DNA of 64,000 nt, taken from the NCBI GenBank assembly GCA_018436855.1, contig JAHDKO010000135.1, forward strand, positions 22,929 through 86,928, in the 5' to 3' direction. The position numbers and the translations under genes were made by a program. This document shows, one piece after another, positions 1 to 64,000 of the stretch. How positions within the stretch are numbered: the first letter of the stretch is position 1; the number at the start of each line of letters is the position of its first letter. The DNA is from Deltaproteobacteria bacterium. GTDB lineage: Bacteria; Desulfobacterota; Desulfomonilia; UBA1062. The notes under the pieces are model-generated. The model saw nothing but the letters and a program-made list of their open reading frames with translations, did no database searches and was not told the DNA's origin.

Positions 1-240
1 AGGTTGTGCTGGAGGTCTGAAGCGGCAGGAAAAGGATGGGGCGGCTCCCCGGTGCCCCAAATCACTGTGCCCGGGGCTTGGGCCGCTGAAGCACCGGTTT
101 TTCCCGCCCTTCTTCCCCTGCGGCCGGGATTTTTAAGCGGCTGCATGGTGCCTCCGCTCCGGTATCTCTGCCCATCGTGGATCGACCGACCGGGAGCCTG
201 CCCGTATCCCTCGTTCTGACAGCCCGGTTTCGGGTCAGGC

Positions 241-1329
241 TCAGTCCCCCTGATCGCCCTTGGTCCTGCCCATCTCCTTCCACAGGTCAAGGGAGCAGCG
301 CATGAAGTCGAAGTCGGTGGGCGGCGTGCGGCGGTCTTTCTCGTCCCTGATTTTCAAGGTGAGCGCTCCGCTCTCGCAGGTGGTGGTGCACAGGCCGCAC
401 CCGATGCACCGGTCGCGGTTGATTGTGACGGTCTTGTCCCCGTCGTCTGCGCTCAGGGCCTGCATGGGGCATCTCTTCAAGCACACGCCGCAGTGCCTGC
501 ACGAGCCTTTGTCATAGGTGAGGGCGTAGTTCGAGCTCTTGTAACGGGCCGGGTTGGGCAGGAGCTTCACCTGCCTCAAGATCGTGCAGCAGTCGGGGCA
601 GCAGTTGCAGATGCACTCGGTGTTGCGCTTGTTGCCGCCCGTCTGGTGGACGAGGCCCGCCGCCTCCGCATCATCGAGGATCTCCAGTGCCTCCTCCCGG
701 GTGATCATGCGGCCGAAGCCGATCTCGTCGAGCAGATACTCGGCATAGAAATCAAAGGCCAGGCACATGTCATGGGGTCTGTCGCACTTCATGCCCACAG
801 AGGCTGTCTGGAAATTGCAGGCGCACGGGAACACGCCGATGCGCTCCTTGGACATGATGATCTTCTTCACGTCGTCATAGGGCGCCACGGGGGTTTCGGG
901 CGTGGCCTCCATATGGATGGGCACGGTGCGCAGGGACCTGGTCCTGGGAATGAAGCCGGTCTGGAAGTACTCCTCGAAGAGCGCGGGCAGCTCCGGGTCC
1001 TTGACCTTGCGGAAGACCTGGTGCTCGAAAAAGCCATGCATGAAGGGGGCCGCGGCATAGAACTTTTCACCGTCACGGGTAGCGGGGAAGGTGTGGCCCT
1101 TTTCCGTCATCCGGGCGAGAATCCGGCCGGTCTCGTCCGCGCCTTTGCCCAGTCTTTCCGCGATCACGCTCACCGGCTCGGGTGTCCGGGTGAGGGCGAG
1201 GTATGCAGACGCCTCCTCTTCGGTGAAGAGCCTTTTCAGGATCTTCAGCTCCACGCCCGAGGCCGTTGCGATGAAGCCAACGGAATACTGGTCTATCCGA
1301 TCGCGGAGCCTCTCATATATGTCGCTCAT
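241..1329 (-). CDS. 4Fe-4S dicluster (ferredoxin-type) iron-sulfur protein
   Basis: The track ORF is 241..1446. I chose the internal ATG at 1329 (MSDIYERLRD...) because AGGAGGTC sits 7 nt upstream. The C-terminal half carries two CxxCxxCxxxCP motifs (CRHCGVCLKRCP, CIGCGLCTTTCE) plus extra Cys clusters (CICNCCPDCC). Family assignment beyond Fe-S binding protein is not possible by eye. Confidence 0.7.
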   Translation of the reverse strand: MSDIYERLRDRIDQYSVGFIATASGVELKILKRLFTEEEASAYLALTRTPEPVSVIAERLGKGADETGRILARMTEKGHTFPATRDGEKFYAAAPFMHGFFEHQVFRKVKDPELPALFEEYFQTGFIPRTRSLRTVPIHMEATPETPVAPYDDVKKIIMSKERIGVFPCACNFQTASVGMKCDRPHDMCLAFDFYAEYLLDEIGFGRMITREEALEILDDAEAAGLVHQTGGNKRNTECICNCCPDCCTILRQVKLLPNPARYKSSNYALTYDKGSCRHCGVCLKRCPMQALSADDGDKTVTINRDRCIGCGLCTTTCESGALTLKIRDEKDRRTPPTDFDFMRCSLDLWKEMGRTKGDQGD

Positions 1330-1939
1330 CAAGACCTCCTTCTTCACCACAGCGTATGGATTGCACACAGAGCCGTACGTATTCGTTCGCGCAAAAACCC
1401 CGACAGTCTCACCCGCCCGCCCGTGCAGGCGGCACGACAGCGCCACATGGGCAAGGCGCCGATTCTTTGCTGATTATGCCAATAAAAACCGGTTAAAGTC
1501 AATGCAGAATAGAACGACCGTTCGGTCTAATCCGGCAGGGTCCTCTCCTCCCCGTAAAACGCCTTTTCACCTCTAGCTGGGCATCATCCGGATAAAGACA
1601 TGCCTGGGCCGGAGACCGGCGCTCGACCAGAGAGCCGGAGTGCCCAGGGAAAGGCCTGTTTATAACCTGGCAGGGGTCCCTCTCTCCATTGGAAGAATCT
1701 CAAGGTAGCGTTACAGCATAGTAATATGGCTTGCTTGTATAGATGTTTCCAGGAGACCATCAGTTTTGAGATAAATCGGAAGGAGTATGATTTATTACAG
1801 ATACCTGGAATGTGATGGGATCTTTCATTTCTTATCGTTCTCGTTTATTTGTCCGATTCAAAGGTTAGCATGCGTCTTACTGGGACATTTATAATAAATG
1901 CTCGCTGAAAATAAAAAACGATGAATATTTCTGAACGTT

Positions 1940-2761
1940 TTGGTCACATATTCATCACTATGTACTAGGGGGTACAAATTGAAGCGAAGAGGTAGGTCGA
2001 TTATTGATGAATTGGCTATACTGCCGTGGTGGATCAATGTTATTCTGGCGTTTGTCATTTATTTCCTATTTAACTACTTGTTTCCCAATATTAATTTCCA
2101 AAATCCCTTTTACAAGGGCATCGCAATGGCATTACCCGGCCTCGCCCCTTTTGCCGTGGTGATTCTTCTCTTCATCGCTGCAGTATCAGCATATAACGCT
2201 TTGCGGGAAGGTGATTTGCTTGATCGCCAAATGGGTACCGCAACACTTCGTGAAATTGATTGGAAAGAGTTTGAAGAGTTGGTTGGTGAAGCATTCAGAA
2301 GAAAAGGCTACTCGGTAACCGAGACTGGTGGAGGAGGAGCAGACGGGGGAGTTGATCTTATTATTAGAAAAGGTGGAGAAAGACTCCTGGTACAGTGCAA
2401 GCATTGGAAAATGGATAAGGTCGGAGTCAAAGTGATTCGTGAACTCTATGGCGTAATAGCTGCAGAAGGTGCAACAGGTGGAGTGGTAATCTCATCAGGC
2501 ACATTCACCCAGGAGGCCAAAGACTTCACAAGGGGTAAGCCACTTGAGCTTATCGATGGCTCTTCATTACTGAAGATTATCGCAGAAGTGCAAAAAGCAC
2601 CAATAAATCCCATCAAGAAATCTATTGAAAATACTTGCCCTCTCTGTGGCGCTGAGATGGTGTTAAGGACAGCGAAAAAAGGTCCAAATGCAGGGGCAAA
2701 ATTCTGGGGATGCTCGACTTTCCCGAAATGTAAAGCTACTAAGCCATACACTGCAAAATAA
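1940..2761 (+). CDS. Membrane-anchored Mrr-like (type IV restriction endonuclease catalytic domain) protein with C-terminal topoisomerase-type C4 zinc ribbon
   Basis: Two hydrophobic helices near the N-terminus (ILPWWINVILAFVIYFLF, ALPGLAPFAVVILLFIAAV). Mrr_cat-like core (GGGGADGGVDLII..., LLVQCKHWK..., VIRELYGV..., GGVVISSGTFT...). C-terminus CPLCGAEMV...FWGCSTFPKC resembles the zf-C4 topoisomerase ribbon. The track start is TTG at 1940; the true start is uncertain (alternative TTG at 2012). Sits in a lower-GC region. Confidence 0.65.
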   Translation: MVTYSSLCTRGYKLKRRGRSIIDELAILPWWINVILAFVIYFLFNYLFPNINFQNPFYKGIAMALPGLAPFAVVILLFIAAVSAYNALREGDLLDRQMGTATLREIDWKEFEELVGEAFRRKGYSVTETGGGGADGGVDLIIRKGGERLLVQCKHWKMDKVGVKVIRELYGVIAAEGATGGVVISSGTFTQEAKDFTRGKPLELIDGSSLLKIIAEVQKAPINPIKKSIENTCPLCGAEMVLRTAKKGPNAGAKFWGCSTFPKCKATKPYTAK

Positions 2762-2800
2762 AGTTATCTGTATTAGTTGAAATCGGATATGCTTGTGGGC

Positions 2801-3460
2801 TTACTTAGCCCATAGCCCAGCCCCAGACTCTCTCGCCGATCTCTCGTATTGCCGGAACTGATCCATATACTTGAAAGGGAATCGCGTGTAAGCAAAACCG
2901 TACCCCTGCTTGATGATCTCGGCATTCAAGAACGTGCCGTCGGGAAGATAGACGTAGGCCAGCAGACGTCCGTACCTATCCCGTCTCTGGGTATCGTATT
3001 CCAAGCGCACCATTTCCCCTTCAACCATGTTCCTGGTGAATGCCGATGCCTCCTTACCATAGTGCTCTACAGGCTTGTTCGGGTGTACCGTCTCGGGCGT
3101 ATCAACTCCAACAAGACGGACTTTTTCACAGACACCATCAATGTCGACTACTATTGTATCCCCATCCACAACCCTGCAACAAAGATGATAATTTTTGGAA
3201 TAAATTAAAACTTGGCTTGTGTTTTGAGTATTATTTCCGGAAGCTGGAGGATTGCAGACCTTACATGGCACGTACCCCGCCTGCTGAGCCTCTTCGGGGC
3301 TATTGAATACAGTAAGATTTTCGGGCTTTATGTTCTCAGCACATCGACAGGTTGGATAATGATATTTATTCGATTCTGTAGAACCCCAAAACTCGGCGCT
3401 GATGGCAAAGGAAAGGAACGCCAGGAAAACAGCGGAAGCTGTAACCAGTTTTCTCATCAT
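2801..3460 (-). CDS. Secreted thermonuclease (SNase/micrococcal-nuclease fold) with N-terminal Ada-like Zn-binding domain
   Basis: Starts MMRKLVTASAVFLAFLSFAISA (signal peptide) with GGAGG 8 nt upstream. HYPTCRCAEN...GYVPCKVCNP matches the Ada metal-binding ribbon. The C-terminal part is SNase-like (VVDGDTIVV, VRLVGVDTPE, GRLLAYVYL, YGFAY...FRQYE). Confidence 0.8.
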   Translation of the reverse strand: MMRKLVTASAVFLAFLSFAISAEFWGSTESNKYHYPTCRCAENIKPENLTVFNSPEEAQQAGYVPCKVCNPPASGNNTQNTSQVLIYSKNYHLCCRVVDGDTIVVDIDGVCEKVRLVGVDTPETVHPNKPVEHYGKEASAFTRNMVEGEMVRLEYDTQRRDRYGRLLAYVYLPDGTFLNAEIIKQGYGFAYTRFPFKYMDQFRQYERSARESGAGLWAK

Positions 3461-3818
3461 TGGTCACCTCCTTACTTGGTACCGAGCCCGAAGATAACCA
3501 ATTGAGATTATTATATTAGCATCATAGGCAGGATAGGAGACAAATACAGGTATGGCCTTTCAATAACTGTATAACGCCTCCTTGATCTCTTTCAAGAGTG
3601 ACACTGCCATAGAAAAATGATTGAGATAATCGAAGCATACACTTTCCTGAGGTGTTCACCTCCTTATGAAATGTCAGCCTAAAAGCTGCTTTTTTTTCTC
3701 TTCTCCTGGAGTCGCTCTTTGAGTTTTCCCATCATAATCTTGATGGTATGACATCCTATGGGGGGGCGATTGTGACATAGGACTATCAGATCATTACTAT
3801 ATATGTGGAGGATTTCCG

Positions 3819-4057
3819 TGGCCCAGTGCTTTGCCCTGGTAGACTGCAACAACTTCTATGCATCCTGTGAGCGCATCTTTAATCTCCATCCAGTCCTCCT
3901 TGTTGAGCATCGGCGCCCCCTCCAGAGTTTCTTCTTTCGTCCCTCTGAAGGTACAACCCCTCGCTCAATTTGGGGGACTTGTATTCCGATACTTTTGGGA
4001 CTTTTAGCACCGGCAATGACACAGGATCAACGATCGATGGGGAAGAGGTGCGATTAA
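3819..4057 (+). pseudogene. umuC/rulB-like (Y-family DNA polymerase) N-terminal remnant
   Basis: GGAGG at 3808-3812 then GTG at 3819. The first ~25 aa, VAQCFALVDCNNFYASCERIFNLHP, closely match the conserved UmuC/MucB N-terminus (MFALCDVNAFYASCETVFRPDL). After about residue 30 the similarity is lost and the ORF stops at 79 aa. No umuD is present upstream. Confidence 0.45.
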
Positions 4058-4365
4058 CTTTGCCGCTACCGGATTCAAGCGCCCCTGGTGGATGCGCCAG
4101 GCGAGAAAGTCTTCATTATTTACCACCTCATGGACGGATCTGCCACGAGTGAGGGTGTGATTTCTTGCGGTAGTCTCATATCCTCACGATATAATAAGAG
4201 CAAGGGAACTGCATAAAATGCACTCAATAAATGAAGATGTAAATGCTAAGGCAACAACTTGCTACCATGCCACTGATTTTTTGTTTGCGAACTATCATAT
4301 TTTACCCTTTACAAATAAAGAATGGTGGCATATTATTTATATATAAATTCTGATAGGGGTTGTAT

Positions 4366-4752
4366 ATGAGGCGCAAGACTATGGCAATCCCGGATGCCGA
4401 TGCTCAGAGAAAAGTGTTGTCAAAGGCGGTAGTCAACACCGCTGACAAGCTAGAGTTCACAAAAAGCAAGCTATCCAAGGTGCTTGGGGTAAGCCCAGCG
4501 ACGGTGACTCACCTCTACGCACATTCCTACGAATTGTCACCTCTTCGCAAGGAATGGGATTTCGGCGTCCTTCTTGTAAGGCTTTACAGGTCCCTCGACG
4601 CGCTTGTTGGCGGCTCTCGTGAGGATGCCCTGGCGTGGATGAACAGCAAAAATAAGGGGCTTGCGGGGCAGAAACCCGCAGACCTCATAGAGAAAACGGA
4701 GGGCCTGGTAAGTGTCGTCCATTACTTGGACACCTACAGAGGTATCATCTAG
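4366..4752 (+). CDS. Xre-family antitoxin (HTH + DUF2384/MbcA-ParS-type) of an Xre-RES toxin-antitoxin pair
   Basis: N-terminal HTH-like segment (KLSKVLGVSPATVTHL). C-terminal segment typical of RES-associated antitoxins (REDALAWMNSKNKGLAGQKPADLIEKTEGLVSVVHYLD). AGGGG 6 nt upstream of the ATG at 4366; the track start is 4360 (TTG). A RES-domain ORF lies immediately downstream. Confidence 0.75.
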   Translation: MRRKTMAIPDADAQRKVLSKAVVNTADKLEFTKSKLSKVLGVSPATVTHLYAHSYELSPLRKEWDFGVLLVRLYRSLDALVGGSREDALAWMNSKNKGLAGQKPADLIEKTEGLVSVVHYLDTYRGII

Positions 4753-4783
4753 AGCACGCCAGTTTTCAGGAAGAATCTGGCGC

Positions 4784-5422
4784 ATGGTGGAATCACAGTT
4801 TGCATCGTCCACCCTGCGCCTGGTCGATAACATAAGAGAGCACGAGATCCTCGAAGACATTCTCGAAGCGAGTAAGCCCCCAATACCAGACGAAGCAAAA
4901 GGCCTGCACTACCTTCTTTTCAGTCCCTTCAGATATGCCCATACTGCCATGTTTGGCACACGGTTCAGAGCCAAAGGTGATCCCGGCGTATTTTATGGCG
5001 CGGAGACTCCGCGCACTGCTGCATGCGAGGTGGGGTACTGGCGATGGATGTTCGTACAGGACAGCGAAGGACTGAAACGCCTATCACCGTCCTCGTTCAC
5101 CGCTTTCAGTGTCCCCTTGGATGATCTCTCAGTAGACCTGAGAGAGAAGCCTTTCAATCGGGATGCAGTTCGTTGGCAACATCCAAGTGATTACTCGGCA
5201 ACCCAGGCATTTGCCAAGATAACCCGCCAGACCAAAGTGGGGGTCATCTTTTACAAATCGGTAAGGAGCCAGGTAGATAGCTTCTGCGTAGCCGTTCTGG
5301 ATCCCAAAGCCTTTGCCCAGAAAAGCCCGGATGCCAACACTCAAGCATGGGTGCTCACGATTGCAGACGAGGTTATCTGGAGCCGTAACCAGGGCGAGGA
5401 GTCCTTCTCTTTGACTTTTTGA
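4784..5422 (+). CDS. RES-domain toxin (putative NAD+-targeting toxin of Xre-RES TA pair)
   Basis: RES-like core FGTRFRAKGDPGVFYGAETPRTAACEVGYW (Arg...Glu) with a downstream Ser-containing segment. The track ORF 4712..5422 overlaps the antitoxin by 41 nt. I prefer the ATG at 4784, 32 nt after the antitoxin stop, but the start is uncertain. Confidence 0.7.
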   Translation: MVESQFASSTLRLVDNIREHEILEDILEASKPPIPDEAKGLHYLLFSPFRYAHTAMFGTRFRAKGDPGVFYGAETPRTAACEVGYWRWMFVQDSEGLKRLSPSSFTAFSVPLDDLSVDLREKPFNRDAVRWQHPSDYSATQAFAKITRQTKVGVIFYKSVRSQVDSFCVAVLDPKAFAQKSPDANTQAWVLTIADEVIWSRNQGEESFSLTF

Positions 5423-5437
5423 CCCTTTAATAAAATT

Positions 5438-5956
5438 ATGAGCATAAGAAAATCTATCGTTGATGTATTCCAGGACGAATATCTGCTGGCTAAAATACTT
5501 TCCCTGACAAAGATCAAGGGCATCGAAAGCGATTTGCGGTTCCTCTTAGAACGGTCCTTTTATTCACATGAAGGCAAAATCCCAGAGACAGAGGTCCTCG
5601 GGCGAACTGATTTAATGCTCACTCTAGAACCAGCGCAAATTATTGAGATAAAATGCTATCATGCTGTGATAACAACGAAAGATACACAAGATAGAAGAAG
5701 AAACGATCTCTTGAGCCTTTCAAAGCACACATCAACACCAACTAAAGTATTCCTTTATTTTGGCTTATACGGAAATGCGCAGCCTCCTGTTAAAAAGTCT
5801 CTCGACACCGCCGAAAGGATTGGTGAGATAAAGCAGGAGATAGAAAAGATACTCAATATTGCCAAGGCTGAGGATATCAAAATAATAAGCTGCGAGTATT
5901 ACGACAAAGTATTACCAGATCGCATTCTTTATGCGGCCTGGTTTTATGTGAATTGA
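5438..5956 (+). CDS. Hypothetical protein, possible PD-(D/E)xK-fold nuclease-like
   Basis: 172-aa ORF, low GC, 16 nt after the RES gene and on the same strand. Contains GRTDLMLTLEPAQIIEIK, a D-x12-E-x-K spacing compatible with a PD-(D/E)xK motif. I recognise no named family. Inference only. Confidence 0.45.
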   Translation: MSIRKSIVDVFQDEYLLAKILSLTKIKGIESDLRFLLERSFYSHEGKIPETEVLGRTDLMLTLEPAQIIEIKCYHAVITTKDTQDRRRNDLLSLSKHTSTPTKVFLYFGLYGNAQPPVKKSLDTAERIGEIKQEIEKILNIAKAEDIKIISCEYYDKVLPDRILYAAWFYVN

Positions 5957-6369
5957 GAAATACCTGCTGACTTATAATCTCTGTAATGAAACGTTCTTTT
6001 CAGCCCCATCTCGAAACTGATGATCTGCGGGAGGTATCTGAATCAATGGGCACTCCCCGGAGAATTTCAGATACCGGCACTGTATCTTGAAAATGGCTCG
6101 GTTCGACAGTCTTATCCGCGTGAAGTCATCCTAAGTGGAACAAGGCTGGAGGTTCATTTCGGTATGTGTCGGGTATCATAACGGAAAGAGACAAGCTCGA
6201 ATGACACCCTCTAACTCTCTTTTCCTCATCCACAATAAACCCGATTCGCCTTCTCTTTTCGCGAAGGAGGGATAATGAGATGGCGGATGGCATTGATTAT
6301 CATGGTGACGTCACGATCACGAGGGGCCAGCCGGCAGCATACCGGACAGGTGGATTGATATGTCCAGTT

Positions 6370-6972
6370 TCAACGCATCATCCCAGGCCCCATTGTGCCC
6401 ATCCCCATAACATGCTGAAACATGGTGGCATGCATCCTTGTCTGCAAGAGGATGAAGTCGAGCACATCCTTGCTGTTTTGATCTCCAGCGTTCTTTATGA
6501 GCCATTCGTAACGTGGTATGAGATCTGTTTCCAGATCATAGCCGACCTGATACGCCTCCCCAAGGCTTGAAGTCTGCTTCACCGCCGGCACCGGTGAATC
6601 CGAAGAGATTCCATATGCGGAGAACATCTTCTCTTCCCATGCGATATGATTATTCTCCTGCCAGATGATCATGTGATAGGGCATGTTGACGCCGTACTTG
6701 CTGCTGTCTGTTTCATATTGAGCCCTCGACAGCTTCTCCAGGGCATACACCTGGCGGAAATTCTTCACCCATTCCTCATTCTCCGGTGCCGGGAGCTTAT
6801 CCGGGATGGTCATCTGCCGACCCTGTCCACCCATCATGCCCCCGCACATCGGACAACGACCATTGTACCACTGATCGCCTCTGCCTCCCATCTGGGCAGA
6901 CAGATCCGTGAAGCAGAAAAAGGTCAGGATAAACGAGAAGCCGATAAGCCGCAGTAATGTCGAGCCTCTCAT
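6370..6972 (-). CDS. Secreted ferritin-like (DUF2202-like) protein with Met/Gly-rich termini
   Basis: Internal start MRGSTLLRLIGFSFILTFFCFTDLSAQ (signal peptide) with GGAGG 9 nt upstream. The longer track start at 7134 lacks an RBS. ExxH-type motifs (WQENNHIAW, TRMHATMFQH) suggest a ferritin-like four-helix bundle. Met/Gly-rich repeats MGGRGDQ, GMMGGQG, MGMGTMGPGMMR. Confidence 0.6.
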   Translation of the reverse strand: MRGSTLLRLIGFSFILTFFCFTDLSAQMGGRGDQWYNGRCPMCGGMMGGQGRQMTIPDKLPAPENEEWVKNFRQVYALEKLSRAQYETDSSKYGVNMPYHMIIWQENNHIAWEEKMFSAYGISSDSPVPAVKQTSSLGEAYQVGYDLETDLIPRYEWLIKNAGDQNSKDVLDFILLQTRMHATMFQHVMGMGTMGPGMMR

Positions 6973-7204
6973 TGGATTACCTCCTTTTTTTAAGAAAGTG
7001 TAATGGTCGCACACGATCAGACCATATACAAAAATAGTACGCTTACGGGGAATCATAGCAAGGCGGTAAAATAAGGGTATACAGCGTGAGGAACTATGTC
7101 GTGGAAGATTGCTTCGGCCTTGTTTTGGTATCATCCGCAGACGATAACTTTTGGAGCCGGGAAAAATCCGCCTTCATTGCAGGGATTGCCGCGCTGGATA
7201 GAGC

Positions 7205-9019
7205 TTATCCGCTGCCTTCGAACCGCCGGATCTCGTCGAGGAAGTACGGGCCGTAGCGCTCGATCTTGTGCTTTCCCACCCCGTGGATGCCGTGGAACTC
7301 GCTTTCGGTCCTGGGGAGAATTGCGGCCATCTCCGCCAGGGACACGTCGCTGAAGATGACAAAGGGCGGCACTCCTTCCCGGTCGGCAAGCTGCTTGCGA
7401 AGCGCGCGGAGCTTCTCGAAGAGCCCGGGGTCGTAATCGATGTCGCCTGCCTTGCGGCGGGCCGCCTTCGATGCGGATTTGAGCCCTGCCGCGGCCTTTA
7501 CGCGGGGCTCGGCCATGGTGATCGTCTGCTCCCCGCGAAGCAGGGGCCCGGCCGAGGAGGTGAGCTTGAGCACCGAATAGTCGCCCACGTCCTGCAGGAG
7601 GTATCCGTGGTGCACCAGATGGCGCAGCAGGGTTGACCAGTAGTCCTGGCTCTTGTCCGCGCCGATTCCATAGGTGGAGAGCCGGTCGTGGCGGAGGTTG
7701 GCCACGCGCTCCTTCTTCGAGCCTCGCAGCACGTCGATGACATGGCCCATGCCGAAGCGCTGCCCCACCCGGTATACGCACGACAGGGCCTTGCGGGCGT
7801 CCTCGGTCACGTCCATGACCTCGGGCGGGTCCAGGCACACGTCGCAGTTGCCGCAGTCCTCCTGCAGGCGCTCGCCGAAATATCCCAGCAGGATGCGCCG
7901 CCGGCAGCTCATGGCCTCGGCAAACCCCACCATGGCGTTCAGCTTGTGCAGCTCGATGCGCGCCCTTTCGGGGTTGCGCGACTTCTCGATGAGCCCCCGG
8001 GCAACGGCCACGTCGCCGTAGCTGAACATGAGCAGGGCCTCGGCCGCCAGGCCGTCGCGGCCCGCGCGGCCGGTCTCCTGGTAGTAGCACTCGATGTTCT
8101 TGGGGATGTCGTAGTGCACCACGAAGCGGACATCGGACTTGTCGATGCCCATGCCGAAGGCCACGGTGGCCACGATGATCCGGATCTCGTCGCGCAGGAA
8201 GTCGTCCTGCGTCTTTTTCCGCTCGTCCGCGGTGAGCCCGGCGTGGTAGGGCGCGGCCTCGAACCCGGCCTCGGCGAGCTTGCCCGCCACCTCGTCCACC
8301 CTTTTGCGGCTCAGGCAATAGACGATGCCCGCGTCTGTGGGCCGGGAGCTCAGAAACTCCGTGAGCTGTGCAAGAGGCTTGCGCTTTTCCACCACGGAAT
8401 ACCGGATGTTGGGACGGTCGAATCCCGAGACATAGCACCGGGCGTCCTTGAGGTCGAGGCGCTCCAGGATGTCCCGCCTGGTGTGGGGCTCTGCCGTGGC
8501 GGTGAGCGCGATTACCGGGATGTCCGGAAACATCCTTCTGAGCCGGCCCAGCTTCATGTACTCGGGCCGGAAATCGTGGCCCCACTGGGAGATGCAGTGG
8601 GCCTCGTCGATGGCGAACAGGGCGATGGGCACCTGGCGGATCCGCTCGATGAACCCGTCGCTCATCAGGCGCTCGGGCGCGAGGTAGAGCAGGTCGAGCT
8701 CCCGGTTGTGCAGCATGGACAGCACCTTCCTGGCCTCGGCGCTCCCGAGCGAGGAGTTGTAGAAGGCCGCCTTCACCCCGCAGGCCCGCAGAGCGTCAAC
8801 CTGGTCCTTCATCAGGGAGATGAGCGGCGAGACCACGATGCCCACGCCCTCGCGGTGCAGGGCCGGAAGCTGGAAACAGAGCGACTTCCCGCCGCCCGTG
8901 GGCATCAGGACAAAGGCGTTCTCGCCCTGGACGAGCCGTTCGATGATCTCCTGCTGATAAGGCCGGAACGACTCGTATCCAAAGACGGTCCGCAGACTTT
9001 CAAGAGGGGTGTCGTTCAT
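7205..9019 (-). CDS. recQ: ATP-dependent DNA helicase RecQ
   Basis: Start at MNDTPLESLRTVFGYESFRPYQ. Helicase motifs I (MPTGGGKS), II (DEAH) and VI (TGRAGRDG). RecQ Zn-binding region (CRRR...CGNCDVC). C-terminal HRDC-like region. The track ORF start (9106) is an N-terminal over-extension. Confidence 0.92.
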   Translation of the reverse strand: MNDTPLESLRTVFGYESFRPYQQEIIERLVQGENAFVLMPTGGGKSLCFQLPALHREGVGIVVSPLISLMKDQVDALRACGVKAAFYNSSLGSAEARKVLSMLHNRELDLLYLAPERLMSDGFIERIRQVPIALFAIDEAHCISQWGHDFRPEYMKLGRLRRMFPDIPVIALTATAEPHTRRDILERLDLKDARCYVSGFDRPNIRYSVVEKRKPLAQLTEFLSSRPTDAGIVYCLSRKRVDEVAGKLAEAGFEAAPYHAGLTADERKKTQDDFLRDEIRIIVATVAFGMGIDKSDVRFVVHYDIPKNIECYYQETGRAGRDGLAAEALLMFSYGDVAVARGLIEKSRNPERARIELHKLNAMVGFAEAMSCRRRILLGYFGERLQEDCGNCDVCLDPPEVMDVTEDARKALSCVYRVGQRFGMGHVIDVLRGSKKERVANLRHDRLSTYGIGADKSQDYWSTLLRHLVHHGYLLQDVGDYSVLKLTSSAGPLLRGEQTITMAEPRVKAAAGLKSASKAARRKAGDIDYDPGLFEKLRALRKQLADREGVPPFVIFSDVSLAEMAAILPRTESEFHGIHGVGKHKIERYGPYFLDEIRRFEGSG

Positions 9020-9444
9020 TGTCTCAAGCTTTTCAACCACCGGAAGTTTCCTGCTCCTGGTGAAGCAATCTCTGGGGTTTATCGAGTATTGAAGTTTCCC
9101 TACCACAAATTTCGAGCCGGGGAAAGGTCCTGATGGCAGTCAAGAGGTATGCCCGGGCACGCGCACGCACGGCGGGACATTGCATGGAACGGGCATGCGG
9201 CATGGGCGGAAAGCCTTGTATCAGCAGGCGGCAACGTTCGTGAGTGTGAAACGATCAGGAGGACGACATGGCGATCCATGGCCCGAACCCGGCGACCGAT
9301 TCGGCAATGGAGCCGGATTGCCCCGGGATGCGGAAATGCCTGCACAGGGAAGCCGGGGGAGAGGGGTGCAAAGGGTTTACGCTGTTTAAGGCACTCTGAG
9401 TCTCTGCCCCGGGAGGGAGGGGGAAAAAAAGCCCCGGTTCCTCA

Positions 9445-11127
9445 TCAGGCAAAGCCGAACGCCAGCACAAGGCCGGCCAGACCTGCGAACACTGCATAGA
9501 TCACGGTCGGCAGCACCATCCTGCGGAGGATCACGCCCTCCATGCCCGTCATGCCGATGACCCCGCAGACCGCGGCGATGTTCAGGATGGAGAGCATGTT
9601 GCCCAGGCCGCCGCCCACGTTCTGCATGGCGACCACCACGGCGGGCGCGACGCCCACCGATGCGGCGGCATCGTACTGCAGCACGCTGAACAGGATGTTC
9701 GACGAGGTGTTGCTGCCGGTCATGAACGCGCCGAGCGTGCCGATCCACGGGGCCACGAAGGGGATGGCCCCGCCCGCTCCGAGCGCCAGAACCCGCGAGA
9801 GGGCCTGCATCATCCCGGGCAGGTCCGCCCCGTTGGTGGCGGACTGGATCATCACCTGGGTCATGGATACGGCGATGACCAGCGTTATCGCGGGGGAGGT
9901 GATGTGCGACACCGTGTCCTTCCATGCATCCGCCATGGACCTGAGATCCATCCGGTGGATGAAGCCGGTCAGCACGGCAACCGGGATGAACGGGACAATG
10001 CCCGGCAGGTAGATATATCTGAGGGAAAACGAGAGGTCCTGGCCGAGGATATTCTCCACGTCGATGGTATAGCTTTGAAGGACCTCCACGAGCCCGAGCC
10101 CGGGCCAGCGCGTCACCAGGAGCACAAGCGCCACCAGGAGGTAGGGTGTCCACGCGAGCAGCACCGGCATAGTTTTCTCCGGTTTCCCGCTGTGGTATGT
10201 CTCAGCGCGGAGCCCGCCGTGCCACGCGTGCTCCCAGGAGGCGCGCCCAGGGAACATCCAGGCCTGCCGGGGCGTCAGCACGTTGTAGTGCGCCAGGATA
10301 AGGCCGACCCCGAGCACCACGAAGCCGGATGCGATGTCCGGCAGGGCCGGCCCGAAGAACCAGGCAGTCAGAAACTGGGTTGCTCCCGCAAGCCCGCCCA
10401 GGACCAGCGCAAACGGCGCCACGGGCAGCGTGCGCTTGAGGGCGCCTTTCAGGTTCCGCTCGTTCTCGGGGCCGAACCACAGGAGCAGGAGAAAGACGCC
10501 CAAGAGCCCCCAGAAAACCATGGCCGCCCCGGTCACGATGCCTGTCCAGCGCGTCACGTCACCGAGGAAGGACATGACGCTCGTGCCCGAGGGCAGCATC
10601 GCCTCGTCGATGACCGAGGCGACCCCGCCGATGATGGGCGTGCCCGCGGCCCCGAACGGCGGCTGGGTGGCGTCGAAGAAGAGGCCGAATATGGCGGCGG
10701 CCATGGGCGGGAACCCCAGGCCGATCAGGAGAGGGGCCGCGATCGCTGCCGGGGTGCCGAAACCGGCCGCCCCCTCGATGATGGTATTGAGGCCGAGCCC
10801 GATGAGCAGAAGCTGCACCCGCCGGTCGTCCGCGATATGCGTGAAGTGCCACTGGATCGTCGAAGCTGCGCCGCTTCCCTCGAGATAGTTCATGAGCAGG
10901 ATGGCGCCGAACACGATCAGGATGATCTCCAGGGCCTGCAGTGCGCCGTATACCGCGGCCGCGGCCCACCAGAGAGCATCCATCCTCCAGAGGAGGAGCC
11001 CCAGTGCGGATGCCAGGACCCATCCCGTGCCCATGCCCCTGGCCGCCGACCAGCGCAGCCCCACCATGAGCAGGAACACGGTCACGATGGGGATGCTCCC
11101 GACGAGTGCGAGGGTGAGGGGGTTCAT
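9445..11127 (-). CDS. L-lactate permease (LctP family)
   Basis: 560-aa polytopic membrane protein with LctP-family hallmarks (MNPLTLALVGSIPIV..., GFGTPAAIAAPLLIGLGF, TGSNTSSNILF). Confidence 0.88.
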   Translation of the reverse strand: MNPLTLALVGSIPIVTVFLLMVGLRWSAARGMGTGWVLASALGLLLWRMDALWWAAAAVYGALQALEIILIVFGAILLMNYLEGSGAASTIQWHFTHIADDRRVQLLLIGLGLNTIIEGAAGFGTPAAIAAPLLIGLGFPPMAAAIFGLFFDATQPPFGAAGTPIIGGVASVIDEAMLPSGTSVMSFLGDVTRWTGIVTGAAMVFWGLLGVFLLLLWFGPENERNLKGALKRTLPVAPFALVLGGLAGATQFLTAWFFGPALPDIASGFVVLGVGLILAHYNVLTPRQAWMFPGRASWEHAWHGGLRAETYHSGKPEKTMPVLLAWTPYLLVALVLLVTRWPGLGLVEVLQSYTIDVENILGQDLSFSLRYIYLPGIVPFIPVAVLTGFIHRMDLRSMADAWKDTVSHITSPAITLVIAVSMTQVMIQSATNGADLPGMMQALSRVLALGAGGAIPFVAPWIGTLGAFMTGSNTSSNILFSVLQYDAAASVGVAPAVVVAMQNVGGGLGNMLSILNIAAVCGVIGMTGMEGVILRRMVLPTVIYAVFAGLAGLVLAFGFA

Positions 11128-11473
11128 TCTTTTTCTCTCAGCTCCCTGTACTGCCGCAGTCCGTCACTTGCCGCCGGCCGGCAGAGCATGTCCGGAAACC
11201 TTGGGGCATCCCGGATAAGGGTCATACGACAACATCCGTACGACACCATGGCGAGCCTTCTTTCAACGAACTGCCGGACAGTGCCGGTGCCCTTTCATGG
11301 TGAGCTCGATCCGTGGGTTTTGCAGGCTTGGGCATCTGGGCATATAGACTCATGGTAAGCTCTCCCGGGCAAAAGCCAATGCCTAAAAAAGGCACGAACC
11401 GGGACTTGAGCCTGTTGAATATCAACCCCGCGCCGCTACCTTATATGGTATGGTGTTCAAACCCCGAGAGGAC

Positions 11474-13195
11474 ATGTCCATTGTTTTTTCCGGGCAGGCG
11501 GGCCAGGGGCTGCAGACGCTGGAAGCGCTCCTGACCAGGATGCTCAAGCGCTCGGGCTACAACGTGTTTTCCTACAGCGAATTCATGTCCCGCATCCGCG
11601 GGGGAAACAACTCGACCCAGGTCCGTGTATCCTCGCGCAGGGTATTTTCCTATACCAGGAGGATCGACCTCTTCGTGCCCCTGCACGAAAACGCCATGGA
11701 GAGGTTTCACGACAGGATCACGCAGGAGACCGTGATCCTGGGCGACAGGGCCTTTATCGAGGAACAATATCTCGACGGCCACCATCCCGTTCTGGAGGTT
11801 CCCATCAACGAGGTCGCCCGCGAAAAAGGGGGAGCCGTGTATGCCAACACGGTCCTTCTGGGAATCCTCGCCGGGCTCTTCTTCGTTGACAGCGACCTCA
11901 TGCACGAAGAGATCCGGATGATCCTCTCCGGCCTGGGCGAGGACCGGCTGCAAAAAAACCTGGATGCCTCGGATGAGGGGTACGAGCGGAGCAAGAAGCT
12001 GCTCAAGCCCGGGCAGGCCGCGGTGTCCATCGAGCGCACCGCCGAGGTCCGGGACGAGGTCCTCACCGACGGAATCAACGCCGTGGGCCTGGGAGGCCTG
12101 GCCGGCGGATGCACCTTCGTGTCCTCGTATCCCATGTCGCCGTCAACGGGCGTGCTGGTGTTCTTCACGAAAAAGGCCGAGTCGTCCGGCGTGGTGGTCG
12201 AGCAGGCCGAGGACGAGATCAGCGCGGTCAACATGGCCATCGGATCGTGGTACGCGGGCGGCAGGGCGCTCGTCACCACCTCGGGCGGGGGCTATGCCCT
12301 GATGGTCGAGGGCTTAAGCCTCGCCGGGTGCATCGAGTCGCCCCTGGTCATCCACCTGGGCCAGAGGCCCGGCCCAGCCACGGGCCTGCCGACCAGGACC
12401 GAGCAGGCAGACCTCCAGTTCGCCCTGTATTCGGGGCACGGGGAGTTCCCCCGGGCCATCCTCGCACCCGGCACCCATGAGCAGGGGTTTTCCCACACCA
12501 GGCACGCCTTTTATCTCGCCGACAAGTACCAGGTGCCCGTGTTCATCCTCACGGACCAGTTTTTCCTTGAGCGCAGGTACAACGTGCCTGATCTGGACAC
12601 GAGCAAGGTGTACGATCAGCGCTTCATCGTGCAGACCAGGGCGGACTACCGCCGCTATGCCCTCACGGAAAACGGCGTCTCCCCCCGGGGAATCCCGGGC
12701 TTCGGCGAGGGCAGGGTGCGCGCGGACAGCGACGAGCACGACGAGGACGGGTTCATCACCGAGGACTTCTCCACCAGGACCGCCATGGTGAACAAGCGGC
12801 TCAAAAAGCTCTCCGGCCTGCAAATGGAGGTGTTTCCTCCGCAGCTCTTCGGCCCGGAAGACTACCGCAACCTCGTGGTGTGCTGGGGGTCTTCGCTCCA
12901 CGCGGTGCAGGAGGGCCTGGACATGCTCGGCAGGGACGATACCGCAATTCTCCACTACTCGCAGGTCTACCCGCTTGCAGAGGTCACCGCAGAATACCTG
13001 GAGCGCGCGCACAAGAAGATCGTGGTCGAGAGCAACGCCACCGCCCAGTTCGCCCGGCTCGTCCGAAGCGAGACCGGGATCGCCTTCGACGGGGCCATCC
13101 TGAAGTACAGCGGCCTTCCCCTCATGCCCGAGGACGTGTGCGAAGGCCTGCATGAAAAACTGGGGAAAAAGGAGAGCACGCATGGGCGCCTATGA
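11474..13195 (+). CDS. korA: 2-oxoacid:ferredoxin oxidoreductase subunit alpha (fused gamma-alpha type)
   Basis: The N-terminal POR gamma-like domain begins [15 protein letters not shown] (ATG at 11474). Then POR_N/alpha domain ([22 protein letters not shown]). The downstream TPP-binding subunit overlaps in a classic korAB arrangement. Confidence 0.85.
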
Positions 13196-14042
13196 CTTCG
13201 ATCATGCCGTGGATATCGCCTGGTGTCCGGGCTGCGGGAATTTCCGCATCCTCGAATCGGTCAAGGACGCCCTGGACGAGCTTGAGCTCGACCCCGCAAA
13301 CGTGGTGTTCGTCTCGGGCATCGGGCAGGCAGCCAAGACGCCCCAGTATCTGAACGCGCACTACTTCAACGGCCTGCATGGCCGGACACTGCCGCCGGCA
13401 ACCGCGATCAAGGCATCGAACCCGGAGCTCATCGTGATTGCCGAGAGCGGGGACGGCGACATGTACGGGGAGGGCGGCAACCACTTCATGCACGCCATCA
13501 GGCGAAACCCCGACATCACGAACATCGTCCACAACAACATGGTCTATGCCCTCACCAAGGGCCAGGCATCGCCCACCACCAGGCAGGGCTTCGTCACCCC
13601 GGTGCAGGTCCACGGCGTCACCCAGGAGCCCTTCAACCCGGTCGCGGTGGCCATCGCGCTGGACGCCTCGTTCGTGGCGCGGGCCTTCGCGGGAGACGCG
13701 CGGCAGACCACGGACCTCATCAAAAAGGCGATCACCCACAAGGGCTATGCCCTGGTGGACATCTTCCAGCCCTGCGTCACCTACAACAAGGTGAACACCT
13801 ACGGGTGGTTCAAGCAGAACACCTACACCCTCGAGGAATCATACGACCCAACCGACCGGGAGGCGGCGTTCAGAAAGGCGACCGAACCCGGCAAGTTCCC
13901 CCTGGGCGTGCTCTACATCAAGGAGGGCAAGCCCACCTTCGAAGAGGGGCTCTCCCTCTACCGGCAGGATGCCAGGCCCCTGTACCAGCGGACCGTTGAC
14001 ATGGAAATGCTCAGAGGCCTGGTGGATTCCATGAGGACATAG
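13182..14042 (+). CDS. korB: 2-oxoacid:ferredoxin oxidoreductase subunit beta (TPP-binding)
   Basis: Start [21 protein letters not shown] with AAGGAG 8 nt upstream. TPP motif region ([19 protein letters not shown]). Overlaps the korA end by 14 nt. Confidence 0.85.
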
Positions 14043-14113
14043 GATCTTGGTCCGCGCTGCGCGCCCTGTCTCCTTGAGCGACCTTAAAAAAAGTCCTTGA
14101 TCGGGGCGATAAG

Positions 14114-14962
14114 TCAATCGATTGGCACGATCTCCACGTGGACATCCGAAGGCTGGGCAAAGTACATCCATGAAGAAACGAGCACGTCTGCACCCGCTTT
14201 CGCGTATCTCCCCGCGTTCGAATCATTGACCGCACCGGCGGCGATCAGGTAGATGTCCGGATTCAGCCGCCTGCATTTTTTTGCACAGGAGGCGAAGTCT
14301 TCGGGCGGCATCTTGTCGACCTGCACGGCATCCGCTCCAGACTCGGCCACCATGAGGGCCTGCTCTTCGGTATGGGCCTCCACGACGATCTTGCGCTCCT
14401 TGTTTTTTCGCCGTATCGCGGGAACTATCCCGGAAAGCCTCCCATAGCCGCCGGCAAGGACCAGATGCTCCCTGAAAATCAGGACGGTATCGGAGAGCCC
14501 CGTGCGGTGAGGCATCCCGCCTCCCGCCATGAGTGCTTTGAGCGCGATCTTTTTTATATAAGGCGGGTGCTTGCGCGTTCCGGCAACGATCACCGAGGGG
14601 TTTTCCTTCCTGGCGGCCTCGAGCATTCTGTTCGTGCGATCCGAGATCCCGGATGCGAACTCCACCAACGCCAGGCTTGTTCGCCAGACCATATGAACCG
14701 GTGCCGAATCGCCTTGCGCGTCGAGGATCACACCGCCGGGATTGACGTGGGTGCCTGAAGGCACATACGAGTGAACCTGCAGGTCCACCTTTTTAAACAG
14801 CCGTACGGCCTCTTCCGTACAGCAGACCACCATGGGGCTGCGAGCCCGGAAGGTTATCCTTGCCTTCTGTCCGGCCGTTCCCACCAGGAACGTGGTCAGA
14901 TCGCCCATCGGGGCGTCGTCTTCCAGAAGCTGGTCAATCTCGCTTTCGGTAAAATATATCAC
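14114..14962 (-). CDS. Nicotinate-nucleotide pyrophosphorylase family (NadC/ModD-like, type II PRTase)
   Basis: 282 aa. QPRTase signatures (AGTRKHPPY, GGGMPHRTGLSDTVLIFREH, AGADAVQVDKMPPE). I cannot distinguish NadC from ModD by eye. Confidence 0.75.
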   Translation of the reverse strand: MIYFTESEIDQLLEDDAPMGDLTTFLVGTAGQKARITFRARSPMVVCCTEEAVRLFKKVDLQVHSYVPSGTHVNPGGVILDAQGDSAPVHMVWRTSLALVEFASGISDRTNRMLEAARKENPSVIVAGTRKHPPYIKKIALKALMAGGGMPHRTGLSDTVLIFREHLVLAGGYGRLSGIVPAIRRKNKERKIVVEAHTEEQALMVAESGADAVQVDKMPPEDFASCAKKCRRLNPDIYLIAAGAVNDSNAGRYAKAGADVLVSSWMYFAQPSDVHVEIVPID

Positions 14963-15297
14963 TGTTCACTCTCCTGTCTGTACCAGCCGGCGGATCGAAG
15001 GGCAGGCCCGTGTTCCTTCCTGCCGTACCCGGCAGTTCCTGACACCTTTTCTTTCTTGCCGCTCGGCATCGGACTCCGAGAGGTTCTTACCCGGTATGCC
15101 GGTATATTCTTATATGAATCACCGGCATAGAGTCAACCGCATCGAGCCATCCGGCAAAGGCGCAGTACCCCGAATCCTCCCTCTCGGTCCGCCCGTTCCA
15201 CGACTGTTTGTGTTCTCCACCGGATAGCCCCTCTGCTTTGCGGCGGTGACAGTATCCGGGGGCCGAACCTACGGCTTCGTGCGATATGCGCGAGAGG

Positions 15298-16434
15298 CTA
15301 CAGAACGGCCAGGGCGTCGGCCATGGCCATTCCCGAACGGGTGGGGCGGACCCGGCCGTGGGCGATCTCGACAATGCCCAGGCGGCTCCACTCTTCGAGC
15401 TGCCGCCCGTTTTCCTTCATCAGATCCCGGCCGTAGAGTCGTGCATAGCGGTCCAGATCGATCCCGTCTCTGGTGCGGAGCCCCAGGAACAGGGCCTCCA
15501 TGGCCAGCTCTTCCAATCCCAGGTCTTCCCGTCCCTCGACGGGCCGCTCTCCGGTCCGGAGGTCGGCGAGGTAGCCCTGCAGGGGGCTCCGGTTCCACCA
15601 GCGGCGGGTGTCTTTGAATGAATGGGCCGCGGGGCCCAGGCCGAGGTAGGGGGTGTGGTCCCAGTATTTCCGGTTGTGCCGGGACGCCTTGTCCATGCCC
15701 GCGGCAAAGTTCGAGACCTCGTAGTGGATGTACCCCGCGTCTTCCAGGATCTCGGAGGTCCCTACGAAGAACTCTTGCGCCAGGTCTTCCGGGCGCCGGG
15801 CGTGCGTGCCCTGCCCGTATTTTCTGCCGAGCGGGGTGCCGGTCTTGAGCTCCAGCTCGTAGCAGGACAGGTGGGCGGGGTGCAATGCGATGGCCTGATC
15901 AAGGGACGCACGCCAGTCCTCGAGACTCTGATGGGGAAGGTGGTAGATCAGGTCGAGCCCGATATTGTCGAACCCGGCTGCCGCGGCCCCTTCCAGGGCA
16001 GAGAGTGCCTGCCTCCGGTCGTGCCTGCGGCCCAGGAACTTCAGCTCCCGGTCGTGAAACGACTGCACCCCGATGTTGACTCGGTTCACGCCTGCTCCCC
16101 AAAGCTTTCGCAGATCATCGCGGGTCAGGTCGGCGGGGTTGAGCTCCATGGTGATCTCGGCATTGCCGAGGATGGTGAAGGTGCCGCGGATCGTCTCAAG
16201 GAGGGCCTCCACCTGCTCGGGCGCCATCAGCGAGGGCGTGCCTCCGCCCAAATAGACCGTGTCGAAGACGGTGAACTCTTCCCGGTAGAGGGCCGCCTCT
16301 CCGGACAGTGCCTCCAGAAACGCGGGGACGAGCGAGGTCTCGGTGACGGAATAGAAGTCGCAGTACCCGCACTTGCTCCGGCAGAAGGGGAAATGGATGT
16401 AGAGCCCGGGGGCCAGTGCCTTGCCTGCGGTCAT
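15298..16434 (-). CDS. hemW: Radical SAM heme chaperone HemW (HemN-like, coproporphyrinogen III oxidase family)
   Basis: N-terminal YIHFPFCRSKCGYCDF (CxxxCxxC radical SAM) and GGGTPS motif. Its start overlaps the lepA stop by 4 nt (ATGA), the conserved lepA-hemW coupling. Confidence 0.85.
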   Translation of the reverse strand: MTAGKALAPGLYIHFPFCRSKCGYCDFYSVTETSLVPAFLEALSGEAALYREEFTVFDTVYLGGGTPSLMAPEQVEALLETIRGTFTILGNAEITMELNPADLTRDDLRKLWGAGVNRVNIGVQSFHDRELKFLGRRHDRRQALSALEGAAAAGFDNIGLDLIYHLPHQSLEDWRASLDQAIALHPAHLSCYELELKTGTPLGRKYGQGTHARRPEDLAQEFFVGTSEILEDAGYIHYEVSNFAAGMDKASRHNRKYWDHTPYLGLGPAAHSFKDTRRWWNRSPLQGYLADLRTGERPVEGREDLGLEELAMEALFLGLRTRDGIDLDRYARLYGRDLMKENGRQLEEWSRLGIVEIAHGRVRPTRSGMAMADALAVL

Positions 16435-18230
16435 GAATCCTTATCGGATTTGAGCACGGCCAGGAAGGCGCTCTGGGGGATGCTCACCGAGCCCACCATC
16501 TTCATGCGCTTCTTGCCCTCTTTCTGCTTTTCCAGCAGCTTGCGCTTCCGGGTGATGTCGCCGCCGTAGCACTTGGCCGTGACGTCCTTGCGGAAGGCCG
16601 AGACCGTGGAGCGGGATATGATCTCGCCGCCGATGGCCCCCTGGATGGCGATCTTGTACATCTGCCGGGGGATCTCGTCTTTCAGCCGGTCGCACGCCAG
16701 CACGCCCCGCACCCTGGCCCGGTCGCGGTGGACGATCTGGGACAGCGCGTCCACCTTCTCGCCGTTGACCAGGATGTCCAGGAGCACCAGGTTGCTGGTC
16801 CGGTAGTCGATGAGGTCATAGTCGAACGAACCATACCCCTGGGTCACCGACTTGAAGCGGTCGTAGAAGTCGAAGATCACCTCGGACAGCGGCATCTCGT
16901 ACGAGAGCTCCACCCGGCCCGGGCTCGGGTAGCGCATGTTGGAGTTCACGCCCCGCCTGTCGATGCACAGGGTCATGACCGCGCCCAGATATCGGTCCGG
17001 CAGCATCATGGACGCCCGGATATAGGGCTCTTCGGATTTGATGATGCTCATGGGGTTGGGATAGTGGGCGGGATTGTCCACGTAGAGCTCGGTGTCGTCC
17101 TTGAGCGTGAACCGGTAGCGCACGCTGGGCACGGAGAGGATGATGTTGAGCCCGTACTCGCGCTCCAGCCGTTCCTGCACGATGTCCAGGTGCAAAAGCC
17201 CCAGGAACCCGCACCGAAAGCCCTGGCCCAGGGCGGCAGAGGAGTCTTTCTCATAGATGAATGCCGCGTCGTTGAGCGTGTACTTTTCCAGCGCATCGGA
17301 GAGGTCCTCGTAGTCGTCGGACGCGATGGGATAGATCGAGGCGAAGACCACGGGCTTGACCTTTTTGAAGCCGGGCAGCGGATGCGCGCACGGTCTGTCG
17401 TCAAGGGTGATGGTGTCGCCGATGCTCACGCTCGATACGGTCTTGACCCCGGCGATGATGTAGCCCACATCGCCTGCGGAGATCGTCTCGCGCTTCTGCC
17501 GGTCCAGGAGGAACCGGCCCACCTCTTCCACCCGGTAGATCGAGTCGTTGAACATGAAGCGGATCGTGTCTCCCGCCCTGACCTCGCCGTCGAAGACCCG
17601 GCAGCTGATGACCGTGCCACGGTAGGCGTCGTAATGGGCGTCGAAGATCAGGGCCGCAAGCGGTTCTTCCGCCTCCCCCCGGGGAGGCGGGATGCGCCGG
17701 ACAATGGCCTCCAGGATCTCGTCGACCCCGGTGCCTTCCTTTGCAGAGCACGCCAAATGGGTGGCAGGGTCGAGCCCCAGCTCCGAATCGATCTGCTCCA
17801 GAACCCGCTCTACGTCGGCCGCCGGCAGGTCGATCTTGTTGATCACGGGGATGATCTCCAGGTCGTGCTCCATGGCCAGGTAGAGATTGGCCAGGGTCTG
17901 GGCCTGAACGCCCTGGGCCGCATCGATGAGCAGGAGCACGCCCTCGCAGGACGCGAGCGACCGGGACACCTCGTAGGAGAAGTCGACATGGCCCGGCGTG
18001 TCGATGAGGTTAAGCGTGTAGGTCTCGCCGTCGGAGGCGGTGTAGGGCAGGGAAATGGCCTGGCTCTTGATCGTGATGCCGCGCTCGCGCTCGATGTCCA
18101 TGCTGTCGAGCATCTGGTCTTTGTAGGTGCGCATGTCGCAGACCCCGGTTTTCATGATCAGTCGGTCGGCCAGTGTGGACTTGCCGTGATCGATATGGGC
18201 AATGATGCTGAAATTGCGTATATTTTGCAT
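16431..18230 (-). CDS. lepA: Elongation factor 4 (LepA)
   Basis: MQNIRNFSIIAHIDHGKSTLADRL... 599 aa, with GTP-binding motifs and the LepA C-terminal domain. Confidence 0.95.
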   Translation of the reverse strand: MQNIRNFSIIAHIDHGKSTLADRLIMKTGVCDMRTYKDQMLDSMDIERERGITIKSQAISLPYTASDGETYTLNLIDTPGHVDFSYEVSRSLASCEGVLLLIDAAQGVQAQTLANLYLAMEHDLEIIPVINKIDLPAADVERVLEQIDSELGLDPATHLACSAKEGTGVDEILEAIVRRIPPPRGEAEEPLAALIFDAHYDAYRGTVISCRVFDGEVRAGDTIRFMFNDSIYRVEEVGRFLLDRQKRETISAGDVGYIIAGVKTVSSVSIGDTITLDDRPCAHPLPGFKKVKPVVFASIYPIASDDYEDLSDALEKYTLNDAAFIYEKDSSAALGQGFRCGFLGLLHLDIVQERLEREYGLNIILSVPSVRYRFTLKDDTELYVDNPAHYPNPMSIIKSEEPYIRASMMLPDRYLGAVMTLCIDRRGVNSNMRYPSPGRVELSYEMPLSEVIFDFYDRFKSVTQGYGSFDYDLIDYRTSNLVLLDILVNGEKVDALSQIVHRDRARVRGVLACDRLKDEIPRQMYKIAIQGAIGGEIISRSTVSAFRKDVTAKCYGGDITRKRKLLEKQKEGKKRMKMVGSVSIPQSAFLAVLKSDKDS

Positions 18231-18280
18231 AGAACGTTCCTCGTTGTGGTGTCCTATTCGAAGCAGGGCTTTTTGTCAAT

Positions 18281-18297
18281 GGGAGGTTGGTCCTCCC
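18281..18297 (-). promoter_or_regulatory. Hairpin in lepA 5' leader
   Basis: gggagg ttggt cctccc is a perfect 6-bp inverted repeat 50 nt upstream of the lepA ATG. On the minus strand it is followed by a TTGACA-like hexamer, consistent with a promoter/leader region. Confidence 0.3.
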
Positions 18298-18796
18298 GCA
18301 GGGATCGATGCCTTTTTTGCTTGCCGTGAACGGTCTTATTCTACGAATAATGCCGTGAAACCCCTCCAGATTGGACATGGAGTCTTCCGTTTGGCCAATT
18401 CGCATCCCGTATTGACTTGCAAGTCCCATAACTAGCTCAAGGGGGAATTCATTGAAGATGACGGCTCTTTAAGGGTATGAAGAGAACAGCTTCCCTGTTT
18501 TCCCCTCGCCCGGAAGGCGCCCGGGAACGATTGGACGCAGTCCGGGTCATATCCTCTGTTTTCCCCTTACTTGGGAGGCGCCCGCTCGACTTGATCAAAG
18601 GGCGGACACGGCAGAGGCGTGCCCGGGGCGAGCCTCTCCGCGGTCATATCGCGATCCATGGTCCGGTCATTGACAAGCCGGCCGGTGATATCGGATGATG
18701 GTATCAAACCTCAGCGGCTGCAAGCGAGCCGGAAGATCACCGGTCGGAGGGCAACGTGCTGCGGGATGACGGGCCGCGAGCAAGAGACCTGCGATG

Positions 18797-18836
18797 ACGG
18801 ACCAGAGATAACGGACCAGAGATAACGGACCAGGGA
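18797..18836 (+). repeat. 14-bp tandem direct repeat (acggaccagagata x2 + partial) in ogt upstream region
   Basis: acggaccagagata | acggaccagagata | acggaccaggga. About 165 bp upstream of the ogt start. Confidence 0.7.
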
Positions 18837-18999
18837 TGAAAGGCCGGTGCCGGGCTGGTGATGCCGGATGGTGATACCCGGGCGGATATGATTCGCCGCA
18901 CATGGGAAACAGCCTCGCCCGGTGTTCACGGAAAGAGATCCATGCCGCATCGTGGGACGGCCCGTGATGCCGCAGCGCCGGAAAAAGGAGAGAAAAGAC

Positions 19000-19605
19000 A
19001 TGAGAACACAGACACCCCTTCAGGACATCACGGCTGACAAAAACTTCGAATCCCGGGCAAAAAAGGCCGGACCGGCCCGGAGCCCGGCTACCTCCGCCCG
19101 GATCACGGTCATGGAAATACCGGCCCCGATCGGGCACATGCTCGCGGGCGCCACGGACAGGGGGCTCTGCCTGCTGGAGTTTGTGAACGGTGAATCGCCC
19201 GAGGCACAGCTCGCAGCGATCGAGAAGACCTTTCGCGCGCGGGTCACGCCGGGTACCGGCCCCCATCTCGAAGCAGCCTTGAAGCAGCTCGAAGAGTACT
19301 TCTCGGGCAGGAGAAAGACCTTCGACCTCAGCCTCGACATGCAGGGCACCCCGTTTCAGCAGGATGCCTGGCAGGCCCTGCTCGCCATTCCCTATGGGTG
19401 CACCGTTTCCTATCAGGAGCAGGCCCGGTCCATGGGGAGGCCCTCTGCGGTCAGGGCCGTGGCAAACGCCAACGGCGCAAACCCGGTCTCCATCATCGTG
19501 CCCTGCCACCGTGTGATCGGCAGCAACGGCACCCTCACGGGCTACGGCGGCGGCCTGTGGCGGAAGCAGCACCTTTTGGACCTCGAAAAGAGGTATTCAG
19601 GCTGA
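19000..19605 (+). CDS. ogt: Methylated-DNA--protein-cysteine methyltransferase (Ogt/Ada C-domain)
   Basis: Active-site PCHRVIG and the conserved C-terminal GYGGGL...K.LL.LE. Start chosen at the ATG at 19000 (MRTQTPLQ) with GGAG about 10 nt upstream. The track ORF starts earlier, at 18922. Confidence 0.85.
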   Translation: MRTQTPLQDITADKNFESRAKKAGPARSPATSARITVMEIPAPIGHMLAGATDRGLCLLEFVNGESPEAQLAAIEKTFRARVTPGTGPHLEAALKQLEEYFSGRRKTFDLSLDMQGTPFQQDAWQALLAIPYGCTVSYQEQARSMGRPSAVRAVANANGANPVSIIVPCHRVIGSNGTLTGYGGGLWRKQHLLDLEKRYSG

Positions 19606-19869
19606 TCTTTCCGGAGAGACAGGCGCTCTTTTGCAGACATCTGCCGGTTCCGCCCCCGGCAGACGAGCGCCCGGAATCAATGGTATGGACCCTTGAAGGG
19701 CAAGCCCTTCGACCCGGCTTCAAACTGCAAGCAGCAGAGGTTGTGACCCTTTCCCGTCCTTGAAAAATATGAATCCTCCTTCTCGCTTCTCCACCCTGGA
19801 CCTCATGTCCCTGTTGATCCCTTTTGTGAAACAACCGATAAAATGAATATATCCGGGAGGTTTCCTGCG

Positions 19870-21102
19870 ATGAGAGAAAAGACCTTTTTCGATATTCACT
19901 GCCATGCCATGAACCTGAGCCATCCGAGCCTGATCGGTTTTGTGAAAAAGATGAACATCGACACACTGCTGTTTTTGAACTCGGTCCCGATTGTCAGCAC
20001 CGTGCTGTCGAAGTGCATCGACACAAAACTCAACCGGGTGATGAACCTGCTCTCGGTCATGGAGCGCGATCTGGGGAACTTTTTCCTGCTCATGGAAAAG
20101 GACTTGGAGCCCTTTCTGCACGACGGCAGGTTCGAGATCTGCGGCAGCTTCTATGACCGGGTGGTGCTCACGCCCTTGATGATGGACTTCGGATACAAGG
20201 GCGTGGACAGCTACCCCGGCATCCATTACCGCGACCTGCCGGAGAAACCCATCGTGGAGCAGGTCATCGACCTTTTCAACGGCATACGCAAGTATGTCCG
20301 GACAAGCGGGCTGAACATCTTCGAGATCTATCCCTTCCTGGGGATCAACACCCGCAACTACGACATGGAAGGCACGTCAGGGAGCACCGGCCTGCCCGAC
20401 CTTCTGGGGAAGTATTTCGGTTCCTTCCTGTCCGAGACGCTCGCCGAGCGCCGCGCACGGCTGCTCGGCGCCATGGGCGGGTTTTCCGGAGACATCGACG
20501 ACTTGCGGGACTACTCATTTGCCGGGATCAAGGTCTATCCGCCCCTGGGTTTCGACCCCTGGCCCGCGGACGACCCGGAGGAGCTGGCCAAGGTGGAGTA
20601 CCTCTACGAATTCTGCGCCGCGAGGAAAATTCCGATCACGGCCCACTGCAGCGACGGCGGATACCACACGCACGAACAGGCCAGGGCCTTTACCGACCCG
20701 GAAAAGTGGGTCCGGGTGCTCTCGCGTCATCCCGCGCTGAAGCTGAACCTGGCCCACTTCGGCAAACAGGACAAGGCCTGGGGTCTTTTTCCGAAAAAGG
20801 AGTGGCAGCAGGCCGTCATAAGCCTGATCGCAGAGTACGACCACGTCTACACCGATTTCTCGTGCTGCGGTTTCGACGAGGGATTCTATGCCCGGCTCAG
20901 CGACACCATACACGACCAGCCGTCCGAGATCAGTGATAAGCTGAGACAGCGGATCCTCTTCGGCACGGATTTCATGATCAACCTGCTCTGGACCGACTCG
21001 TACCGGAGCTATCTCGACACCTTCTCGCGCCAGAGACATTTCAGGAGCCTGGACGCCCACCAGTTGTGCTCGGTGAATCCGCAAAGCTTCCTGTTCGGAT
21101 AA
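19870..21102 (+). CDS. Amidohydrolase-2 family metal-dependent hydrolase (TIM-barrel)
   Basis: Start MREKTFFDIHCH with GGAGG 9 nt upstream. HxH (DIHCH), later His residues (ITAHCSDGGYHTH, LNLAHFG) and FGTDF Asp are consistent with the amidohydrolase_2/ACMSD superfamily. Substrate unknown. Confidence 0.65.
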   Translation: MREKTFFDIHCHAMNLSHPSLIGFVKKMNIDTLLFLNSVPIVSTVLSKCIDTKLNRVMNLLSVMERDLGNFFLLMEKDLEPFLHDGRFEICGSFYDRVVLTPLMMDFGYKGVDSYPGIHYRDLPEKPIVEQVIDLFNGIRKYVRTSGLNIFEIYPFLGINTRNYDMEGTSGSTGLPDLLGKYFGSFLSETLAERRARLLGAMGGFSGDIDDLRDYSFAGIKVYPPLGFDPWPADDPEELAKVEYLYEFCAARKIPITAHCSDGGYHTHEQARAFTDPEKWVRVLSRHPALKLNLAHFGKQDKAWGLFPKKEWQQAVISLIAEYDHVYTDFSCCGFDEGFYARLSDTIHDQPSEISDKLRQRILFGTDFMINLLWTDSYRSYLDTFSRQRHFRSLDAHQLCSVNPQSFLFG

Positions 21103-21138
21103 ATATCGGGGACGGGTTCACATTTCGGCTTTTCCCTG
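21101..21138 (+). repeat. ~38-bp repeat element A, copy 1 (just after amidohydrolase stop)
   Basis: aaatatcggggacgggttcacatttcggcttttccctg. A second copy at 25508-25545 (aaatatcggggacgggttcacatttcacctttcccctg) has 34/38 identities. Confidence 0.7.
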
Positions 21139-21220
21139 GCTATACCACATTGCAGCTTGTGCTGTGAGTCGGCCACTGTTCACGCTCACCGTTCACCACT
21201 ACCACAAGGAGGCCTTCCTT

Positions 21221-21370
21221 GAATCCTCCTTCTTAGTCCGCATAGTGAAGTGCTTTGAAGGTGGGGTCGCATTCCTGTTCAAGCTTTTAGGCTTGAAGTA
21301 GGGTCCAGGGCTTGCCGTTGAAGGTCCATACCATTGAATGGGCTACCAGAAGTAAGCTGCCGGATATGAA
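21221..21370 (+). repeat. ~150-bp intergenic repeat element B, copy 1 (upstream of tetR)
   Basis: gaatcctccttcttagtccgcatagtgaagtgctttgaaggtggggtcgcattcctgttcaagc...gggcttgccgttgaaggtccataccattgaatgg...ggatatgaa. About 80% identical to copy 2 over the aligned length, by eye. Confidence 0.75.
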
Positions 21371-21493
21371 CTCTACAAGAGAATCAACCTTTGCTGCGTG
21401 GATGCATCAGACATCTCAAGGCTGGATGATGGGCGGTGGTGAAAAGGCAATCCAGGTATTGACTAGAATAATATTCTAGCATATAATTCTATT

Positions 21494-22111
21494 ATGAAGC
21501 AGAAAAAAGGCAGGCATACCGGCTCGGAATCGAGGAGGAGGGATATCATCAATGCGGCACTGGCCTGTTTTTCCAAGATCGGCTTCTCCGAAACGAGCAT
21601 GGACGACATCCGCAGTCGTTCAGGAGCCAGCACCGGGAGCATCTACCACCATTTCAAGAGCAAAGAACAGCTTGCGGCCGAGGTTTACATCGAGGGCATC
21701 GGCAATTACCAGGAAGAGCTGATTCGGGTTCTGAAAGGATGCGAAGGGCCGCGTGAAGGCATCCGTGCCCTGATAACTCATCATCTGACATGGATCGACG
21801 AGAACGCCGAGTGGTCGCGCTATCTGTTCCAGAAGCGCCACTCGGTGTTCATGGCATCTGCAGAAGAGAAGATCGCGGCCATGAACAGGGAATTCGGGCA
21901 GAAGATCGTGAAATTCTTCTCACGCCATATCGCGGAGGGTGCGCTGAGGCCTCTTCCTCCCGACATCATCATCTCGCTCGCCTTCGGCCCGTGCATGGAA
22001 ATTACCCGCAGGCACTTCTCCGGCCATGCAGGCACGGATTTTCACGAAGCGGCAGAGCTCCTGAGTGAGGCCGTGTGGCGCGCCCTTTCAGCACCTGGAG
22101 CAGACGGGTGA
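21494..22111 (+). CDS. TetR/AcrR family transcriptional regulator
   Basis: N-terminal HTH (RRRDIINAALACFSKIGFSETSMDDIRSRSGASTGSIYHHFKSKEQL). 205 aa. Flanked by two copies of a ~150-bp repeat. Confidence 0.85.
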   Translation: MKQKKGRHTGSESRRRDIINAALACFSKIGFSETSMDDIRSRSGASTGSIYHHFKSKEQLAAEVYIEGIGNYQEELIRVLKGCEGPREGIRALITHHLTWIDENAEWSRYLFQKRHSVFMASAEEKIAAMNREFGQKIVKFFSRHIAEGALRPLPPDIIISLAFGPCMEITRRHFSGHAGTDFHEAAELLSEAVWRALSAPGADG

Positions 22112-22124
22112 GACAGACGGTTTG

Positions 22125-22270
22125 AATCCTTCTTCTAAAGTCAGCTTCTTGAAATGCTTTGAAGGTGGGGTCACATTCCTGTTCAAGCCTGCGGCTAGGG
22201 CAGGGTCCGAAGGGCTTGCCCTTCAAAGGTCCATACCATTGATCAGGCGACTCAAAGGGGGATATGAAGT
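22125..22270 (+). repeat. ~150-bp intergenic repeat element B, copy 2 (downstream of tetR, upstream of hotdog gene)
   Basis: gaatccttcttctaaagtcagcttcttgaaatgctttgaaggtggggtcacattcctgttcaagc...gggcttgcccttcaaaggtccataccattgatcagg...gggatatgaa. Same orientation as copy 1. Confidence 0.75.
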
Positions 22271-23214
22271 GCAATCCGAAATTTCAGACATATGTGTGCA
22301 AGGAGGTGCCGGTGAGTGAGTGTAGTCTCACATATTCAGGGAAAATCCATCCCCTGCCGCTCTATATAAAGAAGCTCTGTTCCCGTACCAGCGGGTTCAT
22401 GTCCGGAGACCGGTTTCCCCGGATCGAGGCGGTATGGAGAAATTTCCGGATCGATCCGGGCCATCTCGCAGCGACATCCCGCCTGTGCGGGCTGACACCG
22501 GGAAAAACCGTGCCGGTCTTCTACCCGCTCACCTTTCTGTTTCCTCTGCACATGAGCCTGATCACCCACCGGGAATTTCCCCTCTCGTTTCTGAAAATGC
22601 TCCACCTGAGAGACCATATCGTTCAGCACCGCGCAATAGGTGTGGGCGAGCTCATGGGAATATCCAGCCGGATCGCCGGGCAGCGGGTCGTTCCCAGGGG
22701 TATCGAGTTCGATGTGTGCACCACCATCACTTCAGATGGTGCTACCGTGTGGGAGGGCATCAGCACGAACTTCTTTCCCGGCAGGTTCGGAGGGGAGACA
22801 GATCCTTCGCCCCTTTCCCGCTTCGAGCCCATGCCCGGCAGGTGCAGCACCATCCAGTGGACCATGCCCGGCAGGGGCGGCTTCCGGTTTGCCCTTCTGG
22901 CAGGCGACTATAACGGCATTCATTATCTGGCGCCTTATGCCAGGCTCATGGGTTTCAAACGCGATTTTCTGCACGGACAGCGGTCGATTGCCGAGTGCGT
23001 CAGGCGCATCCCCTCGTACGAACAAGAGTCCGTCGTCCTCAGTCTGGTCCTGAAAGGGCCTGTGTATTACCGAAGCGAAGTCTTCTTGAAGTATGCTCCC
23101 ATGAAGGATGGATTCCGGTTCGATCTGCACGCGAGAGACGACCGGAGGCCGTGCATTCTGGGCAGCCTGATTTTCCCGGGCGACGCGGCGAATGAAATGG
23201 AGAGGCCGGAGTGA
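22264..23214 (+). CDS. MaoC-like (hotdog fold) dehydratase-family protein
   Basis: C-terminal LLAGDYNGIHYLAPYARLMGFKRDFLHG matches the MaoC/enoyl-CoA hydratase hotdog signature. The ~200-aa N-terminal region may be a second hotdog. Start uncertain: ATG at 22264, or GTG at 22312 with AAGGAGG at 22300-22306. Confidence 0.55.
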   Translation: MKCNPKFQTYVCKEVPVSECSLTYSGKIHPLPLYIKKLCSRTSGFMSGDRFPRIEAVWRNFRIDPGHLAATSRLCGLTPGKTVPVFYPLTFLFPLHMSLITHREFPLSFLKMLHLRDHIVQHRAIGVGELMGISSRIAGQRVVPRGIEFDVCTTITSDGATVWEGISTNFFPGRFGGETDPSPLSRFEPMPGRCSTIQWTMPGRGGFRFALLAGDYNGIHYLAPYARLMGFKRDFLHGQRSIAECVRRIPSYEQESVVLSLVLKGPVYYRSEVFLKYAPMKDGFRFDLHARDDRRPCILGSLIFPGDAANEMERPE

Positions 23215-23296
23215 ACAGGTGAACAGGTCTTGAAAGAGCATTTCATTGTCAGATCGTGAAACGAAAAGCAGATCGTTGAAGAAAAAGGACGTGCAT

Positions 23297-23812
23297 ATGA
23301 AAAATCTCGAACAGATCGGTATCCATGAGCTGAAGGAACATCTCATCAAAAACTGGATGACCCATGACGCCATGTGGTTTTACCACTGCCTCCAGTCGTG
23401 CGGCATCGACGAGGCCAACCGGCTCAACAGGGCAGCCATCAAATCACTTGCCGCCATCGAGTTCAAGAGGGCCGAGAAGCTTTTCGGCATAACCCGCACA
23501 GACACGTTCGAGTATTTGAAAGACGCCGTTGATGCAGCATTTTCCGTGAGCAAGGGCGACTTCATGAATTTCACCTACACCTTCCCGGAAACCAACGTAC
23601 TCCGCTGGGAGTGGCCCGGGAACACCTGCTTTGCCTATCAGGGCATGCTGCGCATGGGCGTCATCGACCGCTACCAGTGCGGGGTGATCTACCGCGTGCA
23701 GTGCTGGATCGAACAGGCAGGGGTCGGATATACCTTATCCCCGGAGATCAGAGGCTGCCTCATGCACACCCGGGGACGGTGCGCAGGCGAGGTCAGGTTC
23801 GATTTCCCCTGA
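23297..23812 (+). CDS. Hypothetical protein
   Basis: 171 aa from MKNLEQIG (AAGGA 7 nt upstream). The track ORF starts at 23246. No family recognised. Same strand as, and downstream of, the hotdog gene. Confidence 0.5.
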   Translation: MKNLEQIGIHELKEHLIKNWMTHDAMWFYHCLQSCGIDEANRLNRAAIKSLAAIEFKRAEKLFGITRTDTFEYLKDAVDAAFSVSKGDFMNFTYTFPETNVLRWEWPGNTCFAYQGMLRMGVIDRYQCGVIYRVQCWIEQAGVGYTLSPEIRGCLMHTRGRCAGEVRFDFP

Positions 23813-23866
23813 CTCTCTGCCCGGGTGCGGTGCAGGTCGTAAGCTGCCCGCCCTGTCCGTGCAGCA

Positions 23867-24886
23867 TTATTCAACTGATCTGGCAATTTGCAGGATCTCA
23901 AACGGCAATTCGACGCCCCGCTTTGCCATCATTTTTGTGTCAACCATGACATTGAGATCCTGCTGGTGTGCCAGGGGCAAGGCCTCCGGTTTCACCCCCT
24001 CCATGATGATCTTCACTGCCTGTTGCGCCGACATGGAACCGCTGATCCCGAAGTCTGCACCCACATACAGACACGCTCCAGGGAACTTCATCAGTACGAG
24101 GCTTATCCCAGGCTGATTGTTCGCATCTCCTATCTTCAGGAGTTCCCTGCACGCCTCGTAGTCTCTCAGCCCGTAGTAGGTATCCAGGGGGATGATAAAG
24201 GTGTCGGCTCCTTCGTTCAACAGCTCAAGGGCGTAGGGGGTGATGTGATCGCTTTTGCTTTTCACCTGCCTGGTGATAACTTCCATTCCCACGGAAGGTG
24301 CATGTTTGCAGGCTTCTTCCACATGGGCAATAGCATTCTCGTCATCGCTGTAGACCACTGCCAGTTTCTTGAAGTCCGGAAACGCAAGCTTTATTATCTT
24401 CAGGGCGGTTTCCATATTCATGTACAGTGTCGAGCCGGTGAAACCAGGCCCCGATTCCATCAAAGATCTGCACCCGGCTGCTTCAGGTATGGATACGGCT
24501 GCAAATACGACCGGGATCCCGGCATTGATGATTCTGTCCTTGGCGTGTTTTGTGGCCGGAGTGCCGATGGTGAGAACGAGGTCCGGATTTGCATCGGCGA
24601 TCCGGGAGGCCTCGCCCTTGATCCTCATGAGTACGCGGATTTTTTTCCACAGCCCGGCCTTTTCCACATCAAAATCTATGACAGTCCGGTTGATCTCCAG
24701 GTTTTTCCCTTGAACGAGCCCGTATTTTCCCAGTTCATCGACAAACTTGTCATAACAGAGCTTGTACGGCTCGATATCAGTGACCTGCAGGGCCTCGATC
24801 CGGTACATTTTTTCCTGTGCTTGGCAGGGGGCTGAATGGACCGTAAAAATAACGGAAAGCACCAAGAATAAAAGCCATCTTTTCAT
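23867..24886 (-). CDS. ABC-transporter substrate-binding protein (ABC_sub_bind/PF04392-type periplasmic component)
   Basis: Start MKRWLLFLVLSVIFTVHSAPCQA (signal peptide) with GGAGG 9 nt upstream. The periplasmic-binding-fold body resembles the uncharacterised ABC-type SBP family (LTIGTPATKHA, AVVYSDDENA). No permease or ATPase gene is adjacent. Confidence 0.75.
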   Translation of the reverse strand: MKRWLLFLVLSVIFTVHSAPCQAQEKMYRIEALQVTDIEPYKLCYDKFVDELGKYGLVQGKNLEINRTVIDFDVEKAGLWKKIRVLMRIKGEASRIADANPDLVLTIGTPATKHAKDRIINAGIPVVFAAVSIPEAAGCRSLMESGPGFTGSTLYMNMETALKIIKLAFPDFKKLAVVYSDDENAIAHVEEACKHAPSVGMEVITRQVKSKSDHITPYALELLNEGADTFIIPLDTYYGLRDYEACRELLKIGDANNQPGISLVLMKFPGACLYVGADFGISGSMSAQQAVKIIMEGVKPEALPLAHQQDLNVMVDTKMMAKRGVELPFEILQIARSVE

Positions 24887-25507
24887 ACAAGGATCCTCCT
24901 TTGAGAAAGTGGTGGGTGGTGCAGGCAAACCATCATGAGGAACGCCCATTGCCGAGAGAAAGCACTCCCATATATTGCCCAGAGGGGGTGTTTTGCAGAT
25001 GATTTTTCCAGGAGGGGCGTTTCCTCAAGATTCTCGCAAAGACATATTCCCGGAACATTCGGCAGAAAACAGGTGTGCTTTTCAGGGCCTGGCTCGTCAT
25101 CTAGCGTATCATCAGCCACGGTAAAAAGACGAGCACCGTACCTGCCGGGTGAATCATGGTGCTGGAGAAAGTCTCCTCTCAGAGGCACTGAATATTTATG
25201 GAAAGAGATTAAATTCATATCATAATATAATAATACAAGATCATTTATCACAGAAGAGAGAAAGGAAGTAAAGAGTAAATTTAGAACCTATCCCTAAGAA
25301 CCTATCCATAAATAGGAATCACCTTTCTTATTGAGATAATAGTGGCAGCGAGTTGATGGAGGGCAAGAAAACTGGCCAAGGATTTTTCATATCGAACAAT
25401 GACTTTTCTGAATTGATTGAACCATGAATGACAGACTTCAACGACCCAGCGTTCTGCACGATATTGGGGGTTATGGGCTTTTTCCTATTTTCCTTCCCCG
25501 CGGGACA

Positions 25508-25545
25508 AATATCGGGGACGGGTTCACATTTCACCTTTCCCCTGA
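25508..25545 (+). repeat. ~38-bp repeat element A, copy 2 (upstream AT-rich region of giant gene)
   Basis: See copy 1. Same orientation. Confidence 0.7.
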
Positions 25546-26228
25546 TTTTCCTGATATGGCAAGGGGACGGATATTGGGTACCGTGGGTACCGGGGACAGC
25601 TCGTGGGTGATCCTGTACCTGGTTATGAACAGGGTAAGGCAAGAAATGATCATGAAGCTGAATTACTGTAATCCATATCTGCGGGAAAGGAAAGATGGTT
25701 CAGAGTGTCAAGGAAAATAACTGCCCCGTCTGTAAGAAAAAAATTTCCCTGAGGAATGATTGTCTTCTCTGTACGATATAATATTAAAGTGATAAGATGC
25801 AATATATTGATCACTTATAAAATAACAATGATTGGTAAGAAAATTGCATACGTGGTGAGCTCAGTATAGTATTCGAATGAATACGTGTGGTGTTTTATCT
25901 GTTTCGGGAGTGAGGGGCAAGGATCCGTGAGGACACTGTTGTTCGATGGTATGATTGTTGTGAGTGGTGTACATGGTCAGATCGATTTACCGTTATCTCC
26001 ATATCGCTCTATAAGCATGCCTCGAAAGAGTTCATCCATGATATAGCGCCAGCCAGGGATCCCTTCCTTCTGCCTCCATGCCGTTTCCTTGATCAAAGGA
26101 AACCCGATGTGGAAGGCTGATGTTTTTGTCCTGTGCGGTCTTCGTACCTTCAGGACAGTCATCTATTTTGAGAGCTGTTCGAGCAGAATGCACCTTTCGT
26201 ATAAGCAGTGTATTTTGCACAGTTCTTT

Positions 26229-26233
26229 GGAGG
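26229..26233 (+). promoter_or_regulatory. Ribosome-binding site (GGAGG) of giant gene
   Basis: GGAGG, then 10 nt, then ATG at 26244. Frame 0 opens after a TAA at 26202-26204. Confidence 0.6.
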
Positions 26234-26243
26234 ATCTCAGCTG

Positions 26244-26336
26244 ATGGATATGGGGAGAAATGTCGGTACCACGGTTGTACGATTTTTTCTTTCTGTTCTT
26301 TTATTTGTCATCACAACAGTGGGCACGGCACAGGCC
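26244..26336 (+). other. Sec signal peptide of giant protein
   Basis: Basic n-region (R), hydrophobic core [17 protein letters not shown] cleavage motif. Confidence 0.6.
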
Positions 26337-29300
26337 GCGGTCGGGCTGGATATTCGGGCAGCAGAGCCCTTGAGTGCATCCGGCCAGGAATCCGCTTATG
26401 TGCTGAGGATATCCGACTGCAGCGGGGTGGTGGAGATCAAGGCCGGTCAGGCCTCTGCCCCAACACCGTATTCGCCTGCCGACATCCGGCGCCTACCCGG
26501 CGACCCGGATGCCGGTGAGCTAGAATTCTCACTGCAGGGTTCCGACCGGTTTCATCCCCATGTGGAGCTGACCTTTTTCAATGGCGAGGTGCAGGCCTAT
26601 AACGAGGCATTCGTCACCGAGCCGAACAACCCCTCGCTGAGATTTCAATCCGTGTCCTTCGATGCCGACGGCCAGGACCAACGGCTGAACATATCGATCC
26701 AGGCGTCTGATGATATCGATATTTCGTACCTCGGCCTCCAGGCCGTAGGTCTTCGCATCTCAGAACTGCGTGCCGCCGGGGGCGTCATCTCCAGGGCGAG
26801 GCGGCAGGCATTTGCGGATACCTCGGGCAGCATCAGGATCTATCCGGATAGCGATGACCAGGATATATTTGAGTATAGTCTGAAGCTCGACTCGCCGCTG
26901 TCGGCCGAGGAGATGCACCACAATGCCCTGGTTCTCGTGGAAGGCCATGCTGTTGATGCCTCGGGCAACCAGAGCTCGTTCTCCGAAATCGTGATCGTCG
27001 GAGAGGACACCGAGGAGCAGATCTTCGGTATGGAAGTATCGCCTTCCAAGATCATATTCACCAATGCCATGGAGGTAGTGCAAATCATCCCGAGCATCGA
27101 GTTTCAATTCCGGGGATGGGTGCCGCTGCCGGGGGCAGGGCACGGCATCGGATTCTCCTCGTCCGATCCGTCTCTCGTGCATGTATCGAGTGACGGCCGG
27201 GTATATCCGCTGGCAGAGACGGGTGCAAGCCCCGTTCTCGTCACCGTTTCCGTCTCCGGGCTCGAATCCATGCAGGTTCCGGTGGAGGTCTCTTTCACCA
27301 AGGAACTGACAGGCCTGCGGCTCAACGGTTATGCCCCGGGCCAGACCGTTGTCCTGGATAGCCTCAACCATTTCTATCCCCTGCCCACGGTGCTCGGGGT
27401 TTTCAGCGATGGCACCGAGGCCCCGCTGACCGATTTCTATCGCGTGCAGGCGCAGGTGCCTGCGGGCGGCGAAGAGATCCTGACCGTGGACAGCGGCAAG
27501 GGGATGCTCTCCACCATGAGCATCTCCGAAGATAGCCCGATGACAGTGCATTTTACACTCATGCAGAACCCGGGCATCAGCCTCGACGTCCCGGTTGCCG
27601 CTAGGGATGCCCTTCCGGAGATCTCCCTGGATGTGCCTGACAGAGTCGAAGTGGGAGACACGGTTCTGCTGGCGGCGGATGCCTCTGACGATGTCGCCGT
27701 ACAGCGGGTGGAATTCCGTATGGACGGGGCGGTGGCGGGCCGCAGGCAGGCAGCGCCCTACGAGCTGACCATGCCGGCCGGCGAGATGCTGGAAGGCCGC
27801 GTGATCGAGGTCCAGGCAGTAGCCGTGGACAGTGCCGGCCAGATCAGGGAAACCCCGGTACGGGCGGTGACCATCGTTGCCAAAGAGGTCCCGCAGGTCC
27901 CGGCCTACGAGTTCGAACAGCCGATCAACAACCTCAGGGTCGTCGAGGGCAGCCCCTATGTCCTGAGCATCGTGTCGAATCTCGGCATAATGCCTGATAA
28001 CAGCTATGCAAGCGGCATATCATACGCCGAATTCTTTGCCGATGGCCAGAAGATAGGGACCGCCCGGTTCCCGGTGTATGAAAAGCGGCCGGTCCCGAAT
28101 CAGGATAACAAGGAATACCTGTATGAAGTCTGGAAGCTCGAGGCGGCCGCCCCTGTCATATCGACCGAGCAGACGAGCCTGGCAGTGACTGCCCGGGTCT
28201 ACAGCGGAAACGGCGGTGTCTCTGATGCGCCGGCAAAGCTCGTGAAGGTCGTCGAGAATCTCCCGCCGGCCGTCTGTATCATAAGGCCGATGGCAGACGG
28301 CATCGTGACCGCGGGCAGTCCGTTTGCCGTTGAGGTCCAGGTTTCGGACGACACCCTGTCAAAGGGGACCCTCATCGAGCTTCTGGCCGACGATGTTCGG
28401 ATCGCGGGGCGCACCTATAAAAAGGATGAAGAGGGCGTATTCACCGGTGATTACGAGGTGGAGGCCGCCAGAGAATCATTCACGCACCAGGTGGATGCCG
28501 AGGCCCTGGGCAGGGTGCTGGAGCTGAGCGCCCGGGTGGTGGATTATCACGGCAAGGTGGTCGTGTCGGAGCCGGTGCACGTATCGGTCAAGGGCGATCA
28601 GGAACCGACCGTGGCCGTCAGCCATCCCGTCGAGGGCCAGCATGTCGTGTCCGGTCTGCCCCTGGAGCTCAGGGCCAACGCGGCCGACGATCTGGGGATC
28701 AGTCAGGTCGACTTTTACATAAACGACCAGCTTGTCGGCTCAGATTACCGGACCCCGTTTGCCATCATCTACCAGACCCCGTCTTCCATCGAGACCGAAC
28801 AGCCCCTCTCTGTCTGCGCGGTGGCAACCGACACCGGCGGGCACGTGGTCCGGAGCGAGACCGTGACAGCCACCCTCGGCAGGGACGAGGAGCCGCCGGT
28901 GATCAATCTCGCCTCTCCCCCGATCAACGCCACCGACAGCGGAGACGACATCGCCTCGATCGTCGAGGAGACCGAGGCCGTGGTCAAGCTTGCCGGGTAC
29001 GATAACGTGGGAGTGGTCGAGGTCCGCCTCTCCGGCATCCGCAGGGTCGAAGGCCAGGGATACCTCCTGACCGGCAACAGTACTGACTCCATCGGCGAGG
29101 AAGAAGGGCTCAGGGTCCAGCAGCTCCCGGGTGCACTCAATGCCTACACTGCCTTTGTCCTGGTGCGGATGCCCTCGTTCAAAAACCTCAATGGGGTGCC
29201 CTTCGACCGGTACCCCATCCAGGCAGTTGCCCGGGACAGGACCGGGAACACCTCAGAGCTGAGCGCGGTTATCGGGGTGTTCAAGGATCAGCCGCCCGAG

Positions 29301-32300
29301 GTCAGGGCCCTCACGAGCGACCGGACCCGGTACTTTGTCGACGACATGGTGAACCTCGAGGTGGTGGCCCGCGATGATCGCGCAGTCACGGGGCTCACGG
29401 TCGGCCTGTTTGTGGACGAATCTACCGAACCCGTCCGGACAATCACCCACGGCCAATCAGGCGGGTTCGTGCCTATGGAGGTGGTCTCAGACCGCTTTAC
29501 CTTCTCCCTGGCCGAACTCGGCCTGAGCAATGACGGGCACGAGCTCGTGTTCGAAGCCCGGGCGCTCGACGCCATGGGGCACGAGTCCGAGGCGTGCCTG
29601 CTCCATGCATCGGTTGTCATGGACAGCGTCGGTCCGCAGGTGAGCATCGTGGAACCGCCCGTGAGTGATCCGCTCTATGCCGGCCAGAGTCCGGCCTTTG
29701 CCTGGCGGGCGGTTGACGACTCCCTGGTTTCATCCGTGCGCATAAGCGCCCTTGGCTCGGTCGTTTTCGAAAGGCAATATACCGGTTCGGAGTCAGCCGA
29801 TGCCGTCCAGGGCAGCATGGCCGTAGCCGTGCCCGCGGATGTGGCCGAAATGGTCGTCACCATCTCGGCAACCGACATCTACGGGAACGAGGGTTCACAG
29901 GACGTCTGCTACCGGGTCGAGACCGACCGGGCGCCTGAGGTGTCCATACGCACACCTTCCTCAGGGTCCCGGTTCGTAGAGGGGGAGTCCTGTACGGTAA
30001 ACGCTGTTCTGACCGACGACCGGCAGGTGGAGTCGGCCGAGGTCATGATCCTCTCGGGCAGCAACATCCTCGTGCACCGGCCGTTCGACAGTGAGGACAT
30101 CCGGCAGGCCGAGGGCCAGGGCGGATACGTCAGCATGGTGTTGACCGTTCCCACAAAGCCCCAGGGCACATCCGAGCCCATCCGTCTTGTGGTGAGGGCC
30201 TTCGACAGTGCCGGGCAGCAGGCCGAGCAGGCGATCGGCATCGAGATACTCGACGACGGCGAGCCGCCGGTGATCAGCTTGATCGACCCGCAGCAGGCCG
30301 TGGAGATCTTCCCGGGCGAGAGCATCGACATCCAGGCAAGCGCATACGACGAGACCCTCGTGGATACGGGCAGCATCGGGGTCTTTCTCATGGACGCAGA
30401 CGGCCGGGTACAGGGCGTGGAGTGGGAATACCTCGCGCTTACCGAGAAGCGTGAGGAGATACGCGTTCCCAACCCGGGGACCTTGGGCTCGATCGTGGCG
30501 GCATACCGCCACCGGGTGGACGTCAAGGGCCGCATCCGCATCCCCAGGTCGTTTATCGAGCACGCGGGGGAGACCTTCGAGCTCTTCCTGAGGGCAAGCG
30601 ACAAAGGCGTCAACACGGCCGAGACCTCCCGGGTGCCGCTGACCATACTGGCCGACACCACCGCGCCCGAGATCAGGCTTCTGGAGCCGCTGTCCCCCCT
30701 GTACGAGCAGACCGGCTCATTCCTTCGCCTGTCCGTGACCGACAATATCGCCGTGGCCGGGTACACGGTCTTCTTCAAGACAGGAGACGACCAGGCACTT
30801 TCGGTGCTCGTGGAAAAGAGCGGGCTGGAACAGGACCAGGTATTCTTCCCGGGAGCCGGGGACAGCCCGATAGCCCTGCCGCTTCCCCAGCCGTCAGGGG
30901 ATGCCAAGGCCCTGTTCACGATCACCGTAGAGGCCGTGGATACTGCTGGGAACCGGTCCATGGAGACCAGGCTCTTCGAGGTGCTTCCCGACAAGGCGCC
31001 AGCCGTAGGGCTCTTCGGGAAGTCGCCTTCGGGAGATTTTTTGCGGGCCGAGCCGGTGTCTCACGTCGTCGAGATAAGCGATGACATGATCGTGAATAAC
31101 CTGTACTTCCCGGTTCTTACCTCGCTGGACAACATCCAGGCAGACAGAGGTCCGACCGGCATCACGGCCCAGGACGGCGGGCCTGCCGTGACCATGGCAT
31201 ACCCAGAGGCGAACGGGTATGCCGGCGCGGTCTCCATCAACGGAAACCCCTATGTCTCCTTCGAGGACGGCGTGATGACCTCGTACCCGCTCGTTCCGGC
31301 GACCAGGGGGCATTTTGAGATCGATCCGGGCACCTTAAGCGCGGACGTCCTCTACAGCCTGACCATCTATTCCGACGACCCCTGCGGTGCACAGATTATT
31401 ACAAAGCAGGTCGCGGGCGGTCTGCTTCACCTGGATGATTACATCGACGAGAACACCACCCTCATCATCATCAGCCCGGACTTCTCGGCCGTGCCCGGTG
31501 CGCCGCAGTTTCTCCGGCAGATACGCGTGGACCTGAACCGGGACGAAGGGGTCGGCCGGTTCACTTTCGACGGGAGGTCATACTCGGATGACGGTCTGGT
31601 TCCCAGGGTCGAGCTGCTCATCGACGAGTCGAGAGACGGCGCCCTTAAGCCCGCCTTCATCGAGTCGCGGCCCGTGTGCAGCCAGAAGGGTGCCAGGGTG
31701 TACGCGGGGGTGGTTCTGCCCACGCCGGTCGAGCAGTCCATAGGGAGCTACTCCCTGCTTGTCCACGCCACCGACCGCCTCTCCCCGCAGAGGGGGCCCG
31801 TGGCACTGGGTGTGATCTCGACCGGGTCGGTCATGCTCGACACCGAGGCCCCGGCGGCCGCGATCGTCGAGCCCAGGCAGGGCACCGTGCTGGTGCCGTG
31901 CCAGAACATCGACCTGAGCCTGAGGGTCTCGGACAACTCCCGGACGCTTCGCACCATCCGGATACTCGAGAACCAAACCCGCCTGATCCGCGAGATCGGC
32001 GGCGCCTGCGACCGGAAAGAATATACCATACCCTACGAGGTACCACGTGAGTATTCGGGCGGAGAGCTTGAGATCTCCATCGTGGCGCTCGACGAGAGCG
32101 GCTACAGCACACAGAGCAGTGTGCTCTGTCTCCTCGACCGTAACGATGCCCCGCTGCTCAAACCGCTTGCCTTCTCGAGCTACCGGGCGGGGAATGTCTA
32201 CCGCAAGAGGATCACCGACCCGGTCTCGCTCAGTGCGGGAGAGTTCTGGGTGAGGAGCGGCGAGTCCTGCAAGGTGGAGTGCGAGCTCAGCGACGACGCC

Positions 32301-35300
32301 GGGCTGCAGGAGTTCTCGGCCTACCGCCTCTCTGCGGGCCAGCGGGCAGAGACCCTGTGCACCCGCACCTATCCCTACTCCTGTCCTGACAAGCCGGTCG
32401 TCCGCCGGAGCGAGTCGGTCGAGATCGTGTTCGATCAGATCGAACCCACCGAGTATGAGCTCGCAGTGGTCGATACCTATGGCAACACAAGCAGCCGCGT
32501 TCTCCTGATCCATCCGCTGATGAACGTGGTGCCCGAGATCCGCATAACCGGCCCGGCGGACGGGGCCGAGATCGTTGCCGGGACGCTGAGCCTCAAGGTC
32601 GGCGTCGTGGCAGCGGACGACCGGGCGATAACCCAGGACTCGGTCCGGGTGTTCGCCAACGGGGTGCCGCTGTCGTCCATGTGCGTGGGCGGCGACATCT
32701 CGGGCGGACAGAGCGCGGTGCACGAGGCATTTCTCTCGATATACGACAGCCTGGAGAGCAGGTACGGCAAAACCATCGCGGACGAGTACGGTGTGCAGAG
32801 CGGGGTGAACATCCTGATGAGGAACTACCTCCTCACCATGCCTTCGGGCCTGTACCAGCCGGGTGAGGACCTGACCATCTCCGCCTATGTCTATGACTCG
32901 GACAGTGCTGCGGGCATGGATGAGCACTCCCTGGCGGTCAGGGCGGACGACGTGATGCCCGAGGTGATCGTGAGCCCCTCGCAGAGCTCGTATGGACCCA
33001 TCGAGAACACGGACTTCACACTCTCGGTCCAGGGCCGCGACAATATCAAGGTCAACCGGATCGAGATCTACCGGGCATACGGTGTGCTCACCACGCAGTC
33101 AACAGTCGTGAGGACGCCGTACGAGCTGGTGAGGGCGATCGACACCATCCCCGCCCAGGACTACGAGCCCATCGATCCCGACTGGATCGATACCCCCGTG
33201 TATGACCAGCTCATGCACGTGGGACGGATGAGCGAGATTCTTTCGCACTTCGACGGTCTGAGCACCGCCGACATCGCCCGTTATGACCTGTGGGTACGGG
33301 TGGTGGTCAGGGATTCGAGTTTGAGCAGGGAATCCGAGCATTCCTACATGATCCGGATCGACGAGAGGCCGGTGATCGACCTCATCCGTCCCGCCCAGGA
33401 CAGCCAGGCGGTGGAGTCGACCGATCTCACGGTCCGGGTGGACGCGTTCGACGATGTGGGCATCTCGTATGTCATGCTGAGGGCAGACTATCCCGGCGGC
33501 TCCCCCTCGTACGAGCTCAAGCTCCTGAATGCCCCCTACCACTTCTCGGTGCCGGTGCCGGCATATGATCCGGACAATCCCGGCAACAACCGCGTTGATC
33601 TGTCGGTGGAGGCGATCGACACCTATGGGGTGCAGTTCAACGATCCCGACGGGCACGCGGTCTCCAAGAACGTGTCCGTGCTCGTCGTGCGGGACGAGTC
33701 GCCCACCATCGAGATCGCACAGCCCCAGGACAACCATACCCTCACCGAGGGGAGCTATCTGCTGGTGAAGGCCGTGGCCCTCGACGACGTGGGTGTCGAC
33801 CGGGTTGTCCTGAACATCAGCGGGCTCACCCAGGGAGACCGGAGCATGGTCGACCTCGAGTATCCGTACGAGTTCATCTTCGAGGTGCCGTGCGGGCAGG
33901 CGGGCAAAGACCTCGCACTGACCGCATCGGTCACGGAAAAACGGCGGGGAGGAATCCCGCGGACCGTAGAGACCCCGGTGCCGGTCCATGTCCATGTGCA
34001 GCAGGACACCCAGGCACCCGACATCAACGTTGTCCAGCCGGCATCGAGCGGCACGACCGTGGTCGAAAAGCGGCCGCTGCCGTATCACCTGATCATCCAG
34101 GACAACGTGAGTGTCAGCTCGGTGCGGGCCATGCTCTATGCCGACCGGAACCTCGACGGCCAGTTCGGCGAGGACGAGCGCGTCGAGGAAGCGCTGCTCC
34201 TGAGTGCGCCGTATAGCGGCACCTTGCCGGTAAAGACCCTCGATGTTTATCGTGCCGTACCCCCCGGCGACGATCGGCTGGCGCTCCTGTTCAAGGCTAT
34301 AGCCGTCGACGGCATCGGCAATGAATCGATCGCGACCAGGCCCGTGACCCTGGTGCGCAACACCCCGCCCGAGGTGACCGGCATCCGCGTGCTGGACAAC
34401 CGCGGGTTCAGTCTGGGACAGATCGCCGAGATCACCCAGGGCCGTCCCATCGTGCTCAATGTCCTGGCAAGCGATTCCGAGGCGGGAGTGGACAGCGCCG
34501 AGCTCCTGTATGCAATCGGCACTGATCCGGAGCAGGAGGATTTCGTTCTGCTCGGGCAGGACAGCGCCGCGCCGTTCAATTTCCATTTCCAGGTTCCTGC
34601 AGGCCCCGTTGGCGAGCAGGTCTTCTTCAAGGCCAGTGCCCGGGATATCGACGGCTACGAGTCATCGCTCAGCGATGTCATGCTTGCCCTGACCATCACG
34701 GCCGACAAGCCTCCCACGGCACGGATCGTCGATCCCGACAGCAGCCAGGCCGTGGTTATCGAAGGCGAGTCCATCGGCGTCACGGCAGAGGTGCACGACG
34801 ACCTCGGGTCCGAGGGCATCGACCGGGTGGTGTTCTATGTGGATTCCCAGCCCGTGATCTCGGTGTATCAGAGCATGGCGGTGACCGGTGGAGGGTTCGG
34901 GCAGGCACACCTTTACCATACCGACATCAACGCCCCGGAAGGGGTGGACGGCTTTGTCGTCCAGGCGATCGCCTACGACATCCTGGGCCAGGCCGGCGAG
35001 TCACAGATGGTCCTGATCGGGAAGATCAAGGACACCGTGGTGCCCAAGGTCAAGATCCTCTCCCCCGTGGACAACGAGATACTCACCACCGCAGAGCCCA
35101 TCCGGGCCGTGGTGGGAGTGGAAGACGTGGGGGAGATCGATCGGGTCGTCCTGACCTTCTACCGGCAGCATCAGGAGGGAGGCGAATGGGTGACGCTCGA
35201 CGAGTATGCCCTGAACCTGTTCCGTGACGATGTCAGGCAGGAGGGCGACACCACGCCGGTGAGCGACCCGGACTGTTTCTCCTACATCTACTGGGCGGAT

Positions 35301-38300
35301 TTCTCGGGCGGGAATATCCTGCGCCGGGGCGGGCACATGCGCGAGCGTGTGCTGGCCGTGGCCGAGGTGCAGACCCCCAACCACACCGTGAACGCGCAGG
35401 CCGCCTACGAGGTGGGCTGGGCCCTGAGCGAGAGGCGGTTTTCGAGCCCGGCGGAAGACCGCTTCGACCTGGCGGACGAGGTGTACTATACCGCCGTGGA
35501 CCAGTACCTGAGCAAGGGGAGATCAGGCCCCATGGTTGCGGCATGGGCGAGTGCCGACCCGATGAGGATTGAGCAGGGCCTTGGAAACGAGACCATCGAG
35601 GAACTGGGCGGCGGTGCATTGCAATACACCGGGATTGCGCTGTTCGATGCCACGGACAACGAGCAGGGCAACGGCCTTGGCGACTACTTCGTCTATTCAC
35701 CCCTGCTCAGCGGCTCTGCAGAGATGTTCGCCGGCACTATCGGCGAGATTTCCTGCGACGCCAATACGGTATTTGCCGGCAAATCAGGGGTGATCGGCCG
35801 GCAGCTCCAGCCGAACCCCGACAGCCACAGCAACACCGGAACAGACAGATTCCTGCTGTCCATGAAGAGCGAGATACAGAAAGACTGGCTCGATGGCGTG
35901 AAGGGAAGCGGGAACCTCTATCTTGAGAACACGGATGCCGAGCTGCTGATCTTCTCGCCGATGAACGGCGAGTACCAGCTCGGTCTTCCCTACCTGCTCG
36001 CCGGCCGCGTGGACCTGCCGTATCCCGACGTCTATGGTCTTGACCGCAGGGACGATCTCGTGTTTGTGGCCAACGGCTATGGCGGTGTTCAGGTCATCGA
36101 CATCAGCTCCTTCGAGGCCCCCTACCACGTCAGCTTCATCAAACCAAACGGTTTTACCCGCGACGTGCAGGTGCAGGGCAATTTCGCATTCATAGCAGCC
36201 TCCCACGAGGGGGTGGTGGTGGCCGACATCCGGGATCCGCTCATGCCCATCGTGGGCGGGGTTGACACCCTGGGTGTCGCCAACCGTATCCACCTGGCGG
36301 GCAACCGGCTGTTCGTCTCCGATATGGCAGGCGACGGCGGGGTGTCGCAGATCAATGTCATCGATATCTCGGACCCGTACCATCCCGAGGTGGTGCGGAC
36401 CATCGAGCTGAAGCCCGCACGGGCCGACCTGGTCCCTGACGGGGTGTACGACGTGACCCTCCAGGGCAACCTGGCCTATGTGACCGTGCACTACTCCGAT
36501 CAGGAGGATCACCCGGCCCAGTCGCTCGTGGAGATCATCGATCTCGAGAAAGAGCTCGACCCGTCGTGGGATCCGACCGTTCCGGTCATGACCCACCGCT
36601 TCGCGAGCAAAGTTGACTTCGCGGCCCGCGGCGTAACACTGGCCCGCGGCGGCATGCAGGTGGCTGCCGGCAAGTCCGGAATCGACCGCATAGAGTTCAC
36701 CGAGCTGACTATCTTAAGCCACTCCCCGGCTTATGGGGAGCATGATGTGCCTACCAATCTCGAAAGGATCACTATCGAACTCTCGGGTGTCCTGGGATCG
36801 GATGTGGTTTTGGGGGACTACGTCGAGGTGGTCCAGGGCGACGCCCTCATCGGCGAGCATGTCACCTCCCGGTTCCAGCTCGCGTATGCGCTGCGGGACG
36901 GCGAGCCGAACCGGCGGATCATCGAGCTTATCCGCAGCGATCAGTTCGAGCTGGTCCCGAACACACGGTATTTTGTCAGGCTCAAACAAGGACTGAGCGC
37001 TGTTTCGGGCTATGCCCTGGCCAGGGACTATGTCTTCGGGTTCTGGACATCCGGGGCAGGCGCTGCGCCGGCCCCGGATATCGTGTCGATCTGTCCCCTT
37101 GGAGCAGATGGAGACCATGCCTGCATCGCGGCAGGGGGCACCGAAGGCGGGACCGAACTGGTGATCCGCGGGGTCAATTTCGGGACAGACCCGCAGCTTT
37201 TCATCGGCGGGCAACCCATCGTGGTCGAGGAGGTGGAGCCTGCCGGCACGGTCGACGGGTTCGACCGGATCTATGCCGTGACCATCCCGAACTATGCCGG
37301 GCCTGCAGCAGTGACGGTGATCAACGACCACGGTCTCGAAGACACGGTCTACGGCGGGTTCACCTATGTAGACCAGCTCAAGATATCCTTTATCAACCCT
37401 TCGGTGGTCCGAACCGGCCAGACCGGTGCGAACGACGTGGTCGAGGTCACGGGCTACGGGTTCCACAACGGCATCACGCTGACCGCGACCAGGAGCGGCG
37501 ATCCGGATTCGGCTGTCACATACCGGGTAGACAACGAGCACCTGTCGCTCTACAGCGCCGAGCGCATGCAGTGGGTGGTGCCGGATTTCAGAAACTCGGA
37601 CGGGAAAGGCTACCGGGGATTCGTGGATGTCGAGGTCACAGACGAGCTCGGCAGGCGGTTCGTGCTGATGAACGCCCTGTTCTACGGCCGTCTCGAGGTC
37701 AACCATGTGCTCGAGACCGAAAATCCGTACAGCGCATCGGCTATCAGGGCCGAACTCGAGGCCCTGGCGAAAGGAGAGCCCACGGGTTATCTCCCCGATA
37801 CCCTGAAGCTGCCCGCGGGCACCATCGCCGGCCTGGCCGCCGATACCAGGCTCAACCTGGCGTATGTCCTGGGCCGGGGAGTGCTGGGAAGCGGAGTCAA
37901 AGGGCCTGAATACGTCTATGATCCCGACTATGTCGGGCACTACTATGCCCCGGGCTGGATCGGTCTTGTCCGGTATTATCCTGACAGGATCCCCGATGCC
38001 GCGCCGGTGCACGGGTTCTACTCAATCCTGCCGCAGGACATCGTGGCCAATGGCATGGCACTGGGTCCGGATTATGTCTATGTCATTGCACAAGGATACT
38101 CGTTCCCGCACATCGAAACCGAACACGACGGGCGCTCGTGGCTGCTCGTATACGAGAGGGAGACAGAGCCGTTGCCCGATAACCCCCAGCCCAAGGACAA
38201 GTCCGTCCTCTACGAAGTGCCGCTGCCGATCGACACCTCTCCGGAGAAGATCGTCACGGCCGGCAGGCTCGCCTTTGTCAGCGCGGGTGAGAGCGGGGTC

Positions 38301-41300
38301 GTGGTGGTCGGCCTGGCCGATCCCCTGCACCCCTCGGTCATCACCCGGATCAGGCAGGCGCTGATAAACGGCGTCACCTATCCGCTGGTGCCCTCAGATA
38401 TCGAGGTGATCGGCAATATGCTGCATGTGGACACCCGGTGCGGGAAGTCTTCCTTCCGGGTTCTCTTCGACATCACCAGGCCGTCGCTGCCCCAGGCCGG
38501 GACGTATGCACAGACATATGCACGGAGTGCCGGCTTTGCCCAGCAGTCGCTCTATGGTGCGGGGAATGCCCTGGACGTGGTCGATGCGTCGAGGCCGGAG
38601 CACCTGCGGCGGGTGGGGCAGTACTATGGATTCGGCTTCACTGTCCCGGGGGAAACGAAGAATCTTGCCGCCCAGGCAAGCACTGCGCTCAATATCACAC
38701 AACGCCGGATAGACGGCGGTTCCCCGTGCTATAATACCTATCTGGCTCTGTACGATGCCTGCAGGCTGGAGAACGTCACGCTCCTGGATGCCATGAAGAT
38801 CGAACAGGGCTGCATTCAGGAAGGCGGCAGGATCGTCTACACCGATGACGGTGTGGCAATGTTCGCCGTTGATACCGGCGGGCATTCCACGCTGAGCTTC
38901 GTGGACACGCTTACCCTCGACCTGGCGGGCAGCACGCCCGTTCACAACGAACGGGCCGTGTCGCCGGATATCGTGCCGGAGTTGCGTTTCACCGTTCCAC
39001 TGACCATGGACGAGACCGAGCTTGCCGCCTATATCGACCTGATCCGGGAAGACGGCGCTTCAGGCGGGGTGCCCCTGGCGTACAGCCTCTCCATCGACAG
39101 TGAAGATCCCCGGATCGTCCGGCTGGATCCGGCCATGGATCTGGAAGCCGGCACCCCGCACAGGATCATCCTGAAGGGAGTCCCATCGAGCCGCCGTACG
39201 CTCGGGCTCTTCGACCATGTCATTCCCTTTACCACCGGGACATCCACCGGGCCTGCCATGGAGATCGTAGATGTCGATCCCTGGATGATCGACGTCTCGG
39301 GCGGCCAGATATTCGTCACCCTGAGAAACGCATCGGGAAGCCCTTATTTCGCCATCTCCGGCCAGGATGCCCCGGTCATCGGCACCCGGACGGTGGATGG
39401 GGGCGTGGAGTATCAGATCAACGCCCCGGACAACATGGCCGGCCCCGGCACCCTGACCGTGCAGGACGGCAGCGGCAGGGTCGTGACCCTTATCGGTGCG
39501 GTTCAGTACGTCGAGCCGCTCATCATAAGGGGTCTGTCACCCGACACCGGCCCCCTGACCGGCGGGACCACGGTGGAGATCACGGGGCAGGGCATGCAGT
39601 CCTGCTCGAACGGGATCGAGGTCTTCTTCGGTGAATATCCGGTGGCTGCGGACAAGATCAAGGTGATCGACAGCGAGACCATCGAGGTGACCACCCCTGG
39701 CGGCCGCATCGGGCCCGTGGATGTACGGGTATGCCGTTCAGGCGCGCAGTGCGACATTCTCACGGATGCCTTCCGCTACACCCAGCCCGTCCAGTCGAAC
39801 ATTCTCGACAAGGGCCGGATCTACGACGCCCAGCTCGATCCGTCGCAGAACTTCCTGATCGCTGCGGCCGGGAGCCGGGGCATCGTGATCTATGACCTGT
39901 CCGCCTCGAACTTCACCACGGGCAGCGATCCGCTCAACCCCGATGCACTGCTCTCCCTGATCGATGGAAACAATGACGGGATCGACGACCGCGTCATGGC
40001 ACAGGTCTCCCTGCCCGGAGGCTACTGGGCACTGTCGCTCTCCGGGTATTTCGAGCGGGGGCAGGACCGCATCTTTGTCACGGCGGCCAGATACAACGGC
40101 ACGTACTTTACGGATGCCAGGCTCTTTGTGGTCTCGTTCGACCAGCTCGACATCTCCCGCTCCATGATCATCTCCTCTCTGGATCTGCAGTGCAATGTCG
40201 CCCGCGGCATCGATGTCACGCAGAACAAGGCCGTGATCGCCCTGGGGAACCAGGGCATGGGCATTGTCGATGCATACCTGCACACCAAGCTCTACATGAG
40301 CGGCCGCTTCACCCTGCCCGACAGCCGGACAGCCCTCGATGTCGAACAGCTCACCACCGAAGCCGGCGAGCCCGAGCTCTATGTCGTGGTGGGAGGCGAC
40401 TTCGATTTCAAAGAAAACCGCCTGCTTGAGAGCGAATACGTGGGCAGCGGCGGGTTCTATGTCATCGAGCACGATACCGAGGGCGGGCTCGGGCTGTTGA
40501 GCACCCTGGATGTCCCGGCGAGCCGGGTGGTGGTTCAGGGGCGGTATGCATACCTGGCAGCGGGTCAGGGCGGCCTGGTGATCGTCGATATCTCCGACCC
40601 GGCCGTGCCGCGCATCGTGTCCCGGGTGAGTGACGCGGGGTTCGTCCACGACGTGGATGTCCGGGGTGCGGTCGCCTACCTCGCCCTGGGCAAGGCAGGC
40701 ATCCTGACGGTCGATGTGAGCGACCCGGCAAACCCGCACAGGACGGCCGGGATGGATTCCTACCGGGGCAATTCCATCGACGTGGTCGCGGCAGGCAGCT
40801 ATATGGCAGCGGGCTGCGGCGTACCCGGCAGTGCAGGCTCAAGCGGGTCCGACTATAACGGCGTGGTCGAGGTCATACCGGATGTAACCCTGAAGATCCA
40901 CTTGGTGGAACCGGAAAACCGGATCATCGACACCGCGCTCGATGCCGTAGCGGACATCCGCGTGCACTTCAACAAGGCCATCGACCTCTATGCCGCAAAC
41001 CTGGAGGGCTTCGCGGTATACCGCGGGAACGGCAGTCCGCTGGAAACCGCGGTCAGCATCACCGGGAACGAAGCTTTCATCAGGCTGGACAAGCAGGGGC
41101 TGAGCGTCGGCGAGGAGCTCGAGCTGGTGGTCAAGGCGGGGATCGCCTCGGTGAAGCCCGCGCAGAGCGGGCACATCGTGCTCTACGAGCTGGATAAGGA
41201 CCAGCGTTTTGCCCTTACCTATCGCGGCGCGCAGGCCGGTGATCTTGCCGTTGATTCGGTCATGCCGCGGCATATCCAGGGAGGTGTGCCCGGCGTGATA

Positions 41301-44300
41301 AAGGTGGGCATCTATGGTGCTCCCCTCGATCCGGGTCGCATCCGCATACACGTGGGCGATGTCCCTGCAACGGTCGAAGGGGTTGTTTCCAGCGACACCG
41401 AAGAGCGTGTCGGAATCGTCACGGCTTCTGTTCCCCCCATTTCTTCAGGCGGCCAGTATGACCTCGTGATCGAGGTCGAGAAGGCAGGGCTGTGGCAGAC
41501 CATCACGCTCAAGGGCGGCATCGTGGTGGACGAGCCGGTCCGGTTCGACTCGGTAACCCCGCAGTGGGGGCCCATAACCGGCGGGACCATACTCACCATA
41601 AAGGGCGCCGGGTTCGAGCCCGGCAACACGGTGATGGACAGCCTGAAGATCACGATCGGCTCCACCCCGGTTTCCCGGGTGGATGTGATTTCTCATGAGC
41701 TGATCCGGGTCGTCACGCCCCGCGGTGTTTCCGGCCGTCAGCCCGTCCAGGGAGAGGACCGGTATGGAAACACCACGCAGCTCGAAGGCGACAAAGGATT
41801 CGGCTACGGGCTGAAGCTGTGCTCGAACATCATGCCCGACCTCGTCTACCCGAGTGATGTCTGGATCGATCCGGCAACGGGCGTGGCTGTCACCAACGGT
41901 GGATATCTCCATCAGGGTTATGACACGCAGAATATCCTGGGCATCGATTTCCCCGACACCATGCGGGCAGCCACCTTCGACATCCAGGACCCCTATGCCC
42001 CGCTCTTGGTGGGGGGCGAGTCTACCCTGCCGAGCGACGGCAAGGGCAGGGCCGCGATCATGCACGAGGCCACGGCCATGATCCTGGGCGCAATCAAGGA
42101 GGAGGGCGGCACTCTGTCCTCCGAGGAAGAGCACCTGCTGAAGCAGGCATCGACCCTTGAACAGAGCTGCGGGATCGATTCGATCCGCATCTTTCCGATC
42201 GCGGAGCTTGAGGAGGGTGTTGAGCGCAAGCGACTGTACGTCGCCGGCGGCCTGGGGGGTGTTGCCCGGCTGAACCTGGATGAGCTCAATGGCCTGCAGT
42301 TTATCAACGAGGCCCTTGCCGGGCGGGATTTGGTCACCGATATCTTCAAGAGCGGTTATGCGCTCTACGCCGTCAGGACCTCGCCGCATTCGGATGCAAA
42401 CCTGCCCAATGAAGGATGTGTCGATGTATCCGGCTACGGCATCCCAAAGGATGTCCAGGTGCTGAATTACACCGACCCGTTCGATCCGGTGGACATGGGC
42501 ACGCTTGCCGGCATGCAGGGCGGAACCGCCCTGCACTATGCTGACGGATGGCTCATGAGCGGCGGCAATCACAGCGCCCGCATGTGGGGACCCGACTGTC
42601 CGCCCACCTGGCCCGGATTCAGCGGCGCCGAGCCAGTGGACGAGGGAGACGGAATGGTTTCGGCCGCGTCTCTTCTGGACCCCTACCTGCAGACATTCAT
42701 TCCCTTCGAGGGCAATGTGCTCGACATCCTCACCCATGGCGACTATCTCGTCGCGGCGCTGGGCGGCCGAGGCGTGGAGATCGTGTACCGCGACCGGCCC
42801 GAAGACCGTACGCTCCTCGAGCTCGACGCCACCCTCCAGCACGACCCCGGTCGGGCCGTGCAGCTCAAGCTCTATGGAAGCACCCTGTTCGTTGCCGCGG
42901 AAAAGGGGATCGTGGTGTTCGACCTCTCCGATATCCACACCCCCAGGGTCGTGTCTGCGGGCAATACCGAGACCGTGATGGGTCTGGACGTCTATCTCGA
43001 CCGGATCGTTGCCGGCAGGGGCAGCGAGGGGCTCGGGCTCTTCCAGCTCCCCGGCGCGTTCGTCGTGGCGTCGAGCGTGTCCGAGGGCGGGACCCTGCCC
43101 TTGGCCGAGGATGAGCCGCTGTCGATCACCTTCAACGAGCTGGTAACCGTTGAATCTCTCCTGGCTGAAAATGCCGTGGAGCTGGTGCGGTTCGATCCGG
43201 AAACGCTCCATGAGCAGGAGGTTGCCTTTACCCTTGTGCCGCAGTTCGAGTCCGGGCAGGGCGAGGCGGCCAGGCGGTTCGTCGTCGATTTTACGAAGGA
43301 GCCTTTGAGCACCCTGGTGCTCCGGGTCAATGACGCACGCAACACCCGCGGCCAGACGCTCTGGGCGCCGTTCCGGCTCCAGTTCGCCGTGTCCGGGCAG
43401 GACGTGATGCGCCCCGTCATCACCTCGGTCGAAGGCGGTGTGTTCCACCACGGAGACCAGCCGGCCATCACCATCAGGGGGCGGGGCTTCGATGCCTCGA
43501 TCGAGGCCTGTATCGACCAGTACCCGGTTGCGGTGGTGTTCATCGATGCCGAAACACTCGAGATCCCCGCCGGCGCTACCGGTCTGCTGCCGCTCGTGCC
43601 GGGTCAGCATCACCTGGGACTGGAGCAGAGCGGCATGGAAGCTCTCTGGCACGGTGCCTTTGTCATGGGTGACTCCATCGCCGACGGTGAAGACCTCTTT
43701 GCCATCGATCCGGATTCGTCGCCGGCCGAAGGCGGCATCGGGATAACGGTCGAGGCCTCGGCCCCGGTGATCCTGCCGGGGACAAAGGTGGTTCTCAGGG
43801 CCGCAGGCAGTGATACGGAGATCTATACCGGCATCAACGACTTCGATATCTCCGAGGGCCAGGAGGCCGTTGACCTCTACGACGACGTTCGCACCCTGGA
43901 TTCGTTCAGCTTCATCCTGCCCGCTGTCGCATACCCGGACCTCTACCGGGTGTTCCTGCGCATGCCCTATGGCGACGGGTCCAAGGAAATCTATGCGGGC
44001 GACTTCTCCTACACCGTATCCTCCGGTCTGGGCATCGACCTCCCGAATTATCCTCCCATGGAGATCGGGGCCTCGCTGGTCGAGGGCGATATCCTCTATG
44101 TAGGCGTCAAAGCCGGCGAGAAGCCGACCGCCGCCAACCGCTTCCTGATGGAATCGGGTCTTGAGGTCTATGACATCTCCATATGGGAACGGCCGATCCG
44201 CCTGTCGCAGCTGCCCACGGACGACCCGGTGACCGGCCTTGCCGGTGCCGGCAACCTCCTCTTCATGGCGTGCGGGGCCTCGGGTATGGACGTGGCAGAT

Positions 44301-47300
44301 ATATCCGACCCGAGCAGGCCGCTCATCCTTGCCGGCATCGGAACCCCGGGCCACCGGGCAATGGACGTGGCCGTGAACGAGGTGGAAAGGGTCGTGGCCC
44401 TTGCTGCCGCCAATGACCTGGGGACCGGTTATGTCAGGTTCTTTGCCCTCGACGGCGAATCGTTCGGACCGGCCTCCGGGTATCAGACCATCTCTTTCGA
44501 TCAGGACCCCGCCGCTCCGGATGCGCTATTGGGCATGCCCGTGGATATCCAGTGGTTCCAGAACCGGCTGTACGTGCTCTACCTGAAAAAGATCGGCTTG
44601 GCATACAGCCTCCACCTCGCCGTGTTCGAATCCTTCGGCGATCAGCCCTCCTATACAACAGACCCGGTCGACATCCCTGCATCGGACACCCCGGCCGACT
44701 ATTCGCTCATGGTCAACCAGGGTCAGATCGGCATCTCCACACCGGAGAGCTATTCTATCGTGGAGCCCGGCGCCCAGGGCGGCTATGACATCGTCTATTG
44801 GCAGGCCCAGGGCCGTGGCACCGAGCTCTCCGTCTTCGGCGGCTCCCTGCTGATCGCGGACGCAGACGGCCTCCATGTCAATCCCGGCACCCGCCTGGTG
44901 GTGAGCGGCTGCTTCCCGAGCCCGGGGAGCCGTCTGTCCCGGCAGGACCGGATCCGGGTACGGCTCAACAACCTGATCAACACCTCGCCCGGGCACGTGG
45001 CATTGGCGGTGTCCCTGTCCACGCAGGACGGATCGACCGTTTCGCAGGACAATTATCAGATCGAGGCCGTCAACAGCATGCACGGCAGCACCATCGAGGT
45101 CTCCTTCACAGAACAGTTCGTCTACCAGGGCAGGCTTGCCTTCGCGCTCTCGACCGGTCTCACGGACATTCACGGACACGCGCTCCATGCGCCCCTGGAG
45201 GTCGAGTACAGCTATACCTCCGCTGACCGTCCGCACATCGACGCGGTCAAGAAGCTCTCGGGCGCCGACGCGCTCGACGTGCACTGCTTCCATGCCGACG
45301 GGACCGAGCAGGTGCTCGTCGAGGGCAGCGGGTTCGGCGACAACCTCGGCAGCATCTCGATACGCATCGGCCACACCCAGGTGATGGCGTCGGCCGTCAG
45401 CCACCTGGAAGACTCCCGCCTGATCTTCACCCTGCCCGATCTGCACGCGGGCGGCGCCACCCTCACCCTGCCGGTGGAGGTCATACACAACGACACCTCG
45501 CTCGGAGACATTCTCTACGGCGCGCTGCTGATCGTTCCCCGGATCGAGATCGACGACATCCGGCCTACAACCGGACCGCCCCAGGGAGGCAATTACGTGG
45601 ACATCTATGGCCGCGGCTTCGGGCACTCGAACATCGTCCGGTTCGGCGCGGCACGCGCAGGCGACCTCACCGTATTCAGCAGCGACCACATCCGGGTGCG
45701 TGTGCCGGCAGGGAGCTTCGGTCCGGCATCCGTGAGCGTCGAAAGCACGCTTTTCCCGGACGAGCTGAACCTCTCGCCCGTGGAATACTTCTATTCCGGC
45801 AAAGAGACGGGAAGCGTAAACCTCGCCACCGACAACCCCGCCCCCGTTTCTGCCGTTGCCGTCAGGGACCAGCTGCTCTATACCCTGACCGGAGGCCACT
45901 TCGACGTGCTGGACGAGCAGGGCAGGGTCACCAGGCGCCTGGCATCGAACACGGCCCGGCTCGTCCTGAGCGATGTGTCCGACCCGGTGCATCCGGTTAT
46001 CCTTGAGAAGGAGTTCCTGGGCGGCCTCAAACCATACCACTTCGAGGTGGAGTGCGGCCTGAGCCCGGACGGTTTCGTGGCACTGGCGCGGGAGGGAAGC
46101 AACCTCTTCGTTGCCGGAGGCCGCAAGGTCTACCATTTCGACATCACCATGCCGGCAGACCCGTGGCTCGTGAACAGCCTCACCCTGAACGGGAATATCA
46201 GCGACATCGTCCTCCATGGCGATCTGCTCTATGCAGCGGGCGCGGCAGGCATCGATATCTACCGGGTCATCCCCGACCAGCGCCTGACCCACCTGCACCG
46301 GGTGAGCACGGCATCCATCGGCGGGGCACCGGGAAGGATCACGCTCGAGGGCTCGAGCCTGTGGGCCGTGGTGCCTGCAGAGGGCCTGGTCGCGGAGATC
46401 GATCTCATGGGAGGCGACTACCGGATTCTCAGGAGCTTCCCGGCCATGGACACTGCAGCCGCACCCTTTACGCCCGAGGACATCATCGTCTACGCCGGCC
46501 TGGTGCTCGTCTCCAGCGGAGACCGCGGCACGGTCCAGCTCTTCGTGCTCGACAGCGATACCGGCGCAACCCCGGCAGCCGACCTGAAGCTCGCCTATCT
46601 GATCAAAAACGGAACGGTCTTTGCCGGGCAGATGGAGCTCATCGGCCAGACCCTCTACGTCGCGGCAGGCCAGGGAGACGTGCAGGTGTTCGACCTCTCG
46701 GCCTGGCTGGACGGCAACTACCTGGGTGAGACCCCGCTCGTCGACTACTTCGCGGTCACGGGTGACGTGAAGACCATCGCCTTCTCTCCCGATGCGATCT
46801 ATGCCGGGACCGCGTTCGCCTACGTGGACGGCGAGCCCCGGGAAAACCCCATCACAGGCACGGAGACCGCCAACACCATCGGCGGCGGGCTGAACACGAT
46901 CCTGAACGACAAGCTCCTGATCATCGGCCAGAAGCCGCTGGCGGGCGGAGCCCTGCCGGCCGGCGATCCCATCGAGATCCGGTTCAACCGCATCCTGGAT
47001 CACGCCCAGATCGCAGGCGGCGGGTCTATCGTCGAGGTGACGCTCGACGGCGCACCCGTTGCGGGATTTGTCAGCCAGCGGGTGAACAACGACGGCTCCT
47101 GCCTGATGTTCCGCCCCCTGAACCCCCTGGAGGCGAACAAGCGCCACCGTCTCGTTCTCTCACCTGAGATCCGGGATATTCACGGCAACACCATTGCCGG
47201 CCAGTACTCGTTTTTCTTTGTGGCCGCAGACGGGGTGCAGCCGCAGATAGACTCTGTCGAACCGCCCTACGGAACCTGGCGCGGCTGTGACACCGTGGTC

Positions 47301-50300
47301 GTCCGCGGCAGCGGGTTTGACGAAAACACGCAGATTCAGGTGGGCTCCACGGTGGTCGGCGCCTCCGACATCATCAGCATCCGCGACGACGAGATCGTGT
47401 TCAGGCTGCCAGCGCTCACAGAGGCCCCCGGCGCAAACAGGCCCGTGGGCATCTCGGTGAGCAACGGGGTTTTGTCCGATGTCAGGGCAGGGGCCTTCAC
47501 CTACATCACCGACGCCTCCATCAGCTCGATCGGCTCATACAGCAGGGAGACCGGCCTGTTCAACCCCGCGGTCAAGACCTTCTTCTATAACGCGGGCGAA
47601 CACATCGGAATCCGGGGCCAGGGCATCGGCCCCATGACCAGGGTGTGGATCAACGGCATCGAGGCCAGGAACGTCCGCATCGAGAGCTCGGACCTCATCA
47701 GCCTGCAGGTTCCGGACGACACGGTCGGCACGCTGACCGTGGAGGTCGGAAACGGCGGCTATTCGGAGGGCACCTCGGCCTACAGCGGTCTTCGGGTCGT
47801 GTTCGAGTCCATGAGGCAGCTCTCGGGAGTGAGCTGCATTCAGCGCCAGGGCGACCTGCTCCTCACGGCGGGCGGCCGCGAGGCGAGGCTGTACAGCCTT
47901 CGGGACAGCAGTGTTCCCGTGCTGCTCGCCAAGATGGCCGTCTCCGGCAACGTCCTGAAGACGGCCCTGACCGGGGCTCACGTGGCGGTGCTGCACGGCG
48001 CGCAGAAGGACATCGATGTCTTCGACATCACCAATATCTACGACCCTCGGCTCATCAACCGCTTCAAGAACGTGAACTCGGAGCGCAGCTTCACGGACAT
48101 CCGGCTGCTCGATTCCCACCTCTATGCCCTGGCCGGCGGTATGCTGTACTACGGCAATGTCCGGAGCAGCGACCTGAGCGCGCTCGAGCTCAGGCAGACC
48201 GAGGACCTGGTAGATTTCGACGTCAGGCAGGGCGGGCTGTACCTCCTGTATGCCGACCAGATAGAGCTGAGGAACCAGTATCGTCCCGAGGTGCTCCTGA
48301 ACACGTACACGCACCTGATGCTCGACCCCGAGGGCATCGACCTCATCGAGACGGGCGCCATTGTCACCGGCGGAATGGACTACTGGCTGGTGGACACCAC
48401 GGCCCTGGAAAACTTCCACCCGAACCGCCTCATCGGCCACCGCTTCACCGGCGTATGCGACCGGGTCGTGCAGAACGGCGAGATCGCTGCCATCGCCGGC
48501 AACGGGCGCATCCGCCTGTACGACACCGGTATCGCCTCCGAGGGCGAGCTGTCCCACCGTGAGCTTGCCGAGGTATATAACCAACGGCAGAACCAGACGG
48601 TGCAGTGGCTGCACTTTTCCGGCGATCTGCTGGAGTGGGTCTCGGGTGGTGAGTACTTTAATGCCCGCATCCCGATTCCCAACGTGTGGAAGGCCGAGCC
48701 CTCATGGATCACCAACCCGGACGAGACGATCCGCGTGTCGGTGACCGGAGATTCCGCTGCCTGGCGGGATGTGTCGTGCAGGGTTTCCTCGTTCTACGAT
48801 CAGGCCGGGTCTGTCTCGGGATCGACGATCCTCGAGGGAAAAAGGCTGACCTTCCTGCCCTCGGCAGGTCTGTTCCAGGTCAACGACCTCTACGACGTGG
48901 TTCTGCTGCAGCAGCCGCGCGAGACCGTGAAGGGCGCTGCGGTACAGGTGGACCTGCCCTGGCGGATCGGGTCTGCGGCCGCCTTCGGGCTCCTTCCCAT
49001 CGAGCTCGGGCATATCACGCCCGCAAGCGTGATCGAAGGCGTGCACAACAGCTATACCGTCACCGGGGCAAACCTCGGCCAGGCATCCGAGGTGAGGCTC
49101 GGAGATCTCATCCTGTATCCGGGTGATTTCACGGTGAACGATTCGGGCACCGAGCTGACCTTTGCCGGTACCATGCCGGGGTCGGGCCTGTATTCCCTGT
49201 CGGTCATGCAGGAAGACCAGGCGGACGTGCTTGCCGCCGCGGTTCTTGCCATCGATGCCCTGGCGATCCATTCCGTGAGCTCGGACCACCCGCAGTCGTC
49301 CGCGGTGGTGAGCGAACAGGGCGGAGACATGGTGACCGTGCTCGGAGAGGGCATGACCCCGGACATATCCGTTCACTGGTATCCATCGGGACAGGGCATG
49401 CAGCCCTCCAGGACCAACACCGTGCCGTTCGCGCTCATAAGCGGCGGACTGACCTTCACCACCTCGGAGATGACAAAAGGCCTCGACTACCAGGTGGTGA
49501 TCGTAAAGAGCTCCACGGGCGAGTGCGCCGATGCGGGCGAGAGCAGGCTCCTGACCGTCATCGACGACAGGGCGCCCACCATATGCGTTGCCCAGCCGCT
49601 CGGCCGCCTCCAGCCGCTCATACTGGAGGCCGATGAGCCGATCCGCGCCGGGGCCGACCGGTCGTTTGCCGTGATCAAGCAATTCCGCGATTATTCGGAC
49701 ACACCTGATCAGGACATCTCGGGCCGTTTCGACACGCTCCTGAGCACGGGCAACCGGCTCGTCCTGAGACTTGCCTCGGGTCAGGTGCTCGAGCCCAATG
49801 CGGTGTACACCGTCACGATCAGCGATCTGCAGGACCTGGCCGGGAACACGGCCAACAGCATCAACGGCATCCAGGCAGGCACCATGACCCATGTGCTGCG
49901 CGCCGAGGACCTGCTCGCCCCCCGGCAGGATTCGATCCGGTTCGTGATCGCGGCAACGGACGAGCCCGTCCAGGACGTCACGGTCCTGAAACGGGGAAAG
50001 AGCTACACCTTTGCCGTCTCGGCAATCGACAACTACGTGGAGGCCGATGAACTGTCCTACTCGTACCGCTATTCGCTCGATGGCGGCGTCTCCTATATCA
50101 CGAACTGGATAAGCCTCAAGAATACGGATGGCCGTGCGGTCTTCTCCATCGATATAACCGACACGTTCCAGAGGCTCGGGGTCATGGTCCGGGCAAGCGA
50201 CGGCAGGAACACGAGCGACAGATGCTTCGAGGCCACCGTGACCGACCCGCAGATCGTTCTGTCCGCAGACCCGCCCGGGTTCGTCACCACACCCGATCCG

Positions 50301-53300
50301 GTCGAGGAGCTCGACGACCTGACGCTCACGTTCAATCTGACCGGCGACATCGACGTCATCGATTCGGCCCGGATCAGGGTCTTCGAGGGCGGCCAGTGGA
50401 GGCAGATCAGCCCGGTCAGCGTGGTCCGGACAACGGGAATGGCGACCCTGAGCATGGAGCTGGGCTATCTCTGCGATGTACCCGGCTACAACGGGGAGAG
50501 CTCCCTGGAAATACCCGTTGTCCTGAGCGTGGGCTACGACGCTGTGGTCGACTTTGCACGCTTCGAGAGGCAGTTCACCCTGTATAAAGACTTCACCCCG
50601 CCCGATCTCAGGATCGTCTCGCCCAAGGACGGCGATTACGTACCCAGGGGCCGGCAGGTCGAGATGATCCTCCAGTCGTTCGACCGCTACGGGATCGACC
50701 GGGTGGAGGTGTGCCTCGACAGCTCCTCGCCCGGGATCTTCGACGATCCACTGGCGTGCGGCGCCCTGGCGGACCCGACCGTGTACCGGTTCACGGTGCC
50801 TGAGGATGCGGAAGAGCCCATCACCCTTGCCGCCCGCGCCTGGGACCTCAACGGGCTCGTGAGCGAGCCGCGCACCATCACCGTGCAGCCCTTCGCGCCG
50901 GGCGACGCTCTTCCCAAGGTCGCCATCCTCTCACCCGCCAACGGGGCATCGTTCCATGCCGGCGAAGAGGTCGGCTTCCGGCTCCTGATGGAGGATGTCT
51001 CGGAGTCGCGGCTGTATTTCGATATCGGCGGCATCCAGGACGATCCGGGCAACCCGCCCCCGAGAGCCATAACCCGCACGGAGGGAGAGCCCGCGGTGTT
51101 TACCCTGAACTCGGTGATCCCGGTGGTGCCCGAAGACTGCGTCGTGGTGGTGCGGCTCGAAGCGGTATCGGAAACCAACGAGCTCGTGAGCCAGTGCTAC
51201 CTGAACGTGTTTGCGGACGAGGGCATCGACGAGACGCCGGTGATCGACGTCTCCCCAGCCTCGCATGCGCTCGCCGGCACCGAGCTCCTGATCAACGCGG
51301 TCAAGCCCGAGGGCATGGACGATTACGATGCCGGGTCGTACCTGCACGTCGAAGAGATCGGGGTCCCGGGGACCACGGTCGACTATCCCATGGACAGCGG
51401 CCTGCACCGCTATCCCTTGAGCACAGCCACGAGCGCGGTGGCCATCGATGCCTTCCTGCACGACCGCTCCGGCCATGTGAAGCACGAAGCCAGGCAGGTG
51501 GGCAGGTATCCCTATTTCTCGGGAGACTGGACCGTCTGCCATCAGATCGGCGACAGCACCCGGAGGATAGGCTCCGTGGCCGCGGTCCCGGGTTATACCG
51601 GGGGGACTGTCTGGCCGGAGAACGATATCGTGGGCGGCTACCGTATCCGGAGCCTCTCCGGAACCATTCACGAGACGGCAACCGGCCGGGTGGAGTCCGT
51701 GTTCTTCAGCGGAACAGGGCTCGTCGCCCAGGTGGAGGACAGCGGGCAGCGGCATGTGCTGTTCCTGCGGCTCGTGCAGGGTGTGTTCGGCACTCCGTGG
51801 ACAGCCAAACTCAGCGGCGAGGTGGTCGGCGCATACGGCTCAGTGGTTTTCGTCCGCAACGGCGATCTCATCAGCGGCCTGTTTGCAACCGTGGACGGGT
51901 TCGTTCCGATCACGGGTCATGCCGTTGACGAGCCGATCATCTCATTGTCCCAGAGCGACCGGCGCATCTTCGTGCTCACCTCTTCGGGACTCCGGGTTCT
52001 GGAAATGACCGATATGCAGGCGATGCCCAAGATCGTACAACGCTCAACCCATGCGTTCGACGGGTATGAAGGCGTTGGTGTGTCCGGCGGCCGTCTCCTG
52101 CTCTGGCGGGCAGGAGAGGTGGACAGGTATGTCCTGGCCCACGACGGGAGCATCGGCGAACCCGACCGGAACATGCAGGCGGGCGGCACGGTCGAGCGTG
52201 TGGTAGAAGACGGCGAGCTCATGTGGATCTACACCTTGGACGAGCGTGTGGGCGATCACTGGCAGGCCTGGCTCGACGGCGAGCACGTGGCCAATCTCGG
52301 CGGCACGGGTGAAAGGATCGCCCTTGCCGCGGGGAGGATGTACCGCGTCGTGGAGAGCCCGGCCGGAGACAGCATCCAGTACCGGGAAATCGGTGTCACC
52401 GACCAGTCGCAGCCGTTGAACCTTGCCGCATATCCGCTCCCCACCGGCGTCCTGATCGCCGGCCCGAGCGATGACCCGTCCATGGGTCTGGAGCAGGTGT
52501 ATTTCACCGGGGAAGAGGGTACTCTCCTGCCGGCGGTATCCATGTGGTACACCGGGCAGTACGACGGGGTGTCCGGAGAGCAGGTGCCCCACGGCCGGGC
52601 ATGGTTCATCCGCCATGCACATACCGGAGCCCGGGTGACGGCCCATGCAATCGGCCACGGCGGTACACTGCGGGAGCAGATCATCGATACCCCGTTCGCT
52701 CCGCAGACCGGCACCATCGGCCTCACACCGGCAGACGGGTCCTGGATTGCCGCGGGCGCTCACGTTCCGCTTGCCGCGGAGATGGATCAGACCACGCTGA
52801 CAGCCGACTGCCTGCTCTCCGCAGGCAGCGACACCTCCCGCACCATTTCCGGCACGCACCATCTCTATCGCTGGCTGACCATGCCGGATTCCGGCAGCAT
52901 GGAGGTTTCGTGCTCCATAAATGCAGCCCCTGCCGCCGCAGCGGTCATCTCCGCCATCGACAACGACCCCACCCTGGCGGCGGTCACGATCGGATCGGTG
53001 GCGAACAACCAGTGCTTCCCCGAGGGTGAGGTCGTCAGCGCGACGTACCGGGTTCTGGTCCAGGAGGGCGCCCCGGAGCTGAATTACGTGGAGATAACGC
53101 TCGTCGACTATAACGGCAACGAAAAGGCGCGCCTGCACGCCGGGCAACCGGAAGGGGCATTTACCCTCAGGCTGCCCGACGTCCTGTCGCAGGAGCCCTG
53201 CGAGCTCAAGGTGCGGGCCTATTTCGGGCCGCAGTATCACTACAGCGAGAATGCCTGCAACATCAGGGTGACCCCCCGGGTGAGCATGCCTGTGCCGGTC

Positions 53301-56300
53301 ATCGACGGGCTGCCCGGCACGGTCTACCCGCAGACGCGGCTGTGCCTCGAACTCATGCAGCAGCTCCCGGGCGGCCAGGTTCAGGCGCTCGGGTCCGAGT
53401 TCGGCGCCTCGCTCAGGGTATTCCGGGGCGACGAGGCGGTCCCGGTTGCCTCTGCCGACCGTGCGGTGCTGAACATGGACGTGCCGGCGGATGCGGCGGC
53501 CCTGACTATTGTCGGGCAGATTCAGGATGCATCCGGGAACTCCCGCGAAACCAGGCAGCGGATCCTGGTCATCGACCACCTGCGGTGTGCCCCTGCGGCG
53601 CAGACACTCGCGTATGACGCCTTCCTGCCCGCAGTGGGCGGGTACTGGTATGCGAAGGGTCATGACCTTTCGAGCAGCACCGGCAGTAATCATGCCTTCG
53701 AGGCGCCGGTGACGGCACTCGCGCACCTGGGCAGCAACCTGCTCGTGGCACTTGAGGGAACGGGGCTCGTGATCGTGGACCCCGAGCAGGAGTTCCGGAT
53801 GCTCGGAAACAGAACCCTCTCCGCGAGGATCGAGCACCTGGCCGCCAATGAACAGCGTATCGTGGCGGCGACCCGGAATTCCCTGCTTCTCTACCGGGTG
53901 AGCGGCAATGACATGGAGTATTTCAGAACCCTGGCCCTGCACGACGAGATCCTGGATGTCAGGCCGTACGGTGATGCCTTCCTGGTGCTGACCTGTCACG
54001 AGCTGCGCATGATCGACGCCGGGGGGACCACCCTCCACGCCGCTCAGGGCAGCGAGTTCAGGGCCATGGCGGTACACGACAGGGAATTCTACGTGCTCGA
54101 TGCATACGGCGAGCTGGCAAAATACGGATCGGACCTCACCCGGCTGGCCTCGCTGAGCCGGGCCGGCGGAGAGCGGATGGTCGCCCTCCAGGGCTATCTG
54201 GCCCTGATGGACAGCATGTCGGGCATGATCCGGGTCGTGGATGTGGGCAGTCGTGGTCGTATGGAGCTTGTTGCCGCATGGCCCGTGGGTTTTGCGCCCT
54301 TCATAGCCGATGCGGCCGTATCATCCGGGATGATCTTCTCGGGCGATGCCCGGGGCACGATCGTCGAGGTCGCATACCCCGAGTCCGGCTTCGAGGTGCT
54401 CTTCGATGCAGAGACCGCAGGCAAGCCCACGCCCGGATACGTGCTCGATCTCGCCCTGTGCGACGGCATCGCCGTGAGTGCTGCGGACAACTACGGGGCT
54501 ATTGTCTACCGGCCTGACAGCCGGGGCGCATACTCCCAGCAGTCGTATCCTGCCACCGGATTTGCCGAGGCCGCGGGCAGAGCCGCCTGCGACAAGCAGC
54601 GCTGCTATGTGCTCCAGCCCAGGGAGAACCGCGTGCGCTTCTTCGACCCGGCAATACTCCAGGGAGGAGATCTCTTCGCCGGCCGGGCGTTTGTCGATCT
54701 CGCACTGACGAGTTCCCACGTCGTTGCCGCCGAGGGCGGCAGCCTGTACCGGGCGAGCCGTGCGGATCTTTCCGAGCAGCCCGCGATCGATGTTGCGGGG
54801 AGTGAGAACATTGTCCGGATCGCTGCAGGCGGATATCGGGTCGCGGCGGTGACCGACGCGAACAGCATTTATCTGGCCGACATGCAGACCGCCGGTGTCA
54901 GGGCCGTGGTGGAGGGCGAGGCCCAGCCCATAGGCCTTGTCGCCCTGAGCAACGACTACCTGTTCTACAGCCTGGGCACCGGCATTCGCCGGGTCAGAAT
55001 ACACGACGGCGCGGTTGTAGACGGCGGGCTGCAGGGTGCGCGGTACATCGCGGCCCTGGAATATGCCCAGGGTCTGCTGTGGTGCGCCTTCGAGCATGAC
55101 GACGGATACGGCGTGGCCGCTCTGGATCCCATGAATCTGAGCACGGTGGACGGCTCCATCGTCGATCTGGACACCGAGATCACGGCGCTGGCCGTCGAGA
55201 ACGACCGTCTGGCGGTCGGGCTGGGCAGCCAGGGCATACGGGTCTACCTGATGCCGCAGAGGCTGATGAGGGCCCAGGCATCTCCGGATACCCCGCTTGC
55301 CGGGGTCACCTTCCAGTGCACGGACCTCATGCGGGTGCAGATGCCGCAGTCACCGGGCGTGGCGGCGGTGCAGTACCTGATCAATGGCGAGACGGTCGCA
55401 ACCGGCAGCCATGCACCCTTCGCCGTCGACATCCCCCTGCCCGCGAACCTGCCCAACGGGCAGCCCTTTGTGCTCGACACGCGCCTGGAGTGTGTCTCCG
55501 GCGCGGTGATCGATGCCGAGCAGAGGCCATTGTTCCTCCATTCAAAAGGGCTTGCGGCCAATGACCTGAGGGTGGAGGTGCAGGTTTCCGAGCACAGTTG
55601 GGGACCTGCCCCTCTGGAGATCCGGGCCGGCATCGTCCATACCGACCATCCGATTTCACGGGTCGAGTATTACCTCTCCCAGAGCCCGATGGGACCCTAC
55701 CAGTTTATCGGCGAGCATTTCGGGCCCGAGTTTGTCATCTTCCGCTACTACGACGACAGCTACAGCGGATACTATGTCAAGGTGCGCGCCATCGATGTGT
55801 TCGGCAACGCGGTGGACTCGCTCCCGAAGCGGTTCTACCGGCACCAGGACAATGCAAACCCCACGGCCGGGTTTGCGGTGACCGGCCTTGCGGTCAAGGA
55901 CGGCGGCTCGCGCGTGGTGGTCGACACCGGCTACCGGGTGGCGGTCACGGTCGGCGACGCCGAGAGCGGGGTCAGGCAGGCCTTCCTGAAGAGCCGCGGC
56001 AGGATCGTCAAGGCGATCTTCGGCCAGGGCACCATCACCCTGGACGAAATCGCCGGGTCGCTGGGCACCCTCGTCTACGATGTCGAGGTGACCGACAACG
56101 CCGGCAACTGCTGCACTGCATCGCATGTCATCGAGGTGGTGAGCGACAGCAGCCCGGACCTTCAGATCGACAACTCTCCGGCCTCCATACGCGAGAGGAC
56201 GAGCTTCACGGTGAAATTCACCGCTGAAGACGACGTGAGCCTGGCGTTTGCCGAGATATCCTGGAACGGGTTCACCACGCACGTGGACCTCGGTTCCGCG

Positions 56301-59300
56301 GACGAGACCCGGACGGTGCAGATCTCCGATACCCGGAGCGAGCGTGTCGAGACCTCCTTGGAAGGCCAGCTGAGCATCCGGGTGGTGGACAGCATCGGCC
56401 AGGAGGCCGTCCGCTCGAGGCCGATCACCGTCAATCGCGACCAGTCGCCCGACCTTTCTTCCCTCGGCGTGACGCATCCCTTCCAGGCCTTCTTCGGCAG
56501 GGAGGCGCGGATCGTGCTCGAAGGCGTCAACAGGCTGGACGACAGCGACAGGTATAAACTCCAGATCATCGACACGAGCAGCGGCAGCCCTGCCGTCGTA
56601 TACGACAGCGCGCTTCAATCGTGGGGCAGCTCGTTTACGCGCAATCTCGCCATGCCGGCAGCCCAATCAGGCCTCACCCAGTACCGGTTTATCGTGGCCG
56701 CGGTGGACGAGCTCGGTCAGCGGGCCGAATCGGCTGAATATGCCATCGATCTGAGACAGGCGCCCAACCTGATCAGGTTCAGGGCCGCCAGTGAGCAGCA
56801 AAACCGGACAACGGTGCGGGTCGGCGAACAGCCCCAGTACCGCGTGGAGGTCCTGGACGCCGACGGCCGCCCTGTCGAAGATGTGGACGTGAGATGGCAG
56901 CTGGTGCCTCTCTCAGGCCAGGCCGGCACCATGGGGACAAGCGCAACCGACAGCCTCGGGTTTGCATTCCTGACCCTCAACACCTCCCGGACCGCCCAGA
57001 GCTACACCCTCCAGGCAGGCCTTGTCCTGATGCACGAGGTGGGGTCCGCCCGGCTGCCGGTCACCGTCATGCCCGGTGAAACCAGAAGGCTTGCATTCGA
57101 TTATCCACCCCAGGTGGCTGCCGGCGGGGCCTTCACCCTGGCCGTGCAGGCCTTTGATGCCTGCAACAACGAGGTCCATGAAGACGGCGCCACCACCTTC
57201 ACCCTGACCATGCCCGATGATGGGTTCCATTTCGTGCCTGCCGCCGGGGTGCAGATCGGACAGGTGTCCATGAACTCGGTCATGGTGGAACGGGCCGTGT
57301 GCACCCTGTCAGCAGGCCGGGCGGATATCGGCGTTATAGCCGCAACCTCGGCCGGCACCCGTGAGATCGGCGTAGGCGCGGGCGGCGGCATAACCGCTCC
57401 TTCGGTCCTGCCGGTCACGATCATTGCGGGCGTCCCGCAGAGCCTGGTCTTCCTGGACGAGAATCTCCAGGTCCAGCCTGCCGGTTCTCCTGCGCATTGC
57501 GGCATCAAGCAGGCGGCCCGGGTGCATCTTGCCCTGTTCGACCAGTACGGCAACCGGGTAACAAGTGCCGGAGCGGGCTGCCCGGTGAGCGTCGGTGCCA
57601 CCGGAAGCGCCCGCATCGACGGCCGGGAGTCTCCGGCAGAGGTCGTGCTGGTGCAGGGCATGGCGGAATTCCTTGTGCAGGACGACACCGTCGAGACCGT
57701 GACGCTGTCGATCCACAGCGTGGGTCAGCCGTTTGCAGGCATCGATACCTCGTCAGTGTTCCGGCTGGCGTTCGATCAGTCGCCGCCGCAGATCGTGCAG
57801 GCGGTCGGCGAGGCAGGCGTGAACACGGAGGTCCTGCATGCGAAGTTCGTCTATGACGAGCCCGTGGAGGCCAACACGCAAGGGCCTCTGGTCGAGCTGC
57901 TCCTGGATGAGAACGTCCTGGATGCGGAGGCTGCGATAGGCGAAGACTCCCAGACGGTCATCCTCGAGCCTGCTGAGGCAATGCAGCTCGGCACGGCCTA
58001 CCACTACAGCACCGGGAACTCGGTGCTCGTCGCGGCGGCAAGCGGAGAGGGCGTCATGCCGCAGGCCGGCGTGCTGGAAATGCCGGACTGCCTGGTAAAG
58101 GTGCCGCCCGTGCTCGCGGTCCTGGAAGGGCAGCTCATGACAGTCGGTTTCGCGTTGGCCCCGGGTGTGAGCTATTCCGGCATCACATCCGGCCGGTACT
58201 GCATCGGCACCGGTTCCGAAGGCGAGGATATCTGCGGCGGGTTCGACTGGGCATACAACCGGACCGTGCCGATCCCGGCATTCTCGCAGTACGGGCAGCC
58301 TCCTGTCCAGGACGGCGGCACCGTGGTGTTCGAGTTCAGCGGATACATGGGCGGACGCGAACTGCGGGTCGGCAACAGCCTGGCATTGCAGGTGTTCGTG
58401 GAGGGCCGCGACTTCGACGGAGACGGTCTGAACAACGAGCTGGAGATCGAGGTCGGCCTCGATCCCGCCCTGGCGGACAGCGACGGCGACGGCATCGAAG
58501 ACGGGCTCGACGACCTCGACGGCGACGGGCTGAGCAACCTGGCAGAGGTTGCCGCTGGTACAGATCTGCTCGTCTTCGATACGGACGGCGACGGTCTGGG
58601 GGACGGCGCAGAGGTCTTGACGCACGGTTCCGACCCGCTCAAGATCGATACGGACGGCGACGGTCTCTCCGACGGCGACGAGGTGAGCTCTATCCCGTAT
58701 TCCAGCCCGAACAAGGTCGACACGGACGATGACGGCATTCCCGACAACGTTGAGCGGCAGTATGGCCTGAACCCGTCCGACCCCGCAGATGCAGCGGCCG
58801 ACCTTGACGGTGATGGGCTGAGCAACCTGGAAGAGCTCCAGCTCGGCACTGCAATCAACCTCGCCGATACGGACGGCGACGGGCTGTCCGACGGCCAGGA
58901 GGTGAACGGGGCAACCCCGACCGATCCGCTGAAGCAAGACACCGATTCAGACGGCCTGCCGGATAACGAAGATTACGAGCCCGGTACGGCCGACAGCGTG
59001 CCGCCCCTTGTCGTTCTGGTCGAGCCAGAGGCGCAGAGCACATTCATCAAGGGCCAAACTATCAGGGTGCGTGCATTGGTCGAGGACCAGGGCCGCATCG
59101 AATATGTCCGGCTGAAGGTCGACGGGGTGCAGGTCAGGGAGACCAGTCCTGAGGGCAGTGTCCAACAGTACGGGTTCGAGTACACGATTACGCTGCCCGC
59201 AGACGCGGAGCAGGCAGTCATCGAGGTGCTGGCGCAAGACACGAACGAAAATATCGGGACCACGGGCGAGCATGTCTTCACGCTCATCGACGATCCCATG

Positions 59301-62300
59301 ACCGCGGTCATGGGCGTGGTGGCGGATGCGGACGGCATCGGGGTCGGAGGGGCAACGGTCAGCGCCCACGGCTTCGAGGCGCTGACGCAATCCAACGGCG
59401 TATTCGTCATCATGAATGTGCCCGTGCTGCTGGGCGACGTGCAGGTGACCGCCCGGGTGACCCGGGACGGCATCGACTACGTGGCCAGAAGCGGCATCCA
59501 CCCGCCGGTATGGGCCGGCACCACCGACGTGGGGACCCTGACCCTGCGCCGCGACAAGAGCAAGGTGGGCTACTACCATGCCACCTACGACCGGGGCCAG
59601 GACTACCAGCGCCTCATCATCGAGAGCTCGGGCATGAAGCCGGTGCTCGTCCAGACCCTTGCAACCTTCGACCTCTCGGAGATCGACATGCTCATGGTCG
59701 ACACCAACCATGCCCAGGGGAGCAACTACTATTACAGCAACCTGCAGAAGGTGTTCGATTTCGTGGCCGAGGGCGGTGCTCTGATCATCCACGAAACCGA
59801 TGCGTGCGGCACCGCCTACACGGCGGCGGACGACATCCCGGGCGCACCGGGGTCGCTGGTCGACTCCACGATAAACGGCAGGGCCTGCCCGTGGTACCGG
59901 TTCAATGCCATAGGAGACGGGCCGGCAGGGCAGTTTGATCAGACACCACACGCAAGCGGACTCGCCACCGGTCACTTTGACCGCACGTCGCTCGGCATGG
60001 ACGTGACCCCGTGGGTCTATGCGAACGACCCCATGGACGGACAGGTTCTTTCCATCAGCTATCCGTGGGGCCAGGGGCTGGTATACGTCTCCACCATCCG
60101 GATCGAGGTCCTGATCCAGGAAGTCTTCCACACCATCTATGCGCCCAACGCTCTGAACGCCATGCACAGGCTCATGCAGCCCGACACCGATTTCGACGGC
60201 CTGGACGATTTCACCGAGTTCGATCTGGGCACGTCTTCGACCAATCAGGACACGGACGGCGACGGGCTGAGCGACCGGTTCGAGGTCAGGTACGGGTTCG
60301 ATCCTCTGCTCGCCTGCGGAGAGGCTGAACTCGACAGCGACGGAGACGGCCTGACCAACGTGCAGGAGCAGGCCGCAGGCACCCATCCGCACAGGGAAGA
60401 CAGCGATGGTGACGGCCTCTCCGATCTGCTGGAGATCGAGTTCACCTCTGACCCGCTCTTCATCGACACCGACTTCGACGGCCTGATCGACAGCAGGGAG
60501 TACGGTTATTATGCGGATCCGCATGTGGCGGACACGGACGGCGACGGGTTGAGCGATTACGACGAGGTCATGGTTTACTACTCCCATCCCGGATCCCTGG
60601 ACGGCGACCGTGACGGCATGTCCGACGCGTTCGAGGTCGAGCAGGGCATGAATCCGGGCCTGGGGTTCGACGCATACTGTGACGATGACAACGACGGCAT
60701 ATCCAACCGGGAGGAGCTGCTGGTCCACGGCACCGACTATCAGGAGCCCGACAGCGACTTCGACGGTCTCGACGACTCACAGGAACTGGCCCTGGGCTAT
60801 GATCCGAACAACCCTGACTGCGACGACGACGGGCTCCCCGACGGTTACGACTACGAGCCCATGGTCGCCGATCTGACCGCCCCGGTGGTCTCCCTGCTCA
60901 CGCCCGAACCCGGCTCCGATCTGGTCAGTGGAGGACAGGTGCGCCTGTCGGTCGAGATCGTGGAGCAGGGAAAGATAGGCGAGGCGGTGTTCACGGTCAA
61001 CGGTATTGAAACACGCCTGACGCAGGCCCCGTACAGCATTATCGCCCAGGTGCCGGATGGCGTGGGCACTCTCTCCATCGAGGTGTGGGCGACCGATTCC
61101 AATAATAACACCGGGTCCACAGGCACCATGGTGTTCAGCATCATCGACGACACCCTGATGACAATCACGGGCCGGGTGGTGAACGAGCTCGGCAACGGTG
61201 TGGCAAGCGCCACGGTGACCACGGCAGGCGTGACGGCCCAATCGGACCAGAGCGGATACTTCGTGCTCGACCAGGTGCCGACCACCGAGGCGGAGCTTAA
61301 GGTCAGCGCCTCGGCGCTCTTCGGCGCCCAGGAGGTTTCCGGTGTGAGTGAACCGTTTGTGCCGAGGCACGGGGAAATGATCGATGCCGGAGAGATTCTG
61401 ATATCCTGTGAACTTTATGTCCCTTATACAGGTCTCATACCAGAGGCAGACCTTGCGTACGATGGAGAGACTGTCATTGAATACCTGTACAACCTGTATG
61501 ACGGGAGTGGTTATCTCTGGGATATACACCGTCAGTACGGCTATATCTACGATGGTACAAGCGATGCATTCGACAGTGGATATCGTCTCTCAGTAAACAA
61601 CCAGGATTATATAGCGGATTACCGGATAGCGGTGAAAACGCGCATGAACGGGCGTGAGCTTACCTTCATGCCCCGGATGTTCGGTGATTTTCAGGTCCAT
61701 CGCAAGATATATGTACCTGGGGACAAGCAGTATGCGCGCTTCATGGAGGTGATCGAGAATACCTCTGATGTTGAACAGAGCATATCGATAAGGCTTCAAT
61801 CATCTATCGAGGGCTACGTCCGGTACACATCATCGGGAGATACCAGTCTCACTGCATCGGATGGATATGTGGTAACCGACGACAACTATGCGACATACGG
61901 AGATCCTTCGGTTGCCCATATATTCAGAGGACCCGATGGTGGTCGCGTAGGCCAGTACAACCCATACTTTACCGGCAGCTATGGGAGTATATACATCAAC
62001 TATTCGCTCACAGTGCCTGCTGGATGCCGTGCCATAATCCTCCACTATTCACTCCAGGATTTCAGCCGTTACACCGCGAATGCCCTTGCCCAGGACATAT
62101 ATTCATCCGCCGGACGGAGTGATCTGATCGAGGGCCTCACCCGTGAAGAATTCATGGATGTGGCAAACTATTCCTTCCTGAAGGACAGCGATGGAGACGG
62201 TCTGGCCGATTACGAAGAGGTGCTTCTGGGACTGGATCCCGCCAGTATCGATACAGACGGCGACGGCCTCACGGATGGATTCGAGCATAGATACGGTTTC

Positions 62301-64000
62301 GATGCCCTCGGCACTGACGAGTCGGCCCTAGACCCGGACACGGATGGTCTGACCAACCTCGAGGAGCAGGCCGCCGGAACCGATCCGTTTGCAGAAGACA
62401 CCGACGGAGACAGCCTGAGCGATTATGACGAGGTCATGACCCACGGCTCGAACCCCTTACTGGTTGACTCCGACGGCGATGGCCTGCGTGACGATCGGGA
62501 GATCGCCATTGGCACGGGTGCGATGGATGAGGATTCCGATGGCGACGGTCTGAGCGACGGTGATGAGGTGAACATTTATGGCACTGATCCTCTTCTGGTC
62601 GACTCTGATAACGACGGCATGGATGACATGTTCGAGGTGGAATACGATCTTCTGAATGCCGACCCGGACGGAGACGAGGACGCAGACGGCCTTACCAACC
62701 TCCAGGAAGCGAGTCTTGGCACCGATCCCAGGAACCCGGATACCGACGACGATTACCTCAAGGATGGCTGGGAGGTTAATAGCTATCAGACCGATCCTTT
62801 TGAAAGAGACAGCGATGGCTCCGGGCGATGGGACATCGACGAGTTGTTCATGGATTATTCAGATCCGAACCTTGCAGGCGACGATCTTGCCAAGGACGAC
62901 ATCAGCACCACCCTTGTGGATGAAGACGGCCGATCGTGGTTCTTCAGTTACGGGCTTCTCGAATATGCCTGCAGCGGTTCGTACACGACTTTTGAAAACA
63001 GTCTCGCGCTGTACGTGAACGGACAGAAGTATTCGACTGACTATTGGTATACCGATTATGGCCGACTAGACAGGCGCGAACTGGTTCTCGATACAAGAAC
63101 GCTGGGCAACCTGGCCGTCGGCAGGAGAGCCTTTGTGCCGGCTGCGGGAGGCGCCTTTGTCAGGTGCCTCGACATCATCACCAATCCGACCGGGGTGTCC
63201 CAGGAGGTTTCCGTCCGGCTGAAATCCTCGATCGGGGAGTATGACGAGGCAGTGGAGCCGAATGTTCTGACCAGCAGCGGCGGCGACTCATATAATCCCG
63301 GAGATCTCTACGCCGTCTTCCAGGACCCCGTGAACATCAACCGGCCTATCGGTGCACACCTGTTTGCCGGCCCCAACGCCGAAGTGCAGCCTGATGCCTC
63401 ATCAGGAATTACGAGCGGCGAGAGAGACTGGCATGTTGACTACACCTTCACCATACCCCCGGGAGAGCAACGCATGCTTGTGTACTTCCTCAGCCAGGAA
63501 GGCAGTGTGAGCAATGCGGTCGACACCATGGAGTGGCTCCTGAACATGCCCGAGATCGCCTTGCAGGGGCTCACCGAGGAAGAGAAAGCGTTGGTGGTCA
63601 ACCTGTTCCCCTATCCGGACAGCGACCGCGACGGAATGAGCGACGAGGACGAGCTGGTCTACGGGTGCGAACCCGACAACCCGGACAGCGACGGCGACGG
63701 CCTGCCCGACGGCTGTGACCATGACCCGCTCAACCCGGACAGCGACTTCCCGGCTGTCACCCTGGAGTCGCCCCAGGCGGGCCTGACGCTCTTCAAGGGC
63801 GAGACCGTGTGGATCCATGCACGGCCCCAGGACCAGGGCATGGTGCCCGCGATCGATCTCTGGGTAAACGGCGAGCTGTTCACCAGCCTCTCGTATCCGG
63901 ACTACTGGGTCGAGTACGTGGTGGACGATGCCCTGGACGCGCTGCAGATCGAGGCCATTGCCACGGACACTGCCGGCAACTCGGGCACCACGGGGATCCT
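26244..64000 (+). CDS. Giant secreted/cell-surface multidomain protein (partial; >12,585 aa within window): Ig-like array + LVIVD beta-propeller/IPT-TIG repeats + TSP3 calcium-binding modules
   Basis: My translation of frame 0 (positions divisible by 3) from the ATG at 26244 gives [31 protein letters not shown]|AVG, a signal peptide. Samples at 37140, 41538, 58410 and 63960 are all in the same frame with coherent domain sequence. The ORF track reports no complete frame-0 ORF anywhere after 25610, which is expected if the ORF runs off the window end. The opposite strand has only fragmented ORFs. Confidence 0.85.
27600..35400 (+). repeat. Tandem array of ~30 Ig-like (Big_7/Big_2-type) domains within giant gene
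   Basis: A recurring ~90-100-aa unit: P.V.I..P..G..V..G..L.L.A.A.DD.GI..V.FY.DG......D...PY.F, ending ...A.D..GN. Example: [52 protein letters not shown]...ATDTGGH. Protein-level repeats with diverged DNA. Boundaries approximate. Confidence 0.6.
35800..55250 (+). other. Zone of alternating LVIVD-type beta-propeller repeats and IPT/TIG domains within giant gene
   Basis: LVIVD-like blades ([19 protein letters not shown]..., [48 protein letters not shown]), around 35.9-36.5, 39.8-40.8, 42.7-43.0, 44.0-44.4, 45.8-46.7, 47.8-48.6 and 53.7-55.2 kb. IPT/TIG domains ([32 protein letters not shown]; [29 protein letters not shown]; [37 protein letters not shown]), around 37.1-37.7, 39.2-39.8, 41.5-41.8, 43.4-43.6, 45.2-45.8, 47.2-47.8 and 48.9-49.5 kb. 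Approximate coordinates. Confidence 0.6.
58410..58980 (+). repeat. Thrombospondin type-3-like calcium-binding repeat array 1 (DxDxDGxxD motifs)
   Basis: [112 protein letters not shown]. Visible in the DNA as recurring gacacggacggcgacgg. Confidence 0.8.
59290..59470 (+). other. CarboxypepD_reg-like domain (copy 1) in giant protein
   Basis: [39 protein letters not shown]...VQVTARV, a G.V.D..G.P..GATV..G....T...G.F.....P.G pattern. A second copy lies at ~61150-61330 ([40 protein letters not shown]). Confidence 0.5.
60182..60862 (+). repeat. TSP3-like calcium-binding repeat array 2
   Basis: [120 protein letters not shown]. Confidence 0.8.
62184..62850 (+). repeat. TSP3-like calcium-binding repeat array 3
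   Basis: [114 protein letters not shown]. Confidence 0.8.
63618..63745 (+). repeat. TSP3-like calcium-binding repeat array 4 (short)
   Basis: [43 protein letters not shown]. Confidence 0.7.

Follow-up and report, generated by a model that had tools for sequence, protein, structure and literature searches.

At a variable hotspot between recQ and the gene of an Fe-S protein, we report an accessory island of about 5.6 kb at the level of the strain or species. It lacks mobility machinery and probably (with a probability of roughly 0.7) arose by the accretion of five or more modules that circulate independently. The host is a Desulfomonilia / 'Candidatus Phosphitivorax'-like deltaproteobacterium, and the window is the whole stretch of 64,000 nucleotides that was analysed. 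The modules would be a membrane-anchored Mrr_cat/Zn-ribbon protein, a secreted staphylococcal-type nuclease (SNase), an internally deleted umuC, a Xre-RES pair followed by a rare orphan gene with an E-D-ExK motif, and a ferritin-like secreted protein. Gene identities were taken from Pfam, NCBIfam and PADLOC profile searches, and the features of the region are the following:

241–1446, minus strand: left backbone flank, 4Fe-4S dicluster protein gene (Pfam Fer4 families), conserved in the closest other genome, L001
1536–7097, no strand: whole accessory island, the segment without counterpart in L001 (junctions from blastn and MAFFT)
1979–2761, plus strand: membrane-anchored Mrr-like protein, Mrr_cat with D...QxK, two transmembrane helices, C-terminal C4 zinc ribbon
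2801–3460, minus strand: secreted staphylococcal-type nuclease, N-terminal signal peptide, Ada-type four-Cys zinc domain
3818–3883, plus strand: 5′ relic of a umuC pseudogene, with RBS, GTG start and about 22 codons (MAQCFALVDCNNFYASCERIFN)
3884–4020, minus strand: filler of about 140 bp between the umuC relics, with TGT terminus, two AAGTCCC motifs, RBS and MLNKEDWMEIK
4021–4154, plus strand: 3′ relic of the umuC pseudogene, C-terminal DUF4113 domain and stop codon
4308–4336, plus strand: sigma-70-like promoter candidate upstream of the Xre-RES operon, TTTACA-17-TATTAT (consensus scan, 10/12 matches, pattern only)
4381–4752, plus strand: Xre/ParS/MbcA-type antitoxin (Pfam Xre-like-HTH 5e-10, Xre_MbcA_ParS_C 8e-13)
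4712–5422, plus strand: RES-domain toxin (Pfam RES 3e-31), its start overlapping the antitoxin gene
5438–5956, plus strand: orphan 172-aa protein with invariant E30, E52, D58, E70-x-K72 and D90, candidate PD-(D/E)xK-like enzyme
6370–6972, minus strand: secreted ferritin/rubrerythrin-like protein with Met/Gly-rich ends (Pfam Rubrerythrin weak, E 0.0019), island and not backbone
7205–9106, minus strand: right backbone flank, recQ (Pfam DEAD, Helicase_C, RecQ_Zn_bind, RQC, HRDC), conserved in relatives

An earlier reading of the sequence alone had placed a block of lower GC at 1500-6300, between the high-GC Fe-S gene and the ferritin-like and recQ genes. The profiles across the window bear out its composition: GC drops from 0.62-0.69 to 0.40-0.53 within about 1470-7200 (0.469 for the island, 0.618 for the remaining window), the tetranucleotide distance to the remaining window reaches 0.57 in the island over a baseline of 0.10-0.20, and the GC3 of island genes, at 0.41-0.66, lies 0.2-0.45 below that of the flanking Fe-S gene and recQ (0.86-0.89), making the island a compositional outlier. 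The limits had to be moved, since the edges set against L001 fall at about 1536 and 7097; the island is thus longer than noted and includes the ferritin-like gene, which is absent from L001, while recQ does belong to the backbone. No Rfam match and no tandem repeats were found in the region.

In L001 both flanks are kept at about 91% nucleotide identity (90.8% across window 238-1535 on the left; 96% amino acid identity for the recQ product) and the island is absent, the interval between them being only 1.7 kb and encoding an acyl-CoA dehydrogenase and MarR. At the same site, L003 carries VapB/VapC (VapBC) with MarR and L004 a radical-SAM gene. The recQ/Fe-S interval is a variable hotspot with different cargo in each relative, in a comparison covering three or four relatives, all of them MAG contigs. 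To our knowledge, this hotspot of a Desulfomonilia lineage has not previously been described. In the present lineage the island takes the place where relatives have a MarR regulator with acyl-CoA dehydrogenase or VapBC, and no MarR or acyl-CoA dehydrogenase homologue occurs anywhere in the window. As the L003 MarR and Fe-S genes are themselves low in GC and the relatives only three or four, the 'ancestral' state of the site is uncertain. The first reading had named a block conserved in position with native-like composition as the finding that would speak against it; the comparison gave the opposite, with the flanks kept, the block missing and other cargo there, which supports the block being foreign, accessory DNA. 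Moreover, traffic is ongoing, as the sister MAG has acquired, at about 3580, an insertion whose inverted ends are imperfect. The region resembles genomic islets, or regions of genomic plasticity: its flanks are conserved, its cargo differs between relatives, GC and GC3 are atypical, both toxin-antitoxin and nuclease genes are present, and there is IS traffic. Yet no tRNA, integrase or att was found at the present site.

The umuC N-terminal fragment seen earlier is present, matching positions 2-19 of NCBIfam UmuC PRK03609 (E 0.0027), but it is not the sole remnant, as a six-frame scan detects the C-terminal DUF4113 domain at 4023-4151 on the plus strand (Pfam E 1.4e-14), in a frame differing from that of the 5′ relic. 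Because both ends remain, umuC was gutted internally and not merely truncated. Window positions 4021-4184 share 89.6% nucleotide identity with a longer umuC 3′ relic in another metagenome (L098/L099), where it adjoins a DUF499/DUF1156/SNF2/SLFN (defence) cluster; this homology ends 30 bp past the stop codon, and the Xre-RES side is therefore a separate piece. Speculatively, an IS21-like element may have left one of its ends as the filler, which resembles the IstA start MEDWVTIRNLK and the AGTCC-rich ends of an IS21-family copy in L087. The filler had no match in database searches, and Logan contigs break at 3858 and 3993. Mobile DNA is known to insert preferentially into umuC/rulB/rumB genes of plasmids and ICEs (PMC4542609), and the earlier view of a broken umuC as a sign of mobile DNA fits with this. 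As in the interrupted rulB of pWW0 (integron-like elements) and rumB of SXT/R391 ICEs (variable region), the 5′ and 3′ ends of a Y-family polymerase gene are recognisable with foreign DNA between or beside them. Unlike those cases, the island umuC has no XerC/D-like recombinase and no umuD/rulA upstream, is broken at about codon 22, and retains only about 140 bp of filler.

The Xre-RES pair, whose call is sustained by the Pfam domains and by the presence of all RES motifs (R in GTRF, E in ACEV, S in YKSVRS), is intact in sequence and is the sole complete system of the island. The antitoxin also matches NCBIfam Xre_ParS_antitoxin (E 5e-13, under the model's cut-off); its gene has an alternative TTG start at 4360, and it is called as 123 aa in sister assemblies. 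The closest solved chain to the toxin is 8qnl_C (E 1e-28), and the alignment begins at residue 6, thus supporting the long RES start. Among solved structures NatT is nearest to the pair, and the paper on NAD/NADP depletion by NatR-NatT (PMC11535050) cites 8QNL and describes NatRT as core genome, whereas the present pair is island cargo. With NatR-NatT of P. aeruginosa, MbcTA, ParST and P. putida Xre-RES it shares the order antitoxin then toxin, the overlapping genes, the Xre-like-HTH and ParS_C toxin-binding domains and a RES domain with R/E/S motifs, although identity is only about 35-45%. By homology with NatT, the toxin would degrade NAD(P)+ unless held by the antitoxin, which would also repress its operon; the chemistry may be that of a NADase, NAD+ phosphorylase or ADP-ribosyltransferase, between which the sequence cannot tell. 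At this position, we infer that the pair would mainly stabilise the island by addiction and possibly abort phage infection.

The calls of a membrane-anchored Mrr-like nuclease and of a secreted SNase both stood. The former has Mrr_cat (E 1.8e-34) and Zn_ribbon_Top1 (E 7.9e-12) domains in Pfam, two hydrophobic N-terminal helices by hydropathy, and D126, Q139 and K141 invariant across 21 homologues. Another assembly gives the identical call of a 260-aa product, and an alternative TTG start lies upstream at 1940. It shares the Mrr_cat domain and the conserved D...QxK core with type IV Mrr restriction endonucleases, but has two transmembrane helices instead of their N-terminal winged-helix DNA-binding domain, adds a topoisomerase-type zinc ribbon, and matches the PADLOC mREase_IV models at domain level only. 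Full-length homologues were found on 151 plasmids, and we found no characterised member of this plasmid-rich family in the literature. The SNase (Pfam SNase E 5.3e-29, Ada_Zn_binding E 4.9e-8; NCBIfam NucI E 1.2e-37, under the model's cut-off) has a hydrophobic, signal-peptide-like N-terminus and appears to be exported; its homologues occur on 684 plasmids. The Mrr-SNase pairing is not conserved: an SNase was near the Mrr-like homologue in only 2/43 full-length metagenomic loci and 0/2 plasmid loci, the 80 metagenome loci with Mrr-like homologues have no other island gene save a distant SNase in two, and no conserved partner gene of the family was seen in the metagenomic loci examined.

The acidic-ExK motif noted in the orphan ORF is real, with its spacing corrected from D-x12-ExK to E52...D58-x11-E70-x-K72, residues that are invariant in an alignment of 21 homologues. 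Such homologues are rare (8 among 5.8e9 proteins; 16 representatives among 1.84e9), and no match was obtained in Pfam, NCBIfam, PADLOC, PHROG or PDB sequences. One lies in a plasmid-like region with a resolvase, ParA, KAP NTPase, IS21 and MmeI-type RM gene, and another in an archaeal-looking context. The AF2 model (pLDDT 88) has the order alpha-beta-beta-beta-alpha-beta (helix/three-strand/helix/strand) and, with the E...D-x11-ExK motif, makes the protein a candidate PD-(D/E)xK-like enzyme with an unproven nuclease fold; it has no significant sequence, profile or fold match to that superfamily (Foldseek best E >=0.01, TM <=0.4), and hhalign, at a probability of 0.2%, aligns D58 with the D of Mrr_cat and E70-x-K72 with its QxK. 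The ferritin-like protein, with 30 homologues, is probably metal-related. In at least 24 contigs an 84%-identical homologue has DUF305 and a Tn3 transposase as neighbours, a 63% homologue follows a P-type ATPase near Csp, and sharing is confined to the coding sequence (79% nucleotide identity).

It had been proposed that the three putative nucleases act as one anti-foreign-DNA module. In a functional defence island, the Mrr-like nuclease on the cytoplasmic face, the E-D-ExK protein and Xre-RES abortive infection would together guard against phage or plasmid DNA, with the SNase degrading DNA that is released or extracellular. PADLOC gave domain-level matches and no complete system: Mrr_cat matched type IV REases, ZorD and PDC-S02, the SNase domain matched candidate C3a212, and RES, Xre and the orphan had no match at all. 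RES-Xre papers do count phage defence among general toxin-antitoxin functions, and relatives of island genes adjoin RM or defence genes elsewhere. Against this, the Mrr-like protein has neither the DNA-recognition domain that true Mrr carries at its N-terminus nor a conserved partner gene, the SNase is apparently exported and its gene is convergent to the Mrr-like gene, the gene pairings are not conserved, and the orphan's nuclease fold is unproven; we consider joint defence improbable.

A single degraded integrative element, as first suggested, is unlikely as well, though it is the better of the alternatives. A plasmid segment or integrative/conjugative element would have entered as a unit with umuC, toxin-antitoxin and nucleases, and subsequent deletions would have removed its integrase, att sites and transfer genes. 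This agrees with the internal deletion of umuC and the possible IS-end relic inside it, with the standing of such polymerase genes as insertion hotspots, with the block's gene families all being common on plasmids or transposons, and with the missing neighbouring MarR, which fits a deletion accompanying integration. The island is also nearly free of polymorphism within its near-identical population, and its 2-3 differences in 5.5 kb would fit one recent acquisition of a preassembled block. However, no integrase, relaxase, tRNA or direct repeats were found in the block or within 10 kb, nor flanking att repeats, and the sequence-only reading had likewise seen no integrase, tRNA or clear att repeats; GC3 varies from gene to gene (0.41, 0.51, 0.63, 0.56, 0.42, 0.66), and the umuC homology stops short of Xre-RES. 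In addition, each island gene has homologues in other, unrelated surroundings, among them plasmids, a Tn3 transposon and a defence cluster, and no locus or plasmid examined held two island genes together save the SNase near the Mrr-like gene in 2; the island is therefore a mosaic. As to accretion itself, the searches gave neither a mobility gene nor an att site to account for the arrival of the pieces, and the spread of homologues at 40-84% identity is compatible with joint arrival from an unsampled donor. That the block is native DNA with an unusual composition, or a chimera mis-assembled in a metagenome bin, is largely refuted and barely credible. The source does seem to be an uncultured lineage represented by MAGs, and GC is also lower in some of the variable segments nearby. 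Nevertheless, both junctions are spanned at 99.4-100% identity by independent assemblies (GCA_018435705.1 and four Logan runs) in five or more samples, so that the island is not an assembly artefact, and the GC3 gap and the absence of the block between the flanks of L001, which are about 91% identical, argue against native DNA. The island is present only in near-identical assemblies (>=99.4%).

Taken as an accretion of separate modules, the island would not act as one machine. Its composition, boundaries, gene identities, variable site and the separate distribution of its genes are observations; the sequence of events, the toxin-antitoxin activity and the nuclease roles are inferences. It represents an ordinary kind of strain-specific patchwork and not a new machine.

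The interval between the Fe-S gene (241-1446, minus strand) and recQ (7205-9106, minus strand) differs sharply from its surroundings in composition. Its GC is 0.469 against 0.618 for the rest of the window; in 500-nt windows GC falls from 0.62-0.69 to 0.40-0.53 across ~1470-7200, and in a 1-kb profile this is the deepest and longest dip of the whole window. The tetranucleotide distance to the backbone reaches its maximum of 0.57 at 2001-7500, compared with 0.10-0.20 elsewhere, and GC3 is 0.86 in the Fe-S gene and 0.89 in recQ as against 0.41-0.66 in the six genes of the island. Such an atypical composition relative to the host backbone is what is expected of a horizontally acquired genomic island. 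The low-GC island placed at 1500-6300 by the sequence-only reading, made by a model, therefore stands out as a true compositional outlier, though its extent needs correction: alignment of the junctions with L001, the closest other genome, puts the edges at ~1536 and ~7097, so that the ferritin-like gene, formerly assigned to the flank, belongs inside. A second compositional anomaly (21000-26500; GC down to 0.42, tetranucleotide distance 0.36-0.39) carries genes for a TetR regulator, an unknown 316-aa ORF, a DUF6125 protein and an ABC substrate-binding protein; an amidohydrolase gene (19843-21102) lies directly upstream of these, and the anomaly showed no mobility genes. A third, milder dip (GC 0.54-0.56) is found at 61000-63000.

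The gene calls for the nuclease-like proteins, the Xre-RES pair and the unknown ORF agree with our domain searches, and the island holds the following features:

1979-2761, plus strand: Mrr-like protein with Mrr_cat (E 1.8e-34), a topoisomerase-type zinc ribbon and two N-terminal hydrophobic helices
2801-3460, minus strand: SNase (E 5e-29) with an Ada-type zinc domain and a signal-peptide-like N-terminus
3818-3883, plus strand: 5' umuC relic
3884-4020: filler of ~140 bp
4021-4154, plus strand: 3' umuC relic (DUF4113)
4381-4752, plus strand: Xre/ParS antitoxin, with Xre-like HTH and ParS/MbcA C-terminal domain above Pfam gathering cut-offs
4712-5422, plus strand: RES toxin (Pfam RES, E 3e-31)
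5438-5956, plus strand: orphan protein of 172 aa
6370-6972, minus strand: ferritin-like protein

Four close relatives (L001-L004) were found by a RecQ scan of representative genomes. L001 (MAG SM3-B3m, RecQ 96% aa) keeps both flanks by blastn, the Fe-S gene on the left (window 238-1535, 90.8% nt) and recQ on the right (window 7098-9172, 91.5% nt), spaced 1.7 kb apart versus 5.6 kb in the window. The interval is occupied in L001 by an acyl-CoA dehydrogenase and a MarR regulator and in L003 ('Phox-21', of the phosphite oxidiser lineage) by a VapB/VapC-like pair and MarR, while in L004 (Desulfomonilia) a radical-SAM gene follows recQ. As the cargo differs between relatives, and neither MarR nor the acyl-CoA dehydrogenase has a homologue in the window, the site is a variable hotspot. 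The island itself is confined to assemblies at least 99.4% identical, and this presence and absence between close relatives with conserved flanks is the pattern of a horizontally acquired genomic island. A mobilome origin, already suspected from the sequence, is thus borne out by the composition and by absence from the flank-sharing L001; synteny shows different cargo in each relative and not one conserved block of native composition. Other small segments of the neighbouring sequence also vary between relatives: L001 lacks 9172-9445 and 14046-15297, and the lactate-permease region (9445-11409) is present in L001 and missing from L002 and L003. Just past the window start, left of the Fe-S gene, genes for a HIRAN-domain protein and a WYL/WCX regulator are found (L095:3704-5135, on a contig of the sister MAG GCA_018435705.1), the HIRAN gene being also present in L001.

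An assembly artefact was ruled out, since look-ups of exact protein matches led to an identical gene arrangement in GCA_018435705.1, in four Logan runs and in ENA assemblies. Among the recovered contigs, L096 equals window 1-3858 (100%) and L082 window 3993-15956 (99.8%), and the sister-MAG contigs L095 and L081 equal 1-3582 (99.9%) and 3577-15954 (99.4%), respectively. The island varies by just 2-3 bases among these assemblies, and parts of the backbone vary more. With respect to the sister MAG, 53 of the 74 differences fall within the 2 kb at 12500-14500, the island being nearly invariant; such clustering is suggestive of a tract of backbone recombination.

Is the island a single degraded integrative element, as had been proposed? 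The lack of an integrase, a tRNA and att repeats noted with that proposal was confirmed. No integrase or recombinase gene or pseudogene came up when the island ORFs were searched for domains and the spacers scanned in six frames, nor is there any among the listed neighbouring genes in other assemblies of the locus; there is no tRNA in the 64 kb, no direct repeats bracket 1536 and 7097, no Rfam match appears even at E <= 1, and the spacers hold no ncRNA and the repeat search no tandem repeats. No plasmid or phage DNA similar to the whole island was matched, and viral contigs scanned for the Mrr-like, orphan and RES proteins gave just one zinc-ribbon-level match. GC3 is uneven from gene to gene (Mrr-like 0.41, SNase 0.51, Xre 0.63, RES 0.56, orphan 0.42, ferritin-like 0.66), none of the fetched loci with island-gene homologues holds two island genes, and the relatives of each gene are found in unrelated company. 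All this speaks against one element and favours a patchwork. In the sister MAG, an insertion is present at window ~3579-3582, 119 bp upstream of where the SNase gene starts. Each of the two contigs ends 141 bp into the foreign sequence (L081:1-141, L095:1-141), the overlap between them at this site is 3 bp (CCT), and the ends, CCCTCTGTGCCAATGAGAGTGAGACACTTTTC... and ...GAAAGTGTCTCATCATCATTGACAAGTTCCG, form sub-terminal imperfect inverted repeats; the insertion, with 141 bp assembled per end, is probably an IS. This polymorphism indicates that mobile DNA is still landing in the island.

The decay of umuC was confirmed. More is left of the gene than the N-terminal fragment originally recognized, as the C-terminal DUF4113 is kept too. 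In the 5' relic, which is preceded by an RBS and a GTG start, 18 residues FALVDCNNFYASCERIFN align to UmuC positions 2-19 (NCBIfam, E 0.0027). The small ORFs of the 3461-4365 spacer, searched one by one, gave no Pfam match, and it was the scanning of whole reading frames of the 3461-4380 spacer that found DUF4113 at 4023-4151 on the plus strand (E 1.4e-14, profile positions 9-51 of 51), ending in a stop. DUF4113 is described as the C-terminal domain of UmuC-type polymerases (PMC4542609, PMC6511836). What remains is ~22 N-terminal and 43 C-terminal DUF4113 codons in different frames; with both ends found, ~0.9 kb is gone from the middle, and umuC is, as judged by its reading frames, a pseudogene without the full-length IMS polymerase core (~420 aa). 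Frame translations upstream of it revealed no umuD remnant.

A search with the joined relics returned one protein, P0024, a longer 3' umuC relic from an unrelated metagenome contig (L098:1-9690). This relic is 5'-truncated and abuts a cluster of SNF2 helicase/NOV_C, SLFN_AlbA_2/HATPase_c_4, DUF1156, DUF8426 and DUF499 genes, which has the look of defence cargo that landed within umuC. The relic's DNA is 89.6% identical to window 4021-4184, and the similarity breaks off abruptly on either side; the left break marks the deletion junction, and the one at 4184 makes the DNA to its right, with Xre-RES, a separate piece. Since the P0024 relic lies beside other cargo, related umuC genes have been broken independently, which fits the published proneness of rulB, umuC and rumB to interruption by mobile elements (PMC4542609). 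The filler between the two relics shows on its minus strand a TGT terminus, two AAGTCCC motifs, an RBS and the peptide MLNKEDWMEIK. It recalls the left end and IstA start of the IS21 family, but the resemblance is limited to a single end-like stretch and 11 IstA-like codons; our searches gave no matching copy, and an IS21-like relic is speculation at this point. Logan contigs from the four runs end or start exactly at 3858 and 3993, either side of the deletion junction; the break at 3993 fits a repeat ending at ~4022 with k=31, and that at 3858 is 19 nt short of the junction. An IS21-like relic might be the cause of these breaks.

The ferritin-like gene, too, has its relatives in other company. 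An 84%-identical homologue lies with a DUF305 gene beside a Tn3-family transposase (L187-L191, ~650-5100), an arrangement that recurs in no fewer than 24 contigs of many different samples and is probably a metal-related transposon cargo pair. A 63%-identical homologue comes after a P-type ATPase, near a Csp gene, and the window shares with the ferritin-like homologue locus only the coding sequence (79% nt). These contexts and the Met/Gly-rich ends of the protein hint at a metal role, perhaps in copper handling.

The Xre-RES pair is intact. The two genes, both on the plus strand, have 4712-4752 in common, with a promoter-like site of good pattern match upstream at 4308-4336. The nearest solved chain to the toxin is 8qnl_C (E 1e-28), with whose GSRF, MAES and YRSAR the motifs GTRF (82), ACEV (104) and YKSVRS (181) align; gene order and the predicted catalytic Arg, Glu and Ser are thus those of a type II toxin-antitoxin. 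In the P. aeruginosa NatR-NatT system, described in a paper that cites 8QNL, the toxin depletes NAD and NADP (PMC11535050). By homology, RES would be an NAD(P)+-consuming toxin restrained by the Xre antitoxin; its effect here would most likely be stabilisation of the island, with abortive infection as a possible role. The long-start RES has no exact-match index entry because other assemblies call a shorter, 212-aa product.

The proposal that three nucleases could act as an anti-foreign-DNA module is not supported. Matches to PADLOC-DB v2 models are at domain level (Mrr_cat to type IV REase, ZorD and PDC-S02; the SNase domain to the candidate 'SNc+LTD'), with no match for RES, Xre, the orphan or the ferritin-like protein, and profile matching found no complete PADLOC system-specific protein set in the island. 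The SNase looks exported, as its N-terminus suggests. The Mrr-like protein shares Mrr_cat with the type IV restriction enzyme Mrr, and its D...QxK core is invariant in 21 homologues, but the N-terminal winged-helix DNA-recognition domain is absent, two TM helices taking its place, and the C-terminus is a zinc ribbon; by domain architecture it would not be classed as Mrr. No solved structure is related to it by sequence. The SNase gene is convergent with the Mrr-like gene, and the two were considered as a conserved pair. Among 80 metagenome loci, 43 carry near-full-length Mrr-like homologues, with no recurring neighbour; the only other island gene near them is a 31%-identical SNase in 2 of the 43, and the SNase is beside Mrr-like in neither of two plasmid loci, so the pairing was rejected. 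Full-length Mrr-like homologues occur on 151 plasmids, many conjugative, one of them, on pALIDE01, beside MazEF and a methyltransferase/helicase. This plasmid-rich 2TM/Mrr_cat/Zn-ribbon family could represent a membrane-tethered nuclease acting on DNA entering the cell.

As for the orphan, the supposed third nuclease, no family was found in Pfam, NCBIfam, PADLOC or PHROGs. Its homologues amount to 16 cluster representatives among 1.84 billion proteins, apparently in archaea as well as bacteria. Its E30, E52, D58, E70-x-K72 and D90 are invariant. The predicted model, a confident one (pLDDT 88, pTM 0.85), has an alpha-beta-beta-beta-alpha-beta order, and its D and ExK fall on the D and QxK of Mrr_cat in hhalign. 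Foldseek gave weak hints to Cas4 SSO0001 (E 0.023) and a haloviral 'PD-(D/E)XK nuclease' (E 0.011), and no others. As the hhalign probability is 0.2% and Foldseek returned nothing below E 1e-3 against PDB and BFVD, a nuclease nature is kept at plausible. A conserved third component of Xre-RES was also considered for the orphan and rejected, as its homologues have other neighbours: one 58% identical is not beside RES, lying in a plasmid-like region with a resolvase, MazE, KAP NTPase, ParA, IS21 and an MmeI-type enzyme, and others have yet different neighbours, one context being archaeal-looking. In this island, the orphan gene may share a transcript with the RES toxin and supply an additional effector. 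Perhaps the orphan founds a very rare, unrecognised PD-(D/E)xK-like family of solitary mobile-DNA cargo, maybe a RES co-effector here, the 2TM/Mrr_cat/Zn-ribbon protein being separately a membrane-tethered nuclease; we consider this whole reading rather unlikely. Most likely, each of the two nucleases and the orphan acts on its own.

The region is thus an ordinary, mosaic, recently acquired accessory island at a recQ-adjacent hotspot, and what is new is confined to a hotspot in an obscure lineage, a umuC emptied from within and two uncharacterised families of proteins. The main outcome is cleanly negative: three putative nucleases, a toxin-antitoxin pair and a broken umuC, whose clustering was suggestive, prove to be an ordinary patchwork of mobilome cargo at a chromosomal hotspot, neither a novel defence system nor an integrative element that could be dated. 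The island nonetheless marks the recQ/Fe-S interval as a hotspot of plasticity in the little-known Desulfomonilia/Phosphitivorax lineage. The umuC gutted internally here, and the relic beside a defence cluster elsewhere, fit the view of Y-family polymerase genes as preferred landing sites for mobile DNA. Finally, two uncharacterised families are flagged, that of the E-D-ExK orphan and the membrane-anchored Mrr_cat/Zn-ribbon family common on conjugative plasmids.

Follow-up and report, generated by a model that had tools for sequence, protein, structure and literature searches.

The repeats that flank the tetR gene in the window, i.e., the whole 64-kb stretch of DNA analysed here, are probably decayed, non-coding fragments of a MITE-like element, with no function required of them. 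Three fragments of one repeat (repeat A) and two of another (repeat B) lie within 6 kb of each other in about 70 kb of the source genome, and a homologue bounded by terminal inverted repeats (TIRs) is found in another genome. The fragments and the surrounding genes are presented in Table 1.

Table 1. Repeat fragments, regulatory site and neighbouring genes in the window.
Feature	Positions	Strand	Remarks
ogt	19000-19605		Upstream neighbour in the cluster
Repeat A, copy 3	19655-19783	-	Partial (3' half of A), inverted; between ogt and the amidohydrolase gene
Amidohydro_2 gene	19870-21102		Between copy 3 and the tetR region
Repeat B1	21097-21138	+	Left terminal-repeat region; core TCGGGGACGGGTTCACATT at 21106-21124
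Repeat A, copy 1	21219-21372	+	80% identical to copy 2; nhmmer E 2e-35; 66% identical to L007 1051-1183
tetR promoter and operator	21459-21492	+	TTGACT-17-TATAAT (21459-21487), 11 of 12 consensus positions; outside the repeat
tetR	21494-22111	+	205 aa; Pfam TetR_N (1.5e-16) and TetR_C_10; 62% identical to the TetR of L015
Repeat A, copy 2	22122-22264	+	Body only, no terminal repeats; occupies most of the tetR-htdX intercistronic spacer
HtdX-like double-hotdog dehydratase gene	22312-23214	+	Probable start GTG 22312; AAGGAGG at 22300-22306
DUF6125 gene	23297-23812	+	Pfam; conserved partner of the dehydratase gene; 171 aa as called in L003
Repeat B2	25503-25544	+	Solo terminal-repeat-like fragment in an AT-rich non-coding stretch

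The two copies of about 150 bp that a preliminary description placed around tetR are real: positions 21219-21346 and 22122-22251 are 80.3% identical over 132 columns, with a BLAST E-value of 1.4e-24 against the window. Both the common orientation and the identity of about 80% claimed for them are upheld, and this identity is well above 60%, the level below which the resemblance was to be regarded as alignment noise. Their longest local alignment has 77.7% identity over 157 columns, nhmmer envelopes place them at 21217-21359 and 22120-22264, and a 33-nt core (GCTTTGAAGGTGGGGTCRCATTCCTGTTCAAGC) is present in both copies and in none of 100 shuffles. The positions given for them relative to the genes require correction. 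Copy 1 is not immediately upstream of tetR, given that a gap of 86 nt and then the tetR promoter intervene. Copy 2 begins 10 nt, not 14 nt, past the tetR stop codon (22109-22111), and it does precede the dehydratase gene, yet not immediately, as it ends about 50 nt before the likely start codon. The short inverted repeats described within the copies exist (CCATTGAATGG in copy 1 and CTTTGAAGG/CCTTCAAAG in copy 2), but they are not kept from one copy to the other, where the counterparts read CCATTGATCAGG and CGTTGAAGG, respectively.

The inverted partial copy (copy 3) and the repeat B pair were absent from the preliminary description. Copy 3 is 97% identical to copy 2 over 36 nt (nhmmer E 2.7e-30), has 79-80% identity over 81-89 nt both with copy 2 and with the homologue in the other genome, and contains the exact 14-mer TGAATCCTCCTTCT in flipped orientation at 19770-19783. 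It also contains a degenerate TIR-like stretch, GGAGGATTCATATTT, which is equalled by 66 of 2000 shuffles. Between B1, which overlaps the amidohydrolase stop codon, and copy 1 there are 80 nt. B1 and B2 are 90% identical over 42 nt and have the 17-mer GGGGACGGGTTCACATT exactly in common; no A-like sequence follows B2, according to BLAST and nhmmer.

Two further observations concern the surroundings of these fragments. Upstream of ogt, a 14-nt tandem repeat (GATAACGGACCAGA, 3.2 copies) occupies 18793-18837; one of the contigs of the same species, MAG contig L003, has one unit fewer (a 14-nt deletion at 18797-18810), and its copy number therefore varies within the species. B2 lies in a stretch of about 1.1 kb (25000-26100) that is AT-rich (42-43% G+C, against 60% for the window) and apparently non-coding. 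A second 14-nt tandem repeat is found at 25283-25311, and contig L003 ends at 25359.

The homologue in the other genome (L007, a 111.6-kb metagenome contig of ERZ795051) clarifies how the fragments belong together. There, the counterpart of repeat A lies inside a 280-bp unit whose ends are TTCGGGGACGGGTTCACATT and its inverted complement. These TIRs of 20 nt are 95% complementary, are separated by 240 nt, and have the same sequence as repeat B of the window. The enclosed A homologue shares 66% identity with copies 1 and 2 and 80% with copy 3, and the tail of copy 1, GCTGCCGGAT, corresponds to GCTACCGGAT in it. The unit is located between the 3' ends of a small ORF on the RecD side and of a CBM48 gene, a locus unrelated to the window. 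Its flanks, AATTC and GAAAA, present neither a 5-bp duplication nor a clear direct repeat, and a CGAA at the unit could represent a duplication or simply a longer TIR. A transcript of the unit would fold into a long hairpin (-116 kcal/mol). Relatives sharing the synteny of this locus (L016-L023, 86% protein identity) lack the element, at a divergence too great for a base-precise empty site.

Given that the ends of this unit are the window's repeat B, B1 and copy 1 are, judged by sequence, one near full-length element which has lost its recognisable right end. Together, B1 and copy 1 span about 265-276 nt, which agrees with the length of the L007 unit. On the same grounds, copy 2 is best read as a body without ends, copy 3 as a rearranged half, and B2 as a solo end. 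The intact form would then measure about 270-280 bp and consist of a TIR of about 20 nt (TCGGGGACGGGTTCACATT), a variable spacer, and a body of about 135 nt, which is repeat A. Within the body, there is a TIR-like box (GGGGTCRCATT) as well as a 30-nt block of high conservation (GGGCTTGCC..GGTCCATACCATTG). The similarity between the ends (B1, B2 and the right end of L007) spans about 35-40 nt, and these ends start with GGGG. A family mixed in this manner, with a one-ended copy, a body-only copy, an inverted half and a solo end, is what MITE remnants look like, which favours the MITE reading. So do the agreement in length and the presence of a TIR-bounded homologue at an unrelated locus of another genome.

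Other properties of the window copies weaken this reading. No degenerate TIR above shuffled controls follows copy 1 or copy 2, neither flank of copy 2 has a TIR-like sequence above such controls, and copy 3 likewise has none; the unit with a TIR at both ends is that of L007, while copy 1 retains the left end only. No target-site duplication was identified at any window copy, and the 5-base CAGAC found on either side of copy 2 was judged coincidental. No transposase, with matching ends or otherwise, is present among the ORFs scanned. Finally, the location of all copies within 6 kb is less easily reconciled with random transposition than with local duplication or a role tied to this locus. The repeats could instead have arisen from ordinary intergenic DNA through local segmental duplication and rearrangement, their resemblance to MITEs being incidental. 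The clustering of the copies, with no others in about 70 kb, agrees with such an origin, as does the lack of target-site duplications and right TIRs in the window. Nevertheless, it leaves the TIR-bounded homologue at an unrelated locus of another genome unexplained, and the flanking genes were not duplicated along with the repeats. We therefore consider it unlikely.

The distribution of the family was surveyed in the source species and in sequence collections. Contigs of MAG GCA_018435705.1 and of three Logan assemblies match the window at 99.8-100% identity, and the same-species assemblies (L003-L006) all carry repeat A. No further copy of A or B was found in the 64-kb window or in the 6.2 kb by which the MAG contig extends it to the left. 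When the exact 3' core was scanned over 185,579 species-representative genomes, a set which does not include the source genome, two hits were obtained, both by chance and in coding regions. The exact-core scan of metagenomes yielded one true homologue, which is that of L007, and three chance hits. Viral contigs presented no match to the TIR or the core, and BLAST of the full elements and the TIR against plasmids returned chance-level matches only. Among the latter is an 18-nt TIR match beside IS fragments in the Phaeobacter piscinae plasmid pP36_b (L027). The match to the TIR core TCGGGGACGGGTTCACA is exact over 17 nt (3502-3518), with a fragment of an IS3-type OrfA on one side and a gene for an IS110 transposase on the other; given the E-value of 8 and a single copy in 7 kb, it is probably a chance match. 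As far as is measurable by the exact 3' core, the repeat family is rare, and this rarity also weakens the MITE reading.

The same-species assemblies present two peculiarities of their own. The contigs of three independent Logan assemblies (L004-L006) all break inside copy 1, at window positions 21296, 21297 and 21308, which could be caused by a near-identical copy elsewhere in the genome or by strain variation at this site. In addition, L005 departs from the window after 24396 (its positions 3090-3114), inside an ABC substrate-binding protein gene, owing perhaps to an insertion specific to the strain or to a chimeric assembly.

Elsewhere in the window, long ORFs (123-969 aa) follow one another on the minus strand over about 20 kb (28769-48614), and the ten of them tested have no Pfam match at E-values up to 0.001; they could form an uncharacterised gene cluster, or be ORFs called on the wrong strand. 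Many Asp-rich coding repeats (of the DxDGDGLxDxxE type, thrombospondin-type-3-like) are found in very large ORFs at 58200-63800. Nuclease and toxin-type genes occupy 1940-5422, namely a Mrr_cat restriction endonuclease with a zinc ribbon, a SNase with an Ada zinc-binding domain, and a RES-domain protein (4712-5422). The latter is preceded by a small ORF, with which it could form a toxin-antitoxin system.

Several identities were considered for repeat A. A protein-coding origin was rejected, as a six-frame chimeric pseudo-protein query gave no match at E-values up to 10, and so was a pseudogene fragment, since the KCFEGGV frame is common to the copies over about 14 codons only, after which the frames diverge. 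The start of the repeat, TTGAATCC, does not derive from a tRNA or tmRNA, given that ARAGORN finds none in the window. An integron attC site was discarded because there are no RYYYAAC/GTTRRRY core sites, and no integrase among the ORFs scanned. A sigma-54 promoter, which would lie on the minus strand of this 30-nt block, was rejected because no copy has the GG-N10-GC spacing and bases. The repeat is also not a REP or BIME, as the unit measures 130-280 nt, is non-palindromic, and has no further copies in the window.

The Rfam 15 search that the preliminary description called for yielded no match at gathering level in the window, and a permissive search around all copies and the L007 element returned noise only (E >0.4, <21 bits). 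Single-sequence folding of the repeat gives z-scores of -1.2 and -0.4, and in an alifold consensus of the four sequences, too few for covariation analysis, the covariation term amounts to only -0.81 kcal/mol. Repeat A contains neither a promoter consensus nor an intrinsic terminator, and no reading frame is conserved between its copies. This lack of a coding signal, Rfam family, promoter or terminator, together with the unremarkable folding, favours the MITE reading.

The body is conserved in blocks. The 30-nt block and the GGGGTCACAT box are near-invariant among the four copies in two genomes, while the remainder is 55-65% identical; across genomes, perfect blocks of 14-17 nt stand against a background of about 60% identity. 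Such block-wise conservation could reflect selection for a host function, which weakens the MITE reading. One alternative is that repeat A, and chiefly the 30-nt block, is a functional cis element, either the site of a regulator other than TetR or a structured-RNA or small-RNA module, maybe domesticated from a mobile element, which would coordinate expression of the amidohydrolase gene, tetR and htdX. Besides the invariance of the block and the box, this is suggested by every intergenic spacer of the small cluster having a piece of the repeat while about 64 kb of flanking genome has none, and by the location of the block 70-170 nt upstream of three gene starts or promoters. However, copy 3 is inverted, the distances to the genes vary, and the L007 copy is flanked by convergent 3' ends, a location in which it would not be expected to act close to a promoter. 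The Rfam, folding, covariation, promoter and terminator results above also speak against a cis element, as does the orthologous operon without the repeat in the relative L015. We regard it as an unlikely explanation. A more specific version holds that the invariant blocks are under selection, as a domesticated structured RNA of an undescribed kind or as the docking site of a DNA-binding protein, adding a layer of control over the TetR circuit and tying together the amidohydrolase gene, tetR and htdX-DUF6125; we consider this distinctly unlikely.

The regulatory site that can be recognised in the region lies outside the repeats. The tetR promoter, a near-consensus sigma-70 promoter, is the only promoter-like site in 20900-22500, and its spacer holds a perfect 17-nt palindrome, CTAGAATAATATTCTAG (O1, 21463-21479). 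A weaker second site with 3 mismatches overlaps O1 at 21476-21492; beyond it, no further match to the palindrome exists in the 64 kb, repeats included. The palindrome core, TAGAATAATATTCTA, recurs before the orthologous tetR in L015, where the promoter region reads TTGACTAGAATgatatATTAGAATAATATTCTAATATG. The preliminary description held that the layout was not that of a standard palindromic TetR operator, which is contradicted by this conserved palindrome inside tetR's own promoter. As in canonical autoregulated TetR operons, the palindromic operator overlaps the promoter and is conserved in the orthologue, a likeness which applies to 21463-21479 and not to the repeat.

The same description proposed that the repeats are TetR operator/promoter cassettes common to tetR and htdX. 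In its favour there is only their position before the two genes. The conserved palindrome is elsewhere and has no match inside the repeats, the copies of repeat A have no conserved palindrome in common and no promoter consensus, and L015 does without the repeats. The proposal is thus unsupported, and we find it scarcely plausible.

The downstream gene was correctly labelled a hotdog dehydratase, as the family profile matches the HtdX structures 3wew and 4oob with an E-value of 1e-30; the HtdX-like family is small, with 18 proteins. Public gene calls start this gene at ATG 22264 (316 aa), while the position of GTG 22312 is the N-terminus in nine of eleven homologues. The public start is therefore probably 16 codons too early, because the ATG next to the repeat was picked up. 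The 16 annotated N-terminal residues, which begin beside the repeat and run through the spacer, are thus probably untranslated.

The pair htdX-DUF6125 is conserved in five relatives (L011-L015), with different regulators upstream: TetR in the window and L015, and MarR in L011-L014. In L015, tetR, the HtdX-like gene and the DUF6125 gene are in the same order as in the window, and the tetR-htdX spacer measures 57 nt, versus 200 nt in the window, where copy 2 occupies it. Neither repeat A nor repeat B is present in the L015 operon, which is too diverged to be aligned across the insertion point, and the repeat is also absent from the other relatives, in which htdX-DUF6125 is behind a MarR gene. 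Since L015 shares the gene order and the palindrome without the repeat, comparison of the sequences indicates that tetR-htdX-DUF6125 and its operator predate the repeats, which are later additions. The absence of the element from the L015 operon, the MarR relatives and the relatives sharing the L007 synteny favours the MITE reading, although these "empty sites" carry less weight because they come from relatives too diverged to be aligned across the insertion.

This bears on the other proposal of the preliminary description, according to which tetR was inserted with its flanking repeats as a MITE-like unit. The repeat does look MITE-derived, given the 20-nt TIRs of the L007 copy, but tetR was not brought in with it, as the tetR-htdX-DUF6125 order exists repeat-free in L015. 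For the same reason, we consider it very improbable that copy 1, tetR and copy 2 are a present or past composite non-autonomous transposon similar to TIME-COMP, mobilising tetR. Two same-orientation copies do bracket one gene plus its own promoter, and same-orientation TIME pairs are known to mobilise intervening DNA (PMC4133298). However, the adjacency of tetR-htdX-DUF6125 and the operator are common to the repeat-free L015, such a transposon would need an outer terminal repeat on either side but has just B1 on the left and none at copy 2, and the 3-nt flank match GGA/GGA is no evidence of duplication.

Under the MITE reading, one or more copies would have entered the intergenic spacers of a pre-existing ogt/amidohydrolase/tetR-htdX-DUF6125 neighbourhood, and would then have been truncated, partly inverted and probably copied locally. 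What remains would be B1 with copy 1 upstream of the tetR promoter, copy 2 between tetR and htdX, copy 3 as an inverted half preceding the amidohydrolase gene, and the solo end B2 4.4 kb downstream. TetR would bind the palindromic operator inside its own promoter, a conventional form of control, and tetR, htdX and the DUF6125 gene would be read as one transcript, with copy 2 as a passenger in the intercistronic RNA. The repeats themselves would play no necessary part in this regulation.

The behaviour of published MITE and TIME families is similar, which also favours this reading. Their members are <500 bp long, with TIRs of 4-30 or about 40 bp; many copies are partial, a genome sometimes has one or two of them only, and insertion within operons is known (PMC10969869, PMC3184786, PMC4133298). 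The direct repeats of old MITEs are reported to fade (PMC10969869). The Chunjie MITE of Geobacter uraniireducens, for instance, measures 178-235 bp, with 21-bp TIRs and 9-bp direct repeats, and one of its copies lies inside an operon without breaking it. Like Chunjie and other bacterial MITEs, the present element is, in its intact form, of about 280 bp, non-coding and intergenic, with 20-nt TIRs and a transcript predicted to form a long hairpin; one copy lies in an operon spacer, and many are partial and without ends. Unlike Chunjie, it presents no clear flanking direct repeats and is not A+T-rich, and a high copy number is not demonstrated. Its sequence resembles that of no named family, Chunjie being compared by description only.

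GGGG is a feature of Tn3-family ends. The present element resembles TIMEs in its size, its GGGG ends and the end similarity of about 35-40 nt. As with the copies seen here, TIMEs are few per genome, are mostly without direct repeats, and may enclose other DNA as a pair (PMC4133298). TIMEs are defined by inverted repeats of about 38-40 bp homologous to those of the Tn3 family and by a 5-bp duplication. Here, no such homology is apparent, no such duplication is present, there is no nearby Tn3-type transposase or resolvase, and the host is Desulfomonilia-like rather than Pseudomonas. With REP/BIME and ERIC-type repeats, which are often co-transcribed within operons, the element has in common that it is repeated, non-coding and intergenic. 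REPs, however, are G+C-rich palindromes of 20-40 nt in tens to hundreds of copies, whereas the repeat described here is far longer and non-palindromic, and a high copy number is not seen.

For annotation, these results mean that neither TetR operators nor a riboswitch-like leader should be seen in the repeats, and that the likely TetR operator of the uncharacterised tetR-htdX-DUF6125 operon can be stated: TAGAATAATATTCTA. The family could be of use as a marker in strain typing, or to account for breaks in assemblies. It is an apparently rare repeat element, found in Desulfomonilia-like bacteria and not named before, and it would represent, if shown to be mobile, one more miniature element residing inside an operon without breaking it.

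Follow-up and report, generated by a model that had tools for sequence, protein, structure and literature searches.

The T1SS/RTX giant adhesins (LapA, SiiE, and those of the MpIBP type), by which Gram-negative bacteria attach to surfaces or cells, consist of Ig-like domains strung into a very long acidic chain that calcium stiffens, with the ligand-binding modules close to one of its ends; they are devoid of an N-terminal Sec signal, carry C-terminal GGxGxD nonapeptide (RTX) repeats together with a secretion signal, and contain many near-identical tandem repeats. The giant extracellular proteins so far described are, for the most part, lineage-specific repeat expansions. West-Roberts et al. 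(2023) classified proteins of at least 10,000 aa as large and those of at least 30,000 aa as giant, with reported maxima of 85,804 and 36,805 aa, and cited the giant symbiosis proteins of the Chlorochromatium aggregatum epibiont, of 36,805 and ~25,000 aa (10.1101/2023.11.21.568195).

The gene reported here lies in a window of 64,000 nt, which is the whole stretch of DNA that we analysed, and extends beyond the end of that window. Its product resembles the Omnitrophota giants of West-Roberts et al. (Archaeovorin-type and Dockerin/TSP3-type) in being encoded by a very long single ORF, in its predicted extracellular location, in combining TSP3 with attachment-type domains, in containing much sequence that can be annotated only by structure prediction, and in having nearby a Rotamase_2 prolyl isomerase and T2SS-like genes, the latter represented here by the GspC/GspD pair of two relatives. 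It differs from those giants in its size (13.8 kaa versus 30–86 kaa), in possessing a cleavable Sec signal but no convincing transmembrane segment, SecA-like, dockerin or catalytic domain, in the hosts of its family (Desulfobacterota, Gammaproteobacteria and Myxococcota), and in that the peptidyl-prolyl isomerases (PPIases) of the family form a conserved lipoprotein pair directly downstream. The Chlorochromatium epibiont proteins are comparable by description, as giants of a bacterium in an obligate physical or metabolic partnership that were proposed to mediate partner contact, but are larger and repeat-rich, with haemagglutinin/RTX-type and toxin-like domains. The features of the locus are the following:

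24950..26243, unstranded: AT-rich region of 1.3 kb, ~47% GC, upstream of the giant gene (base composition)
about 25320-25470, minus: IS5-like transposase C-terminal remnant (minus-strand translation '...WFNQFRKVIVRYEKSLASFLALHQLAATIISIRK', which we take to be like IS5-family C-termini)
26229..26233, plus: Shine-Dalgarno GGAGG, 10 nt before the start codon (direct reading)
26244..64000, plus: 5' part of the giant ORF, with 12,585 visible codons and no stop before the window ends
26244..26336, plus: Sec-type signal peptide, aa 1-31, cleavage between AQA and A (hydrophobicity; leaders of homologues)
26337..27623, plus: conserved N-terminal head, aa 32-460 (11 partial homologues)
27615..34907, plus: Ig-like array (Big_7, DUF4625, Big_3_3-like), aa ~458-2888 (Pfam)
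36030..47759, plus: about six divergent modules of LVIVD beta-propeller repeats alternating with TIG/IPT, plus Big_5, aa 3263-7172 (Pfam)
47841..58343, plus: central region, aa ~7200-10700, colinear with family members, almost no Pfam matches
58410..58973, plus: TSP3 calcium-binding repeat block 1, DxDxDG motifs (Pfam TSP3_bac, motif positions)
59421..60203, plus: U1, alpha/beta domain, tentatively ThuA/GATase1-like
60183..60863, plus: TSP3 repeat block 2, then Big_7 and CarboxypepD_reg (Pfam, motif positions, internal HMMs)
61443..62186, plus: U domain copy 1, galactose-mutarotase-like beta-supersandwich (HMM from alignment A1, E 4e-81)
62184..62723, plus: TSP3 repeat block 3 (Pfam, motif positions)
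62841..63623, plus: U domain copy 2, the modelled copy (no Pfam family)
63618..63926, plus: TSP3 block 4 and Big_7, after which the ORF exits the window (Pfam, motif positions, internal HMMs)

The first-pass annotation had proposed a single giant frame opening at the ATG at 26244 and running off the window. The last stop upstream in that frame is the TAA at 26202-26204, and stop mapping in six frames found the frame free of stops from 26205 through 64000, with 37,755 nt of the ORF open in view; the chance of zero stops in 12,585 codons is ~1e-156, as calculated from the base composition of the region. The other five frames contain 64–498 stops each, in agreement with the fragmentation noticed earlier, and the GC contents at codon positions 1/2/3 (~0.65/0.44/0.81) are the same in each 3-kb block of the ORF. 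The four positions sampled at first (37140, 41538, 58410 and 63960) all fall arithmetically in the frame of the ATG, and the codon at 58410 opens the first of the DxDxDG motifs. That the ORF was missing from the ORF track, whose listing holds only shorter, mainly antisense ORFs, is likewise correct, which omission arises only because ORFs running off the source sequence are left out.

If, as one possibility, the long frame were an assembly artefact—repeats strung together or collapsed, or several genes joined into a chimera—its occurrence would accord with the frequent misassembly of giant repetitive genes and with the circumstance that all six metagenome contigs with an identical LepA end before the giant gene. 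The best internal DNA self-match, however, is 70–74% over ~150 nt, no internal repeat exceeds ~74% identity or ~240 nt, and Tandem Repeats Finder reported no tandem repeats, which lack of tandem or near-identical repeats means that the ORF is not a repeat misassembly. Furthermore, three independent assemblies (Phox-21, SM3-B3m and JGI Ga0208694) show the same colinear ORF over ~11.5 kb at 86–92% protein identity, and the domain order recurs along the whole length of distant orthologues. We accordingly regard the probability of an artefact as close to negligible; the giant ORF is a single real gene, unbroken and at least 12,585 codons long.

The close relatives of the gene are found in Ca. Phosphitivorax Phox-21 and the MAG SM3-B3m, whose products are colinear with the window protein at 86–92% identity over ~3,800 residues. 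The identity is 92% for locus L007, with a dN/dS of 0.24, and 86% for L009, L008 and L028, with a dN/dS of 0.22, each block of ~400 codons being below 0.33. The host bacterium is related to Ca. Phosphitivorax, a genus in Desulfomonilia_A that is syntrophic in anaerobic digesters (PMC7082340; 10.1101/2020.12.28.424620). In all three related loci the ORF stops 1,237 codons beyond the residue that matches the window edge; therefore, from these relatives, we predict a full gene of ~41.5 kb encoding ~13,820 aa, with the stop lying outside the window. The C-terminus in the relatives consists of three FN3 domains with no recognisable anchor, and ends in '...LQEETVAW' or '...RTPLIPS', without a PEP motif or transmembrane segment. 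With 37,755 nt in view and ~41.5 kb predicted, the gene exceeds the 30,000 bp of uninterrupted ORF that marks a large protein, whereas the ~13,820 aa predicted and the 13.3–14.3 kaa summed for family members lie below the 30,000 aa of the giant class. The product, at first expected to rank with the largest bacterial proteins, is thus rare and in the class of at least 10,000 aa, but not among the very largest.

Distant homologues, at 25–46% identity, were found in Shewanella, Desulfobacterales, Chromatiales, Polyangiaceae and metagenomes, and are colinear across the whole visible length. Aa 8301-9500 alone are matched by 124 representatives (HMMER), many of which are colinear over thousands of residues. 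Four of the homologues tile window aa 30-12585 at 38–46% identity—L043 spanning aa 30-4970 (40–46%), L039 aa 2494-5862, L040 aa 5745-9028, and P0138 aa 9087-12585 (40.7%)—the others being at 25–32%; residues 1-6188 of P0131 align to window aa 5063-11312. The summed homologue lengths, where the assemblies allow, are ~13.3, at least 14.2, and ~14.26 kaa, and the window protein is colinear end to end with this family of 13–14 kaa. Of the named database entries, WP_102532236.1 ('IPT/TIG domain-containing protein', Shewanella sp. 10N.286.52.B9, 7,232 aa) is colinear with window aa 5291-10846, MCG8471537.1 (Desulfobacterales, partial) with aa 4937-10257, and HED40313.1 (Chromatiales) with aa 6772-10774, each at 28–29% identity to the window protein; these three are true homologues, but are fragments with generic names and no described function, whereas the window copy runs unbroken through 12,585 codons. 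The giant gene is a member of a rare family of orthologues, proteins of 13–14 kaa colinear end to end in several phyla, which family is conserved but undescribed and is represented in public databases mostly by broken fragments.

The gene calls in the relatives are split into pieces of 1.6+12.6, 5.1+6.2, 5.8+7.5 or 9.0+5.2 kaa, as had been anticipated for the treatment of such genes by annotation pipelines. The homologues are reported in pieces because of contig ends (as in Shewanella, whose ORF terminates with its contig), a scaffold gap of 10 N (L040), two frameshifts (one of 1 nt in L039, the other in a G-run in L043), and one in-frame stop (a single TAA within a TIG domain in L041). The split calls in L039, L040, L041 and L043 might suggest that the locus consists of two or more adjacent genes, or of a decaying pseudogene; but the breakpoints differ from relative to relative and fall inside domains, while the window copy is without interruption and dN/dS is ~0.23 in every block, so that we consider this possibility very improbable. 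The splits are artefacts or lesions at differing positions. Three findings favour a single gene that continues past the window: the colinear ORF in the relatives, that dN/dS, and the start, signal peptide and N-terminal motif shared with 10 of the 11 partial homologues.

Upstream, the GGAGG that had been placed 10 nt before the ATG was read at 26229-26233. The promoter presumably lies within the AT-rich segment, in which promoter-like matches were no better than those in shuffle controls and no Rfam family was matched; no secretion genes are present in the 26 kb upstream. The proposed signal peptide also held: this is the strongest hydrophobic segment of the protein and the only signal-peptide-shaped one, with three weaker stretches at threshold and no convincing internal membrane-spanning segment in the visible protein. 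The mature N-terminus would read AVGLDIR. A hydrophobic leader, mostly signal-peptide-like and followed by a 'DIR...Y.L.I.DC' motif, occurs in 10 of the 11 N-terminal partial homologues, the remaining one missing its own N-terminus, and the window protein has that same succession of signal peptide and conserved head. These 11 homologues, 36–44% identical to the 1,000-aa N-terminal query, cover the head with E values of 1e-77 to 1e-100 (local phmmer), whereas no Pfam or NCBIfam family matched it at E<=10.

Iterated internal HMMs resolved 8 Big_7-like copies in the Ig-like array and, in the following modules, an alternation of 13 LVIVD-like with 8 TIG-like segments, with a module period of ~650–800 aa. 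The central region includes LVIVD-like propeller sequence and Big_1/MG4-like Ig domains, all with weak Pfam matches, and contains no internal repeats or self-similarity. In the C-terminal region the recurring unit is TSP3 calcium repeats, Big_7, CarboxypepD_reg, and a supersandwich or alpha/beta domain; the TSP3_bac match is strong (1.8e-57, Pfam), and the visible protein, whose composition is strongly acidic, has 28 DxDxDG motifs. The fold modelled for the U domain agrees with that of the supersandwich domains located N-terminally in GH15/GH65/GH94 enzymes and with that of aldose epimerases, on which similarity of fold (5–16% identity, and not proof of sugar binding) we tentatively call the domain sugar-binding-like. 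The visible protein yielded no catalytic site and none with proven ligand binding.

We compared this architecture with those of known classes of exported proteins. The T1SS/RTX adhesins have a similarly long, acidic, calcium-stiffened and Ig-like chain; but the window protein has a Sec signal, 0 GGxGxD motifs in view, a largely non-repetitive sequence, and FN3 x3 at its relatives' C-terminus, and we rejected that assignment. A T5SS autotransporter or two-partner exoprotein was discarded upon finding no beta-barrel or TPS match (Pfam, NCBIfam) in the first 1,000 aa of the protein or the last 1,333 aa of its relatives, as was a PEP-CTERM/EpsD-associated exoprotein in view of the relatives' C-termini and of an EpsD model that matched only far below cutoff (33 versus 109 bits). 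Neither the many transmembrane regions nor the divergent SecA DEAD helicase of the Archaeovorin type were detected (no Pfam match to SecA or a helicase in the visible protein); and of the many dockerin/EF-hand and TSP3 repeats of the Dockerin type, TSP3_bac was strong and dockerin gave no match in any visible part (Pfam).

The downstream genes of the window genome lie outside the window, and their nature is predicted from the relatives' loci. There the giant gene is followed by two PPIases and a TSP3/Glucodextran_B protein of 1.8–3.2 kaa (L009, L038, L039, L040 and L042), L009 being the closest relative with a visible flank; the first PPIase was found also in L007, and the Shewanella locus has the same pair plus large proteins downstream, whereas the pair is lacking in L041, the locus whose giant gene has the in-frame stop. 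Between loci PPIase1 is 41–55% and PPIase2 30–33% identical; both are parvulin-type lipoproteins, their signal sequences terminating at a Cys in a lipobox-like context. On the other side, a divergent GspC/GspD secretin pair lies just upstream of the giant gene in L043 and L047, two of the six visible upstream contexts, which two loci are probably from one clade.

The giant protein is most likely an extracellular adhesin or fibre, and we think it probable that the window holds one intact family gene of ~13.8 kaa whose product is Sec-exported, folded by PPIases, and assembled into a calcium-stiffened extracellular fibre for attachment. The chain would leave the cytoplasm unfolded through Sec, and its folding outside would be helped by the two dedicated lipoprotein prolyl isomerases encoded directly downstream in the orthologous loci; the outer membrane would then be crossed; in one clade the private GspC/GspD secretin pair divergently adjoins the gene. 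The resulting fibre may be some hundreds of nanometres long, and its propellers and sugar-binding-like supersandwich domains might attach the cell to a matrix of polysaccharide or to the cells of a partner; in a Phosphitivorax-related lineage the plausible targets would be partner methanogens or the flocs of a digester. Since no anchor was found, the protein could be released rather than cell-bound.

Were the product, alternatively, of an attacking or degrading kind comparable to the Omnitrophota Archaeovorins, it would bind other cells and digest their walls instead of serving as a passive adhesin or fibre. That proposal, which we deem unlikely, could draw on the fold that the U domain shares with N-terminal domains of glycoside hydrolases and phosphorylases, on the likeness of U1 to ThuA/GH42M-type domains, on the Glucodextran_B and PA14 domains of the proteins next to the giant gene in relatives, and on the T2SS-like genes and Rotamase_2 PPIase that also flank the Omnitrophota giants (10.1101/2023.11.21.568195). 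The matched folds, however, are accessory, non-catalytic modules, no catalytic domain (Pfam, NCBIfam) or HExxH motif is in view, neither transmembrane arrays nor a SecA-like domain are present, and the lineage has been described as one of syntrophs rather than predators (PMC7082340). The acidity, the calcium binding, the abundance of Ig and FN3 domains, the missing anchor, and the further large surface proteins co-encoded would also suit a structural part of the envelope—a coat like an S-layer or a sheath, or a scaffold for an intercellular matrix—rather than a target-specific adhesin; yet one chain of 13.8 kaa is improbable as a lattice subunit, and the many distinct, conserved and non-repeated modules suggest several specific interactions, and we give this second alternative a small chance.

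A 13–14 kaa architecture kept module by module at 25–46% identity across Desulfobacterota, Gammaproteobacteria and Myxococcota indicates long-standing selection on the whole length, and the interest of the protein resides in that conserved family and its gene cluster, not in a record size. The conserved operon with two prolyl isomerases offers a handle on the folding and export of a chain this size; the intact window copy provides a reference for re-annotating fragment entries with generic names; and, there being a family member in the cultured isolate Shewanella sp. 10N.286.52.B9, the function is genetically testable. The metabolism of a syntroph of the Phosphitivorax type needs the cell to be physically coupled to its partner, and a giant adhesin is one candidate means of that coupling. 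In a broader and more speculative reading, to which we lend less than even credence, the giant protein, the PPIase pair, the TSP3 companions of 2–3 kaa and, in some lineages, a private GspC/GspD secretin would constitute a previously unrecognised and distinct multi-phylum machinery for a giant cell-surface fibre, which in obligate syntrophs such as those of the Phosphitivorax lineage would hold the bacterium to its methanogen.

The window gene would be the best-preserved example of that proposed system, with an essentially non-repetitive protein. The supersandwich domain between TSP3 blocks, for its part, occurs also in many unrelated TSP3 proteins, including those of Asgard archaea, and this unannotated domain would merit a family model of its own.

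The frame that begins with the ATG at 26244, for which the first-pass annotation had claimed a single giant ORF, is free of stops up to base 64000, a run of 12,585 codons (numbered here with that ATG as aa 1) whose chance occurrence, calculated from the base composition of the region, would have a probability of about 1e-156. The last in-frame stop ahead of the ATG is the TAA at 26202-26204, and the other five frames contain 64-498 stops each over the same stretch. The GC content at codon positions 1, 2, and 3 is about 0.65, 0.44, and 0.81 in each 3-kb block, which uniformity makes the entire stretch resemble coding sequence in this frame. The ribosome-binding site GGAGG does precede the ATG by 10 nt, and the N-terminus carries the anticipated signal peptide, of the Sec type, 31 residues that are followed by AVGLDIR. 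The ORF was missing from the ORF track, as had been remarked, because the lister drops those ORFs that leave the source sequence. Opposite the giant gene, a chain of antisense "shadow" ORFs of 333-969 aa, all in one frame, extends along the minus strand over 29909-60728 (for example, 41445-44354, minus strand), a pattern typical of genes with high GC3; if gene calling failed on the giant ORF, these could be output in its place.

The same annotation had raised the concern that the region might be a misassembled concatenation of repeats, which possibility was not borne out. A DNA self-comparison of 26244-64000 gave, as its best matches, stretches of about 100-150 nt at 70-74% identity and, as its longest, one of 236 nt at 66%, and Tandem Repeats Finder detected no tandem repeats in the giant gene. 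At the protein level the self-similarity was likewise weak, concentrated in aa 10,700-12,585 with a maximum of 57% over 132 aa, and was zero from aa ~7,300 to ~10,700. So little internal repeat similarity is uncommon in bacterial ORFs of such length; it removes the concern of repeat collapse, and we consider the misassembly reading excluded.

With the last 400 aa of the window protein as the query, we scanned the GTDB species representatives and the JGI metagenomes. The former yielded three loci—L007 and L008, both from the MAG 'Deltaproteobacteria bacterium SM3-B3m', and L009 from 'Deltaproteobacteria bacterium Phox-21' (Ca. Phosphitivorax anaerolimi)—and the latter only L028, the Phox-21 source contig. 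L007 aligned with aa 8731-12585 at 91.9% identity with 13 gap columns, and the other three with aa 8855-12585 at 86.2%; the overall Nei-Gojobori dN/dS was 0.24 for L007 and 0.22 for L009, L008, and L028, and remained below 0.33 in each block of about 400 codons. Since the ORF of every one of these loci extends 1,237 codons beyond the window-edge residue before it stops, a full length of about 13,820 aa can be predicted for the protein in the window, whose own 3' end was absent from the GTDB and JGI collections scanned. In the MAG SM3-B3m the giant gene occurs in two forms: L008 is 99.6% identical to that of Phox-21, and L007 is 88.6-91% identical to that of Phox-21 and 93% to the window. About 1.3 kb beyond the stop each contig ends, within a prolyl-isomerase (PPIase) region 98.7% identical between the two, and the two forms represent either two strains combined in one bin or paralogous copies.

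More distant members were found by exhaustive HMMER search. A word-indexed protein search had given nothing for aa 8191-9450 and, for the last 1,000 aa, only TSP3-driven matches of at most about 1,740 aa; but when aa 8301-9500 were run with HMMER against 1.84 billion representatives, 124 matches were recovered (best identity 30%), including relatives that the word index had missed, so that a null result from the word index for very long proteins does not signify absence. Many of those matches were 3-7.5 kaa long, and many were colinear with the window protein across thousands of residues: P0131 (residues 1-6188) with aa 5063-11312 at 29.7% identity, P0154 (residues 23-5451) with aa 5291-10846 at about 28%, and P0138 (residues 1-3491) with aa 9087-12585 at 40.7%. 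The named sources were Shewanella sp. 10N.286.52.B9 (WP_102532236.1, 'IPT/TIG domain-containing protein'), whose ORF leaves the end of its contig, one Desulfobacterales MAG, and one Chromatiales MAG. The N-terminal 1,000 aa, for their part, retrieved 11 partial proteins, 36-44% identical to this query, whose sources were Deltaproteobacteria, Gammaproteobacteria, Desulfobacteraceae, Desulfobacterales, and Polyangiaceae MAGs and unnamed metagenomes; a hydrophobic leader followed by the motif 'DIR...Y.L.I.DC' was common to 10 of these, the remaining one being without its N-terminus, which agreement supports the ATG at 26244 as the start. Three translated loci—L043 (aa 30-4970, 40-46% identity), L039 (aa 2494-5862, 38%), and L040 (aa 5745-9028, 41%)—together with P0138 tile aa 30-12585 in order.

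The lengths of the family members could be summed in only those loci whose assemblies were long enough, where the gene was called in two pieces: 5,786 + 7,538 aa in L039 (about 13.3 kaa), 9,036 + 5,159 aa in L040 (at least 14.2 kaa), and 1,632 + 12,627 aa in L043 (about 14.26 kaa). These splits might suggest several adjacent genes or a decaying pseudogene; nevertheless, they occur at differing positions, within domains, and correspond to a 1-nt frameshift in L039, a 10-N scaffold gap in L040, and a frameshift in a G-run in L043, while in L041 a single TAA interrupts a TIG domain. Because the breaks differ in place and the summed sizes match, a single long ORF is the norm in the family and the window copy is intact, and we rejected both the multi-gene and the pseudogene readings. 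The giant gene is thus real, intact, and conserved. The claim that its product ranks with the largest bacterial proteins holds insofar as the protein belongs to the class of at least 10,000 aa, which is rare though already known, but its size is far below the reported maxima of 36,805 and 85,804 aa (10.1101/2023.11.21.568195).

Pfam families cover an estimated quarter of the sequence, whose architecture is the following (all on the plus strand):
aa 32-460, a conserved head after the signal peptide, with no family match
aa about 460-2,900, an Ig-like array (Big_7, DUF4625)
aa about 3,260-7,170, some six divergent modules in which LVIVD propeller repeats alternate with TIG domains
aa about 7,200-10,700, a non-repetitive central region
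from aa 10,723, a super-repeat of about nine TSP3 repeats, Big_7, CarboxypepD_reg, and an unknown domain

The visible protein contains 28 DxDxDG motifs and 14.1% acidic versus 6.6% basic residues; neither RTX motifs nor HExxH was found therein, nor any convincing internal membrane-spanning segment. The protein combines a Sec signal with a calcium-binding, Ig- and propeller-rich architecture of the extracellular type. PDB sequence searches gave no matches for either the alpha/beta domain U1 (59421-60203), whose ThuA-like assignment stays tentative because of a poor model (pLDDT 55), or the supersandwich domain U. The latter, of about 250 aa and lying between TSP3 blocks at 61443-62186 and 62841-63623, has no Pfam model. 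At least 15 of the TSP3 proteins obtained from NCBI, ENA, and JGI also contain it, frequently in two copies, and we regard it as a candidate new domain family. The match list as a whole (P0001-P0120) covers Myxococcota, Kiritimatiellia, and Asgard archaea.

In five loci two parvulin-type PPIase genes lie directly 3' of the giant gene, followed by a large signal-peptide protein, the cluster occupying these positions:
L009, 14955-21202
L038 (Shewanella), 21854-31761
L039, 32642-42617
L040, 25682-29007
L042, 21481-31466

L038, L039, and L042 contain the large companion in full, at 1.8-3.2 kaa and with TSP3-, Glucodextran_B-, or PA14-type matches; in L009 and L040 it is truncated by the end of the locus. 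L038 and L042 encode after it a second protein (about 2.1 kaa), with Big_1/Invasin_D3 or Phosphodiest matches. The exception is L041, with a 5.7-kaa beta-helix protein in place of the PPIase pair. Between loci PPIase2 is 30-33% identical and PPIase1 41-55%, so that PPIase1 exceeds the giant protein in conservation, and the signal sequence of every PPIase ends in a Cys within a lipobox-like context. The family has a conserved operon. No NCBIfam model scored above its cutoff against the N-terminus, the PPIases, or the large companion, and a suspected resemblance of the companion to MshQ was not supported.

The upstream contexts, for their part, differ among the loci. A divergent, orphan-looking pair of genes for T2SS GspC and the GspD secretin adjoins the giant-gene start in two of them (L043, 7238-9764; L047, 3571-6196) and is absent from that position in L044, L045, L046, and the window; beside the pair stands a dCache-GGDEF cyclase in L047, and integrase genes are nearby in L043. 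T2SS-like genes and a Rotamase_2 isomerase are likewise reported to accompany the giant genes of Omnitrophota (West-Roberts et al., 10.1101/2023.11.21.568195).

We propose Sec-dependent export of the chain, folding aided by the two lipoprotein isomerases, and passage across the outer membrane, possibly through a secretin. The product would be a long fibre stiffened by calcium, in which the propellers and the supersandwich domains are predicted to bind glycans or partner cells. Since the lineage (Desulfomonilia_A, order UBA1062) comprises phosphite oxidisers and butyrate-oxidising syntrophs of anaerobic digesters (PMC7082340; 10.1101/2020.12.28.424620), a putative role in the attachment to a partner or floc is an attractive reading. 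A degradative "attack" protein, for which no catalytic domain was found, we rate lower than such attachment, as we do a structural coat. The giant protein lacks the features that define RTX/T1SS adhesins, autotransporters, PEP-CTERM proteins, or Archaeovorin- and Dockerin-type giants. An orthologous, largely nonrepetitive 13-14-kaa family across phyla, its fixed pair of isomerase genes, and the unannotated supersandwich domain all appear to be new, no publications on any of them having been found in a literature coverage that was incomplete.

The 26 kb upstream of the giant gene in the window encode an ordinary anaerobe chromosome: lactate permease, 2-oxoacid:ferredoxin oxidoreductase, NadC, a HemN-like radical-SAM protein, LepA, an amidohydrolase, a TetR regulator, and an ABC substrate-binding protein. 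Six metagenome contigs (L001-L006) encode an identical LepA; their identity to the window is 99.3% at 9445-18309 and falls to 84-91% over 18598-25155, a stretch in which they are also rearranged, the TetR and ABC substrate-binding genes having a different order. The abrupt drop after 18309 places a boundary, either of recombination or of a variable region, shortly upstream of the giant gene, and all six contigs end before reaching that gene; the end of L001 contained no giant-gene N-terminus. The 1.3 kb directly upstream of the gene are AT-rich and contain, at about 25320-25470 on the minus strand, what we take to be the C-terminal remnant of an IS5-like transposase ('...WFNQFRKVIVRYEKSLASFLALHQLAATIISIRK'). 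Rfam at gathering thresholds had no matches in the window, and hence no riboswitch ahead of the gene, and a promoter and terminator scan upstream of it scored no better than shuffles. Within this chromosome of 58-64% GC, a low-GC patch (1940-5956, GC 0.46-0.47) has the appearance of an islet of defence or mobile genes, with the following members:
1940-2761, an Mrr-like restriction endonuclease with a Zn-ribbon
2801-3460, minus strand, an SNase/Ada-Zn-binding protein
4712-5422, a RES-domain toxin-like protein, flanked by small ORFs

What the first reader, a model, noticed from the sequence alone, without database searches (positions are those of the whole stretch)
58410..63745. Three-fold repeated C-terminal module: TSP3 Ca-binding array - Ig - CarboxypepD_reg-like - unknown beta domain
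Four arrays of DxDxDG thrombospondin-type-3-like calcium-binding repeats (58410-58980, 60182-60862, 62184-62850, 63618-63745) each precede a Big_7-like Ig domain. Two of the Ig domains (~59.0-59.3 and ~60.85-61.15 kb) end in ...[18 protein letters not shown] / ...[17 protein letters not shown]. Copies 1 and 2 then have a CarboxypepD_reg-like domain. Copies 2 and 3 have an unknown ~230-aa domain with shared motifs ([29 protein letters not shown] vs [29 protein letters not shown]). Between arrays 1 and 2 sits a ThuA/class-I-glutamine-amidotransferase-like stretch (59.5-60.1 kb). The repeats are conserved at protein level with diverged DNA, so they look like ancient duplications rather than an assembly artefact.
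Basis: partly seen in the sequence, partly recalled or inferred. Interest (0 to 1): 0.6.

Follow-up and report, generated by a model that had tools for sequence, protein, structure and literature searches.

The report
Repeated modules of a giant adhesin
This stretch is the far end of one enormous (about 13,800-residue) secreted bacterial surface protein, built from calcium-binding thrombospondin-type repeats alternating with Ig-like and other beta-sandwich domains; it is an ordinary kind of giant adhesin, but it contains a widespread ~240-residue domain that Pfam and NCBIfam do not model.

Summary
The region 58410-63998 lies inside one stop-free frame (26244 to beyond 63998, at least 12,585 aa) that runs off the window. 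It has four Asp-rich TSP3_bac arrays (29 DxDx[DN]G motifs against 0.9 expected), three Big_7 Ig domains, two CarboxypepD_reg domains, two paralogous unknown domains (UA/UB, 29% identity, E=2e-22) and one singleton domain (X59).

Three corrections:
- The region is not the C-terminus. A 92%-identical ortholog continues for 1,237 more residues.
- Array 3 is followed directly by UB, not by an Ig domain.
- The true parse is M1 = TSP3-Ig-CPD-X59, then M2 and M3 = TSP3-Ig-CPD-U-TSP3-U. The window is cut inside M3.

An AlphaFold model of UA (pLDDT 90) is a beta-supersandwich (galactose-mutarotase-like fold). The family has no Pfam, NCBIfam or PDB-sequence match, yet it has 3,431 cluster representatives, mostly in giant proteins where it alternates with TSP3 arrays. 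X59 is weakly class-I-glutamine-amidotransferase-like in fold, with no conserved catalytic triad.

dN/dS of about 0.23 and diverged DNA exclude an artefact.

Best reading: this is the ligand-binding distal part of a Sec-exported, calcium-dependent giant adhesin from a relative of Ca. Phosphitivorax. It is a new member of a known kind, of moderate interest.

The parts
26244..63998 (+). Giant gene, cut by the window's end: 12,585 codons in the window and about 13,820 predicted in all. It carries Big_7, TIG, Big_5, LVIVD and DUF4625 domains upstream of the finding.
   Evidence: Stop-free frame. ATG at 26244 with GGAGGA 8 nt upstream. Pfam scans. The ortholog L001 continues 1,237 aa further.
26244..26336 (+). 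Sec-type signal-peptide-like N-terminus, [31 protein letters not shown]|AV
   Evidence: Read by eye from the translation. No predictor was run.
58410..58988 (+). TSP3 array 1 (aa 10736-10928; 9 strict DxDx[DN]G motifs)
58989..59297 (+). Ig1, Big_7-type Ig domain (aa 10929-11031)
   Evidence: Pfam Big_7 best stretch; z=18-21 against Ig2 and Ig3
59298..59558 (+). CPD1, CarboxypepD_reg-like beta-sandwich (aa 11032-11118)
   Evidence: Pfam reports 2 stretches; z=9 against CPD2
59559..60170 (+). X59, a singleton ~204-aa domain. The fold is weakly class-I-GATase-like or flavodoxin-like. It is rare, found in only 3-4 other proteins or fragments.
   Evidence: No Pfam or NCBIfam match; homolog searches; model with pLDDT 61; Foldseek against PDB
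60171..60872 (+). TSP3 array 2 (aa 11323-11556; 10 motifs)
60873..61157 (+). Ig2, Big_7-type Ig domain (aa 11557-11651)
61158..61400 (+). CPD2, CarboxypepD_reg domain (aa 11652-11732)
   Evidence: Pfam best stretch
61401..62174 (+). UA, first copy of the un-modelled U domain (beta-supersandwich; folded core about aa 11760-11990). It is the most variable domain between orthologs.
62175..62819 (+). TSP3 array 3 (aa 11991-12205; 8 strict motifs plus degenerate ones). It is followed directly by UB, with no Ig domain between.
62820..63608 (+). UB, second copy of the U domain (aa 12206-12468)
63609..63740 (+). TSP3 array 4 (aa 12469-12512; 2 motifs). This is the start of supermodule 3.
63741..63998 (+). 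Ig3, Big_7-type Ig domain, truncated by the window's end

Best explanation
The region is the distal, ligand-presenting part of a single giant (about 13,800 aa) extracellular protein of a Desulfobacterota bacterium closely related to Ca. Phosphitivorax. Shown: the protein has a signal-peptide-like N-terminus. A long run of Ig-like, TIG and LVIVD domains is followed by three duplicated supermodules. In these, Asp-rich TSP3_bac arrays (22-23-residue DxDxDGxxDxxE units) separate small beta-sandwich domains (Big_7 Ig, CarboxypepD_reg) and larger globular heads (X59 in module 1; two U domains each in modules 2 and 3). The ortholog ends with an fn3-containing tail. Inferred: each TSP3 unit chelates calcium, as in thrombospondin/COMP and as proposed for Myxococcus CglD, so the arrays would act as calcium-stiffened spacers that hold the heads apart. 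The U domain is a beta-supersandwich of the galactose-mutarotase-like fold, which in glycoside phosphorylases, hydrolases and lyases forms sugar-binding accessory domains. The several U copies would then give multivalent binding to a glycan, or possibly a peptide, on a surface, in a matrix or on a partner cell. The supermodules arose by ancient tandem duplication and are kept by purifying selection. The first U position (UA) varies far more between strains, as expected for a specificity-determining module.
For: One frame and the gene start. Domain identities at or above Pfam cut-offs. Motif enrichment of 29 observed against 0.9 expected. Paralogy statistics. Orthologs in MAGs SM3-B3m and Phox-21 are collinear at 86-92% identity and reveal M1, M2, M3 and the fn3 tail. 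dN/dS is 0.08-0.43 per domain and 0.23 overall. The UA model has pLDDT 89.7 and pTM 0.86. Foldseek finds 98 PDB hits at E<=1e-3, led by Cgs, GH94, GH65, GH174, heparinase III, aldose epimerases and YidC P1, with TM 0.5-0.58. The U family has 3,431 representatives, typically 2-8 copies in proteins of 1-6.7 thousand aa. In the 151 proteins examined, 124 of 433 U copies are preceded, and 124 followed, by at least 2 DxDxDG motifs within 150 aa, and 71 of the 151 proteins carry at least 3 motifs. NCBIfam gives partial matches to the adhesins CglD and MtsD through the TSP3 part, and CglD is a calcium-dependent adhesin with a DxDxDG region. Two SurA/parvulin-type periplasmic chaperone genes lie directly downstream of the ortholog. 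UA shows 79% and 53% identity between orthologs against 83-98% for its flanks.
Against: No binding, calcium dependence or surface location has been shown for this protein or for any U-domain protein. The fold match is only at fold level (7-14% identity, TM below 0.6), and the same fold also serves non-sugar roles such as YidC P1. The signal peptide was judged by eye only. No anchoring or secretion signal was recognised at the ortholog's C-terminus. The CglD study reported that calcium did not change that protein's own conformational stability, so 'calcium-stiffened spacer' is an assumption.
Confidence: 0.55

Rival explanations
1. The region is a purely structural scaffold or extender. The TSP3 arrays and the U, Ig and CPD domains would be beads on a string that set length or form a calcium-cross-linked extracellular matrix or S-layer-like network. 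Any specific ligand binding would lie elsewhere, for example in the LVIVD propeller region or the fn3 tail.
For: The architecture is highly repetitive, and [TSP3-U]n recurs in many relatives with no other recognisable domain, for example P0014, which is TSP3 plus U only. No ligand-binding motif was identified. The arrays are very acidic, with 22-30% Asp, which suits calcium bridging.
Against: The U family keeps invariant or near-invariant polar residues (R101, R113, N120, D154). The UA position is a divergence hot spot between strains while the spacer arrays stay 87-98% identical. That pattern fits a specificity module better than a passive bead.
Confidence: 0.22
2. The region is an enzymatic, degradative or predatory giant protein. 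U (supersandwich, as in GH, PL and phosphorylase enzymes) and X59 (GATase-like) would belong to catalytic units that attack polysaccharide or cell-wall material, as proposed for Omnitrophota giant proteins.
For: The closest structures to U are domains of carbohydrate-active enzymes. X59 resembles GH42 domain B and amidotransferases. The literature links giant TSP3 or dockerin proteins to cell-wall degradation.
Against: In those enzymes the supersandwich is an accessory domain beside a separate catalytic (alpha/alpha)6 or TIM barrel. No such catalytic domain is detected anywhere in the frame or in the ortholog tail. X59 has no invariant Cys or His, so no Cys-His-Glu triad. There is no glycoside hydrolase, lyase or peptidase Pfam hit.
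Confidence: 0.1
3. The region is an artefact: a mis-assembled repeat region, or a pseudogene or non-coding open frame in GC-rich DNA.
For: Giant repetitive genes are prone to mis-assembly, and GC-rich DNA yields long spurious ORFs on other frames here.
Against: There are 12,598 codons without a stop. Independent MAG contigs are collinear at 86-92% identity over about 3,600 aa. dN/dS is about 0.23. Paralogous copies are only 29-35% identical with unalignable DNA. There are no long near-identical DNA repeats. Domains pass curated Pfam cut-offs.
Confidence: 0.01

Closest known systems
Myxococcus xanthus CglD (gliding-motility adhesin) and MtsD (cell-cell cohesion protein), which are bacterial TSP3/COMP-like DxDxDG proteins
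   Same: Both have arrays of DxDxDG thrombospondin-type-3 repeats in a cell-surface adhesion protein. NCBIfam gives partial hits, 161 bits to CglD and 131 bits to MtsD. CglD function depends on calcium.
   Different: The scores are far below the equivalog cut-offs of 400 and 800 bits. CglD is a 1,130-aa lipoprotein with a VWA/integrin-like head and EGF-like disulfide modules. Here the protein is about 13,800 aa, has no VWA domain, almost no Cys in the arrays, and carries U, X59, Ig and CPD heads instead.
Giant TSP3- or dockerin-repeat proteins of Omnitrophota and PVC bacteria ('Dockerin-type giant proteins', West-Roberts et al. 2023, bioRxiv 10.1101/2023.11.21.568195; 'tandem-repeat scaffolds', bioRxiv 10.64898/2026.06.07.730766)
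   Same: These are very long predicted extracellular proteins in which calcium-binding TSP3 or dockerin-like segments alternate with unannotated ~200-aa beta domains of carbohydrate-binding-like fold.
   Different: The phylum differs (Desulfobacterota relatives). Their beta unit was reported as CBM35-like with flanking dockerin-like helices, while here it is a ~240-aa supersandwich. No dockerin or discoidin Pfam hit occurs here. Whether the two beta units are homologous was not tested.
Galactose-mutarotase-like beta-supersandwich domains (N-domains of GH94 and GH65 phosphorylases, cyclic beta-1,2-glucan synthase, GH174 fucanase, heparinase III; aldose 1-epimerases; YidC P1)
   Same: The predicted fold of UA matches them, with Foldseek probability 1.0, E down to 1e-6 and TM 0.5-0.58.
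   Different: Sequence identity is 7-14%. No sequence-family membership is detected in Pfam, NCBIfam or PDB sequences. The domain stands alone between TSP3 arrays rather than beside a catalytic domain.
RTX-type giant adhesins secreted by type I systems (MpIBP, LapA, SiiE, BapA) (from my own knowledge)
   Same: The overall logic is shared: a very long extender of Ig-like repeats, calcium dependence, and ligand-binding modules clustered towards the C-terminal end.
   Different: There are no RTX nonapeptide repeats in the window protein or in the ortholog's C-terminus. The N-terminus looks like a Sec signal peptide. Calcium-binding would come from TSP3 arrays rather than from inter-Ig sites and RTX repeats.
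Non-catalytic class-I-glutamine-amidotransferase-like domains (GH42 beta-galactosidase domain B, STM3548/STM1381, ThuA-like, IFT52 N-domain)
   Same: These are the best structural matches of the X59 model. Like them, X59 lacks a conserved catalytic triad.
   Different: The model is only moderate (pLDDT 61), with a 46-residue low-confidence insert. There is no sequence-profile match. The domain is extracellular and embedded in an adhesin.

Membership tests
Bacterial TSP3 repeat (Pfam PF18884 TSP3_bac) | Match to the family HMM above the gathering score | tested here: met
   214.4 bits against a cut-off of 25, with 10 separate stretches
Bacterial TSP3 repeat (Pfam PF18884 TSP3_bac) | Tandem DxDxDGxxDxxE units with a period of about 22-23 residues | tested here: met
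   29 motifs against 0.9 expected, modal spacing 22-24
Bacterial TSP3 repeat (Pfam PF18884 TSP3_bac) | Binds calcium | not testable with these tools
   Inferred from the motif and from thrombospondin/COMP and CglD
Eukaryotic thrombospondin type 3 repeat (PF02412 TSP_3) | HMM match and intra-repeat disulfide Cys pairs | tested here: not met
   No PF02412 hit in the window region. The arrays hold 0-3 Cys each.
Big_7 bacterial Ig domain (PF17957) | HMM match above the gathering score | tested here: met
   58.2 bits against 24.1, in 3 stretches. The three copies are mutually similar, z=18-21.
CarboxypepD_reg-like domain (PF13620) | HMM match above the gathering score | tested here: met
   42.9 bits against 32.3, in 2 stretches. 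CPD1/CPD2 z=9.
Galactose-mutarotase-like beta-supersandwich (fold-level superfamily) | Supersandwich fold | tested here: met
Galactose-mutarotase-like beta-supersandwich (fold-level superfamily) | Sequence-profile membership in a described family | tested here: not met
   No Pfam or NCBIfam hit for UA or UB at E<=10 and E<=1. None for 58 family members. None in PDB sequences.
Galactose-mutarotase-like beta-supersandwich (fold-level superfamily) | Carbohydrate bound in the concave sheet cleft | not testable with these tools
Class I glutamine amidotransferase / ThuA-like | Flavodoxin-like GATase fold | tested here: inconclusive
   X59 model pLDDT 60.9, pTM 0.68. Best hits are GH42 domain B, STM1381/STM3548, Pdx2 and PabA, with E 5e-4 to 2e-2 and TM 0.4-0.55.
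Class I glutamine amidotransferase / ThuA-like | Conserved Cys-His-Glu catalytic triad | tested here: not met
   No invariant Cys or His among the four aligned homologs. A possible shifted C-G/S-G element lies in a segment with pLDDT below 50.
Class I glutamine amidotransferase / ThuA-like | HMM match to the ThuA or GATase Pfam families | tested here: not met
   The only hit is Methyltransf_24 at 21.2 bits, below its 26.3 cut-off
CglD (NF033765) and MtsD (NF047639) equivalogs | Score above the NCBIfam equivalog cut-off | tested here: not met
   161 bits against 400, and 131 bits against 800. The matches cover only the TSP3 parts.
RTX / type I secreted giant adhesins | C-terminal RTX nonapeptide repeats (GGxGxD) and no N-terminal signal peptide | tested here: not met
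   Zero nonapeptide motifs in the window protein and in the ortholog. No HemolysinCabind hit. The N-terminus looks like a signal peptide.

The most novel reading that the evidence does not exclude
The U domain would define a large, so far uncatalogued family of ligand-binding beta-supersandwich modules that evolved as a unit with calcium-binding TSP3 arrays ([TSP3-U]n). That would make it a distinct class of calcium-switched multivalent adhesin spread across many phyla. In the Phosphitivorax lineage, which lives in obligate syntrophy with a methanogen, the strain-variable UA head would be the determinant that recognises the partner's envelope glycans.
Probability: 0.2. Interest if true: 0.6.

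Novelty: new member of a known kind. Interest (0 to 1): 0.35.

Why it matters
Giant repeat-rich surface proteins are common in uncultured bacteria and are mostly labelled only by their few recognisable repeats. This work shows that about 500 residues of 'unknown' sequence here belong to a real, confidently foldable domain family. The family has thousands of cluster representatives, no Pfam or NCBIfam model and no solved relative, and it recurs in alternation with TSP3 calcium-binding arrays. Defining it would improve annotation of many giant proteins and gives a concrete, testable candidate for a glycan-binding adhesion head. In the closest relatives, which are obligate syntrophs (Ca. Phosphitivorax), such an adhesin is a plausible mediator of partner or floc attachment. 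Otherwise the locus is an ordinary example of a modular adhesin grown by internal duplication.

Tried and rejected
- **Self-BLASTP of the tail** returned only the trivial diagonal. I replaced it with Smith-Waterman scores against shuffles.
- **Word-indexed homolog searches** were almost empty: 2 hits for UA/UB, none for X59, and 1 for the X59 profile. This reflects the prefilter, not rarity, at least for U, because the exhaustive HMMER search found 3,431.
- **Weak hits rejected as spurious or merely compositional:**
  - Methyltransf_24 on X59: 21.2 bits, below the 26.3 cut-off.
  - CooC_C over CPD1: below cut-off.
  - DUF1297, FokI and GreAB-C on UA/UB: E above 0.1.
  - Lanmodulin and EF-hand PDB hits on array 2: E=0.015, Asp-rich loops only.
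  - SlaB and OmpL47 NCBIfam hits: far below cut-off.
I re-ran it without that row, leaving only 4 sequences, hence the moderate model.
- **RTX/T1SS adhesin membership** was considered and rejected.
- **An assembly artefact** was considered and rejected.

Full report
**1. Where the finding sits**

The coordinates 58410-63745 are not a gene of their own. They lie inside one stop-free frame, 26205..63998 on the + strand, 12,598 codons long, that runs off the 3' end of the window.

The likely start is the ATG at 26244, preceded 8 nt upstream by GGAGGA. The N-terminus, [31 protein letters not shown]|AV, looks like a Sec signal peptide (judged by eye, no predictor was run).

Upstream genes are ordinary chromosomal ones: RecQ, LepA, HemN-like, 2-oxoacid:ferredoxin oxidoreductase and an ABC substrate-binding protein. 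The rest of the giant protein carries many Big_7, TIG and Big_5 Ig-like domains, LVIVD repeats and DUF4625. The 1,635 residues just before array 1 give only sub-threshold Ig-like hits.

**2. Check of the observation**

- **TSP3 arrays.** All 29 DxDx[DN]G motifs of the 12,598-residue frame lie in four clusters, at nt 58410-58952, 60183-60830, 62184-62753 and 63618-63698. Shuffling gives 0.9 +/- 1.0 motifs (maximum 5). Spacing is mostly 22-24 residues. Asp is 22-30% in the arrays against 7.3% elsewhere.
- **Pfam.** All three named families pass their gathering cut-offs: TSP3_bac 214 bits (cut-off 25), Big_7 58 bits (24.1) and CarboxypepD_reg 43 bits (32.3).
- **Paralogy.** Smith-Waterman scores against 200 shuffles give Ig1/Ig2 z=21.5, Ig1/Ig3 z=18, Ig2/Ig3 z=18, CPD1/CPD2 z=9 and UA/UB z=31.6. 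X59 has no internal paralog. UA and UB share 29% identity over about 260 residues, E=2e-22.
- **DNA.** The copies are diverged at the DNA level. UA and UB DNA is essentially unalignable. Only the 41-88 nt TSP3 codon motif recurs, at 60-78% identity, and Tandem Repeats Finder reports nothing.

One factual slip: array 3 abuts UB directly, and there is no room for an Ig domain between them.

**3. The region is not the C-terminus, and the module parse changes**

A scan of GTDB genomes found close relatives in two 'Deltaproteobacteria' MAGs: SM3-B3m (L001, L002) and Phox-21 (L003). Phox-21 is Ca. Phosphitivorax anaerolimi.

L001 is collinear with the window protein at 91.8% identity over 3,599 residues, and L003 at 86.2%. 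Both continue past the point where the window ends, L001 by 1,237 residues. The full protein is therefore about 13,820 aa.

Mapping local HMMs on the ortholog gives this architecture:

| Part | Domain order |
|---|---|
| M1 | TSP3(9) - Ig - CPD - X59 |
| M2 | TSP3(11) - Ig - CPD - U - TSP3(6) - U |
| M3 | TSP3(2) - Ig - CPD - U - TSP3(7) - U |
| Tail | about 400 residues containing fn3, then the stop codon |

Window aa 11498-12467 (M2) matches the ortholog's M3 at 34% identity over 1,036 residues. The unit of duplication is thus a supermodule of about 970 residues. The window holds M1, M2 and the first 130 residues of M3. The 'three-fold' idea is right in spirit, but UA and UB are the two heads of M2, not of 'copies 2 and 3'.

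**4. It is a real, selected coding sequence**

dN/dS against L001 and L003 is 0.08-0.43 per domain and about 0.23 overall. Together with the diverged paralog DNA and the independent MAG contigs, this excludes an assembly artefact or a spurious ORF.

**5. The unknown domain (U)**

UA and UB match nothing in Pfam (E<=10), NCBIfam (E<=1) or PDB sequences. A 58-member family profile also finds nothing in PDB sequences. None of the 58 members hits any Pfam model other than the flanking TSP3_bac and CarboxypepD_reg.

The word-indexed search found only two fragments. One of them, P0001, has the same order, CPD followed by U. The exhaustive HMMER search tells a different story. It found 3,431 cluster representatives at E<=1e-3, 2,332 at E<=1e-10 and 594 at E<=1e-30. 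Nearly all of the top 150 are proteins of 1,000-6,700 residues with 2-8 copies each.

In the 151 retrieved proteins I located 433 U copies:
- 124 are preceded, and 124 followed, by at least two DxDxDG motifs within 150 residues.
- 71 of the 151 proteins carry at least three such motifs.
- In proteins such as P0005, P0008 and P0014 the pattern is a strict [TSP3 array - U]n alternation with a period of about 380 residues.

Public names for these proteins refer only to flanking domains: 'carboxypeptidase regulatory-like...' (Thermoanaerobaculia), 'thrombospondin type 3 repeat-containing...' (Bradymonadia), 'Ig-like...' and 'hypothetical'.

The family consensus has strong motifs: RKvYVP, FaRYlE..NP, tSSGD, D.W.vTDD, dP...HVF.G, tVPAG....lMHF..Q and ivNF. 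In the 58-sequence alignment R101 and R113 are invariant, and G47, N120, D154 and N256 are nearly so (UA numbering).

An AlphaFold2 model of UA built with that alignment is confident: pLDDT 89.7, pTM 0.86, about 15 strands plus C-terminal helices. Foldseek against the PDB gives 98 matches at E<=1e-3. The leading ones are all beta-supersandwich, galactose-mutarotase-like domains, with TM 0.5-0.58 and 7-14% identity:
- cyclic beta-1,2-glucan synthase;
- GH94 cellobiose and laminaribiose phosphorylases;
- GH65;
- GH174 endo-fucanase;
- heparinase III;
- GH38;
- aldose-1-epimerase-like proteins;
- the YidC P1 periplasmic domain.

The fold assignment is a tool result. Carbohydrate binding is my inference from what this fold usually does.

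**6. X59 (59559-60170)**

X59 has no Pfam or NCBIfam match, and the single-sequence search found no homologs. Among the retrieved giant proteins it recurs only in P0015 and P0084, plus one fragment, P0152, found with the profile. P0015 is a 41%-identical collinear homolog of the window protein.

The four-sequence model is moderate: pLDDT 60.9, pTM 0.68. The N-terminal beta-alpha-beta half is confident, and residues 97-142 have low confidence. Foldseek's best matches are GH42 beta-galactosidase domain B, STM1381/STM3548, Pdx2/YaaE, PabA and the IFT52 N-domain, plus flavodoxins for the N-terminal half (E 5e-4 to 2e-2, TM 0.4-0.55).

But no Cys or His is invariant among the homologs. I read X59 as a non-catalytic GATase-like domain, with low confidence.

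**7. How it most likely works**

Shown:
- an exported-looking giant protein;
- a long Ig-like region;
- three duplicated supermodules of TSP3 arrays and beta-sandwich domains with larger heads;
- purifying selection.

Inferred:
- The TSP3 arrays bind calcium. The DxDxDG motif does so in thrombospondin/COMP, and the same motif is linked to calcium-dependent adhesion in Myxococcus CglD. NCBIfam gives partial hits to CglD and MtsD.
- The arrays act as spacers.
- The multiple U heads give multivalent binding to a glycan or another surface ligand.

In the ortholog, two parvulin/SurA-type periplasmic chaperone genes follow the giant gene directly. That fits Sec export and periplasmic transit. There are no RTX nonapeptides, so this is not an RTX/T1SS adhesin.

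The rivals are a purely structural scaffold, a degradative enzyme and an artefact. They are weighed in the dedicated sections of this report.

**8. Comparison with what is known, and novelty**

TSP3_bac-rich giant proteins are an established class, for example in Omnitrophota and PVC lineages. West-Roberts et al. describe calcium-binding segments alternating with unannotated ~200-aa carbohydrate-binding-like beta domains. That layout is analogous, but homology with the U domain is untested.

As a protein, this is a new member of a known kind.

The part that is new for annotation is the U family: large, foldable, un-modelled, and coupled to TSP3 arrays. Interest is moderate (0.35).

**9. Limits**

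- Model coordinates could not be inspected.
- The X59 alignment is shallow.
- The signal peptide was not formally predicted.
- No experimental data exist for any U-domain protein.

Noticed in passing
window 61401-62174 (UA) against L001 aa 2999-3236 and L003 aa 2867-3118: UA is a divergence hot spot between orthologs. It shows 79% (L001) and 53% (L003) amino-acid identity and dS 0.54 and 2.4. Flanking domains show 83-98% identity and dS 0.07-0.6. The other U positions (U2-U4) are 83-96% conserved. L003's U1 is not derived from any other U copy in these proteins (54% identity at most). This suggests cassette replacement by recombination, or fast evolution of a specificity module.
   Followed up: partly
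L002 (JAHDQN010000080.1, MAG SM3-B3m) and L003 (MPOS01000003.1, MAG Phox-21): The 4,964-codon partial ORFs of L002 and L003 are identical although they come from differently named MAGs. SM3-B3m also holds a second, 92%-identical version (L001). Either that MAG mixes two strains or the lineage has two paralogous giant genes.
   Followed up: no
L003 14934-16657 (+): Two PPIC-type PPIase / SurA-like periplasmic chaperone genes lie immediately downstream of the ortholog's giant gene. They may be a dedicated folding or export helper. The equivalent region lies beyond the window's end.
   Followed up: partly
window 59244-64000: GC and third-codon-position GC drop in the last ~5 kb of the giant gene (0.59 and 0.74, against 0.63-0.65 and 0.80-0.85 for the preceding 33 kb). 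This is the part holding X59, UA and UB.
   Followed up: no
window 2001-6000 and 24001-26000: These are low-GC islands (0.455-0.47) in a background of about 0.63 GC. The second one lies just upstream of the giant gene's start.
   Followed up: no
window about 40500-41200 (giant aa about 4770-5000): LVIVD repeats (69.6 bits) together with TIG and Big_5 domains in the middle of the giant protein. This may be a beta-propeller region and could be another ligand-binding part.
   Followed up: no
L005-L020 (Poseidoniales / MG-II archaea, Flavobacteriaceae, Planctomycetota and other MAGs): The genome scan also picked up short (about 30-residue), 46-69% identical matches to the TSP4 segment ([12 protein letters not shown]...) in many marine archaeal and bacterial MAGs. 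Nearly identical TSP3 units are therefore shared across domains of life.
   Followed up: no
P0017 (Bradymonadia), P0008, P0005: In other lineages U domains combine with quite different partners: left-handed beta-helix hexapeptide repeats (P0017), a VWA domain plus Big_7 (P0008), and glucodextranase domain B (P0005).
   Followed up: no
method note: The word-indexed search of 5.8 billion clusters found 2 U-domain hits, while exhaustive HMMER on 1.84 billion representatives found 3,431. Neither the window's own giant protein nor its 86-92% identical orthologs appeared among the word-indexed hits.
   Followed up: no
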